From NCBI GenBank assembly GCA_964016885.1, contig OZ024755.1:32116001-32180000 (forward strand): a stretch of 64,000 nt of DNA, in the 5' to 3' direction. The translations under genes and the position numbers were made by a program. Of the stretch, positions 1-64,000 are shown piece after piece. The DNA is from Eledone cirrhosa (taxonomy: Eukaryota). The notes under the pieces are model-generated. The model saw nothing but the letters and a program-made list of their open reading frames with translations. It was not told where the DNA came from and ran no database searches. Within the stretch, counting starts at the first letter, position 1; each line of letters starts with the position of its first letter.

Positions 1-324
1 TTTTCAGCTCCAAAGGATGTCATATGAAACACTGCATGACATTGCTTCTGAAGTATTTAGCTTCATTAGTACGGTCTGTAAATAGTATATGGATAAAAGC
101 TGGAAGGTAAATTAATTTCAAATAGTATCAATTTTTCTTGTAAAAGCTAAACAATATAAACTTTCATGGGACGTTACTCTCTCATTTATATCTAACACTT
201 TAATTGCATCTCTCTCTGTATAACAGCCTATCTCTCTCCCTCTGTGTCTCTCTCTCTTTAGTCGTGTGTGTCTGTGTAGTTCTCGTGTTAAAACAATAAA
301 TATCTTTCTTTTTTTATATATAGA
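1..324 (-). mobile_element. Non-autonomous Helitron, partial copy (type B), 5' half cut by window edge
   Basis: Matches the 5' part of the repeated ~550-bp unit and ends in ...TATATAGA|T, which is A|TC on the minus strand. Confidence 0.8.
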
Positions 325-1306
325 TTACCTGATCTAGTATCAATTATTTTAAAGATATAGTTACTATTACCTGATCCAGTATCAGTTAAAGATGATATAG
401 TTATTATTGATTGATCTAGTATAAGTTATTTTAAAGATATATTTACTATTACCTGATCCAGTATCAGTAAAAGATGATATAGTTATTATTGGTTGATCTA
501 GTATAAGTTATTTTATAGATATATTTACTATTACCTGATCCAGTATCAGTAAAAGATGATATAGTTATTATTGGTTGATCTAGTATAAGTTATTTTAAAG
601 ATATATTTACTATTACCTTATCCAGTGTCAGTTAAAGATGATATAGTTATTATTGGTTGATCTAGTATAAGTTATTTTAAAGATATAGTTTCTATTACCT
701 GATCCAGTATCAGTTAAAGATGATATAGTTATTATTTGTTGATCTGGTATAAGTTATTTTAAAGATATATTTACTATTACCTGATCCAGTATCGGTTAAA
801 GATGATATAGTATTATTGGTTGATCTAGTATAAGTTATTTTAAAGATATAGTTACTATTACCTGATCCAGTATCAGTTAAAGATGATATAGTTATTATTG
901 GTTGATCTAGTATCAGTTATTTTAAAGATATAGTTACTATTACCTGATCCAGTATTGGTTAAAGATGATATAGTTATTATTGGTTGATCAGTTATTTTAA
1001 AGATATAGTTACTATTACCTGATCCAGTACCAGTTAAAGATGATATAGTTATTATTGGTTGATCTAGTATCAGTTATTTTAAAAATATAGTTAATATTAC
1101 CTGATCCAGTATCAGTTAAAGATGATAGTTATTATTGGTTGATCTAGTATAAGTTATTTTAAAGATATATTTACTATTACCTGATCCAGTATCGGTTATA
1201 GATGATATAGTTATTATTGGTTGATCTAGTAAGTTATTTTAATGTTTGATATAATTACAATTACCTAATCCAGTATTAGTTATTTTGAAGATTGACCTAG
1301 TTACTA

Positions 1307-1859
1307 CTAGCTGAGGTACCCGGCTTTGCTTGGGAGAATAGTTAAGAGAAGGTGGATAAAAGAAAAAAATGACTGTATTGGATATATAGGGCACGCGTTG
1401 AGGTCGTATTGTGACAAAAAAGATGAGAATAAAAATAAAAAAACTTCCTTATTAAGCTGTGGGAGTAAACTGCTGATTAAATCGTAGCATTGGCCTTGGG
1501 TTTTAAATGTGAAATAACCATAGTCAGTAAGATCTTTTTCAGCTCCAAAGGATGTCATATGAAACACTGCATAACATTGCTTCTGAAGTATTTAGCTTCA
1601 TTAGTACGGTCTGTAAGTAGTATATGGATAAAAGCTGGAAGGTATATTAATTTCAAATAGTATCAATTTTTCTTGTAAAAGCTAAACAATATAAACTTTC
1701 ATGGGACGTTACTCTCTCATTTATATCTAACACTTTAATTGCATCTCTCTCTGTATAACAGCCTATCTCCCTCCCTCTGTGTCTCTCTCTCTTTAGTTGT
1801 GTGTGTCTGTGTAGTTCTCGTGTTAAAACAATAAATATCTTTCTTACTTTATATATAGA
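1307..1859 (-). mobile_element. Non-autonomous Helitron, type A
   Basis: Minus strand reads A|TCTATATAT...CCCAAGCAAAGCCGGG-TACCTCAG-CTAG|T: 5'-TC, subterminal GC hairpin, 3'-CTAG, AT target, no TSD. Internal (CT)n/(GT)n microsatellite. Confidence 0.88.
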
Positions 1860-2278
1860 TTACCTGATCTAGTATCAGTTATTTTAAAGATATAGTTACT
1901 ATTACCTGATCCAGTATCAGTTAAAGATGATATAGTTATTATTGGTTGATCTAGTATAAGTTATTTTAAAGATATATTTACTATTACCTTATCCAGTGTC
2001 AGTTAAAGATGATATAGTTATTATAGGTTGATCTAGTATCAGTTATTTTAAAGATATAGTTACTATTACCTGATCTAGTATCAGTTAAAGATGATATAGT
2101 TATTATTGGTTGATGTAGTATAAGTTAATTCAAAGATATATTTACTATTACCGGATCCAGTATCGGTTAAAGATGATATAGTTATTATTGGTTGATCTAG
2201 TATCAGATATTTTAAAGTTTGATATAATTACAATTATCTAATCCAGTATTAGTTATTTTAAACATTGACATAGTTCTA

Positions 2279-2829
2279 CCAGCTGAGGTACCCGGCTTTG
2301 CCTGGGAGAATAGTTAAGAGAAGGCTGATAAAAGAAAAAAATGACTGAATTGGATATGTTGAGCATGGGTTGGTGCCGTAATGTGACAAAAAGTAGAGAA
2401 TAAAAATAAAAAACTTCAGTATTAAGCTGTGGGAGTAAACTGCTGATTAAATCGTAGCATTGGCCTTGGATTTTAAATGTGAAATAACTATAGTCAGTAA
2501 GATCTTTTTCAGCTCCAAAGGATGTCATATGAAACACTGCATGACATTGCTTCTGAAGTATTTAGCTTCATTAGTACGGTCTGTAAATAGTATATGGATA
2601 AAAGCTGGAAGGTAAATTAATTTCAAATAGTATCAATTTTTCTTGTAAAAGCTAAACAATATAAACTTTCATGGGACGTTACTCTCTCATTTATATCTAA
2701 CACTTTAATTGCATCTCTCTCTGTATAACAGCCTATCTCTCTCCCTCTGTGTCTCTCTCTCTTTAGTCGTGTGTGTCTGTGTAGTTCTCGTGTTAAAACA
2801 ATAAATATCTTTCTTTTTTTATATATAGA
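2279..2829 (-). mobile_element. Non-autonomous Helitron, type B
   Basis: Same unit with 3' end CTGG (fits CTRR) and hairpin CCCAGGC-AAA-GCCGGG. Confidence 0.85.
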
Positions 2830-3811
2830 TTACCTGATCTAGTATCAATTATTTTAAAGATATAGTTACTATTACCTGATCCAGTATCAGTTAAAGATGA
2901 TATAGTTATTATTGATTGATCTAGTATAAGTTATTTTAAAGATATATTTACTATTACCTGATCCAGTATCAGTAAAAGATGATATAGTTATTATTGGTTG
3001 ATCTAGTATAAGTTATTTTATAGATATATTTACTATTACCTGATCCAGTATCAGTAAAAGATGATATAGTTATTATTGGTTGATCTAGTATAAGTTATTT
3101 TAAAGATATATTTACTATTACCTTATCCAGTGTCAGTTAAAGATGATATAGTTATTATTGGTTGATCTAGTATAAGTTATTTTAAAGATATAGTTTCTAT
3201 TACCTGATCCAGTATCAGTTAAAGATGATATAGTTATTATTTGTTGATCTGGTATAAGTTATTTTAAAGATATATTTACTATTACCTGATCCAGTATCGG
3301 TTAAAGATGATATAGTATTATTGGTTGATCTAGTATAAGTTATTTTAAAGATATAGTTACTATTACCTGATCCAGTATCAGTTAAAGATGATATAGTTAT
3401 TATTGGTTGATCTAGTATCAGTTATTTTAAAGATATAGTTACTATTACCTGATCCAGTATTGGTTAAAGATGATATAGTTATTATTGGTTGATCAGTTAT
3501 TTTAAAGATATAGTTACTATTACCTGATCCAGTACCAGTTAAAGATGATATAGTTATTATTGGTTGATCTAGTATCAGTTATTTTAAAAATATAGTTAAT
3601 ATTACCTGATCCAGTATCAGTTAAAGATGATAGTTATTATTGGTTGATCTAGTATAAGTTATTTTAAAGATATATTTACTATTACCTGATCCAGTATCGG
3701 TTATAGATGATATAGTTATTATTGGTTGATCTAGTAAGTTATTTTAATGTTTGATATAATTACAATTACCTAATCCAGTATTAGTTATTTTGAAGATTGA
3801 CCTAGTTACTA

Positions 3812-4364
3812 CTAGCTGAGGTACCCGGCTTTGCTTGGGAGAATAGTTAAGAGAAGGTGGATAAAAGAAAAAAATGACTGTATTGGATATATAGGGCACG
3901 CGTTGAGGTCGTATTGTGACAAAAAAGATGAGAATAAAAATAAAAAAACTTCCTTATTAAGCTGTGGGAGTAAACTGCTGATTAAATCGTAGCATTGGCC
4001 TTGGGTTTTAAATGTGAAATAACCATAGTCAGTAAGATCTTTTTCAGCTCCAAAGGATGTCATATGAAACACTGCATGACATTGCTTCTGAAGTATTTAG
4101 CTTCATTAGTACGGTCTGTAAGTAGTATATGGATAAAAGCTGGAAGGTATATTAATTTCAAATAGTATCAATTTTTCTTGTAAAAGCTAAACAATATAAA
4201 CTTTCATGAGACGTTACTCTCTCATTTATATCTAACACTTTAATTGCATCTCTCTCTGTATAACAGCCTATCTCCCTCCCTCTGTGTCTCTCTCTCTTTA
4301 GTTGTGTGTGTCTGTGTAGTTCTCGTGTTAAAACAATAAATATCTTTCTTACTTTATATATAGA
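3812..4364 (-). mobile_element. Non-autonomous Helitron, type A
   Basis: Near-identical to 1307-1859. Confidence 0.85.
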
Positions 4365-5584
4365 TTACCTGATCTAGTATCAGTTATTTTAAAGATATAG
4401 TTACTATTACCTGATCCAGTATCAGTTAAAGATGATATAGTTATTATGGGTTGATCTAGTATCAGTTATTTTAAAGATATAGTTACTATTACCTGATCTA
4501 GTATCAGTTAAAGATGATATAGTTATTATTGGTTGATCTAGTATAAGTTATTTTAAAGATATAGTTTCTATTACCTGATCCAGTATCAGTTAAAGATGAT
4601 ATAGTTATTATTGGTTGATCTAGTATCAGTTATTTTAAAGATATATTTAATATTACCTTATCCAGTGTCAGTTAAAGATGATATAGTTATTATTGGTTGA
4701 TCTGGTATAAGTTATTTTAAAGATATATTTACTATTACCTGATTCAGTATCAGTTAAAGATGATATAGTTATTATTGGTTGATCAGTTATTTTAAAGATA
4801 TAGTTACTATTACCTGATCCAGTACCAGTTAAAGATGATATAGTTATTATTGGTTGATCTAGTATCAGTTATTTTAAAAATATAGTTACTATTATCTGAT
4901 CCAGTATCAGTTAAAGATGATAGTTATTATTGGTTGATCTAGTATAAGTTATTTTAAAGATATAGTTTCTATTACCTGATCCAGTATCAGTTAAAGATGA
5001 TATAGTTATTATTGGTTGATCTAGTATAAGTTATTTTAAAGATATATTTACTATTACCTGATCCAGTATCAGTAAAAGATGATATAGTTATTATTGGTTG
5101 ATCTAGTATAAGTTATTTTAAAGATATATTTACTATTACCTTATCCAGTGTCAGTTAAAGATGATATAGTTATTATTGGTTGATCTAGTATAAGTTATTT
5201 TAAAGATATAGTTTCTATTACCTGATCCAGTATCAGTTAAAGATGATATAGTTATTATTGGTTGATCAGTTATTTTAAAGATATAGTTACTATTACCTGA
5301 TCCAGTACCAGTTAAAGATGATATAGTTATTATTGGTTGATCTAGTATCAGTTATTTTAAAAATATAGTTACTATTACCTGATCCAGTATCAGTTAAAGA
5401 TGATAGTTATTATTGGTTGATCTAGTATAAGTTATTTTAAAGATATATTTACTATTACCTGATCCAGTATCGGTTATAGATGATATAGTTATTATTGGTT
5501 GATCTAGTAAGTTATTTTAATGTTTGATATAATTACAATTACCTAATCCAGTATTAGTTATTTTGAAGATTGACCTAGTTACTA

Positions 5585-6137
5585 CTAGCTGAGGTACCCG
5601 GCTTTGCTTGGGAGAATAGTTAAGAGAAGGTGGATAAAAGAAAAAAATGACTGTATTGGATATATAGGGCACGCGTTGAGGTCGTATTGTGACAAAAAAG
5701 ATGAGAATAAAAATAAAAAAACTTCCTTATTAAGCTGTGGGAGTAAACTGCTGATTAAATCGTAGCATTGGCCTTGGGTTTTGAATGTGAAATAACCATA
5801 GTCAGTAAGATCTTTTTCAGCTCCAAAGGATGTCATATGAAACACTGCATGACATTGCTTCTGAAGTATTTAGCTTCATTAGTACGGTCTGTAAGTAGTA
5901 TATGGATAAAAGCTGGAAGGTATATTAATTTCAAATAGTATCAATTTTTCTTGTAAAAGCTAAACAATATAAACTTTCATGGGACGTTACTCTCTCATTT
6001 ATATCTAACACTTTAATTGCATCTCTCTCTGTATAACAGCCTATCTCCCTCCCTCTGTGTCTCTCTCTCTTTAGTTGTGTGTGTCTGTGTAGTTCTCGTG
6101 TTAAAACAATAAATATCTTTCTTACTTTATATATAGA
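5585..6137 (-). mobile_element. Non-autonomous Helitron, type A
   Basis: Near-identical to 1307-1859. Confidence 0.85.
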
Positions 6138-6884
6138 TTACCTGATCTAGTATCAGTTATTTTAAAGATATAGTTACTATTACCTGATCCAGTATCAGTT
6201 AAAGATGATATAGTTATTATAGGTTGATCTAGTATCAGTTATTTTAAAGATATAGTTACTATTACCTGATCTAGTATCAGTTAAAGATGATATAGTTATT
6301 ATTGGTTGATCTAGTATAAGTTATTTTAAAGATATAGTTTCTATTACCTGATCCAGTATCAGTTAAAGATGATATAGTTATTATTGGTTGATCTAGTATA
6401 AGTTATTTTAAAGATATAGTTACTATTACCTGATCTAGTATCAGTTAAAGATGATATAGTTATTATTGGTTGATCTAGTATAAGTTATTTTAAAGATATA
6501 GTTTCTATTACCTGATCCAGTATCAGTTAAAGATGATATAGTTATTATTGGTTGATCTAGTATAAGTTATTTTATAGATATATTTACTATTACCTGATCC
6601 AGTATCAGTTAAAGATGATATAGTTATTATTGGTTGATCTGGTATAAGTTATTTTAAAGATATAGTTTCTATTACCTGATTCAGTATCAGTTAAAGATGA
6701 TATAGTTATTATTGGTTGATGTAGTATAAGTTAATTCAAAGATATATTTACTATTACCGGATCCAGTATCGGTTAAAGATGATATAGTTTTTATTGGTTG
6801 ATCTAGTATCAGATATTTTAAAGTTTGATATAATTACAATTATCTAATCCAGTATTAGTTATTTTAAAGATTGACATAGTTCTA

Positions 6885-7435
6885 CCAGCTGAGGTACCCG
6901 GCTTTGCCTGGGAGAATAGTTAAGAGAAGGCTGATAAAAGAAAAAAATGACTGAATTGGATATGTTGAGCATGGGTTGGTGCCGTAATGTGACAAAAAGT
7001 AGAGAATAAAAATAAAAAACTTCAGTATTAAGCTGTGGGAGTAAACTGCTGATTAAATCGTAGCATTGGCCTTGGATTTTAAATGTGAAATAACTATAGT
7101 CAGTAAGATCTTTTTCAGCTCCAAAGGATGTCATATGAAACACTGCATGACATTGCTTCTGAAGTATTTAGCTTCATTAGTACGGTCTGTAAATAGTATA
7201 TGGATAAAAGCTGGAAGGTAAATTAATTTCAAATAGTATCAATTTTTCTTGTAAAAGCTAAACAATATAAACTTTCATGGGACGTTACTCTCTCATTTAT
7301 ATCTAACACTTTAATTGCATCTCTCTCTGTATAACAGCCTATCTCTCTCCCTCTGTGTCTCTCTCTCTTTAGTCGTGTGTGTCTGTGTAGTTCTCGTGTT
7401 AAAACAATAAATATCTTTCTTTTTTTATATATAGA
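6885..7435 (-). mobile_element. Non-autonomous Helitron, type B
   Basis: Near-identical to 2279-2829. Confidence 0.85.
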
Positions 7436-8264
7436 TTACCTGATCTAGTATCAATTATTTTAAAGATATAGTTACTATTACCTGATCCAGTATCAGTTAA
7501 AGATGATATAGTTATTATTGATTGATCTAGTATAAGTTATTTTAAAGATATATTTACTATTACCTGATCCAGTATCAGTAAAAGATGATATAGTTATTAT
7601 TGGTTGATCTAGTATAAGTTATTTTATAGATATATTTACTATTACCTGATCCAGTATCAGTAAAAGATGATATAGTTATTATTGGTTGATCTAGTATAAG
7701 TTATTTTAAAGATATATTTACTATTACCTTATCCAGTGTCAGTTAAAGATGATATAGTTATTATTGGTTGATCTAGTATAAGTTATTTTAAAGATATATT
7801 TACTATTACCTGATTCAGTATCAGTTAAAGATGATATAGTTATTATTGGTTGATCTAGTATAAGTTATTTTAAAGATATATTTACTATTACCTGATTCAG
7901 TATAAGTTAAAGATGATATAGTTATTATTGGTTGATGTAGTATAAGTTATTTTAAAGATATAGTTTCTATTACCTGATCCAGTATCAGTTAAAGATGATA
8001 TAGTTATTATTGGTTGATCTGGTATAAGTTATTTTAAAGATATATTTACTATTACCTGATTCAGTATCAGTTAAAGATGATATAGTTATTATTGGTTGAT
8101 GTAGTATAAGTTAATTCAAAGATATATTTACTATTACCGGATCCAGTATCGGTTAAAGATGATATAGTTATTATTGGTTGATCTAGTATCAGATATTTTA
8201 AAGTTTGATATAATTACAATTATCTAATCCAGTATTAGTTATTTTAAAGATTGACATAGTTCTA

Positions 8265-8815
8265 CCAGCTGAGCTACCCGGCTTTGCCTGGGAGAATAGT
8301 TAAGAGAAGGCTGATAAAAGTAAAAAATGACTGAATTGGATATGTTGAGCATGGGTTGGTGCCGTAATGTGACAAAAAGTAGAGAATAAAAATAAAAAAC
8401 TTCAGTATTAAGCTGTGGGAGTAAACTGCTGATTAAATCGTAGCATTGGCCTTGGATTTTAAATGTGAAATAACTATAGTCAGTAAGATCTTTTTCAGCT
8501 CCAAAGGATGTCATATGAAACACTGCATGACATTGCTTCTGAAGTATTTAGCTTCATTAGTACGGTCTGTAAATAGCATATGGATAAAAGCTGGAAGGTA
8601 AATTAATTTCAAATAGTATCAATTTTTCTTGTAAAAGCTAAACAATATAAACTTTCATGGGACGTTACTCTCTCATTTATATCTAACACTTTAATTGCAT
8701 CTCTCTCTGTATAACAGCCTATCTCTCTCCCTCTGTGTCTCTCTCTCTTTAGTCGTGTGTGTCTGTGTAGTTCTCGTGTTAAAACAATAAATATCTTTCT
8801 TTTTTTATATATAGA
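8265..8815 (-). mobile_element. Non-autonomous Helitron, type B
   Basis: Near-identical to 2279-2829 with a few private substitutions. Confidence 0.85.
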
Positions 8816-9705
8816 TTACCTGATCTAGTATCAGTTATTTTAAAGATATAGTTACTATTACCTGATCCAGTATCGGTTAAAGATGATATAGTTATTATTG
8901 GTTGATCAGTTATTTTAAAGATATAGTTACTATTACCTGATCCAGTACCAGTTAAAGATGATATAGTTATTATTGGTTGATCTAGTATCAGTTATTTTAA
9001 AAATATAGTTACTATTACCTGATCCAGTATCAGTTAAAGATGATAGTTATTATTGGTTGATCTAGTATAAGTTATTTTAAAGATATAGTTTCTATTACCT
9101 GATCCAGTATCAGTTAAAGATGATATAGTTATTATTGGTTGATCTAGTATAAGTTATTTTAAAGATATATTTACTATTACCTGATCCAGTATCAGTAAAA
9201 GATGATATAGTTATTATTGGTTGATCTAGTATAAGTTATTTTAAAGATATATTTACTATTACCTTATCCAGTGTCAGTTAAAGATGATATAGTTATTATT
9301 GGTTGATCTAGTATGTTATTTTAAAGATATAGTTTCTATTACCTGATCCAGTATCAGTTAAAGATGATATAGTTATTATTGGTTGATCAGTTATTTTAAA
9401 GATATAGTTACTATTACCTGATCCAGTACCAGTTAAAGATGATATAGTTATTATTGGTTGATCTAGTATCAGTTATTTTAAAAATATAGTTACTATTACC
9501 TGATCCAGTATCAGTTAAAGATGATAGTTATTATTGGTTGAACTAGTATAAGTTATTTTAAAGATATATTTACTATTACCTGATTCAGTATCGGTTATAG
9601 ATGATATAGTTATTATTGGTTGATCTAGTAAGTTATTTTAATGTTTGATATAATTACAATTACCTAATCCAGTATTAGTTATTTTGAAGATTGACCTAGT
9701 TACTA

Positions 9706-10258
9706 CTAGCTGAGGTACCCGGCTTTGCTTGGGAGAATAGTTAAGAGAAGGTGGATAAAAGAAAAAAATGACTGTATTGGATATATAGGGCACGCGTTGA
9801 GGTCGTATTGTGACAAAAAAGATGAGAATAAAAATAAAAAAACTTCCTTATTAAGCTGTGGGAGTAAACTGCTGATTAAATCGTAGCATTGGCCTTGGGT
9901 TTTAAATGTGAAATAACCATAGTCAGTAAGATCTTTTTCAGCTCCAAAGGATGTCATATGAAACACTGCATGACATTGCTTCTGAAGTATTTAGCTTCAT
10001 TAGTACGGTCTGTAAGTAGTATATGGATAAAAGCTGGAAGGTATATTAATTTCAAATAGTATCAATTTTTCTTGTAAAAGCTAAACAATATAAACTTTCA
10101 TGGGACGTTACTCTCTCATTTATATCTAACACTTTAATTGCATCTCTCTCTGTATAACAGCCTATCTCCCTCCCTCTGTGTCTCTCTCTCTTTAGTTGTG
10201 TGTGTCTGTGTAGTTCTCGTGTTAAAACAATAAATATCTTTCTTACTTTATATATAGA
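9706..10258 (-). mobile_element. Non-autonomous Helitron, type A
   Basis: Near-identical to 1307-1859. Confidence 0.85.
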
Positions 10259-10923
10259 TTACCTGATCTAGTATCAGTTATTTTAAAGATATAGTTACTA
10301 TTACCTGATCCAGTATCAGTTAAAGATGATATAGTTATTATAGGTTGATCTAGTATCAGTTATTTTAAAGATATAGTTACTATTACCTGATCTAGTATCA
10401 GTTAAAGATGATATAGTTATTATTGGTTGATCTGGTATAAGTTATTTTAAAGATATAGTTTCTATTACCTGATCCAGTATCAGTTAAAGATGATATAGTT
10501 ATTATTGATTGATCTAGTATAAGTTATTTTAAAGATATATTTACTATTACCTGATCCAGTATCAGTAAAAGATGATATAGTTATTATTGGTTGATGTAGT
10601 ATAAGTTATTTTAAAGATATAGTTTCTATTACCTGATCCAGTATCAGTTAAAGATGATATAGTTATTATTGGTTGATCTGGTATAAGTTATTTTAAAGAT
10701 ATATTTACTATTACCTGATTCAGTATCAGTTAAAGATGATATAGTTATTATTGGTTGATGTAGTATAAGTTAATTCAAAGATATATTTACTATTACCGGA
10801 TCCAGTATCGGTTAAAGATGATATAGTTATTATTGGTTGATCTAGTATCAGATATTTTAAAGTTTGATATAATTACAATTATCTAATCCAGTATTAGTTA
10901 TTTTAAAGATTGACATAGTTCTA

Positions 10924-11474
10924 CCAGCTGAGGTACCCGGCTTTGCCTGGGAGAATAGTTAAGAGAAGGCTGATAAAAGAAAAAAATGACTGAATTGGAT
11001 ATGTTGAGCATGGGTTGGTGCCGTAATGTGACAAAAAGTAGAGAATAAAAATAAAAAACTTCAGTATTAAGCTGTGGGAGTAAACTGCTGATTAAATCGT
11101 AGCATTGGCCTTGGATTTTAAATGTGAAATAACTATAGTCAGTAAGATCTTTTTCAGCTCCAAAGGATGTCATATGAAACACTGCATGACATTGCTTCTG
11201 AAGTATTTAGCTTCATTAGTACGGTCTGTAAATAGTATATGGATAAAAGCTGGAAGGTAAATTAATTTCAAATAGTATCAATTTTTCTTGTAAAAGCTAA
11301 ACAATATAAACTTTCATGGGACGTTACTCTCTCATTTATATCTAACACTTTAATTGCATCTCTCTCTGTATAACAGCCTATCTCTCTCCCTCTGTGTCTC
11401 TCTCTCTTTAGTCGTGTGTGTCTGTGTAGTTCTCGTGTTAAAACAATAAATATCTTTCTTTTTTTATATATAGA
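10924..11474 (-). mobile_element. Non-autonomous Helitron, type B
   Basis: Near-identical to 2279-2829. Confidence 0.85.
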
Positions 11475-12784
11475 TTACCTGATCTAGTATCAATTATTTT
11501 AAAGATATAGTTTACTATTACCTGATCCAGTATCAGTTAAAGATGATATAGTTATTATTGATTGATCTAGTATAAGTTATTTTAAAGATATATTTACTAT
11601 TACCTGATCCAGTATCAGTAAAAGATGATATAGTTATTATTGGTTGATCTAGTATAAGTTATTTTATAGATATATTTACTATTACCTGATCCAGTATCAG
11701 TAAAAGATGATATAGTTATTATTGGTTGATCTAGTATAAGTTATTTTAAAGATATATTTACTATTACCTTATCCAGTGTCAGTTAAAGATGATATAGTTA
11801 TTATTGGTTGATCTAGTATAAGTTATTTTAAAGATATATTTACTATTACCTGATTCAGTATCAGTTAAAGATGATATAGTTATTATTGGTGATCTAGTAT
11901 AAGTTATTTTAAAGATATATTTACTATTACCTGATTCAGTATCAGTTAAAGATGATATAGTTATTATTGGTTGATGTAGTATAAGTTATTTTAAAGATAT
12001 AGTTTCTATTACCTGATCCAGTATCAGTTAAAGATGATATAGTTATTATTGGTTGATCTGGTATAAGTTATTTTAAAGATATATTTACTATTACCTGATT
12101 CAGTATCAGTTAAAGATGATATAGTTATTATTGGTTGATGTAGTATAAGTTATTTTAAAGATATAGTTTCTATTACCTGATCCAGTATCAGTTAAAGATG
12201 ATATAGTTATTATTGGTTGATCTGGTATAAGTTATTTTAAAGATATATTTACTATTACCTGATCCAGTATCGGTTAAAGATGATATAGTATTATTGGTTG
12301 ATCTAGTATAAGTTATTTTAAAGATATAGTTACTATTACCTGATCCAGTATCAGTTAAAGATGATATAGTTATTATTGGTTGATCTAGTATCAGTTATTT
12401 TAAAGATATAGTTACTATTACCTGATCCAGTATTGGTTAAAGATGATATAGTTATTATTGGTTGATCAGTTATTTTAAAGATATAGTTACTATTACCTGA
12501 TCCAGTACCAGTTAAAGATGATATAGTTATTATTGGTTGATCTAGTATCAGTTATTTTAAAAATATAGTTAATATTACCTGATCCAGTATCAGTTAAAGA
12601 TGATAGTTATTATTGGTTGATCTAGTATAAGTTATTTTAAAGATATATTTACTATTACCTGATCCAGTATCGGTTATAGATGATATAGTTATTATTGGTT
12701 GATCTAGTAAGTTATTTTAATGTTTGATATAATTACAATTACCTAATCGAGTATTAGTTATTTTGAAGATTGACCTAGTTACTA

Positions 12785-13337
12785 CTAGCTGAGGTACCCG
12801 GCTTTGCTTGGGAGAATAGTTAAGAGAAGGTGGATAAAAGAAAAAAATGACTGTATTGGATATATAGGGCACGCGTTGAGGTCGTATTGTGACAAAAAAG
12901 ATGAGAATAAAAATAAAAAAACTTCATTATTAAGCTGTGGGAGTAAACTGCTGATTAAATCGTAGCATTGGCCTTGGGTTTTAAATGTGAAATAACCATA
13001 GTCAGTAAGATCTTTTTCAGCTCCAAAGGATGTCATATGAAACACTGCATGACATTGCTTCTGAAGTATTTAGCTTCATTAGTACGGTCTGTAAGTAGTA
13101 TATGGATAAAAGCTGGAAGGTATATTAATTTCAAATAGTATCAATTTTTCTTGTAAAAGCTAAACAATATAAACTTTCATGAGACGTTACTCTCTCATTT
13201 ATATCTAACACTTTAATTGCATCTCTCTCTGTATAACAGCCTATCTCCCTCCCTCTGTGTCTCTCTCTCTTTAGTTGTGTGTGTCTGTGTAGTTCTCGTG
13301 TTAAAACAATAAATATCTTTCTTTTTTTATATATAGA
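12785..13337 (-). mobile_element. Non-autonomous Helitron, type A' (A body, B-like 5' end)
   Basis: Type A with CTTCATT variant and T-run terminus instead of TTACTTT. Confidence 0.85.
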
Positions 13338-14002
13338 TTACCTGATCTAGTATCAGTTATTTTAAAGATATAGTTACTATTACCTGATCCAGTATCAGTT
13401 AAAGATGATATAGTTATTATAGGTTGATCTAGTATCAGTTATTTTAAAGATATAGTTACTATTACCTGATCTAGTATCAGTTAAAGATGATATAGTTATT
13501 ATTGGTTGATCTGGTATAAGTTATTTTAAAGATATAGTTTCTATTACCTGATCCAGTATCAGTTAAAGATGATATAGTTATTATTGATTGATCTAGTATA
13601 AGTTATTTTAAAGATATATTTACTATTACCTGATCCAGTATCAGTAAAAGATGATATAGTTATTATTGGTTGATGTAGTATAAGTTATTTTAAAGATATA
13701 GTTTCTATTACCTGATCCAGTATCAGTTAAAGATGATATAGTTATTATTGGTTGATCTGGTATAAGTTATTTTAAAGATATATTTACTATTACCTGATTC
13801 AGTATCAGTTAAAGATGATATAGTTATTATTGGTTGATGTAGTATAAGTTAATTCAAAGATATATTTACTATTACCGGATCCAGTATCGGTTAAAGATGA
13901 TATAGTTATTATTGGTTGATCTAGTATCAGATATTTTAAAGTTTGATATAATTACAATTATCTAATCCAGTATTAGTTATTTTAAAGATTGACATAGTTC
14001 TA

Positions 14003-14553
14003 CCAGCTGAGGTACCCGGCTTTGCCTGGGAGAATAGTTAAGAGAAGGCTGATAAAAGAAAAAAATGACTGAATTGGATATGTTGAGCATGGGTTGGTGC
14101 CGTAATGTGACAAAAAGTAGAGAATAAAAATAAAAAACTTCAGTATTAAGCTGTGGGAGTAAACTGCTGATTAAATCGTAGCATTGGCCTTGGATTTTAA
14201 ATGTGAAATAACTATAGTCAGTAAGATCTTTTTCAGCTCCAAAGGATGTCATATGAAACACTGCATGACATTGCTTCTGAAGTATTTAGCTTCATTAGTA
14301 CGGTCTGTAAATAGTATATGGATAAAAGCTGGAAGGTAAATTAATTTCAAATAGTATCAATTTTTCTTGTAAAAGCTAAACAATATAAACTTTCATGGGA
14401 CGTTACTCTCTCATTTATATCTAACACTTTAATTGCATCTCTCTCTGTATAACAGCCTATCTCTCTCCCTCTGTGTCTCTCTCTCTTTAGTCGTGTGTGT
14501 CTGTGTAGTTCTCGTGTTAAAACAATAAATATCTTTCTTTTTTTATATATAGA
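14003..14553 (-). mobile_element. Non-autonomous Helitron, type B
   Basis: Near-identical to 10924-11474 (offset 3079). Confidence 0.85.
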
Positions 14554-15863
14554 TTACCTGATCTAGTATCAATTATTTTAAAGATATAGTTTACTATTAC
14601 CTGATCCAGTATCAGTTAAAGATGATATAGTTATTATTGATTGATCTAGTATAAGTTATTTTAAAGATATATTTACTATTACCTGATCCAGTATCAGTAA
14701 AAGATGATATAGTTATTATTGGTTGATCTAGTATAAGTTATTTTATAGATATATTTACTATTACCTGATCCAGTATCAGTAAAAGATGATATAGTTATTA
14801 TTGGTTGATCTAGTATAAGTTATTTTAAAGATATATTTACTATTACCTTATCCAGTGTCAGTTAAAGATGATATAGTTATTATTGGTTGATCTAGTATAA
14901 GTTATTTTAAAGATATATTTACTATTACCTGATTCAGTATCAGTTAAAGATGATATAGTTATTATTGGTGATCTAGTATAAGTTATTTTAAAGATATATT
15001 TACTATTACCTGATTCAGTATCAGTTAAAGATGATATAGTTATTATTGGTTGATGTAGTATAAGTTATTTTAAAGATATAGTTTCTATTACCTGATCCAG
15101 TATCAGTTAAAGATGATATAGTTATTATTGGTTGATCTGGTATAAGTTATTTTAAAGATATATTTACTATTACCTGATTCAGTATCAGTTAAAGATGATA
15201 TAGTTATTATTGGTTGATGTAGTATAAGTTATTTTAAAGATATAGTTTCTATTACCTGATCCAGTATCAGTTAAAGATGATATAGTTATTATTGGTTGAT
15301 CTGGTATAAGTTATTTTAAAGATATATTTACTATTACCTGATCCAGTATCGGTTAAAGATGATATAGTATTATTGGTTGATCTAGTATAAGTTATTTTAA
15401 AGATATAGTTACTATTACCTGATCCAGTATCAGTTAAAGATGATATAGTTATTATTGGTTGATCTAGTATCAGTTATTTTAAAGATATAGTTACTATTAC
15501 CTGATCCAGTATTGGTTAAAGATGATATAGTTATTATTGGTTGATCAGTTATTTTAAAGATATAGTTACTATTACCTGATCCAGTACCAGTTAAAGATGA
15601 TATAGTTATTATTGGTTGATCTAGTATCAGTTATTTTAAAAATATAGTTAATATTACCTGATCCAGTATCAGTTAAAGATGATAGTTATTATTGGTTGAT
15701 CTAGTATAAGTTATTTTAAAGATATATTTACTATTACCTGATCCAGTATCGGTTATAGATGATATAGTTATTATTGGTTGATCTAGTAAGTTATTTTAAT
15801 GTTTGATATAATTACAATTACCTAATCGAGTATTAGTTATTTTGAAGATTGACCTAGTTACTA

Positions 15864-16416
15864 CTAGCTGAGGTACCCGGCTTTGCTTGGGAGAATAGTT
15901 AAGAGAAGGTGGATAAAAGAAAAAAATGACTGTATTGGATATATAGGGCACGCGTTGAGGTCGTATTGTGACAAAAAAGATGAGAATAAAAATAAAAAAA
16001 CTTCATTATTAAGCTGTGGGAGTAAACTGCTGATTAAATCGTAGCATTGGCCTTGGGTTTTAAATGTGAAATAACCATAGTCAGTAAGATCTTTTTCAGC
16101 TCCAAAGGATGTCATATGAAACACTGCATGACATTGCTTCTGAAGTATTTAGCTTCATTAGTACGGTCTGTAAGTAGTATATGGATAAAAGCTGGAAGGT
16201 ATATTAATTTCAAATAGTATCAATTTTTCTTGTAAAAGCTAAACAATATAAACTTTCATGAGACGTTACTCTCTCATTTATATCTAACACTTTAATTGCA
16301 TCTCTCTCTGTATAACAGCCTATCTCCCTCCCTCTGTGTCTCTCTCTCTTTAGTTGTGTGTGTCTGTGTAGTTCTCGTGTTAAAACAATAAATATCTTTC
16401 TTTTTTTATATATAGA
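15864..16416 (-). mobile_element. Non-autonomous Helitron, type A'
   Basis: Near-identical to 12785-13337 (offset 3079). Confidence 0.85.
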
Positions 16417-17245
16417 TTACCTGATCTAGTATCAGTTATTTTAAAGATATAGTTACTATTACCTGATCCAGTATCAGTTAAAGATGATATTGTTATTATG
16501 GGTTGATCTAGTATCAGTTATTTTAAAGATATAGTTTCTATTACCTGATCCAGTATCAGTTAAAGATGATATAGTTATTATTGGTTGATCTGGTATAAGT
16601 TATTTTAAAGATATAGTTTCTATTACCTGATCCAGTATCAGTTAAAGATGATATAGTTATTATTGATTGATCTAGTATAAGTTATTTTAAAGATATAGTT
16701 ACTATTACCTGATCCAGTATCAGTAAAAGATGATATAGTTATTATTGGTTGATCTAGTATAAGTTATTTTAAAGATATATTTACTATTACCTTATCCAGT
16801 GTCAGTAAAAGATGATATAGTTATTATTGGTTGATCTAGTATAAGTTATTTTAAAGATATATTTACTATTACCTTATCCAGTGTCAGTTAAAGATGATAT
16901 AGTTATTATTGGTTGATCTAGTATAAGTTATTTTAAAGATATATTTACTATTACCTGATCCAGTATCAGTAAAAGATGATATAGTTATTATTGGTTGATC
17001 TAGTATAAGTTATTTTAAAGATATATTTACTATTACCTTATCCAGTGTCAGTTAAAGATGATATAGTTATTATTGGTTGATCTAGTATAAGTTATTTTAA
17101 AGATATATTTACTATTACCTGATCCAGTATCAGTTAAAGATGATATAGTTATTATTGGTTGATCTGGTATCAGATATTTTAAAGTTTGATATAATTACAA
17201 TTATCTAATCCAGTATTAGTTATTTTAAAGACCGACATAGTTCTA

Positions 17246-17796
17246 CCAGCTGAGGTACCCGGCTTTGCCTGGGAGAATAGTTAAGAGAAGGCTGATAAAA
17301 GAAAAAAATGACTGAATTGGATATGTTGAGCATGGGTTGGTGCCGTAATGTGACAAAAAGTAGAGAATAAAAATAAAAAACTTCAGTATTAAGCTGTGGG
17401 AGTAAACTGCTGATTAAATCGTAGCATTGGCCTTGGGTTTTAAATGTGAAATAACTATAGTCAGTAAGATCTTTTTCAGCTCCAAAGGATGTCATATGAA
17501 ACACTGCATGACATTGCTTCTGAAGTATTTAGCTTCATTAGTACGGTCTGTAAATAGTATATGGATAAAAGCTGGAAGGTAAATTAATTTCAAATAGTAT
17601 TAATTTTTCTTGTAAAAGCTAAACAATATAAACTTTCATGGGACGTTACTCTCTCATTTATATCTAACACTTTAATTGCATCTCTCTCTGTATAACAGCC
17701 TATCTCTCTCCCTCTGTGTCTCTCTCTCTTTAGTCGTGTGTGTCTGTGTAGTTCTCGTGTTAAAACAATAAATATCTTTCTTTTTTTATATATAGA
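17246..17796 (-). mobile_element. Non-autonomous Helitron, type B (with A-type CCTTGGG site)
   Basis: Same termini and hairpin as type B. Confidence 0.85.
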
Positions 17797-18869
17797 TTAC
17801 CTGATCTAGTATCAGTTATTTTTAAGATATAGTTACTATTACCTGATCCAGTATCAGTTAAAGATGATATAGTTATTATTGATTGATCTAGTATAAGTTA
17901 TTTTAAAGATATATTTACTATTACCTGATTCAGTATCAGTTAAAGATGATATAGTTATTATTGGTTGATGTAGTATAAGTTATTTTAAAGATATAGTTTC
18001 TATTACCTGATCCAGTATCAGTTAAAGATGATATAGTTATTATTGGTTGATCTAGTATAAGTTATTTTAAAGATATAGTTTCTATTACCTGATCCAGTAT
18101 CAGTTAAAGATGATATAGTTATTATTGGTTGATCTAGTATAAGTTATTTTAAAGATATATTTACTATTACCTGATTCAGTATCAGTTAAAGATGATATAG
18201 TTATTATTGGTTGATGTAGTATAAGTTATTTTAAAGATATAGTTTCTATTACCTGATCCAGTATCAGTTAAAGATGATATAGTTATTATTGGTTGATCTG
18301 GTATAAGTTATTTTAAAGATATATTTACTATTACCTGATTCAGTATCAGTTAAAGATGATATAGTTATTATTGATTGATCTAGTATAAGTTATTTTAAAG
18401 ATATATTTACTATTACCTGATCCAGTATCAGTAAAAGATGATATAGTTATTATTGGTTGATATAGTATAAGTTATTTTAAAGATATATTTACTATTACCT
18501 GATCCAGTATCAGTAAAAGATGATATAGTTATTATTGGTTGATCTAGTATGTTATTTTAAAGATATATTTACTATTACCTTATCCAGTTTCAGTTAAAGA
18601 TGATATAGTTATTATTGGTTGATCTAGTATAAGTTATTTTAAAGATATATTTACTATTACCTGATCCAGTATCAGTAAAAGATGATATAGTTATTATTGG
18701 TTAATCTAGTATAAATTATTTTAAAGATATATTTACTATTACCTTATCCAGTGTCAGTTAAAGATGATATAGTTATTATTGGTTGATCTGGTATCAGATA
18801 TTTTAAAGTTTGATATAATTACAATTATCTAATCCAGTATTAGTTATTTTAAAGATTGACATAGTTCTA

Positions 18870-19420
18870 CCAGCTGAGGTACCCGGCTTTGCCTGGGAGA
18901 ATAGTTAAGAGAAGGCTGATAAAAGAAAAAAATGACTGAATTGGATATGTTGAGCATGGGTTGGTGCCGTAATGTGACAAAAAGTAGAGAATAAAAATAA
19001 AAAACTTCAGTATTAAGCTGTGGGAGTAAACTGCTGATTAAATCGTAGCATTGGCCTTGGATTTTAAATGTGAAATAACTATAGTCAGTAAGATCTTTTT
19101 CAGCTCCAAAGGATGTCATATGAAACACTGCATGACATTGCTTCTGAAGTATTTAGCTTCATTAGTACGGTCTGTAAATAGTATATGGATAAAAGCTGGA
19201 AGGTAAATTAATTTCAAATAGTATCAATTTTTCTTGTAAAAGCTAAACAATATAAACTTTCATGGGACGTTACTCTCTCATTTATATCTAACACTTTAAT
19301 TGCATCTCTCTCTGTATAACAGCCTATCTCTCTCCCTCTGTGTCTCTCTCTCTTTAGTCGTGTGTGTCTGTGTAGTTCTCGTGTTAAAACAATAAATATC
19401 TTTCTTTTTTTATATATAGA
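18870..19420 (-). mobile_element. Non-autonomous Helitron, type B
   Basis: Near-identical to 2279-2829. Confidence 0.85.
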
Positions 19421-20003
19421 TTACCTGATCTAGTATCAGTTATTTTAAAGATATAGTTACTATTACCTGATCCAGTATCAGTTAAAGATGATATTGTTAT
19501 TATTGATTGATCTAGTATAAGTTATTTTAAAGATATATTTACTATTACCTGATCCAGTATCAGTAAAAGATGATATAGTTATTATTGGTTGATCTAGTAT
19601 AAGTTATTTTAAAGATATAGTTTCTATTACCTGATCCAGTATCAGTTAAAGATGATATAGTTATTATTGGTTGATCTGGTATAAGTTATTTTAAAGATAT
19701 AGTTTCTATTACCTGATCCAGTATCAGTTAAAGATGATATAGTTATTATTGATTGATCTAGTATAAGTTATTTTAAAGATATATTTACTATTACCTGATC
19801 CAGTATCAGTAAAAGATGATATAGTTATTATTGGTTGATCTAGTATAAGTTATTTTAAAGATATATTTACTATTACCTTATCCAGTGTCAGTTAAAGATG
19901 ATATAGTTATTATTGGTTGATCTGGTATCAGATATTTTAAAGTTTGATATAATTACAATTATCTAATCCAGTATTAGTTATTTTAAAGATTGACATAGTT
20001 CTA

Positions 20004-20554
20004 CCAGCTGAGGTACCCGGCTTTGCCTGGGAGAATAGTTAAGAGAAGGCTGATAAAAGAAAAAAATGACTGAATTGGATATGTTGAGCATGGGTTGGTG
20101 CCGTAATGTGACAAAAAGTAGAGAATAAAAATAAAAAACTTCAGTATTAAGCTGTGGGAGTAAACTGCTGATTAAATCGTAGCATTGGCCTTGGATTTTA
20201 AATGTGAAATAACTATAGTCAGTAAGATCTTTTTCAGCTCCAAAGGATGTCATATGAAACACTGCATGACATTGCTTCTGAAGTATTTAGCTTCATTAGT
20301 ACGGTCTGTAAATAGTATATGGATAAAAGCTGGAAGGTAAATTAATTTCAAATAGTATCAATTTTTCTTGTAAAAGCTAAACAATATAAACTTTCATGGG
20401 ACGTTACTCTCTCATTTATATCTAACACTTTAATTGCATCTCTCTCTGTATAACAGCCTATCTCTCTCCCTCTGTGTCTCTCTCTCTTTAGTCGTGTGTG
20501 TCTGTGTAGTTCTCGTGTTAAAACAATAAATATCTTTCTTTTTTTATATATAGA
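20004..20554 (-). mobile_element. Non-autonomous Helitron, type B
   Basis: Near-identical to 2279-2829. Confidence 0.85.
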
Positions 20555-20973
20555 TTACCTGATCTAGTATCAGTTATTTTAAAGATATAGTTACTATTAC
20601 CTGATCCAGTATCAGTTAAAGATGATATTGTTATTATGGGTTGATCTAGTATCAGTTATTTTAAAGATATAGTTTCTATTACCTGATCCAGTATCAGTTA
20701 AAGATGATATAGTTATTATTGATTGATCTAGTATAAGTTATTTTAAAGATATATTTACTATTACCTTATCCAGTGTCAGTTAAAGATGATATAGTTATTA
20801 TTGGTTGATCTGGTATAAGTTAATTTAAAGATATAGTTACTATTACCTGATCCAGTATCAGTTAACGATGGTATAGTTATTATTGGTTGATCTAGTATCA
20901 GTTATTTTAAAGTTTGATATAATTACACTTACCTAATCCAGTATTAGTTATTTTGAAGATTGACATAGTTCTA

Positions 20974-21524
20974 CCAGCTGAGGTACCCGGCTTTGCCTGG
21001 GAGAATAGTTAAGAGAAGGCGGATAAAAGAAAAAAAATGATTGTATTGGATATGTTGAGCACGCGTTGGGGCCGTAATGTGACAAAAAAGAAGAGAATAA
21101 AAATAAAAAACTTCCTTATTAAGCTGTGGGAGTAAACTGCTGATTAAATCGTAGCATTGGCCTTGGATTTTAAATGTGAAATAACCATAGTCAGTAAGAT
21201 CTTTTTCAGCTCTAAAGGATGTCATATGAAACACTGCATAACATTGCTTCTGAAGTATTTAGCTTCATTAGTACGGTCTGTAAATAGCATATGGATAAAA
21301 GCTGGAAGGTAAATTAATTTCAAATAGTATCAATTTTTCTTGTAAAAGCTAAACAATATAAACTTTCATGGGACGTTAGTCTCTCACTGAATATCTAACA
21401 CTTTAATTGTATCGCTCTCTGTATAACGGCCTATCTCTCTCCCTCTGTGTCACTCTCTCTTTAGTTGTGTGTGTGTAGTTCTCGGGTGAAAACAATAAAC
21501 ATCTCTCTTTTTTTTATATATAGA
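20974..21524 (-). mobile_element. Non-autonomous Helitron, diverged type C
   Basis: Same termini (TC...CTGG) with a more diverged interior. Confidence 0.83.
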
Positions 21525-21780
21525 TTACCTGATCTAGTATCAGTTATTTTAAAGATATAGTTACTATTACCTGATCCAGTGTCAGTTATAGATGATATAG
21601 TTATTATTGGTTGATCTAGTATAAGTTATTTTAAAGATATAGTTACTATTACCTGATCCAGTATCAGTTAAAGATGATATAGTTATTATTGGTTGATCTA
21701 GTATCAGTTATTTTAAAGTGTGATATACTTACAATTACCTAATCCAGTTTTAGTTATTTTAAAGATTGACATAGTTACTA

Positions 21781-22316
21781 CTAGCTGAGGGACCCGGCTT
21801 TGCCTGGGAGAATAGTTAAAAGAAGAAAATGACTGTATTGGATATGTTGAGCACGCGTTGAGGTCGTAATGTAACAAAAAAGAAGAGAATAAAAATAAAA
21901 AAACTTCCTTATTAAGCTGTGGGAGTAAACTGCTGATTAAATCGTAGCATTGGCCTTGGGTTTTAAATGTGAAATAACCATAGTCAGTAAAATCTTTTTC
22001 AGCTCCAAAGGATGTCATATGAAACACTGCATAACATTACTTCTGAAGTATTTAGTTTCATAGTATGGTCTGTAAGTAGTATATGGATAAAAGCTGGAAG
22101 GTAAATTAATTTCAAATAGTATCAATTTTTCTTGTAAAAGCTAAACAATATAAACTTTCATGGGACGTTACTCTCTCATTTATATCTAACACTTTAATTG
22201 TATCTCTCTCTGTATAACGGCCTATCTCTCTTCCTCTGTCTCTCTCTCTCTAGTTGTGTGTGTGTGTGTAGTTCTCGTGTGAAAACAATAAACATCTCTC
22301 TTTTTTTATATATAGA
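21781..22316 (-). mobile_element. Non-autonomous Helitron, diverged type D (short internal deletion)
   Basis: TC...CTAG termini and hairpin present; lacks the GAGAAGGCGGAT segment. Confidence 0.83.
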
Positions 22317-22766
22317 TTACCTGATTTAGTATCAGTTATTTGAAAGATATAGTTACTATTACCTGATCCAGTATCAGTTAAAGATGATATAGTTATTATT
22401 GGTTGTTCTAGTATCAGTTATTTTAAAGATATAGTTACTATTACCTGATCTAGTATCAGTTAAAGATGATATAGTTATTATTGGTTGATCTAGTATCAGT
22501 TATTTTAAAGATATAGTAACTATTACCTGATCCAGTATCAGTTATTTTAAAGATATATTTACTATTACCTGATCCAGTATCAGTTAAAGATGATATAGTT
22601 ATTATTGGTTGATCTAGTATCAGTTATTTTAAAGATATAGTTAATATTACTTATCTAGTATCAGTTAAAGATATAGTTCTTATTGGTTGATCTAGTATCA
22701 GTTATTTTAAAGATGTAGTTACTATTACCTGATCCAGTATCAGTTAAAGATGATATAGTTACTATT

Positions 22767-24676
22767 GTAACTATACAAGTCGTACAGAATGGGGTTGTTC
22801 CGAAGGAATGGCGTAGCCGCATCATCGTTAACTGCTATAAGGGAAAAGGAGATGCCCTAGATAGGAGTAACTATAGAGGCATTAAATTAATCGACCAGGT
22901 CATGAAGGTCACGGAAAAAGTAATAGCGCAACTAATCAGAGAGAGAATTGATCTAGATGAAATGCAGTTCGGGTTTGTGTCAGGCAAAAGTACCACAGAC
23001 GCTCTTTTCATTGTACGACAACTACAGGAGAAGTACCTAGCTAAAAGTAAACCCCTATACTTAGCTTTCGTCGACTTGGAGAAAGCCTTCGACAGAGTCC
23101 CCCGTTCCATTATCTGGTGGTCTCTTAGAAAACTAGGTGTTGACGAATGGCTTGTGAGAGCTATACAAGCCATGTATAAAGAAACAGTCAGTAAGGTTAG
23201 AATTAACAACGAATATAGTGAAGAGTTTAGCGTAAAAGTTGGTGTCCATCAGGGCTCTGTTCTTAGCCCCCTACTATTTATTATTGCCCTTCAGGCTATA
23301 ACAGAGGAGTTCAAGACCGGCTGCCCATGGGAACTCCTATACGCAGATGATCTAACGCTCATAGCTGAATCAATGACCGAACTAGAGAAGAAATTCCAAA
23401 CGTGGAAGCACGGCCTAGAATCAAAAGGCCTTAAAATTAACCTGGCTAAGACTAAAGTTCTAGTTTGTAGGAAAGAAAATAAGGCGGCGGTCCCATCGGG
23501 GAAATGGCCATGCTCAGTGTGTAGGAAAGGCGTAGGTAGAAACTCCATTTTATGTCCCAAATGCAAAGTATGGGTGCATAAAAGATGTAGTGGGATCACA
23601 GGTAAGCTAACTAAGAACATAGATTTTACATGTGGCCGGTGCTCTGGTGCAATAAGTAGCAGCAAGTGCCCACAAAATACTAGCTCCTTCAACTGCGCAG
23701 AGGGTTCTATAGAAATAGTGGACAGCTTCCGTTATCTGGGTGACAAAATCAGCAGTGGGGGAGGGTGCTCTGAAAGTACAGTAGCTAGAGTCAGAACTGG
23801 ATGGAAAAAGTTCAGAGAGCTTATACCACTATTAGCCGCTAGAGGGTTCTCCCTAAAAATGAAAGGCAGGTTATACGATGCCTGCATACGAACAGCAATG
23901 CTGCATGGCAGTGAGACCTGGGCATTGTGTGCAGAGGATATACGCAGACTAGAGAGGAACGAAGCTTGCATGCTCCGCTGGATGTGCAATAGTAATATAC
24001 GTGAACGGCAAAGCATAAACGAACTAAGGAAAACATTAGAAATAAGAGGGATCAGATGTTGTTTACTCGAGAGAAGGCTACGTTGGTACGGTCACGTGAT
24101 GCGCATGAAAGACGACAGCTGTATAACAAAGTGCAGGGCAATAAAGATAGACGGTAGCCACGGAGTAGGCAGACCCAGAAAAACATGGGACGAGCTGATA
24201 AATTCCGACCTCACACGCTTACACCTCTCCAAGACAATGTCACTGGACCGAGACCTTTGGCGGTACTCAGTAATAGAGAAGACCCGCCTTACCTAAATAC
24301 AAAGTAAAAACCTACTACAGTCAGTAGGCATCTCTATCAAAACACACCCCCGTCCCACCACCTCCACCCCACCCACACCGCCCCTTTCAATGTAAAGTTA
24401 TGTTGGTGCCGAAACAAATGAGATCGTGTAGGTGTCACGACAAAAAACACACAGTCCACGCTGTAAATGTGGCCGTGTAGGCAACACGGTAAAAACCTCC
24501 CAGCCCCACACTGTAAATGTGGTTGGTGTTAGGAAGGGCATCCAACTGTAGAAAACCCGCCAGACAGTCCTATGCGAGCAAGACAACCACTCTTGCCTCA
24601 AGTGGGAAAACCCCCGTCCAAACCCATGCAAGCGTGGAACACGGACGCTAAACCTGATGATGATGATGATGATGAT
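22767..24676 (+). mobile_element. 5'-truncated RTE-type non-LTR retrotransposon (LINE), copy 1
   Basis: RT ORF, 3' UTR with terminal hairpin CGTCC...GGACG and (TGA)7 tail. Flanked on both sides by the 82-bp satellite. No endonuclease domain present. Confidence 0.92.
22902..24296 (+). CDS. LINE reverse transcriptase (ORF2 C-terminal part) with internal PHD finger; N-truncated, frame open from ~22767
   Basis: Motifs PKEW..KGKGD..NYRGIKL (in frame upstream of the ATG), QFGF, FVDLEKAFDRV, GVHQGSVLSPLLF, YADD, GLKINLAKTKV, FRYLG. RTE-like C-terminus RRLRWYGHVMRM...GRPRKTW. Confidence 0.9.
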   Translation: MKVTEKVIAQLIRERIDLDEMQFGFVSGKSTTDALFIVRQLQEKYLAKSKPLYLAFVDLEKAFDRVPRSIIWWSLRKLGVDEWLVRAIQAMYKETVSKVRINNEYSEEFSVKVGVHQGSVLSPLLFIIALQAITEEFKTGCPWELLYADDLTLIAESMTELEKKFQTWKHGLESKGLKINLAKTKVLVCRKENKAAVPSGKWPCSVCRKGVGRNSILCPKCKVWVHKRCSGITGKLTKNIDFTCGRCSGAISSSKCPQNTSSFNCAEGSIEIVDSFRYLGDKISSGGGCSESTVARVRTGWKKFRELIPLLAARGFSLKMKGRLYDACIRTAMLHGSETWALCAEDIRRLERNEACMLRWMCNSNIRERQSINELRKTLEIRGIRCCLLERRLRWYGHVMRMKDDSCITKCRAIKIDGSHGVGRPRKTWDELINSDLTRLHLSKTMSLDRDLWRYSVIEKTRLT

Positions 24677-24766
24677 GGTTGATCTAGTATCAGTTATTTT
24701 AAAGTTTGATATAATTACAATTACCTAATCCAGTATTAGTTATTTTAAAGATTAACATAGTTACTA

Positions 24767-25317
24767 CTAGCTGAGGTACCCGGCTATGCCTGGGAGAATA
24801 GTTAAGAGAAGGCGGATAAAAGAAAAAAATGACTGTATTGGATATGTTGAGCATGCGTTGGGGCCGTAATGTGACGAAAAATTTGAGAATAAAAATAAAA
24901 AACTTCCTTATTAAGCTGTGGGAGTAAACTGCTGATTAAATCGTAGCATTGGCCTTGGGTTTTAAATGTGAAATAACCATAGTCAGTAAAATCTTTTTCA
25001 GCTCCAAAGGATGTCATATGAAACACTGCATAACATTGCTTCTGAAGTATTTAGCGTCATTAGTACGGTCTGTAAGTAGTATATGGATAAAAGCTGGAAG
25101 GTAAATTAATTTCAAATAGTATCAATTTTTCTTGTAAAAGCTAAACAATATAAACTTTCATGGGACGTTACTCTCTCACTGAATATCTAACACTTTAATT
25201 GTATCTCTCTCTGTATAACGGTCTATCTCTCTTCCTCTGTGTCTCTCTCTGTAGTTGTGTGTGTGTGTGTAGTTCTCGTGTGAAAACAATGAACATCTCT
25301 CTTTATTTATATATAGA
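24767..25317 (-). mobile_element. Non-autonomous Helitron, diverged type E
   Basis: TC...CTAG termini; hairpin loop variant (plus strand CCCGGC-TAT-GCCTGGG). Confidence 0.83.
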
Positions 25318-26709
25318 TTACCTGATCTAGTATCAGTTATTTTAAAGATATAGTTACTATTACCTGATCCAGTATCAGTTAAAGATGATATAGTTATTAT
25401 TGGTTAATCTAGTATCAGTTATTTTAAAAATATAGTTACTATTACCTGATCTAGTATCAGTTAAAGATGATATAGTTATTATTGATTGATCTAGTATAAG
25501 TTATTTTAAAGATATATTTACTATTACCTGATCCAGTATCAGTAAAAGATGATATAGTTATTATTGGTTGATCTAGTATAAGTTATTTTATAGATATATT
25601 TACTATTACCTGATCCAGTATCAGTAAAAGATGATATAGTTATTATTGGTTGATCTAGTATAAGTTATTTTAAAGATATATTTACTATTACCTTATCCAG
25701 TGTCAGTTAAAGATGATATAGTTATTATTGGTTGATCTAGTATAAGTTATTTTAAAGATATATTTACTATTACCTGATTCAGTATCAGTTAAAGATGATA
25801 TAGTTATTATTGGTTGATCTAGTATAAGTTATTTTAAAGATATATTTACTATTACCTGATTCAGTATCAGTTAAAGATGATATAGTTATTATTGGTTGAT
25901 GTAGTATAAGTTATTTTAAAGATATAGTTTCTATTACCTGATCCAGTATCAGTTAAAGATGATATAGTTATTATTGGTTGATCTGGTATAAGTTATTTTA
26001 AAGATATATTTACTATTACCTGATTCAGTATCAGTTAAAGATGATATAGTTATTATTGGTTGATGTAGTATAAGTTATTTTAAAGATATAGTTTCTATTA
26101 CCTGATCCAGTATCAGTTAAAGATGATATAGTTATTATTGGTTGATCTGGTATAAGTTATTTTAAAGATATATTTACTATTACCTGATCCAGTATCGGTT
26201 AAAGATGATATAGTATTATTGGTTGATCTAGTATAAGTTATTTTAAAGATATAGTTACTATTACCTGATCCAGTATCAGTTAAAGATGATATAGTTATTA
26301 TTGGTTGATCTAGTATCAGTTATTTTAAAGATATAGTTACTATTACCTGATCCAGTATTGGTTAAAGATGATATAGTTATTATTGGTTGATCAGTTATTT
26401 TAAAGATATAGTTACTATTACCTGATCCAGTACCAGTTAAAGATGATATAGTTATTATTGGTTGATCTAGTATCAGTTATTTTAAAAATATAGTTAATAT
26501 TACCTGATCCAGTATCAGTTAAAGATGATAGTTATTATTGGTTGATCTAGTATAAGTTATTTTAAAGATATATTTACTATTACCTGATCCAGTATCGGTT
26601 ATAGATGTTATAGTTATTATTGGTTGATCTAGTAAGTTATTTTAATGTTTGATATAATTACAATTACCTAATCCAGTATTAGTTATTTTGAAGATTGACC
26701 TAGTTACTA

Positions 26710-27262
26710 CTAGCTGAGGTACCCGGCTTTGCTTGGGAGAATAGTTAAGAGAAGGTGGATAAAAGAAAAAAATGACTGTATTGGATATATAGGGCACGCG
26801 TTGAGGTCGTATTGTGACAAAAAAGATGAGAATAAAAATAAAAAAACTTCATTATTAAGCTGTGGGAGTAAACTGCTGATTAAATCGTAGCATTGGCCTT
26901 GGGTTTTAAATGTGAAATAACCATAGTCAGTAAGATCTTTTTCAGCTCCAAAGGATGTCATATGAAACACTGCATGACATTGCTTCTGAAGTATTTAGCT
27001 TCATTAGTACGGTCTGTAAGTAGTATATGGATAAAAGCTGGAAGGTATATTAATTTCAAATAGTATCAATTTTTCTTGTAAAAGCTAAACAATATAAACT
27101 TTCATGAGACGTTACTCTCTCATTTATATCTAACACTTTAATTGCATCTCTCTCTGTATAACAGCCTATCTCCCTCCCTCTGTGTCTCTCTCTCTTTAGT
27201 TGTGTGTGTCTGTGTAGTTCTCGTGTTAAAACAATAAATATCTTTCTTTTTTTATATATAGA
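26710..27262 (-). mobile_element. Non-autonomous Helitron, type A'
   Basis: Near-identical to 12785-13337. Confidence 0.85.
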
Positions 27263-27927
27263 TTACCTGATCTAGTATCAGTTATTTTAAAGATATAGTT
27301 ACTATTACCTGATCCAGTATCAGTTAAAGATGATATAGTTATTATAGGTTGATCTAGTATCAGTTATTTTAAAGATATAGTTACTATTACCTGATCTAGT
27401 ATCAGTTAAAGATGATATAGTTATTATTGGTTGATCTGGTATAAGTTATTTTAAAGATATAGTTTCTATTACCTGATCCAGTATCAGTTAAAGATGATAT
27501 AGTTATTATTGATTGATCTAGTATAAGTTATTTTAAAGATATATTTACTATTACCTGATCCAGTATCAGTAAAAGATGATATAGTTATTATTGGTTGATG
27601 TAGTATAAGTTATTTTAAAGATATAGTTTCTATTACCTGATCCAGTATCAGTTAAAGATGATATAGTTATTATTGGTTGATCTGGTATAAGTTATTTTAA
27701 AGATATATTTACTATTACCTGATTCAGTATCAGTTAAAGATGATATAGTTATTATTGGTTGATGTAGTATAAGTTAATTCAAAGATATATTTACTATTAC
27801 CGGATCCAGTATCGGTTAAAGATGATATAGTTATTATTGGTTGATCTAGTATCAGATATTTTAAAGTTTGATATAATTACAATTATCTAATCCAGTATTA
27901 GTTATTTTAAAGATTGACATAGTTCTA

Positions 27928-28478
27928 CCAGCTGAGGTACCCGGCTTTGCCTGGGAGAATAGTTAAGAGAAGGCTGATAAAAGAAAAAAATGACTGAATT
28001 GGATATGTTGAGCATGGGTTGGTGCCGTAATGTGACAAAAAGTAGAGAATAAAAATAAAAAACTTCAGTATTAAGCTGTGGGAGTAAACTGCTGATTAAA
28101 TCGTAGCATTGGCCTTGGGTTTTAAATGTGAAATAACTATAGTCAGTAAGATCTTTTTCAGCTCCAAAGGATGTCATATGAAACACTGCATGACATTGCT
28201 TCTGAAGTATTTAGCTTCATTAGTACGGTCTGTAAATAGTATATGGATAAAAGCTGGAAGGTAAATTAATTTCAAATAGTATTAATTTTTCTTGTAAAAG
28301 CTAAACAATATAAACTTTCATGGGACGTTACTCTCTCATTTATATCTAACACTTTAATTGCATCTCTCTCTGTATAACAGCCTATCTCTCTCCCTCTGTG
28401 TCTCTCTCTCTTTAGTCGTGTGTGTCTGTGTAGTTCTCGTGTTAAAACAATAAATATCTTTCTTTTTTTATATATAGA
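27928..28478 (-). mobile_element. Non-autonomous Helitron, type B (with A-type CCTTGGG site)
   Basis: Matches 17246-17796 (offset 10682). Confidence 0.85.
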
Positions 28479-29551
28479 TTACCTGATCTAGTATCAGTTA
28501 TTTTTAAGATATAGTTACTATTACCTGATCCAGTATCAGTTAAAGATGATATAGTTATTATTGATTGATCTAGTATAAGTTATTTTAAAGATATATTTAC
28601 TATTACCTGATTCAGTATCAGTTAAAGATGATATAGTTATTATTGGTTGATGTAGTATAAGTTATTTTAAAGATATAGTTTCTATTACCTGATCCAGTAT
28701 CAGTTAAAGATGATATAGTTATTATTGGTTGATCTAGTATAAGTTATTTTAAAGATATAGTTTCTATTACCTGATCCAGTATCAGTTAAAGATGATATAG
28801 TTATTATTGGTTGATCTAGTATAAGTTATTTTAAAGATATATTTACTATTACCTGATTCAGTATCAGTTAAAGATGATATAGTTATTATTGGTTGATGTA
28901 GTATAAGTTATTTTAAAGATATAGTTTCTATTACCTGATCCAGTATCAGTTAAAGATGATATAGTTATTATTGGTTGATCTGGTATAAGTTATTTTAAAG
29001 ATATATTTACTATTACCTGATTCAGTATCAGTTAAAGATGATATAGTTATTATTGATTGATCTAGTATAAGTTATTTTAAAGATATATTTACTATTACCT
29101 GATCCAGTATCAGTAAAAGATGATATAGTTATTATTGGTTGATATAGTATAAGTTATTTTAAAGATATATTTACTATTACCTGATCCAGTATCAGTAAAA
29201 GATGATATAGTTATTATTGGTTGATCTAGTATGTTATTTTAAAGATATATTTACTATTACCTTATCCAGTTTCAGTTAAAGATGATATAGTTATTATTGG
29301 TTGATCTAGTATAAGTTATTTTAAAGATATATTTACTATTACCTGATCCAGTATCAGTAAAAGATGATATAGTTATTATTGGTTGATCTAGTATAAATTA
29401 TTTTAAAGATATATTTACTATTACCTTATCCAGTGTCAGTTAAAGATGATATAGTTATTATTGGTTGATCTGGTATCAGATATTTTAAAGTTTGATATAA
29501 TTACAATTATCTAATCCAGTATTAGTTATTTTAAAGATTGACATAGTTCTA

Positions 29552-30102
29552 CCAGCTGAGGTACCCGGCTTTGCCTGGGAGAATAGTTAAGAGAAGGCTG
29601 ATAAAAGAAAAAAATGACTGAATTGGATATGTTGAGCATGGGTTGGTGCCGTAATGTGACAAAAAGTAGAGAATAAAAATAAAAAACTTCAGTATTAAGC
29701 TGTGGGAGTAAACTGCTGATTAAATCGTAGCATTGGCCTTGGATTTTAAATGTGAAATAACTATAGTCAGTAAGATCTTTTTCAGCTCCAAAGGATGTCA
29801 TATGAAACACTGCATGACATTGCTTCTGAAGTATTTAGCTTCATTAGTACGGTCTGTAAATAGTATATGGATAAAAGCTGGAAGGTAAATTAATTTCAAA
29901 TAGTATCAATTTTTCTTGTAAAAGCTAAACAATATAAACTTTCATGGGACGTTACTCTCTCATTTATATCTAACACTTTAATTGCATCTCTCTCTGTATA
30001 ACATCCTATCTCTCTCCCTCTGTGTCTCTCTCTCTTTAGTCGTGTGTGTCTGTGTAGTTCTCGTGTTAAAACAATAAATATCTTTCTTTTTTTATATATA
30101 GA
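29552..30102 (-). mobile_element. Non-autonomous Helitron, type B
   Basis: Matches 18870-19420 (offset 10682). Confidence 0.85.
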
Positions 30103-31013
30103 TTACCTGATCTAGTATCAGTTATTTTAAAGATATAGTTACTATTACCTGATCCAGTATCAGTTAAAGATGATATAGTTATTATTGATTGATCTAGTAT
30201 AAGTTATTTTAAAGATATATTTACTATTACCTGATCCAGTATCAGTTAAAGATGATATAGTTATTATTGATTGATCTAGTATAAGTTATTTTAAAGATAT
30301 ATTTACTATTACCTGATCCAGTATCAGTAAAAGATGATATAGTTATTATTGGTTGATCTAGTATAAGTTATTTTATAGATATATTTACTATTACCTGATC
30401 CAGTATCAGTAAAAGATGATATAGTTATTATTGGTTGATCTAGTATAAGTTATTTTAAAGATATATTTACTATTACCTTATCCAGTGTCAGTTAAAGATG
30501 ATATAGTTATTATTGGTTGATCTAGTATAAGTTATTTTAAAGATATATTTACTATTACCTGATTCAGTATCAGTTAAAGATGATATAGTTATTATTGGTT
30601 GATGTAGTATAAGTTATTTTAAAGATATATTTACTATTACCTTATCCAGTATCAGTAAAAGATGATATAGTTATTATTGGTTGATCTAGTATAAGTTATT
30701 TTAAAGATATATTTACTATTACCTGATCCAGTATCAGTTAAAGATGATATAGTTATTATTGGTTGATGTAGTATAAGTTAATTCAAAGATATATTTACTA
30801 TTACGGGATCCAGTATCAGTAAAAGATGATACAGTTATTATTGGTTGATCTAGTATAAGTTATTTTAAAGATATATTTACTATTACCTTATCCAGTGTCA
30901 GTTAAAGATGATATAGTTATTATTGGTTGATCTAGTATCAGTTATTTTAAAGTTTGATATAATTACAATTACCTAATCCAGTATTAGTTATTTTGAAGAT
31001 TGACATAGTTCTA

Positions 31014-31566
31014 CCAGCTGAGGTACCCGGCTTTGCCTGGGAGAATAGTTAAGAGAAGGCGGATAAAAAAAAAAAAATGATTGTATTGGATATGTTGAGC
31101 ACGCGTTGGGGCCGTAATGTGACAAAAAAGAAGAGAATAAAAATAAAAAACTTCCTTATTAAGCTGTGTGAGTAAACTGCTGATTAAATCGTAGCATTGG
31201 CCTTGGATTTTAAATGTGAAATAACCATAGTCAGTAAGATCTTTTTCAGCTCTAAAGGATGTCATATGAAACACTGCATAACATTGCTTCTGAAGTATTT
31301 GGCTTCATTAGTACGGTCTGTAAGTAGTATATGGATAAAAGCTGGAAGGTAAATTAATTTCAAATAGTATCAATTTTTCTTGTAAAAGCTAAACAATATT
31401 AACTTTCATGGGACGTTACTCTCTCACTGAATATCTAACACTTTAATTGTATCTCTCTCTGTATAACGGCCTATGTCTCTCCCTCTGTGTCACTCACTCT
31501 GTAGTTGTGTGTGTGTGTAGTTCTCGGGTGAAAACAATAAACATCTCTCTTTTTTTTATATATAGA
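31014..31566 (-). mobile_element. Non-autonomous Helitron, type C
   Basis: Counterpart of 20974-21524. Confidence 0.83.
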
Positions 31567-31904
31567 TTACCTGATCTAGTATCAGTTATTTTAAAGATAT
31601 AGTTACTATTACCTGATCCAGTATCAGTTAAAGATGATATAGTTATTATTGGTTGATCTAGTATAAGTTATTTTAAAGATATAGTTACTATTACCTGATC
31701 CAGTATCGGTTAAAGATGATATAGTTATTATTGGTTGATCTAGTATAAGTTATTTTAAAGATATAGTTAATATTACCTGATCCAGTATCAGTTAAAGATG
31801 ATATAGTTATTATTGGTTGATCTAGTATCAGTTATTTTAAAGTGTGATATACTTACAATTACCTAATCCAGTTTTAGTTATTTTAAAGATTGACATAGTT
31901 ACTA

Positions 31905-32440
31905 CTAGCTGAGGGACCCGGCTTTGCCTGGGAGAATAGTTAAAAGAAGAAAATGACTGTATTGGATATGTTGAGCACGCGTTGAGGTCGTAATGTAACA
32001 AAAAAGAAGAGAATAAAAATAAAAAAACTTCCTTATTAAGCTGTGGGAGTAAACTGCTGATTAAATCGTAGCATTGGCCTTGGGTTTTAAATGTGAAATA
32101 ACCATAGTCAGTAAAATCTTTTTCAGCTCCAAAGGATGTTATATGAAACACTGCATAACATTACTTCTGAAGTATTTAGTTTCATAGTATGGTCTGTAAG
32201 TAGTATATGGATAAAAGCTGGAAGGTAAATTAATTTCAAATAGTATCAATTTTTCTTGTAAAAGCTAAACAATATAAACTTTCATGGGACGTTACTCTCT
32301 CATTTATATCTAACACTTTAATTGTATCTCTCTCTGTTTAATGGCCTATCTCTCTTCCTCTGTCTCTCTCTCTCTAGTTGTGTGTGTGTGTGTAGTTCTC
32401 GTGTGAAAACAATAAACATCTCTCTTTTTTTATATATAGA
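31905..32440 (-). mobile_element. Non-autonomous Helitron, type D
   Basis: Counterpart of 21781-22316. Confidence 0.83.
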
Positions 32441-32887
32441 TTACCTGATTTAGTATCAGTTATTTGAAAGATATAGTTACTATTACCTGATCTAGTATCA
32501 GTTAAAGATGATATAGTTATTATTGGTTGATCTAGTATCAGTTATTTTAAAGATATAGTAACTATTACCTGATCCAGTATCAGTTATTTTAAAGATATAT
32601 TTACTATTACCTGATCCAGTATCAGTTAAAGATGATATAGTTATTATTGGTTGATCTAGTATCAGTTATTTTAAAGATATAGTTAATATTACTTATCTAG
32701 TATCAGTTAAAGATATAGTTCTTATTGGTTGATCTAGTATCAGTTATTTTAAAGATATAGTTAATATTACCTGATCCAGTATCAGTTAAAGATATAGTTC
32801 TTATTGGTTGATCTAGTATCAGTTATTTTAAAGATGTAGTTACTATTACCTGATCCAGTATCAGTTAAAGATGATATAGTTACTATT

Positions 32888-34915
32888 GTAACTATACAAG
32901 TCGTACAGAATGGGGTTGTTCCGAAGGAATGGCGTAGCCGCATCATCGTTAACTGCTATAAGGGAAAAGGAGATGCCCTAGATAGGAGTAACTATAGAGG
33001 CATTAAATTAATCGACCAGGTCATGAAGGTCACGGAAAAAGTAATAGCGCAACTAATCAGAGAGAGAATTGATCTAGATGAAATGCAGTTCGGGTTTGTG
33101 TCAGGCAAAAGTACCACAGACGCTCTTTTCATTGTACGACAACTACAGGAGAAGTACATAGCTAAAAGTAAACCCCTATACTTAGCTTTCGTCGACTTGG
33201 AGAAAGCCTTCGACAGAGTCCCCCGTTCCATTATCTGGTGGTCTCTTAGAAAACTAGGTGTTGACAAATGGCTTGTGAGAGCTATACAAGCTATGTATAA
33301 AGAAACAGTCAGTAAGGTTAGAATTAACAACGAATATAGTGAAGAGTTTAGCGTAAAAGTTGGTGTCCATCAGGGCTCTGTTCTTAGCCCCCTACTATTT
33401 ATTATTGCCCTTCAGGCTATAACAGAGGAGTTCAAGACCGGCTGCCCATGGGAACTCCTATACGCAGATGATCTAACGCTCATAGCTGAATCAATGACCG
33501 AACTAGAGAAGAAATTCCAAACGTGGAAGCACGGCCTAGAATCAAAAGGCCTTAAAATTAACCTGGCTAAGACTAAAGTTCTAGTTTGTAGGAAAGAAAA
33601 TAAGGCGGCGGTCCCATCGGGGAAATGGCCATGCTCAGTGTGTAGGAAAGGCGTAGGTAGAAACTCCATTTTATGTCCCAAATGCAAAGTATGGGTGCAT
33701 AAAAGATGTAGTGGGATCACAGGTAAGCTAACTAAGAACATAGATTTTACATGTGGCCGGTGCTCTGGTGCAATAAGTAGCAGCAAGTGCCCACAAAATA
33801 CTAGCTCCTTCAACTGCGCAGAGGGTTCTATAGAAATAGTGGACAGCTTCCGTTATCTGGGTGACAAAATCAGCAGTGGGGGAGGGTGCTCTGAAAGTAC
33901 AGTAGCTAGAGTCAGAACTGGATGGAAAAAGTTCAGAGAGCTTATACCACTATTAGCCGCTAGAGGGTTCTCCCTAAAAATGAAAGGCAGGTTATACGAT
34001 GCCTGCATACGAACAGCAATGCTGCATGGCAGTGAGACCTGGGCATTGTGTGCAGAGGATATACGCAGACTAGAGAGGAACGAAGCTTGCATGCTCCGCT
34101 GGATGTGCAATAGTAATATACGTGAACGGCAAAGCATAAACGAACTAAGGAAAACATTAGAAATAAGAGGGATCAGATGTTGTTTACTCGAGAGAAGGCT
34201 ACGTTGGTACGGTCACGTGATGCGCATGAAAGACGACAGCTGTATAACAAAGTGCAGGGCAATAAAGATAGACGGTAGCCACGGAGTAGGCAGACCCAGA
34301 AAAACATGGGACGAGCTGATAAATTCCGACCTCACACGCTTACACCTCTCCAAGACAATGTCACTGGACCGAGACCTTTGGCGGTACTCAGTAATAGAGA
34401 AGACCCGCCTTACCTAAATACAAAGTAAAAACCTACTACAGTCAGTAGGCATCTCTATCAAAACACACCCCCGTCCCACCACCTCCACCCCACCCACACC
34501 GCCCCTTTCAATGTAAAGTTATGTTGGTGCCGAAACAAATGAGATCGTGTAGGTGTCACGACAAAAAACACACAGTCCACGCTGTAAATGTGGCCGTGTA
34601 GGCAACACGGTAAAAACCTCCCAGCCCCACACTGTAAATGTGGTTGGTGTTAGGAAGGGCATCCAGCTGTAGAAAACCCGCCAGACAGTCCACGCTGTAA
34701 TGTGGCCGTGTAGGCAACACGGTAAAAACCTCCCAGCCCCACACTGTAAATGTGGTTGGTGTTAGGAAGGGCATCCAACTGTAGAAAACCCGCCAGACAG
34801 TCCAATGCGAGCAAGACAACCACTCTTGCCTCAAGTGGGAAAACCCCCGTCCAAACCCATGCAAGCGTGGAACACGGACGCTAAACCTGATGATGATGAT
34901 GATGATGATGATGAT
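32888..34915 (+). mobile_element. 5'-truncated RTE-type LINE, copy 2 (duplicate of copy 1)
   Basis: Same 5' truncation point and same satellite junctions as 22767-24676. Has an extra ~112-bp 3' UTR unit and a (TGA)9 tail. Confidence 0.92.
33023..34417 (+). CDS. LINE reverse transcriptase with internal PHD finger, copy 2 (N-truncated)
   Basis: 464-aa ORF that differs from copy 1 at two residues (KYLAK/KYIAK, VDEW/VDKW). Confidence 0.9.
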   Translation: MKVTEKVIAQLIRERIDLDEMQFGFVSGKSTTDALFIVRQLQEKYIAKSKPLYLAFVDLEKAFDRVPRSIIWWSLRKLGVDKWLVRAIQAMYKETVSKVRINNEYSEEFSVKVGVHQGSVLSPLLFIIALQAITEEFKTGCPWELLYADDLTLIAESMTELEKKFQTWKHGLESKGLKINLAKTKVLVCRKENKAAVPSGKWPCSVCRKGVGRNSILCPKCKVWVHKRCSGITGKLTKNIDFTCGRCSGAISSSKCPQNTSSFNCAEGSIEIVDSFRYLGDKISSGGGCSESTVARVRTGWKKFRELIPLLAARGFSLKMKGRLYDACIRTAMLHGSETWALCAEDIRRLERNEACMLRWMCNSNIRERQSINELRKTLEIRGIRCCLLERRLRWYGHVMRMKDDSCITKCRAIKIDGSHGVGRPRKTWDELINSDLTRLHLSKTMSLDRDLWRYSVIEKTRLT

Positions 34916-35005
34916 GGTTGATCTAGTATCAGTTATTTTAAAGTTTGATATAATTACAATTACCTAATCCAGTATTAGTTATTTTAAAGATTAACATAGT
35001 TACTA

Positions 35006-35556
35006 CTAGCTGAGGTACCCGGCTATGCCTGGGAGAATAGTTAAGAGAAGGCGGATAAAAGAAAAAAATGACTGTATTGGATATGTTGAGCATGCGTTGG
35101 GGCCGTAATGTGACGAAAAATTTGAGAATAAAAATAAAAAACTTCCTTATTAAGCTGTGGGAGTAAACTGCTGATTAAATCGTAGCATTGGCCTTGGGTT
35201 TTAAATGTGAAATAACCATAGTCAGTAAAATCTTTTTCAGCTCCAAAGGATGTCATATGAAACACTGCATAACATTGCTTCTGAAGTATTTAGCGTCATT
35301 AGTACGGTCTGTAAGTAGTATATGGATAAAAGCTGGAAGGTAAATTAATTTCAAATAGTATCAATTTTTCTTGTAAAAGCTAAACAATATAAACTTTCAT
35401 GGGACGTTACTCTCTCACTGAATATCTAACACTTTAATTGTATCTCTCTCTGTATAACGGTCTATCTCTCTTCCTCTGTGTCTCTCTCTGTAGTTGTGTG
35501 TGTGTGTGTAGTTCTCGTGTGAAAACAATGAACATCTCTCTTTATTTATATATAGA
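35006..35556 (-). mobile_element. Non-autonomous Helitron, type E (last copy)
   Basis: Counterpart of 24767-25317. Confidence 0.83.
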
Positions 35557-37840
35557 TTACCTGATCTAGTATCAGTTATTTTAAAGATATAGTTACTATT
35601 ACCTGATCCAGTATCAGTTAAAGATGATATAGTTATTATTGGTTAATCTAGTATCAGTTATTTTAAAAATATAGTTACTATTACCTGATCTAGTATCAGT
35701 TAAAGATGATATAGTTATTATTGGTTAATCTAGTATCAGTTATTTTAAAAATATAGTTACTATTACCTGATCCAGTATCAGATAAAGATGATATAGTTAT
35801 TATTGGTTGTTCTAGTATCAGTTATTTTAAAGATATAGTTACTATTACCTGATCCAGTATCAGTTAAAGATGATATAGTTATTATTGGTTGATCTAGTAT
35901 AAATTATTTTAAAGATATAGTTACTATTACCTGATCCAGTATCAGTTAAAGATGATATAGATATTATTGGTTGATCTAGTATCAGTTATTTTTAAGATAT
36001 AGTTACTATTACCTGATCCAGTATCAGTTAAAGATGATATAGTTATTATTGGTTGTTCTAGTATCAGTTATTTTAAAGATATAGTTACTATTACCTGATC
36101 CAGTATCAGTTAAAGATGATATAGTTATTATTGGTTGTTCTAGTATCAGTTATTTTAAAGATATAGTTACTATTACCTGATCCAGTATCAGTTAAAGATG
36201 ATATAGTTATTATTGGTTGATCTAGTATAAATTATTTTAAAGATATAGTTACTATTACCTGATCCAGTATCAGTTAAAGATGATATAGTTATTATTGGTT
36301 GGTCTAGTATCAGTTATTTTAAAAATATAGTTACTATTATCTGATCCAGTGTCAGTTAAAGATGATATAGTTATTATTGGTTGATCTAATATCAGTTATT
36401 TTAAAGATATAGTTACTATTACCTGATCCAGTGTCAGTTAAAGATGATATAGTTATTATTGGTTGATCTAGTATCAGTTATTTTAAAGATATAGTTACTA
36501 TTACCTGATCCAGCATCAGTTAAAAATGATATAGTTATTATTGGTTGATCTAGTATCAGTTATTTTAAAGATATAGTTACTATTACCTGATCCAGCATCA
36601 GTTAAAAATGATATAGTTATTATTGGTTGATCTAGTATCAGTTATTTTAAAGATATAGTTACTATTACCTGATCCAGTATCAGTTAAAGATGATATAGTT
36701 ATTATTGGTTGGTCTAGTATCAGTTATTTTAAAAATATAGTTACTATTACCTGATCCAGTGTCAGTTAAAGATGATATAGTTATTATTGGTTGATCTAAT
36801 ATCAGTTATTTTAAAGATATAGTTACTATTACCTGATCCAGTGTCAGTTAAAGATGATATAGTTATTATTGGTTGATCTAGTATCAGTTATTTTAAATAT
36901 ATAGTTACTATTACCTGATCCAGTATCAGTTAAAGATGATATAGTTATCATTGTTATTATTACCCACCCAGAAAAGTTTATAACATCGGTTTTTACCCAC
37001 AATGAATCTAGCAGACCCACCCCTCCAACTGGTCTCTTGAATACAGCAAACATCAACTTGCTTACGTACAAGCATCTCTACAACCTCGTTAGAGCGACCT
37101 TTTAAGGTACGAACTCTGAAGTTTTGGATTGCATTTGGTGGGTGGGAAGGATGGGGCGAAGGGAGGGGGTGAGGGAGATTGTGTTATGTTAGCCATCCGC
37201 GGCTGAAATAAAGAGGGGGAGACCTTGCATTCTCGTCCGGCAACAGGAGGTGAATTTGTCTTTATCTTTGGCATCGTCAATTGGGTGTCCAGATTTTTCT
37301 GACTCTCCAGTATTCCCTAGTCTATCTAGCATATCGAAAAGCAACCAGGTCTAAACTTAAGAAGTGATATTATAAGCCACTGAATTATGATTGGTTCAAA
37401 TAATAATGGTGGTGAGTGGGGGCGGGAGTGTGGGGTCAGGGGGAGTTAGCGAGAAGAAGATCGTTTTCGGGGCGTCTGACAGAATTATGGGATTTTAAAA
37501 TACAAGAAGACTGTTTTGAACAATCAAACAGAATTATCAAATAATACAGATAGGTGAATGGACTGGGGAAACGAAAAAAGATATAATACGGATAGATGAC
37601 TGACCAGGGAACATGAATAGACGAGAAAAAATAGGATGAATAATACATTACATATCACAAGAGAGCAAGCGAGCGAGGTAGCCAAGAATAAGTGATCGAC
37701 AAATTCTGTTTCGTAGCTCATAACAGGTTTATTTTATATTTGGAGAGAGAGGGAGGGGTGTGAGAGAGAGCCTGCAGGCTCATATACGATATGGATCTAA
37801 TTACTAAAAAATTAAACAGATTTAGAAGATTTACTGTTAA

Positions 37841-38050
37841 CCTTTTAATGTTCAAACTGGCCAGAATTATCTAGCTCTTTCTGTTGAAACTGGCTGTAAC
37901 TGGTCGCTCAAACTGATGTTAAGGTATTGTTCTCAAAATAAATACTTTCAAAATCTCATAGATTCGATATTATGTGAGATAATTATGTGAGGTAAAGCCT
38001 TTACCATGAAAATATAATAGTAGATATAGAGTAATGTAAATGCTAAAGGG
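37841..38050. mobile_element. piggyBac-like MITE (~210 bp) with TTAA flanks
   Basis: TTAA|CCTTTTAATGTT ... AATGCTAAAGGG|TTAA: degenerate CC-initiated TIRs with TTAA on both sides. Related fragments lie nearby. Confidence 0.65.
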
Positions 38051-38289
38051 TTAAAAGACCAAACTGTAGTGATTAGTTTAGCTTTTTGATGGGCAGAAAA
38101 CTTTGATATGCGATAAACATAACATGTACATAAATTGTAGCACGTATACAGGTGTATGGTTTTGTAGTTTGGGGAGAATAATATAAATGTTAGTAAAGGA
38201 AAAGTGTTATAAATTATCTTGTATAAAGTGTTACTAACAGATTATTTATTTACCTAGTCAAAATAATAACTGTAAGGGAAATAATTATT

Positions 38290-38400
38290 TTAACCTGGCA
38301 TTTAATCTGGCCAGAATTCTCTCACCTTTTTCTGTTCAAATTGTCCAAGGTATTATTCTCAAAATAGATAATAAAAAAATTTCATTATGTGAGTAAATAT
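38290..38400. mobile_element. Fragment of the same MITE family
   Basis: Shares CTGGCCAGAATT, TTTCTGTT, AAGGTATT.TTCTCAAAATA and ATTATGTGAG with 37841-38050. Confidence 0.6.
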
Positions 38401-38724
38401 AAAGTAATTTACTTGAAACTGCTTTGGAATTATGATAGAAAACTGCACATCTTAAAATGTTTGTCATCATTTTATGTCTGTGGGCTAGGCATGTCTTTCC
38501 GAGTATAGCCTACCTGCACTTGCTGCATTCCTTTAACCCCTCTGTAAGCCTCAACAGGTCTTGATTTTCCTTTATTGTAGTTTCTTTCTATTAGGATTTC
38601 TTGGAACTTCTTTATGCAGTGGTCATATGACATCACTTATCCATACCAGAGCAGCCTTCTCTCTTGCACACAAAATCTTTCATTAGGATTCTATTTTGGA
38701 ACTTTTTTCAGCTTAATATTATTA

Positions 38725-38870
38725 GATTGGCAGTAAAAGTAGAGCTTCAGAGACCATGCTTTGCAGCATAAAGTTATGGTGCTTTACATTCTGAGTTCAA
38801 ATCCTGCCTTTCATCCTTATGGGGCCAATAAAATAAGGCACCAGTAAGGCACTGGCGTCGATATAAATTA
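38725..38870 (+). mobile_element. Diverged tRNA-derived SINE (cephalopod-like)
   Basis: Pol III B-box GAGTTCAAATCC at 38793-38804 and a weak A-box TGGCAG. The following GCCTTTCATCCTT.TGGGG..AATAAAATAAG.ACCAGT...CACTGG.GTCGAT resembles an octopus SINE core from memory (not searched). Confidence 0.6.
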
Positions 38871-38957
38871 AGAGAAGGGGAAGTAGGAAAAGTTGTAAAA
38901 ATATTGAGACGAATAGAAATACTGAATATGTTGGTGACATGATGAAATACACCCAGT

Positions 38958-38996
38958 AATGTGGTTTGTAAAATAAAGAGCATCCAATTGTAGAAA
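38958..38996 (+). repeat. Short diverged fragment of the RTE 3'-UTR motif
   Basis: AATGTGGTTTG...GAGCATCCAATTGTAGAAA aligns with LINE UTR AATGTGGTTGG...GGGCATCCAACTGTAGAAA (24517-24556). Confidence 0.5.
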
Positions 38997-39240
38997 TCTT
39001 GTCAACGAAACAGCTGAGGTTTCTTCAGTACACTCAGCTGGAAATAAGTACCAGCAATAATGTAACCCTGCAGTGGACTAGTCTCCTATTTATGTGGAAG
39101 TCTTGTGCTCCTAGTTATAACACAAAAGAAACTAAGATGAGCACTGGCCGAAAAAGCTTCTAGGCTTGAGATGAACTGTTTAAAAATATATTTACAAATA
39201 GAAATAGGAGACTGAAGTAAGGAGATCAGTATGATCAACC

Positions 39241-39412
39241 TTAACCCTTTAAACTGGTCAGAATTCTCTCGCCTTTTTCTGTTCAAACCAGCCACTCATA
39301 CTAATATTACGCTTCTCAAAATAAATAACACCAATCTGATTTGATATTATGTAAGATAATTATGTGTTTACTGTTTCCTGTGAATATAATAGTAAATATA
39401 GAGTAATGTAAC
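39241..39412. mobile_element. Third, truncated copy of the MITE family
   Basis: Starts TTAACCCTTTA, colinear with 37841-38040 through ATATAGAGTAATGTAA, lacks the right TIR end. Confidence 0.6.
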
Positions 39413-39528
39413 TTTTATATATATATATTATGTTTTTTTTTTCTCCCTTTTATTGACAATGAAAAAATTAGCCTAATAAATGGCCTCTAATTACTTCTCT
39501 TCAATCAAATGCATACCCACCTTTTTTT

Positions 39529-39600
39529 TCTTTCTCCACTTTAGCGACATCACTAGGTAGGAATCGGCTGGGTAACTGATGTCGCTAAAGTGGAAAAAGA
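39529..39600. repeat. Inverted repeat/hairpin, 18-bp perfect stem, 24-nt loop
   Basis: TCCACTTTAGCGACATCA (39535-39552) pairs with TGATGTCGCTAAAGTGGA (39577-39594). The stem extends 5 more bp after one mismatch. Confidence 0.9.
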
Positions 39601-39750
39601 CTCTAAAAATATGAGTTGTCTCCTTTGAACAATAAGAATGTAAGAAAAAAAAATCTACATGAAAACCGTGTATTTGAAACTGTCGAAAAAAAACCTATAT
39701 GAAAACCGTGCTTTGTGAAAAGTCGAAATAGAATCTATATGAAAAATACC

Positions 39751-39836
39751 AAATTAAAATGAATTCTTAAAGGGAGATAATTCTCTAAAAAAACTGTGAA
39801 TTATCTCCCGTTAATTTAAAGCATTCATTTTAATTT
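39751..39836. repeat. Two-segment inverted repeat
   Basis: AAATTAAAATGAAT/ATTCATTTTAATTT (14 bp) encloses GGGAGATAATTC/GAATTATCTCCC (12 bp). Confidence 0.85.
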
Positions 39837-40582
39837 TAAGTTTTTCAAGGTAGTCTGGCATGGGCCAGGCCCACTTAGCAATTGCACGCCACCACCAAAC
39901 GAACCAGTCACATAGTCTGGGGGGTCCGAGACGCAGCTCGCGCGCCACCTCAACGTCTGCAATTCTACTGAGTAAAATAGTCATACTTATAGGTACTTTT
40001 CATATTTTTTGCTTTAAAAAAATATAAACGAAACGAAGGGAGGTAATTCGGAATAAATATATTTTTACAATAAAATTATTAGCGCATTGGTGGTATAGGT
40101 GGTATTGGGTCGATGAAGGATTCGATCTCTGAATTTCTTTTTTTCTTTAAATTATGAAATCATATTCATTAAAAACATCGAAGCTCTGTATTCCGAATGA
40201 ATTGCCTCCATTCATTTCGTTTATATAGTTTTTTTTTATCAATGAATAAACTCTTCCGTATAGTCCAGCTACTTTAATGACATGCTTCTGTCGCCTTCTT
40301 ATCTGGTACTGACCAGGGTTTAACTGGCTGTAGGAAATACTTTGAGAAGTATACAATCTATGACTGCTCCTTTCGCTCTCTAACCAGGGTTTATAGGAAC
40401 CTACGAGAAGTTTACACCCACTAAGCAGGCACTAATATCGACCTTTTCAAAAAATCGAAATAAGTCTCATGATGTGGTTCTGGAATGTTGAGAGCTTCTG
40501 AAGTGACCCTGTCGTCCAATTAACACAGTCAGGACCATATAACACAACTCATCTTTTTTGCCAGCTGAGTGGATTGAAGCAA

Positions 40583-40682
40583 CAATTCTCTTACCTCTTT
40601 CTGTTCAAACTGGCTGTTCATACTTATGTTAAGGTATTGTTCTGAAAATAAATAACACCTAAATCTCATAGATTCTATATTA
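40583..40682. mobile_element. Fourth, internal fragment of the MITE family
   Basis: CTTTCTGTTCAAACTGGCTG...ATGTTAAGGTATTGTTCTGAAAATAAATA...AAATCTCATAGATTC matches 37878-37970. Confidence 0.6.
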
Positions 40683-40701
40683 TCTATATATATAAAAAAG
40701 A

Positions 40702-40933
40702 TGTTGGTGTGATAGGAAGAAGGGCATCCAGCCAGAGAAATCTCACCAAACAAAAGGTTGGAAGGACCCTTCAGTAGAGTCAAAGACATGACAGTCTCCC
40801 TAGTGTCGTTAGAGTGAGGGATCTAATGTGAGATGCAGGCTCTTAGCCCATCAGTGGCCCTTCTTGAGTAATGATTCAACCTGAAAAGATCTGTTCAATC
40901 CTTGCTAGTAGGGGAAACAGACATTAAATGATG
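40702..40933 (+). mobile_element. Diverged RTE-related 3' tail (LINE/SINE remnant)
   Basis: GTTGGTGT..AGGAAG..GGGCATCCAGC...AGAAA and terminal CTGTTCAATCCTTGCTAG...AACAGACATTAAATGATGA are colinear with the LINE 3' UTR and tail. Confidence 0.6.
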
Positions 40934-41600
40934 AGGGTGGTGGTGGGGATGGTGATGGTGATGGTAATGATGATGGTGAGGGTGGTGGTGGAGATGGTGA
41001 TGGTAATGATGATGGTGAGGGTGGTGGTGGGGATGGTGATGATGGTAATGATGATGGTGAGGGTGGTGGTGGAGATGGTGATGGTAATGATGATGGTGAG
41101 GGTGGTGGTGGGGATGGTGATGGTGATGGTAATGATGATGGTGAGGGTGGTGGTGGGGAGGATGATAGTGAGGGTGGTGGCGGGGATGATGGTGGTGATG
41201 GTAATGATGATGGTGAGGGTGGTGATGGAGATGGTGATGGTGATGGTAATGATGATGGTGAGGGTGGTGGTGGGGATGATGGTGGTGATGGTGAGGGTGG
41301 TGGCGGGGATGATGATAGTGATGGTAATGATGATGGTGAGGGTGGTGGTGGGGATGATGGTGGTGATGGTAATGATGATGGTGAGGGTGGTGGCGGGGAT
41401 GATGATAGTGATGGTAATGATGATGGTGAGGGTGGTGGTGGAGATGGTGATGGTAATGGTGGCGGGGATGATGATGGTAATGGTGGTGGTGGTGAGGGTG
41501 GTGATGGTGAGGATGATGATGGTGATGGTGAGGGTGTTGGCGATGATCACCACCATCACCACCACCACCACCACCATCACCACCACCACCATCACCACAA
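40928..41600. repeat. Compound trinucleotide tract (GAT/GGT)n followed by inverted (CAC/CAT)n
   Basis: About 615 bp of GAT/GGT/GAG/AAT triplets with a recurring GTGAGGGTGGTGG unit, switching strand at ~41545. Confidence 0.95.
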
Positions 41601-41989
41601 ACTCTAATTTAGAACTTATATATCCAACAACATCATCATAGGGTACCACACTCTGCCAGAACACTGTGACCACATTCTTCCACAGGGAAACAATGAAAGT
41701 GGATATGTTGGAGGAAAGGGGTACTGTAAGTGATTCCCCCGACTCTTTTTCACACCAATTGACAGAGTCTCATGGAGCGAGAATGATGTGAATATGAGAG
41801 CTGATGTCAGGGTAGGGGGGTGATAATCATAATTATAATACATATAAAAATGAGGTCCTCTTCCTCTCCCAATCTTTTCTATATTTCCTCTGCCTGTCAC
41901 CCACCTTGTGGACTGTCTCTCTGTTGACCACTGGCCACTGGTCTATGTCCTCTGAGGCATTTTTGCCTTTGACAGCATTTAGCTGTTTT

Positions 41990-44900
41990 AACGGCTGTTC
42001 TAGCAAGGTGTTTTCTTATTTTTATATGTATTCAATCAACTGCACTCTCACTTCATCTTTATTGGCTGTTCTAGTGAGGTGTTTTCTTATTTTTATATGT
42101 ATTCAATCAACTGCACTCTCACTTCATCTTTATTGGCTGTTCTAGCAATGAATTTTCTTATTTTTATATGTATTCAATCAACTGCACTCTCACTTCATCT
42201 TTATTGGCTGTTCTAGCGAGGAGTTTTCTTATTTTTTATGTATTCAATCAACTGCACTCTCACTTCATCTTTATTGGCTGTTCTAGCAATGAATTTTCTT
42301 ATTTTTACATGTATTCTATCAACTGCACTCTCACTTCATCTTTATTGGCTGTTCTTGCAAGGAGTTTTCTTATTTTTATATGTATTCTATCAACTGCACT
42401 CTCACTTCATCTTTATTGGCTGTTCTAGCGAGGAGTTTTCTTATTTTTTATGTATTCAATCAACTGCACTCTCACTTCATCTTTATTGGCTGTTCTAGCA
42501 ATGAATTTTCTTATTTTTATATGTATTCAATCAACTGCACTCTCACTTCATCTTTATTGGCTGTTCTAGAGAGGAGTTTTCATATTTTTTTATGTATTCA
42601 ATCAACTGCACTCTCACTTCATCTTTATTGGCTGTTCTAGCAATGAATTTTCTTATTTTTACATGTATTCTATCAACTGCACTCTCACTTCATCTTTATT
42701 GGCTGTTCTAGCAATGAATTTTCTTATTTTTACATGTATTCTATCAACTGCACTCTCACTTCATCTTTATTGGCTGTTCTTGCAAGGAGTTTTCTTATTT
42801 TTATATGTATTCTATCAACTGCACTCTCACTTCATCTTTATTGGCTGTTCTAGCGAGGAGTTTTCTTATTTTTATATTTATTCTACCAACTGCACTCTCA
42901 CTTCATCTTTATTGGCTGTTCTAGCGAGGAGTTTTCATATTTTTATATTTATTCTATCAACTGCACTCTCACTTCATCTTTATTGGCTATTCTAGCGAGG
43001 AGTTTTCTTATTTTTATATGTTTTCAATCAATTGCACTCTCACTTCATCTTTATTGGCTGTTCTAGCGAGGTGTTTTCTTATTTTTATATGTATTCAATC
43101 AACTGCACTCTCACTTCATCTTTATTGGCTGGTCTAGTGATGAATTTTCTCATTTTTATATGTATTCAATCAACTGCACTCTCGCTTCTTCTTTATTGGC
43201 TGTTCTAGCAATGAGTTTTCTTATTTTTATATGTATTCAATCAACTGCACTCTCACTTCATCTTTATTGGCTGTTCTAGCGATGAGTTTTCTTATTTTTA
43301 TATGTATTCAATCAACTGCACTCTCACTTCATCTTTATTGGCTGTTCTAGCGATGAGTTTTCTTATTTTTATATGTATTCAATCAACTGCACTCTCACTT
43401 CATCTTTATTGGCTGTTCTAGCGATGAGTTTTCTTATTTTTATATGTATTCAATCAACTGCACTCTCACTTCATCTTTATTGGCTGTTCTAGCAATGAGT
43501 TTTCTTATTTTTATATTTATTCTATCAACTGAACTCTCACTTCATCTTTATTGGCTGTTCTAGCGAGGAGTTTTCTTATTTTTATATTTATTCTATTCAA
43601 TTGAACTCTCACTTCATCTTTATTGGCTGTTCTAGCGAGGAGTTTTCTTATTTTTATATGTATTCAATCAACTGCACTCTCACTTCATCTTTATTGGCTG
43701 TTCTAGCGAGGAGTTTTCTTATTTTTATATTTATTCTATCAACTGAACTCTCACTTCATCTTTATTGGCTGTTCTAGCGAGGTGTTTTCTTATTTTTATA
43801 TGTATTCAATCAACTGCACTCTCACTTCATCTTTATTGGCTGTTCTAGTGATGAATTTTCTCATTTTTATATGTATTCAATCAATTGCACTCTCACTTAA
43901 TCTTTATTGGCTGTTCTAGCGATGAATTTTCTCATTTTTATATGTATTCAATCAACTGCACTCTCACTTCATCTTTATTGGCTGTTCTAGCGAGGAGTTT
44001 TCTTATTTTCATATGTATTCAATAAACTGCACTCTCACTTCATCTTTATTGGCTGGTCTAGCGATGAATTTTCTCATTTCTATATGTATTCAATCATCTG
44101 CACTCTCACTTCATCTTTATTTGCTGTTCTAGCGATGAATTTTCTCATTTTTATATGTATTCAATCAACTGCACTCTCACTTCATCTTTATTGGCTGTTC
44201 TAGCGAGGTGTTTTCTTATTTTTATATGTATTCAATCAACTGCACTCTCACTTCATCTTTATTGGCTGTTCTAGCGATGAGTTTTCTTATTTTTATATTT
44301 ATTCTATCAATTGAACTCTCACTTCATCTTTATTGGCTGTTCTAGCGAGGAGTTTTCTTATTTTTATATGTATTCAATCAACTGCACTCTCACTTCATCT
44401 TTATTGGTTGTTCTAGCAAGGTATTTTCTTATTTTTATATGTGTTCAATCAACTGCACTCTCACTGCATCTTTATTGGCTGTTCTAGCGAGGAGTTTTCC
44501 TATATTTATATGTATTCAATCAACTGCACTCTCACTTCATCTTTATTAGCTGTTCTAGCAAGGTATTTTCTTATTTTTATATGTATTCAATCAACTGCAC
44601 TCTCACTTCATCTTCATTGGCCTGTTTAGCGAGGAGTTTTCTTATTTTTATATGTATTCAATCAACTGCACTCTCACTTCATCTTTATTGGCTGTTCTAG
44701 CGAGGTGTTTTCTTATTTTTATATGTATTCAATCAACTGCACTCTCACTTCATTTTATTGGCTGTTCTAGCGATGAGTTTTCTTATTTTTATATTTATTC
44801 TATCAACTGAACTCTCACTTCATCTTTATTGGCTGTTCTAGCGAGGAGTTTTCTTATTTTTATATGTATTCAATCAACTGCACTCTCACTTCATCTTTAT

Positions 44901-47900
44901 TGGTTGTTCTAGCAAGGTATTTTCTTATTTTTATATGTATTCAATCAACTGCACTCTCACTTCATCTTTATTGGCTGTTCTAGCAATGAATTTTCTTATT
45001 TTTATATGTATTCAATCAACTGCACTCCCACTGCATCTTTATTGGCTGTTCTAGCGAGGAGTTTTCATATTTTTTATGTATTCAATCAACTGCACTCTCA
45101 CTTCATCTTTATTGGCTGTTCTAGCAATGAATTTTCTTATTTTTATATGTATTCAATCAACTGCACTCTCACTTCATCTTTATTGGCTGTTCTAGAGCGG
45201 AGTTTTCTTATTTTTATATGTATTCTATCAACTGCACTCTCACTTCATTTTTATTGGCTGTTCTAGCGAGGAGTTTTCTTATTTTTATATTTATTCTATC
45301 AACTGCACTCTCACTTCATCTTTATTGGCTGTTCTAGCGAGGAGTTTTCTTATTTTTATATGTATTCAATCAACTGCACTCTCACTTCATCTTTATTGGC
45401 TGTTGTAGCGAGGTGTTTTCTTATTTTTATATGTATTCAATCAACTGCACTCTCACTTCATCTTTATTGGCTGGTCTAGAGATGAATTTTCTCATTTTTA
45501 TATGTATTCAATCCACTGCACACTCACTTCATCTTTATTGGCTGTTCTAGCGATGAATTTTCTCATTTTTATATGTATTCAATCAACTGCACTCTCACCT
45601 CATCTTTATTGGCTTTTCTAGCGATGAGTTTTCTCATTTTTATATCTATTCAATCAACTGCACTCTCACTTCATCTTTATTGGCTGTTCTAGCAATGAAT
45701 TTTCTTATTTTTACATGTATTCTATCAACTGCACTCTCACTTCATCTTTATTGGCTGTTCTAGCAATGAATTTTCTTATTTTTACATGTATTCTATCAAC
45801 TGCACTCTCACTTCATCTTTATTGGCTGTTCTTGCAAGGAGTTTTCTTATTTTTATATGTATTCTATCAACTGCACTCTCACTTCATCTTTATTGGCTGT
45901 TCTAGCGAGGAGTTTTCTTATTTTTATATTTATTCTACCAACTGCACTCTCACTTCATCTTTATTGGCTGTTCTAGCAAGGAGTTTTCTTATTTTTATAT
46001 TTATTCTACCAACTGCACTCTCACTTCATCTTTATTGGCTGTTCTAGCGAGGAGTTTTCTTATTTTTATATTTATTCTACCAACTGCACTCTCACTTCAT
46101 CTTTATTGGCTGTTCTAGCGAGGAGTTTTCTTATTTTTATATTTATTCTATCAACTGCACCCTCACTTCATCTTTATTGGCTGTTCTAGTGAGGAGTTTT
46201 CTTATTTTTATATGTATTCAATCAACTGCACTCTCACTTCATCTTTATTGGCTGTTCTAGCGAGGTGTTTTCTTATTTTTATATGTATTCAATCAACTGC
46301 ACTCTCACTTCATCTTTATTGGCTGGTCTAGTGATGAATTTTCTCATTTTTATATGTATTCAATCAACTGTACTCTCACTTCTTCTTTATTGGCTGTTCT
46401 AGCAATGAGTTTTCTTATTTTTATATGTATTCAATCAACTGCACTCTCACTTCATCTTTATTGGCTGTTCTAGCGATGAGTTTTCTTATTTTTATATGTA
46501 TTCAATCAACTGCACTCTCACTTCATCTTTATTGGCTGTTCTAGCGATGAGTTTTCTTATTTTTATATGTATTCAATCAACTGCACTCTCACTTCATTTT
46601 TATTGGCTGTTCTAGCGATGAGTTTTCTTATTTTTATATTTATTCTATCAACTGAACTCTCACTTCATCTTTATTGGCTGTTCTAGCGAGGAGTTTTCTT
46701 ATTTTTATATTTATTCAATCAACTGCACTCTCACTTCATCTTTATTGGTTGTTCTAGCAAGGTATTTTCTTATTTTTATATGTATTCAATCAACTGCACT
46801 CTCACTGCATCTTTATTGGCTGTTCTAGCGAGGAGTTTTCCTATATTTATATGTATTCAATCAACTGCACTCTCACTTCATCTTTATTGGCTGTTCTAGC
46901 GATGAGTTTTCTTATTTTTATATGTATTCAATCAACTGCACTCTCACTTCATCTTTATTGGCTGTTCTAGCAATGAATTTTCTTATTTTTATATGTATTC
47001 AATCAACTGCACTCTCACTTCATCTTTATTGGCTGTTCTAGCGAGGAGTTTTCTTATTTTTATATGTATTCAATCAACTGCACTCTCACTTCATCTTTAT
47101 TGGCTGTTGTAGCGAGGTGTTTTCTTATTTTTATATGTATTCAATCAACTGCACTCTCACTTCATCTTTATTGGCTGGTCTAGCGAAGAATTTTCTCATT
47201 TTTATATGTATTCAATCAACTGCACTCTCACTTCATCTTTATTGGCTGTTCTAGCGATGAATTTTCTCATTTTTATATGTATTCAATCAACTGCACTCTC
47301 ACTTCATCTTTATTGGCTTTTCTAGCGATGAGATTTCTCATTTTTATATCTATTCAATCAACTGCACTCTCACTTCATCTTTATTGGCTGTTCTAGCAAT
47401 GAATTTTCTTATTTTTACATGTATTCTATCAACTGCACTCTCACTTCATCTTTATTGGCTGTTCTAGCAATGAATTTTCTTATTTTTACATGTATTCTAT
47501 CAACTGCACTCTCACTTCATCTTTATTGGCTGTTCTTGCAAGGAGTTTTCTTATTTTTATATGTATTCTATCAACTGCACTCTCACTTCATCTTTATCAG
47601 CTGTTCTAGCGAGGAGTTTTCTTATTTTTATATTTATTCTATCAACTGCACTCTCACTTCATCTTTATTGGCTGTTCTAGTGAGGAGTTTTCTTATTTTT
47701 ATATGTATTCAATCAACTGCACTCTCACTTCATCTTTATTGGCTGTTCTAGCAAGGTATTTTCTTATTTTTATATGTATTCAATCAACTGCACTCTCACT
47801 GCATCTTTATTGGCTGTTCTAGCGAGGAGTTTTCTTATTATTATATGTATTCAATCAACTGCACTCTCACTTCATCTTTATTGGCTGTTCTAGCAAGGTA

Positions 47901-50900
47901 TTTTCTTATTTTTATATGTATTCAATCAACTGCACTCTCACTGCATCTTTATTGGCTGTTCTAGCGAGGAGTTTTCTTATTTTTATATGTATTCAATCAA
48001 CTGCACTCTCACTTCATCTTTATTGGTTGTTCTAGCAAGGTATTTTCTTATTTTTATATGTATTCAATCAACTGCACTCCCACTGCATCTTTATTGGCTG
48101 TTCTAGCGAGGAGTTTTCTTATTTTTTATGTATTCAATCAACTGCACTCTCACTTCATCTTTATTGGCTGTTCTAGCAATGAATTTTCTTATTTTTATAT
48201 GTATTCAATCAACTGCACTCTCACTTCATCTTTATTGGCTGTTCTAGCGATGAGTTTTCTTATTTTTATATGTATTCTATCAACTGCACTCTCACTTCAT
48301 CTTTATCAGCTGTTCTAGCGAGGAGTTTTCTTATTTTTATATTTATTCTACCAACTGCACTCTCACTACATCTTTATTGGCTGTTCTAGCGAGGAGTTTT
48401 CTTATTTTTATATTTATTCTATCAACTGCACTCTCACTTCATCTTTATTGGCTGTTCTAGTGAGGCGTTTTCTTATTTTTATATGTATTCAATCAACTGC
48501 ACTCTCACTTCATCTTTATTGGCTATTCTAGCGAGGTGTTTTCTTATTTTTATATGTATTCAATCAACTGCACTCTCACTTAATCTTTACTGGCTGTTCT
48601 AGTGATGAATTTTCTCATTTTTATATGTATTCAATCAACTGCACTCTCACTTCATCTTTATTGGCTGTTCTAGCGAGGAGTTTTCTTATGTTCATATGTA
48701 TTCAATAAACTGCACTCTCACTTCATCTTTATTGGCTGGTCTAGCGATGAATTTCCTCATTTCTATATGTATTCAATCATCTGCACTCTCACTTCATCTT
48801 TATTGGCTGTTCTAGCGATGAATTTTCTCATTTTTATATGTATTCAATCAACTGCACTCTCACTTCTACTTTATCGGCTGTTCTAGCAAGGTATTTTCTT
48901 ATTTTTATATGTATTCAATCAACTGCACTCTCACTGCATCTTTATTGGCTGTTCTAGCGAGGAGTTTTCCTATATTTATATGTATTCAATCAACTGCACT
49001 CTCACTTCATCTTTATTGGCTGTTCTAGCAAGGTATTTTCTTATTTTTATATGTATTCAATCAACTGCACTCTCACTTCATCTTCATTGGCCTGTTTAGC
49101 GAGGAGTTTTCTTATTTTTACATGTATTCAATCAAGTGCACTCTCACTTCATCTTTATTGGTTGTTCTAGCAATGGATTTTCTTATTTTTATATGTATTC
49201 AATCAACTGGACTCCCACTGCATCTTTATTGGCTGTTCTAGAGAGGAGTTTTCTTATTTTTATATGTAATCTATCAACTGCACTCTCACTTCATCTTTAT
49301 TGGCTGTTCTAGCAATGGATTTTTTTATTTTTATATGTATTCAATCAACTGCACTCCCACTGCATCTTTATTGGCTGTTCTAGAGAGGAGTTTTCTTATT
49401 TTTATATGTATTCAATCAACTGCACTCTCACTTCATCTTTATTGGCTGTTGTAGCGAGGTGTTTTCTTATTTTTATATGTATTCAATCAACTGCACTCTC
49501 ACTTCATCTTTATTGGCTTTTCTCGCGATGAGTTTTCTCATTTTTATATGTATTCAATCAACTGCACTCTCACTTCATCTTTATTGGCTGGTCTAGCGAT
49601 GAATTTTCTCATTTTTATATGTATTCAATTAACTGCACTCTCACTTCATCTTTATTGGCTGTTCTAGCGAGGAGTTTTCTTATTTTTATATGTATTCAAT
49701 AAACTGCACTCTCACTTCATCTTTATTGGATGTTCTAGCAAGGTATTTTCTTATTTTTATATGTATTCAATCAACTGCACTCTCACTTCATCTTTATTGG
49801 CTGGTCTAGTGATGAATTTTCTCATTTTTATATGTATTCAATCAACTGCACTCTCACTTTATCTTTATTGGCTGTTCTAGCGATGAGTTTTCTTATTTTT
49901 ATATGTATTCAATCAACTGCACTCTCACTTCATCCTTATTGGCTGTTCTAGCGATAAATTTTCTTATTTTTATATGTATTCAATCAACTGCACTCTCACT
50001 TCATCCTTATTGGCTGTTCTAGCGATGAATTTTCTTATTTTTATATGTATTCAATCAACTGCACTCTCACTTCATCTTTATTGGCTGTTCTAGCGATGAA
50101 TTTTCTCATTTTTATATGTATTCAATCAACTGCACTCTCACTTCATCTTTATTGGCTGTTCTAGCAAGGTATTTTCTTATTTTTATATGTATTCAATCAA
50201 CTGCACTCTCACTGCATCTTTATTGGCTGTTCTAGCGAGGAGTTTTCCTATATTTATATGTATTCAATCAACTGCACTCTCACTTCATCTTTATTGGCTG
50301 TTCTAGCAAGGTATTTTCTTATTTTTATATGTATTCAATCAACTGCACTCTCACTTCATCTTCATTGGCCTGTTTAGCGAGGAGTTTTCTTATTTTTACA
50401 TGTATTCAATCAACTGCACTCTCACTTCATCTTTATTGGCTGTTCTAGCAATGGATTTTCTTATTTTTATATGTATTCAATCAACTGGACTCCCACTGCA
50501 TCTTTATTGGCTGTTCTAGAGAGGAGTTTTCTTATTTTTATATGTAATCAATCAACTGCACTCTCACTTCATCTTTATTGGCTGTTCTAGCAATGGATTT
50601 TTTTATTTTTATATGTATTCAATCAACTGCACTCCCACTGCATCTTTATTGGCTGTTCTAGAGAGGAGTTTTCTTATTTTTATATGTATTCAATCAACTG
50701 CACTCTCACTTCATCTTTATTGGCTGTTGTAGCGAGGTGTTTTCTTATTTTTATATGTATTCAATCAACTGCACTCTCACTTCATCTTTATTGGCTTTTC
50801 TAGCGATGAGTTTTCTCATTTTTATATGTATTCAATCAACTGCACTCTCACTTCATCTTTATTGCCTGGTCTAGCAATGAATTTTCTCATTTTTATATGT

Positions 50901-53900
50901 ATTCAATTAACTGCACTCTCACTTCATCTTTATTGGCTATTCTAGCGAGGAGTTTTCTTATTTTTATATGTATTCAATAAACTGCACTCTCACTTCATCT
51001 TTATTGGCTGGTCTAGAGATGAATTTTCTCATTTTTATATGTATTCAATCAACTGCACACTCACTTACTCTTTATTGGATGTTCTAGCAAGGTATTTTCT
51101 TATTTTTATATGTATTCAATCAACTGCACTCTCACTTCATCTTTATTGGCTGGTCTAGTGATGAATTTTCTCATTTTTATATGTATTCAATCAACTGCAC
51201 TCTCACTTTATCTTTATTGGCTGTTCTAGCGATGAGTTTTCTTATTTTTATATGTATTCAATCAACTGCACTCTCACTTTATCCTTATTGGCTGTTCTAG
51301 CGATGAATTTTCTTATTTTTATATGTATTCAATCAACTGCACTCTCACTTCATCCTTATTGGCTGTTCTAGCGATGAATTTTCTTATTTTTATATGTATT
51401 CAATCAACTGCACTCTCACTTCATCTTTATTGGCTGTTCTAGCGATGAGTTTTCTTATTTTTATATGTATTCAATGAACTGCACTCTCACTTCATTCTTA
51501 TTGGCTGTTCTAGCGATGAATTTTCTTATTTTTATATGTATTCAATCAACTGCACTCTCACTTCATCTTTATTGGCTGGTCTAGCGATGAATTTTCTCAT
51601 TTTTATATGTATTCAATTAACTGCACTCTCACTTCATCTTTATTGGCTGTTCTAACGAGGAGTTTTCTTATTTTTATATGTATTCAATAAACTGCACTCT
51701 CATTTCATCTTTATTGGCTGGTCTAGAGATGAATTTTCTCATTTTTATATGTATTCAATCAACTGCACACTCACTTCATCTTTATTGGTTGTTCTAGCGA
51801 GGTGTTTTCTTATTTTTATATGTATTCAATCAATTGCACTCTCACTTACTCTTTATTGGATATTCTAGCAAGGTATTTTCTTATTTTTATATGTATTCAA
51901 TAAACTGCACTCTCACTTCATCTTTATTGGCTGTTCTAGCGATGAGTTTTCTTATTTTTATATGTATTCAATCAACTGCACTCTCACTTTATCCTTATTG
52001 GCTGTTCTAGCGATGAATTTTCTTATTTTTATATGTATTCAATCAACTGCACTCTCACTTCATCCTTATTGGCTGTTCTAGCGATGAATTTTCTTATTTT
52101 TATATGTATTCAATCAACTGCACTCTCACTTCATCTTTATTGGCTGTTCTAGCGATGAGTTTTCTTATTTTTATATGTATTCAATGAACTGCACTCTCAC
52201 TTCATTCTTATTGGCTGTTCTAGCGATGAATTTTCTTATTTTTATATGTATTCAATCAACTGCACTCTCACTTCATCTTTATTGGCTGGTCTAGCGATGA
52301 ATTTTCTCATTTTTATATGTATTCAATTAACTGCACTCTCACTTCATCTTTATTGGCTGTTCTAACGAGGAGTTTTCTTATTTTTATATGTATTCAATAA
52401 ACTGCACTCTCATTTCATCTTTATTGGCTGGTCTAGAGATGAATTTTCTCATTTTTATATGTATTCAATCAACTGCACACTCACTTCATCTTTATTGGTT
52501 GTTCTAGCGAGGTGTTTTCTTATTTTTATATGTATTCAATCAATTGCACTCTCACTTACTCTTTATTGGATATTCTAGCAAGGTATTTTCTTATTTTTAT
52601 ATGTATTCAATCAACTGCACTCTCACTTCATCTTTATTGGCTGGTCTAGTGATGAATTTTCTCATTTTTATATGTATTCAATCAACTGCACTCTCACTTT
52701 ATCTTTATTGGCTGTTCTAGCGATGAGTTTTCTTATTTTTATATGTATTCAATCAACTGCACTCTCACTTCATCCTTATTGGCTGTTCTAGCGATGAATT
52801 TTCTTATTTTTATATGTATTCAATCAACTGCACGCTCACTTCATCCTTATTGGCTGTTCTAGCGATGAATTTTCTTATTTTTATATGTATTCAATCAACT
52901 GCACTCTCACTTCATCTTTATTGGCTGTTCTAGCGATGAGTTTTCTTATTCTTATATGTATTCAATGAACTGCACTCTCACTTCATCCTTATTGGCTGTT
53001 CTAGCGATGAATTTTCTTATTTTTATATGTATTCAATCAACTGCACTCTCACTTCATCCTTATTGGCTGTTCTAGCGATGAATTTTCTTATTTTTATATG
53101 TATTCAATCAACTGCACTCTCACTTCATCTTTATTGGCTGGTCTAGCGATGAATTTTCTCATTTTTATATGTATTCAATTAACTGCACTCTCACTTCATC
53201 TTTATTGGCTGTTCTAGCGAGGAGTTTTCTTATTTTTATATGTATTCAATAAACTGCACTCTCATTTCATCTTTATTGGCTGGTCTAGAGATGAATTTTC
53301 TCATTTTTATATGTATTCAATCAATTGCATTCTCACTTCATCTTTATTGGCTGTTCTAGCGATGAATTTTCTCATTTTTATATGTATTCAATCAACTGCT
53401 CTCTCACTTCATATTTATTGGCTGTTCTAGCGAGGAGTTTTCTTATTTTTATATGTATTAAATAAACTGCACTCTCACTTCATCTTTATTGGCTGTTCTA
53501 GCGATGAGTTTTCTTATTTTTATATGTATTCAATCAACTGCACTCTCACTTCATCTTTATTGGCAGTTCTAGCAAGATGTTTTCTTATTTTTATATGTAT
53601 TCAATCAACTGCACTCTCACTTCATCTTTATTGGCTGTTCTAGCGATGAATTTTCTTATTTCTATATGTATTCAATCAACTGCACTCTCACTTCATCTTT
53701 ATTGGTTGTTCTAGCAAGACGTTTTCTTATTTTTATATGTATTCAATCAACTGCACTCTCACTTCATCTTTAGCCCTTTTCTAGCGATGAATTTTCTTAT
53801 TTTTATATGTATTCAATCAACTGCACTCTCCCTTCATCTTTATTGGCTGTTCTAGCAAGACGTTTTCTTATTTTTATATGTATTCAATCAACTGCACTCT

Positions 53901-54961
53901 CACTTCATCTCTAACGGCTGTTCTAGCGATGAATTTTCTTATTTTTATATGTATTCAATCAACTGCACTCTCACTTCATCTTTATTGGCTGTTCTAGCGA
54001 GGAGTTTTCTTATTTTTATATGTATTCAATAAACTGCGCTCTCACTTCATCTTTATTGGCTGTTCTAGCGATGAATTTTCTTATTTTTATATGTATTCAA
54101 TTAACTGCACTCTCACTTCATCTTTATTTGGTGTTCTAGCGAGGAGTTTTCTTATTTTTATATGTATTCTATCAACTGCACTCTCACTTCATCTTTATTG
54201 GCTGTTCTAGCGAGGAGTTTTCTTATTTTTATATGTATTCAATCAACTGCACTCTCACTTCATCTCTAACGGCTGTTCTAGCGATGAATTTTCTTATTTT
54301 TATATGTATTCAATCAACTGCACTCTCCCTTCATCTTTATTGGCTGTTCTAGCAAGACGTTTTCTTATTTTTATATGTATTCTATCAACTGCACTCTCAC
54401 TTCATCTTTATTGGCTGTTCTAGCGAGGAGTTTTCTTATTTTTATATGTATTCAATCAACTGCACTCTCACTTCATCTCTAACGGCTGTTCTAGCGATGA
54501 ATTTTCTTATTTTTATACGTATTCATTCAACTGCACTCTCACTTCATCTTTATTGGCTGTTCTAGCGAGGAGTTTTCTTATTTTTATATGTATTCAATAA
54601 ACTGCGCTCTCACTTCATCTTTATTGGCTGTTCTAGAGAGGAGTTTTCTTATTTTTATATGTATTCTATCAACTGCACTCTCACTTCATCTTTATTGGCT
54701 GTTCTAGCGAGGAGTTTTCTTATTTTTATATGTATTCTATCAACTGCACTCTCACTTCATCTTTATTGGCTGTTCTAGCGAGGAGTTTTCTTATTTTTAT
54801 ATGTATTCAATCAACTGCACTCTCACTTCATCTTTATTGGCTGTTCTAGCGAGGAGTTTTCTTATTTTTATATGTATTCAATAAACTGCACTCTCACTTC
54901 ATCTTTAACGGCTGTTCTAGCAAGGAGTTTTCTTATTTTTATATGTATTATATCAACTGCA
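41990..54961 (+). repeat. 71-bp satellite, forward block (~180 monomers)
   Basis: Monomer TATTCAATCAACTGCACTCTCACTTCATCTTTATTGGCTGTTCTAGCGAGGAGTTTTCTTATTTTTATATG. Confidence 0.97.
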
Positions 54962-54972
54962 CCCTCATAAGA

Positions 54973-57900
54973 TGCACTTGATTGAATACATATAAAAATA
55001 AGAAAACTCCTCGCTAGAACAGCCAATAAAGATGAAGTGAGAGTGCAGTTGATTGAATACATATAAAAATAAGAAAACACCTCGCTAGAACAGCCAATAA
55101 AGATAAAGTGAGAGTGCAGTTGATTGAATACATATAAAAATAAGAAAACACCTCGCTAGAACAGCCAATAAAGATGAAGTGAGAGTGCAGTTGATTGAAT
55201 ACATGTAAAAATAAGAAAACTCCTCGCTAGAACAGCCAATAAAGATGAAGTGAGAGTGCAGTTGATTGAATACATATAAAAATAAGAAAACACCTCGCTA
55301 GAACAGCCAATAAAGATGAAGTGAGAGTGCAGTTGATTGAATACATACAAAAATAAGAAAACTCCTCGCTAGAACAGCCAATAAAGATGAAGTGAGAGTG
55401 CAGTTGATTGAATACATAAAAAATGAGAAAATTCATTGCTAGAACAGGTAATAAAGATGAAGTGAGAGTGCAGTTGATAGAATGCATATAAAAATAAGAA
55501 AACGCCTCGCTAGAACAGCCAATAAAGATGAAGTGAGAGTGCAGTTGATTGAATACATAAAAAATGAGAAAATTCATTGCTAGGACAGGCAATTTAGATG
55601 AAGTGAGAGTGCAGTTGATAGAATACATTTAAAAATAAGAAAATTCATCGCTAGAACAGCCAATAAAGATGAAGTGAGAGGCAGTTGATTGAATACATAT
55701 AAAAATAAAAAAACTCCTCGCTAGAACAGCCAATAAAGATGATGTGAGAGTGCAGTTGATTGAATAGATATAAAAATGAGAAAATTCATTGCTAGAACAG
55801 CCAATAAAGATGAAGTGAGAGTGCAGTTGATTGAATAGATATAAAAATGAGAAAATTCATTGCTAGAACAGCCAATAAAGATGAAGTGAGAGTGCAGTTG
55901 ATTGAATACATATAAAAATAACAAAATTCATTGCTGGAACAACCAATAAAGATGAAGTGAGAGTGCAGTTGATTGAATACATATATAAATAAGAAAACTC
56001 CTTGCTAGAACAGCCAATAAAGATGAAGTGAGAGTGCAGTTAATTGAATACATATAAAAATAAGAAAACTCCTCGCTAGAACAGCCAATAAAGATGAAGT
56101 GAGAGTGCAGTTGATTGAATACATATAAAAATAAGAAAATTCATTGCTAGAACAGCCGTTGAAGATGAAGTGAGATTGCAGTTGATTGAATACATATAAA
56201 AATAAGAAAACTCTTCGCTAGAACAGCCAATAAAGATGAAGTGAGAGTGCAGTTGATTGAATACATAAAAAATGAGAAAATTCATTGCTACAACAGGCAA
56301 TAAAGATGAAGTGAGAGTGCAGTTCATTGAATACATATAAAAATAAGAAAACGCCTCGCTAGAACAGCCGTTAAAGAGGAAGTGAGAGTGCAGTTGATTG
56401 AATACATATAAAAATAAGAAAACTCCTCGCTATAACAGCCAATAAAAATGAAGTGAGAGTGCAGTTGATTGAATACATATAAAAATAAGAAAATTCATTG
56501 CTAGAACAGCCAATAAAGATGAAGTAAGAGTGCAGTTGATTGAATACATATAAAAATAAGAAAACGCCTCGCTAGAACAGCCAATAAAGATGAAGTGAGA
56601 GTGCAGTTGATTGAATACATATAAAAATAGAAAATTCATTGCTAGGACAGGCAATTTAGATGAAGTGAGAGTGCAGTTGATAGAATACATTTAAAAATAA
56701 GAAAATTCATCGCTAGAACAGCCAATAAAGATGAAGTGAGAGTGTAGTTGATTGAATACATATAACAATAAGAAAACGTCTTGCTAGAACAGCCAATAAA
56801 GATGAAGTGAGAGTGCAGTTGATTGAATACATATAAAAATAAGAAAACTCCTCGCTAGAACAGCCAATAAAGATGAAGTCAGAGTGCAGTTGATTGAATA
56901 CATATAAAATTAAGAAAACTCCTCGCTAGAACAGCCAATAAAAATGAAGTGAGAGTGCAGTTGATTGAATACATATAAAAATAAGAAAACTCCTCGCTAG
57001 AACAGCCAATAAAAATTAAGTGAGAGTGCAGTTGATTGAATACATATAAAAATAAGAAAACACATCTCTAGAACAGCCAATAAAGATGAAGTGAGAGTGC
57101 AGTTGATTGAATACATATAAAAATAAGAAATTTAATTGCTAGAACAGCCAATAAAGATGAAGTGAGAGTGCAGTTGATTGAATACATATAAAAATAAGAA
57201 AATTCATTGCTACAAGAACCGTTAAAAATGAAGTGAGAGTGCAGTTGATTGAATACATATAAAAATAAGAAAACTCCTTGCTAGAACTGCCAATAAAGAT
57301 GAAGTGAGAGTGCAGTTGATTGAATACATATAAAAATAAGAAAACTCCTCGCTAGAACAGCCAATAAAGATGAAGTGAGAGTGCAGTTGATTGAATACAT
57401 ATAAAAATAAGAAAACACCTCGCTAGAACAGCCAATAAAGATGAAGTGAGAGTGCAGTTGATTGAATACATAAAAAATGTGAAAATTCATTGCTAGAACA
57501 GGCAATAAAGATGAAGTGAGAGTGCAGTTGATTGAATGCATATAAAAATAAGAAAACGCCTCGCTAGAACAGCCAATAAAGATGAAGTGACAGTGCAGTT
57601 GATTGAATACATAAAAAATGAGAAAATTCATCGCTAGAACAGCCAATAAAGATGAAGTGAGAGTGCAGTTGATTGAATACATATAAAAATAAAAAAACTC
57701 CTCGCTAGAACAGCCAATAAAGATGAAGTGAGAGTGCAGTTGATTGAATAGATATAAAAATGAGAAAATTCATTGCTAGAACAGCCAATAAAGATGAAGT
57801 GAGAGTGTAGTTGATTGAATACATATAACAATAAGAAAACGTCTTGCTAGAACAGCCAATAAAGATGAAGTGAGAGTGCAGTTGATTGAATACATATAAA

Positions 57901-60900
57901 AATAAGAAAACTCCTCGCTAGAACAGCCAATAAAGATGAAGTCAGAGTGCAGTTGATTGAATACATATAAAATTAAGAAAACTCCTCGCTAGAACAGCCA
58001 ATAAAAATGAAGTGAGAGTGCAGTTGATTGAATACATATAAAAATAAGAAAACTCCTCGCTAGAACAGCCAATAAAAATTAAGTGAGAGTGCAGTTGATT
58101 GAATACATATAAAAATAAGAAAACACATCTCTAGAACAGCCAATAAAGATGAAGTGAGAGTGCAGTTGATTGAATACATATAAAAATAAGAAATTTAATT
58201 GCTAGAACAGCCAATAAAGATGAAGTGAGAGTGCAGTTGATTGAATACATATAAAAATAAGAAAATTCATTGCTACAAGAACCGTTAAAAATGAAGTGAG
58301 AGTGCAGTTGATTGAATACATATAAAAATAAGAAAACTCCTTGCTAGAACTGCCAATAAAGATGAAGTGAGAGTGCAGTTGATTGAATACATATAAAAAT
58401 AAGAAAACTCCTCGCTAGAACAGCCAATAAAGATGAAGTGAGAGTGCAGTTGATTGAATACATATAAAAATAAGAAAACACCTCGCTAGAACAGCCAATA
58501 AAGATGAAGTGAGAGTGCAGTTGATTGAATACATAAAAAATGTGAAAATTCATTGCTAGAACAGGCAATAAAGATGAAGTGAGAGTGCAGTTGATTGAAT
58601 GCATATAAAAATAAGAAAACGCCTCGCTAGAACAGCCAATAAAGATGAAGTGACAGTGCAGTTGATTGAATACATAAAAAATGAGAAAATTCATCGCTAG
58701 AACAGCCAATAAAGATGAAGTGAGAGTGCAGTTGATTGAATACATATAAAAATAAAAAAACTCCTCGCTAGAACAGCCAATAAAGATGAAGTGAGAGTGC
58801 AGTTGATTGAATAGATATAAAAATGAGAAAATTCATTGCTAGAACAGCCAATAAAGATGAAGTGAGAGTGCAGTTGATTGAATAGATATAAAAATGAGAA
58901 AATTCATTGCTAGAACAGCGAATAAAGATGAAGTGAGAGTGCAGTTGATTGAATACATATAAAAATAACAATATTCATTGCTGGAACAACCAATAAAGAT
59001 GAAGTGAGAGTGCAGTTGATTGAATACATATATAAATAAGAAAACTCCTTGCTAGAACAGCCAATAAAGATGAAGTGAGAGTGCAGTTGATTGAATACAT
59101 GTAAAAATAAGAAAATTCATTGTTAGAACAGGCAATAAAGATGAAATAAGAGTGCAGTTGATTGAATAGATATAAAAATGAGAAAACACCTTGCTACAAC
59201 AGCCAATAAAGATGCAGTGAGAGTGCAGTTGATTGAATACATATATAAATAAGATAACTCCTGACTAGAACAGCCAATAAAGATGAAGTGAGAGTGCAGT
59301 TGATTGAATACATATAAAAATAAGAAAACTCCTCGCTAGAACAGCCAATAAAGATGAAGTGAGAGTGCAGTTGATTGAATACATATAAAAATAACAAAAT
59401 TCATTGCTGGAACAACCAATAAAGATGAAGTGAGAGTGCAGTTGATTGAATACATATATAAATAAGAAAACTCCTTGCTAGAACAGCCAATAAAGATGAA
59501 GTGAGAGTGCAGTTAATTGAATACATATAAAAATAAGAAAACACCTCGCTAGAACAGCCAATAAAGATGAAGTGAGAGTGCAGTTGATTGAATACATATA
59601 AAAATAAGAAAATTCATTGCTAGAACAGCCGTTGAAGATGAAGTGAGATTGCAGTTGATTGAATACATATAAAAATAAGAAAACTCTTCGCTAGAACAGC
59701 CAATAAAGATGAAGTGAGAGTGCAGTTGATTGAATACATAAAAAATGAGAAAATTCATTGCTAGAACAGGCAATAAAGATGAAGTGAGAGTGCAGTTGAT
59801 TGAATACATATAAAAATAAGAAAACGCCTCGCTAGAACAGCCGTTAAAGAGGAAGTGAGAGTGCAGTTGATTGAATACATATAAAAATAAGAAAACTCCT
59901 CGCTAGAACAGCCAATAAAAATGAAGTGAGAGTGCAGTTGTTTGAATACATATAAAAATAAGAAAATTCATTGCTAGAACAGCCAATAAAGATGAAGTAA
60001 GAGTGCAGTTGATTGAATACATATAAAAATAAGAAAACGCCTCGCTAGAACAGCCAATAAAGATGAAGTGAGAGTGCAGTTGATTGAATACATATAAAAT
60101 TAAGAAAACTCCTCGCTAGAACAGCCAATAAAAATGAAGTGAGAGTGCAGTTGATTGAATACATATAAAAATAAGAAAACTCCTCGCTAGAACAGCCAAT
60201 AAAGACGAAGTCAGAGTGCAGTTGATTGAATACATATAAAATTAAGAAAACTCCTTGCTAGAACAGCCAATAAAAATGAAGTGAGAGTGCAGTTGATTGA
60301 ATACATATAAAAATAAGAAAATTCATTGCTAGGACAGGCAATTTAGATGAAGTGAGAGTGCAGTTGATAGAATACATTTAAAAATAAGAAAATTCATCGC
60401 TAGAACAGCCAATAAAGTTGAAGTGAGAGTGTAGTTGATTGAATACATATAAAAATGAGAAAATTCATTTCTAGAACAGCCAATAAAGATGAAGTGAGTG
60501 CTCAGTTGATTGAATACATATAAAAATATGAAAATTCCTTGCTAGAACAGACAATAAAGATGAAGTGAGAGTGCAGTTGATTGAATACATATAAAAATAA
60601 GAAAACGCCTCGCTCGAACAGCCAATAAAGATGAAGTGAGAGTGCAGTTGATTGAATACATATAAAAATAAGAAAACGCCTCGCTAGAACAGCCAATAAA
60701 GATGAAGTGAGAGTGCAGTTGATTGAATACATATAAAAATAAGAAAACGTCTTGCTAGAACAGCCAATAAAGATGAAGTGAGAGTGCAGTTGATTGAATA
60801 CATAAAAAATAAGAAAACTCCTCGCTAGAACAGCCAATAAAGACGAAGTCAGAGTGCAGTTGATTGAATACATATAAAATTAAGAAAACTCCTCGCTAGA

Positions 60901-61973
60901 ACAGCCAATAAAAATGAAGTGAGAGTGCAGTTGATTGAATACATATAAAAATAAGAAAACTCCTCGCTAGAACAGCCAATAAAGACGAAGTCAGAGTGCA
61001 GTTGATTGAATACATATAAAATTAAGAAAACTCCTTGCTAGAACAGCCAATAAAAATGAAGTGAGAGTGCAGTTGATTGAATACATATAAAAATAAGAAA
61101 ACACATCTCTAGAACAGCCAATAAAGATGAAGTGAGAGCGCAGTTGATTGAATACATATAAAAATAAGAAATTTAATTGCTAGAACAGCCAATAAAGATG
61201 AAGTGAGTGTGCAGTTGATTGAATACATATAAAAATAAGAAAATTCATTGCTAGAAGAGCCGTTAAAAATGAAGTGAGAGTGCAGTTGATTGAATACATA
61301 TAAAAATAAGAAAATTCATTGCTAGAACAGCCAATAAAGATGAAGTGAGAGTGCAGTTGATTGAATACATATAAAAATAAGAAATTTAATTGCTAGAACA
61401 GCCAATAAATATGAAGTGAGAGTGCAGTTGATTGAATACATATAAAAATAAGAAAACTCCTTGCTAGAACTGCCAATAAAGATGAAGTGAGAGTGCAGTT
61501 GATTGAATACATATAAAAATAAGAAAATTCATTGCTAGAACAGCCAATAAAGATGAAGTGAGAGTGCAGTTGATTGAATACATATAAAAATAAGAAAATT
61601 CATTGCTAGAACAGCCAATAAAGATTAAGTGAGAGTGCTGTTGATTGAATACATATAAAAATAAGAAAGTACCTCACTAGAACAGCCAATAAAGATGCAG
61701 TGAGAGTGCAGTTGATTGAATACATAAAAAATAAGAAAGTTCATTGCTAGAACAGGCAATTTAGATTAAGTGAGAGTGCAGTTGATAAAATACATATAAA
61801 AACAGGAAAATTCATTGCTAGAACAGCCAATAAATATGAAGTGAGAGTGCAGTTGATAGAATACATATAAAAATACGAAAACTCCTCGCTAGAACAGCCA
61901 ATAAAGATGAAGTGAGAGTGCAGTTGATTGAATACATATAATAATCAGAAAACACCTCGCTACAACAGCCAAT
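54973..61973 (-). repeat. 71-bp satellite, inverted block (~98 monomers)
   Basis: Reverse complement of the same monomer (…AGAACAGCCAATAAAGATGAAGTGAGAGTGCAGTTGATTGAATA…). Confidence 0.97.
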
Positions 61974-64000
61974 ATTCAATCAACTGCACTCTCACTTATT
62001 CAATCAAATGCACTCTCACTTCATCTTTATTGGCTGTTCTAGCGAGGTGTTTTCATTTTGTTACATGTATTCAATCAACTGCACTCTCACTTATTCAATC
62101 AACTGCACTCTCACTTCATCTTTATTGGCTGTTCTAGCGTAGTATTTTCTTATTTTTATATGTATTCAATCACCTGCACTCTCACTTCATCTTTATTGGC
62201 TGTTGTAGCGATAAACTTTCTTATTTTTATATGTAGTCAATCAACTGCACTCTCAGTTCATCTTTATTGGCTGTTCTAGCGAAGAGTTTTCTTATTTTTA
62301 TATGTATTCAATCAACTGCACTCTCACTTCATCTTTATTGGCTGTTCTAGCGAGGTGTTTTCTTATTTTTATATGTATTCAATCAACTGCACTCTCACTT
62401 CATCTTTATGGGCTGTTCTAGCAAGGAGTTTTCTTATTTTTAAATGTATTCTATCAACTGCACTCTTACTTCATCTTTATTGGATGTTCTAGCAAGGAGT
62501 TTTCTTATTTTTATATGTAATCAATCAACTGCACTCTCACTTCATCTTTATTGGCTGTTCTAGCGATAAATTTTCTTATTTTTAAATGTATTCAATCAAC
62601 TGCACTCTCCCTTCATCTTTATTGGCTGTTCTAGCGATAAATTTTCTTATTTTTATATGTATTCAATTAACTGCACTCTCACTTCATCTTTATTGGCTGT
62701 TCTAGCGAGGTGTTTTCTTATTTTTATATGTATTCAATCAACTGCACTCACACTTCATCTTTATTGGCTGTTCTAGCGAGGAGTTTTCTTATTTTTATAT
62801 CTATTCAATCAACTGCACTCTCACTTATTCAATCAAATGCACTCTCACCTCATCTTTATTGGCTGTTCTTGCGAGGAGTTTTCTTATTTTTATATGTATT
62901 CAATCAACTGCACTCTCACTTCTTCTTTATTGGCTGTTCTAGCGAGGTGTTTTCTTATTTTTAAATGTATTCAATCAACTGCACTCTCACTTCATCTTTA
63001 TTGGCTGTCCTAGCGAGGAGTTTTCTTATTTTTATATGTATTCAATCAACTGCACTCTCACTTCATCTTTATTGGCTGTTCTAGCGGGGAGTTTTCTTAT
63101 TTTTACATGTATTCAATCAACCGCACTCTCACTTCATCTTTATTGGCTGTTCTAGCGAGGAGTTTTCTCATTTTTATATGTATTCAATCAACTGCACTCT
63201 CACTTCATCTTTATTGGCTGTTCTAGCGAGGAGTTTTCTTATTTTTATATGTATTCAATCAACCGCACTCTCACTTCATCTTTATTGGCTGTTCTAGGGA
63301 GGAGTTTTCTTATTTTTATATGTATTCAATCAACTGCACTCTCACTTCATCTTTATTGGCTGTTCTAGCGAGGAGTTTTCTTATTTTTATATGTATTCAA
63401 TCAACTGCACTCTCACTTCATCTTTATTGGCTGCTCTAGCGAGGAGTTTTCTTATTATTATATGTATTCAATCAACTGCACTCTCACTTCATCTTTATTG
63501 GCTGTTCTAGCGAGGTGTTTTCTTATTTTTATATGTATTCAATCAACTGCACTCTCACTTCATCTTTATTGGCTGTTCTAGCGAGGAGTTTTCTTATTTT
63601 TATATTTATTCTATCAACTGAACTCTCACTTCATCTTTATTGGCTGTTCTAGCAAGGCGTTTTCTTATGTTTATATGTATTCAATCAACTGCACTCTCAC
63701 TTTATCTTTATTGGCTGTTCTAGCGAGGACTTTTTGTATGTATTCAATCAACTGCACTCTCACTTCATCTTTATTGGCTGTTCTAGTGATGAATTTTCTC
63801 ATTTTTATATGTATTCAATCAACTGCACTCTCACTTCTTCTTTATTGGCTGTTCTAGCGAGGTCTTTTCTTATTTTTATATGTATTCAATCAACTGCACT
63901 CTCACTTCATCTTTATTGGCTGATCTAGCGAAGAGTTTTCTTATTTTTATATGTATTCAATCAACTGCACTCTCACTTCATCGTTATTGGCTGTTCTAGC
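61973..64000 (+). repeat. 71-bp satellite, forward block resumed (runs off window)
   Basis: Forward monomers resume after the AATATT junction. Confidence 0.97.

Follow-up and report, generated by a model that had tools for sequence, protein, structure and literature searches.

A Helitron as likely passenger of a single-locus composite macrosatellite in Eledone cirrhosa

The analysed DNA, called the window in the following, is a stretch of 64,000 nt from Eledone cirrhosa (GCA_964016885.1, OZ024755.1, 32,116,001 to 32,180,000, forward strand). A blastn search with window positions 1307-1859 as query gave 24 Helitron copies on a single strand, within positions 1 to 35556. While 23 of them are whole in the window and measure 536-553 bp, copy 1 runs over the window edge and becomes full-length once the upstream DNA is included. 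The spacers between the copies consist of 82-mers and comprise 256-1,392 bp, or 2,450 and 2,565 bp in the two spacers carrying a LINE, and a closing satellite block of 1,404 bp follows copy 24. The features are:

1..36953, no strand assigned: half of the composite array of Helitron and 82-bp satellite that falls into the window
1..324, minus: Helitron copy 1 (5' part, remainder upstream; type B)
1222..1306, plus: decayed 85-87-bp satellite monomer adjoining each 3' end (the one at copy 2 as example)
1307..1859, minus: Helitron copy 2 (type A, CTAG, weak hairpin), the reference unit
1445..1570, minus: broken RepHel N-terminal remnant in copy 2 (tblastn), at the same place in the other copies
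1860..1946, plus: first monomer next to the TC end; an unbroken satellite subunit results at A^T when it is joined to the flank on the other side
2279..2829, minus: Helitron copy 3 (type B, CTGG)
3812..4364, minus: Helitron copy 4 (type A)
5585..6137, minus: Helitron copy 5 (type A)
6885..7435, minus: Helitron copy 6 (type B)
8265..8815, minus: Helitron copy 7 (type B)
9706..10258, minus: Helitron copy 8 (type A)
10924..11474, minus: Helitron copy 9 (type B)
12785..13337, minus: Helitron copy 10 (A body, B-like 5' tip)
14003..14553, minus: Helitron copy 11 (type B)
15864..16416, minus: Helitron copy 12 (like copy 10)
17246..17796, minus: Helitron copy 13 (type B)
18870..19420, minus: Helitron copy 14 (type B)
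20004..20554, minus: Helitron copy 15 (type B)
20974..21524, minus: Helitron copy 16 (CTGG, third type)
21781..22316, minus: Helitron copy 17 (536 bp, fourth type)
22770..24676, plus: 5'-truncated LINE inside the satellite; its open frame (508 aa) matches RVT_1 and PHD, and it carries a (GAT)n tail
24767..25317, minus: Helitron copy 18 (fifth type)
25318..26709, plus: chimeric spacer of the ~10.2-kb duplication
26710..27262, minus: Helitron copy 19 (like copies 10 and 12)
27928..28478, minus: Helitron copy 20 (type B)
29552..30102, minus: Helitron copy 21 (type B)
31014..31566, minus: Helitron copy 22 (partner of copy 16)
31905..32440, minus: Helitron copy 23 (partner of copy 17)
32891..34915, plus: second copy of the same LINE insertion
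35006..35556, minus: Helitron copy 24 (identical to copy 18)
35557..36953, plus: 17 satellite monomers forming the terminal block, with which the array ends on the right

The whole array measures 74 kb, of which ~36.9 kb lie left of the window, and comprises 51 Helitron 3' ends and 44 called 5' ends. The 24 same-strand units of 536-553 bp with TC, hairpin, CTAG or CTGG and A^T agree with the original prediction, as does the position of the satellite outside the element, where it separates the copies. The single orientation it described holds inside the window but not left of it, where the array contains three inverted blocks with breakpoints within Helitron bodies. Likewise, the units are head-to-tail in the sense of equal orientation, but the copies never abut, and no junction of CTRG or CTRR with TC was found in the 74 kb. 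The core unit is built from two repeat types, and the five LINE-bearing blocks from three. Compared to the LINE at 22770..24676, putatively RTE-type, its second copy showed 4 differences in 1,907 aligned bases and a 112-bp internal duplication; the LINE was duplicated together with its satellite block.

Judged from its sequence, the 550-bp unit is a real non-autonomous Helitron. On the minus strand, all 24 window copies start with TC directly behind AGGTAA, and the 3' ends in the window read CTAG (11 of 23) or CTGG (12 of 23), followed by T. Across the array, CTAG or CTGG was found at 50 of the 51 3' ends (CTGG in a total of 13) and CTAC at one. A 16-nt hairpin stops 8 nt before CTRG, with -3.5 kcal/mol for the main array form, while in 8 of the 51 ends it barely folds (-0.7 compared to -4.4 kcal/mol for the 16-mer). 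The termini do fit the Helitron rule, as had been proposed, yet they have drifted from the commonest dispersed form, and the hairpin is nearly unfoldable in these eight ends. The target was A^T without target duplication, as joining the two flanks restores the satellite subunit. In tblastn against a 200-kb set, the RepHel remnant showed 49-51% identity over 37-43 aa to RepHel ORFs of this genome (E = 6e-6 to 4e-4, and down to 1e-16 for a longer relative), and an ORF of the kind matched comprises Helitron_like_N and PIF1 (Pfam). RepHel ancestry of the unit is thus given by a remnant that lies inside the Helitron itself.

Genome-wide, 239 matches to the 3' end were determined, 45 in the array region and 194 elsewhere, so the solo copies whose existence had been made a check are indeed present. 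All 43 fetched copies end in CTAG followed by T, although this CTAG count comes from a search pattern containing CTAG; where the search left the T free, it was found in 40 of 40. At the 5' side, 27 ends were called and 16 of the 43 were not, with TC in 23 of the 27 and a preceding A in 25. Since the dispersed copies are 75-90% alike among themselves, with 13-18% of aligned sites deviating from the array unit, the family looks old. Altogether, the dispersed solo copies with the same ends and the RepHel remnant within the unit uphold the Helitron call.

The same genome comprises a sister Helitron family that makes head-to-tail dimers and trimers at 82 places, seen as exact CTAG-TCTATA junctions, and 12 of 12 fetched junctions were true head-to-tail. 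Two further genome-wide matches to CTAG-TCTATA bear the 3' end of the array family, and neither is followed by a family copy. Ends identical to those of the array Helitron were found at none of 20 long RepHel loci (150 listed, 3,704 candidates; Pfam PF14214), a Rep/Hel core upstream of the 3' end at none of 43 family loci, and a search with the longer remnant gave no element combining the array Helitron ends with a Rep/Hel core. A sister 3' end, 75-76% alike over 77 nt, was observed at 3 of the 20 RepHel loci. As the genome thus comprises RepHel-coding elements whose 3' end is similar, the enzyme may have been available.

The insertion site is shared throughout the array. The same decayed monomer follows 51 of 51 3' ends, and the called 5' ends are flanked by the common satellite in 41 of 44 cases and by a LINE fragment in 3. 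Since about 50 array copies comprise the same flanking letters, the Helitron likely inserted once and was then copied with the satellite. Moreover, the flank TAGAACTA was found at 13 of 13 CTGG ends and at 0 of 26 other ends, while a variant 87 columns outside the TC end occurs in 9 of 11 type-B units compared to 0 of 28 others; this co-variation with the element type indicates that the flank travels with the element. Within the one assembly searched, where collapsed or unassembled satellite would escape detection, all genome-wide matches to a satellite 35-mer (92/92), to a satellite 27-mer with 1 mismatch (313/313) and to the deletion junction of the array derivative with 2 mismatches (50/50) lie inside the array. 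In the fetched DNA of the 43 dispersed family copies, this satellite was not found. The satellite was also considered as part of a larger mobile element and this was rejected, as the left flank, with 38 candidates out of 864 scored, is single-copy over ~320 bp, and the right-end repeat is found elsewhere without the satellite.

In three other samples, RAD-seq reads cross from the satellite flank into CTAG, so that this junction of the array, as distinct from the exact copy number, is not an assembly artefact. A CTRR-TC joint was found in none of the 7 runs examined, a search of weak power. One run (X4) contained dispersed-type pieces only and is uninformative on the array. One contig joint in X1-X3 leads from 1918 back to 1277; it is not a CTAG-TC joint and may represent a short-spacer unit.

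Five tandem duplications can be resolved, and three of them (2,983 bp, 2,525 bp and ~10.2 kb) switch partner inside the satellite of the middle spacer. The resulting chimera is visible at 25318..26709, where the first two monomers match the last block and the rest matches the spacer at 14554. For the 3,079-bp duplication, the crossover window of 86 bp extends from 12 bp inside to 74 bp outside the TC, and for the 2,505-bp duplication it begins 48 bp outside the CTAG end and reaches 266 bp into the element. These two, the youngest perfect duplications, are the ones with a Helitron end in the crossover window. Breakpoints lying all in satellite DNA, with no composites or circles, had been named as favouring plain unequal crossing-over. 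The data agree with this largely but not wholly, as three of the five switch in satellite and no composites were found, while a Helitron end falls into the other two windows. Perfect identity was observed in two duplications, over 3,165 and 2,819 bp, and 35 distinct haplotypes were determined among 39 units. Of the minimum recombination intervals, 13 of 17 fall inside the Helitron. Site incompatibility was lowest across the TC (0.04), compared to 0.11 inside the Helitron and 0.12 across CTAG. Its increase with distance within the Helitron is weak and not significant (r 0.045, permutation p 0.08), so that recurrent mutation may account for part of the incompatibility.

The array is tandem, confined to a single locus and characterized by one common junction, chimeric units, breakpoints in shared sequence and nested higher-order repeats including LINE-carrying duplications. 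The locus is likely a single-locus composite macrosatellite with the Helitron as passenger. Very probably, one old insertion into a local minisatellite was followed by expansion in place through unequal exchange. A single non-autonomous Helitron would have inserted at A^T within a local 40/42-bp minisatellite, and the unit of Helitron and satellite would have expanded by out-of-register exchange and slippage. The presumed order leads from a longer founder via an early duplication, internal deletions and growth of the 82-mers to the LINE insertions, the inversions and recent duplications of 2.5-10 kb. As copying process, exchange is assumed, while replication template switching, likewise a host process, would fit the data equally. 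Since the Helitron would have been copied with the satellite by unequal exchange and not by its own enzyme, the array would be an ordinary composite repeat.

A more active part of the element is conceivable if RepHel nicks at the TC ends drove local growth, either by TC-to-TC replication releasing a unit of Helitron and spacer or by nicks seeding exchange. TC-to-TC units would leave no new junction, as their junction equals the array's own; furthermore, TC lies within the 86-bp window of the 3,079-bp duplication, some hairpins are weak, and the 5' end, essential in the bat element (PMC4778049), is retained in the array copies. However, TC is excluded from four of the five resolvable duplication windows, the linkage across it is kept (9/11 compared to 0/28) where incompatibility is lowest, and freed circles should land elsewhere too, while neither satellite nor derivative occurs outside the array. 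As driver of the growth, such nicking is very improbable. Equally improbable is its variant in which RepHel supplied by the sister family nicks the TC ends of the array and contributes to the local growth, through units released from TC to TC and re-inserted or through exchange started at nicks, so that a dead Helitron would make its host satellite grow without any new junction. If true, it would tie RepHel nicking to satellite growth, a connection proposed in reviews (PMC12628747) which sequence alone cannot show here. The original prediction had proposed a composite Helitron, defined by the TC of one copy and the CTRR of a later one, which would be amplified and dispersed by rolling circle and take satellite and LINE along. 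For the bat element, bypass of the terminator and transduction of 3' sequence are documented (PMC4778049), and the 82 head-to-tail places of the sister family show that tandem products do arise in this genome. Nevertheless, the array contains no CTRG-TC or CTAG-TC junction, its 51 3' ends comprise one common flank and no new ones, and three of the five duplication switches are satellite-internal. Two satellite patterns and a derivative-specific pattern detected no Helitron-satellite composite outside the array (satellite 313/313 and derivative 50/50 inside), a Rep/Hel core upstream of the 3' end is missing at the 43 family loci, and 0 of 20 long RepHel loci have the ends of this family. In this assembly the composite model is largely refuted, and amplification and dispersal of this kind are highly improbable.

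Many independent insertions at one favoured A^T position of the monomer would also yield a shared site. Target preference produces tandem dimers in Drosophila (PMC5932611), and the copy at the left edge of the array shows internal deletions unlike those of the 553-bp unit. For the 553-bp copies this is refuted by a common flank that is a decayed 85-87-bp sequence and not an ordinary monomer, by flank variants that co-vary with element variants and by the lack of a donor copy of the derivative outside the array; as an account of the array it is extremely improbable, while the left-edge copy could represent a second insertion. That the array or its most perfect repeats are an assembly artefact, as the two 100% identical duplications might suggest, is just as hard to believe in view of the 35 haplotypes among 39 units and of reads from three other samples that cross the flank/CTAG junction with several array-type haplotypes. 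Passive expansion of one insertion together with its satellite therefore remains the preferred reading. The locus would be a tidy example of a transposon within a satellite turned into part of the repeat unit. It also advises caution, as rows of intact-looking Helitron ends are no evidence of rolling-circle amplification, and the same genome offers a test case with a passenger array without CTAG-TC junctions beside a sister family with 82.

Among the titles searched, with subscription papers outside the scope, none described the locus or a satellite unit whose fixed part is a co-amplified Helitron. Rolling-circle tandem Helitron arrays were reportedly described by Xiong et al. (2016), as summarised in PMC12628747. 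Helentrons comprise subterminal inverted repeats and a T^T target, whereas the array ends are TC/CTRG at A^T. With Helraiser-type Helitrons (PMC4778049) the unit shares 5'-TC, 3'-CTAG, the subterminal hairpin, A^T without duplication and a RepHel-derived interior, but its hairpin lies 8 nt from the end compared to 11 in Helraiser, 13 of 51 ends are CTGG, and the derivative has no copy outside the array. Rolling-circle tandem arrays (PMC12628747, PMC7492417) also line up many same-strand Helitron copies in series; their copies abut, often with many 5' ends and one 3' end, whereas here both ends are about equal in number (44 called 5' compared to 51 3') and never abut. Helentron/HINE elements (oyster, PMC7492417; review, PMC12628747) likewise combine a Helitron-type element and a satellite at one locus, but that satellite lies between the ends and is scattered with the element, while the array satellite lies outside the ends at one locus (313/313 matches).

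Closer parallels are found in arrays that multiply an insertion. In the Drosophila R1 array, the insertion fw was multiplied with the array to about 18 copies (PMC5932611), and the Rsp array comprises G5 and Doc5 insertions (PMC5411766). In both, a common insertion site is read as duplication and not as independent insertion, and the locus described here resembles them in the multiplication of one insertion with the array and in array inversions. It differs in that the insertion is present in nearly every unit and sets the repeat period, that its passenger, a Helitron, has ends that look intact, and that the locus is single and small (74 kb). Human composites such as teucer-ajax in TELO_Comp (10.1101/2021.07.12.451456) show the same tandem alternation of a fixed unit with a variable-length satellite block. 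Such composite macrosatellites, most of them on one chromosome, are ascribed to unequal crossing over and defined by at least three repeat types, whereas the core unit of the array has two (three with the LINE) and its fixed part is a whole Helitron.

The window was searched by blastn with the 553-bp unit (1307-1859, minus strand), which returned 24 copies on a single strand across 1-35556, and inspection of the ends confirmed the predicted succession of same-strand TC...CTAG/CTGG units with 82-bp spacers as real. The 23 whole copies are 536-553 bp long. Read on the minus strand, each of the 24 starts with AGGTAA|TC, and the complete 3' ends read CTAG (n=11) or CTGG (n=12), with T as the next base in 23/23 and a 16-nt hairpin ending 8 nt before this terminus. 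The spacers (256-1,392 bp) consist of 82-bp monomers built from a 42-bp and a 40-bp half. Two spacers contain the same 5'-truncated LINE with an RVT_1 match, and these LINE copies show 4 differences in 1,907 bases. Only the second LINE copy has a 112-bp tandem duplication (34572-34804), which lies in its 3' untranslated part.

The window lies on contig C15 of the 3.0-Gb genome. With the neighbouring DNA included, the array comprises 74 kb: it starts about 36.9 kb to the left of the window, ends at window position 36953, and contains 51 Helitron 3' ends, 44 called 5' ends and three inverted blocks, each of which has a ~800-bp fragment from the 3' part of a LINE at its TC junction. Features left of the window (stretches L037-L040):

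~31.6-29.3, 10.9-8.5 and 6.8-4.6 kb left of the window: inverted block, three copies, breaks within Helitron bodies
L037:3520-3958: left-edge Helitron copy, internal deletions different from those of the 553-bp unit

Directly at the right end of the array starts an abundant dispersed repeat (36959-37456 and beyond; 3,717 genome candidates, 86-90% alike). It is followed by a GGT/GAT-rich tandem repeat (40927-41598, periods 39-45 and 123) with an adjoining opposite-strand (CAC)n run, and by an unrelated 71-bp satellite of ~79 kb, reaching from 41987 through 64000 to ~57 kb beyond the window end; its 9 blocks change orientation 8 times and include two short inverted ones of 623 bp each.

The unit is a Helitron, as originally proposed: solo copies elsewhere share its 3' end, and its interior contains a RepHel remnant. 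A 3'-end pattern with one mismatch allowed gave 239 genome-wide matches, of which 45 lie in the array region and 194 outside it, and the reversed control gave none genome-wide. At the 43 dispersed loci examined (20 near the array's form, 20 of the commonest form, 3 from another search) T followed the 3' end in all cases, including the 40/40 for which the pattern left this base free. For 27 of them a 5' end could be called; 25 of these ends are preceded by A and 23 start with TC. The translated interior showed 49-51% identity over 37-43 residues to the N-terminal region of this genome's RepHel frames, and one matched frame (1,718 residues) comprises STPR, Helitron_like_N and PIF1 domains. The ends also match those described for the bat element Helraiser (PMC4778049). 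Because the copies are 75-90% alike and the array unit has diverged from the dispersed ones (67-73 of ~525 and 86-96 of ~548 sites differ from two of these), the family looks old. The array hairpins carry one to three G-to-A changes compared to the commonest dispersed form and fold more weakly. Thus, although the termini still fit the Helitron rule, this fit does not point to selection or activity.

All copies share a common site. The same decayed monomer follows 51/51 3' ends of the 74-kb array, while 41 of the 44 5' ends adjoin a common satellite flank and the remaining 3 a LINE fragment. Joined together, both flanks give a normal satellite subunit, with the insertion point at A^T. One flank form stands beside 13/13 CTGG ends and 0/26 others, and a variant lying 87 columns outside TC occurs in 9/11 units of type B, one of the CTGG-ended types, and in 0/28 others; variants outside the element therefore travel with variants inside. 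These patterns suggest that the array Helitrons trace to one insertion. At the left edge, irregular 40-45-bp subunits precede the atypical Helitron copy, which retains dispersed-family pieces absent from the 553-bp unit and is probably a relic of a longer founder.

Five tandem duplications within the array were resolvable. In three (2,983 bp, 2,525 bp and the LINE-carrying one of ~10.2 kb) the partner switch lies inside the satellite, at least 167 bp past TC and at least 170 bp before CTAG, and the middle spacer is chimeric, its beginning resembling the right partner and its end the left. The crossover window of the 2,505-bp duplication spans the CTAG end, covering 48 bp outside it and 266 bp inside it; that of the 3,079-bp duplication spans TC, with 12 bp on the inner and 74 bp on the outer side. 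According to the original prediction, breakpoints lying entirely in satellite, with no composites or circles, would favour plain unequal crossing-over; the breakpoints lie in satellite in three of five, whereas the two windows that include a Helitron end count against a clean result. Neither of these two duplications made a new junction, and both windows are identical stretches, where exchange would be expected. The inversion breaks fall in Helitron bodies. When the 35 distinct units were compared, 299 of 2,278 site pairs within the Helitron were incompatible by the four-gamete test, and the element also contains 13 of 17 minimum recombination intervals. Since incompatibility showed only a weak trend with distance inside the Helitron (p 0.08), recurrent mutation may contribute.

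Altogether, it is very probable that a single insertion was followed by local expansion through out-of-register exchange or template switching. One Helitron would have inserted into a young local minisatellite. After an early duplication and internal deletions, the 82-mer would have grown between the copies, before LINE insertions and inversions; the recent 2.5-10 kb duplications, made by one of these two processes, would have come last. Growth driven by nicks from TC to TC is improbable: the junctions alone do not tell against it, but incompatibility across TC was the lowest of the three classes compared, the opposite of a TC hotspot. Repeated independent insertion can hardly account for one decayed monomer common to all 3' ends and for flank variants that track element variants. 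An assembly artefact is just as implausible, since in a second study three samples have RAD-seq reads that contain the decayed flank together with the CTAG end (40-160-fold); several array-type haplotypes occur in these reads. In contigs of another run set each run had 40-52 loose ends at CTAG, whose unlike flanks are the pattern expected of dispersed insertions.

The original prediction, a composite from the TC of one copy to the CTRR of a later one, amplified and dispersed by rolling circle, is very unlikely. A moved composite would carry satellite and deletion junction, yet genome-wide all 92 matches of a satellite 35-mer and all 313 of a 27-mer (1 mismatch) were counted inside the array region, as were 50/50 matches spanning the unit's deletion junction, and satellite was absent at 43/43 dispersed loci. 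Dispersal is thus not supported, and the array is a single locus. Nor is the amplification supported: the 74-kb array contains no CTRG|TC junction, compared to 82 exact CTAG|TCTATA junctions genome-wide, none on C15, in a sister Helitron family, some members of which encode RepHel. In 12/12 of the sister-family junctions examined a second element begins at the junction, and 3/12 are at least trimers. As these show how head-to-tail Helitrons look in this genome, the array's zero means that such products are lacking. In 7 read runs no CTAG-TC joint was listed, with low power at the TC end. The 3' end of the sister family's RepHel members was 75-76% alike to that of the array family over 77 nt at 3 of the 20 loci that were covered in full out of 3,704 candidate RepHel places. 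With its exact concatemers, the sister family is a good system for Helitron concatemers; its dimers and trimers consist mostly of 0.85-1.1-kb deleted units. Separately, near-identical Helitron_like_N matches recur every ~100-150 kb on one strand at C20:3.5-5.2 Mb, C27:13.0-15.5 Mb, C19:35-40 Mb and C16:0.5-0.8 Mb, as if a Helitron sat in a very large tandem unit.

Among the titles listed in literature searches, none described a Helitron in precisely this arrangement, which is weak evidence. The array fails the tests for rolling-circle tandem Helitron arrays, taken from the summary in PMC12628747, and for Helentrons that carry satellites (PMC7492417). The array is real, and co-amplified insertions and composite macrosatellites are already known elsewhere. 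Insertions are reported to multiply with their tandem array in Drosophila R1 (PMC5932611) and Rsp (PMC5411766), and human composites to alternate fixed units with variable satellite blocks (10.1101/2021.07.12.451456); the array works like these systems.
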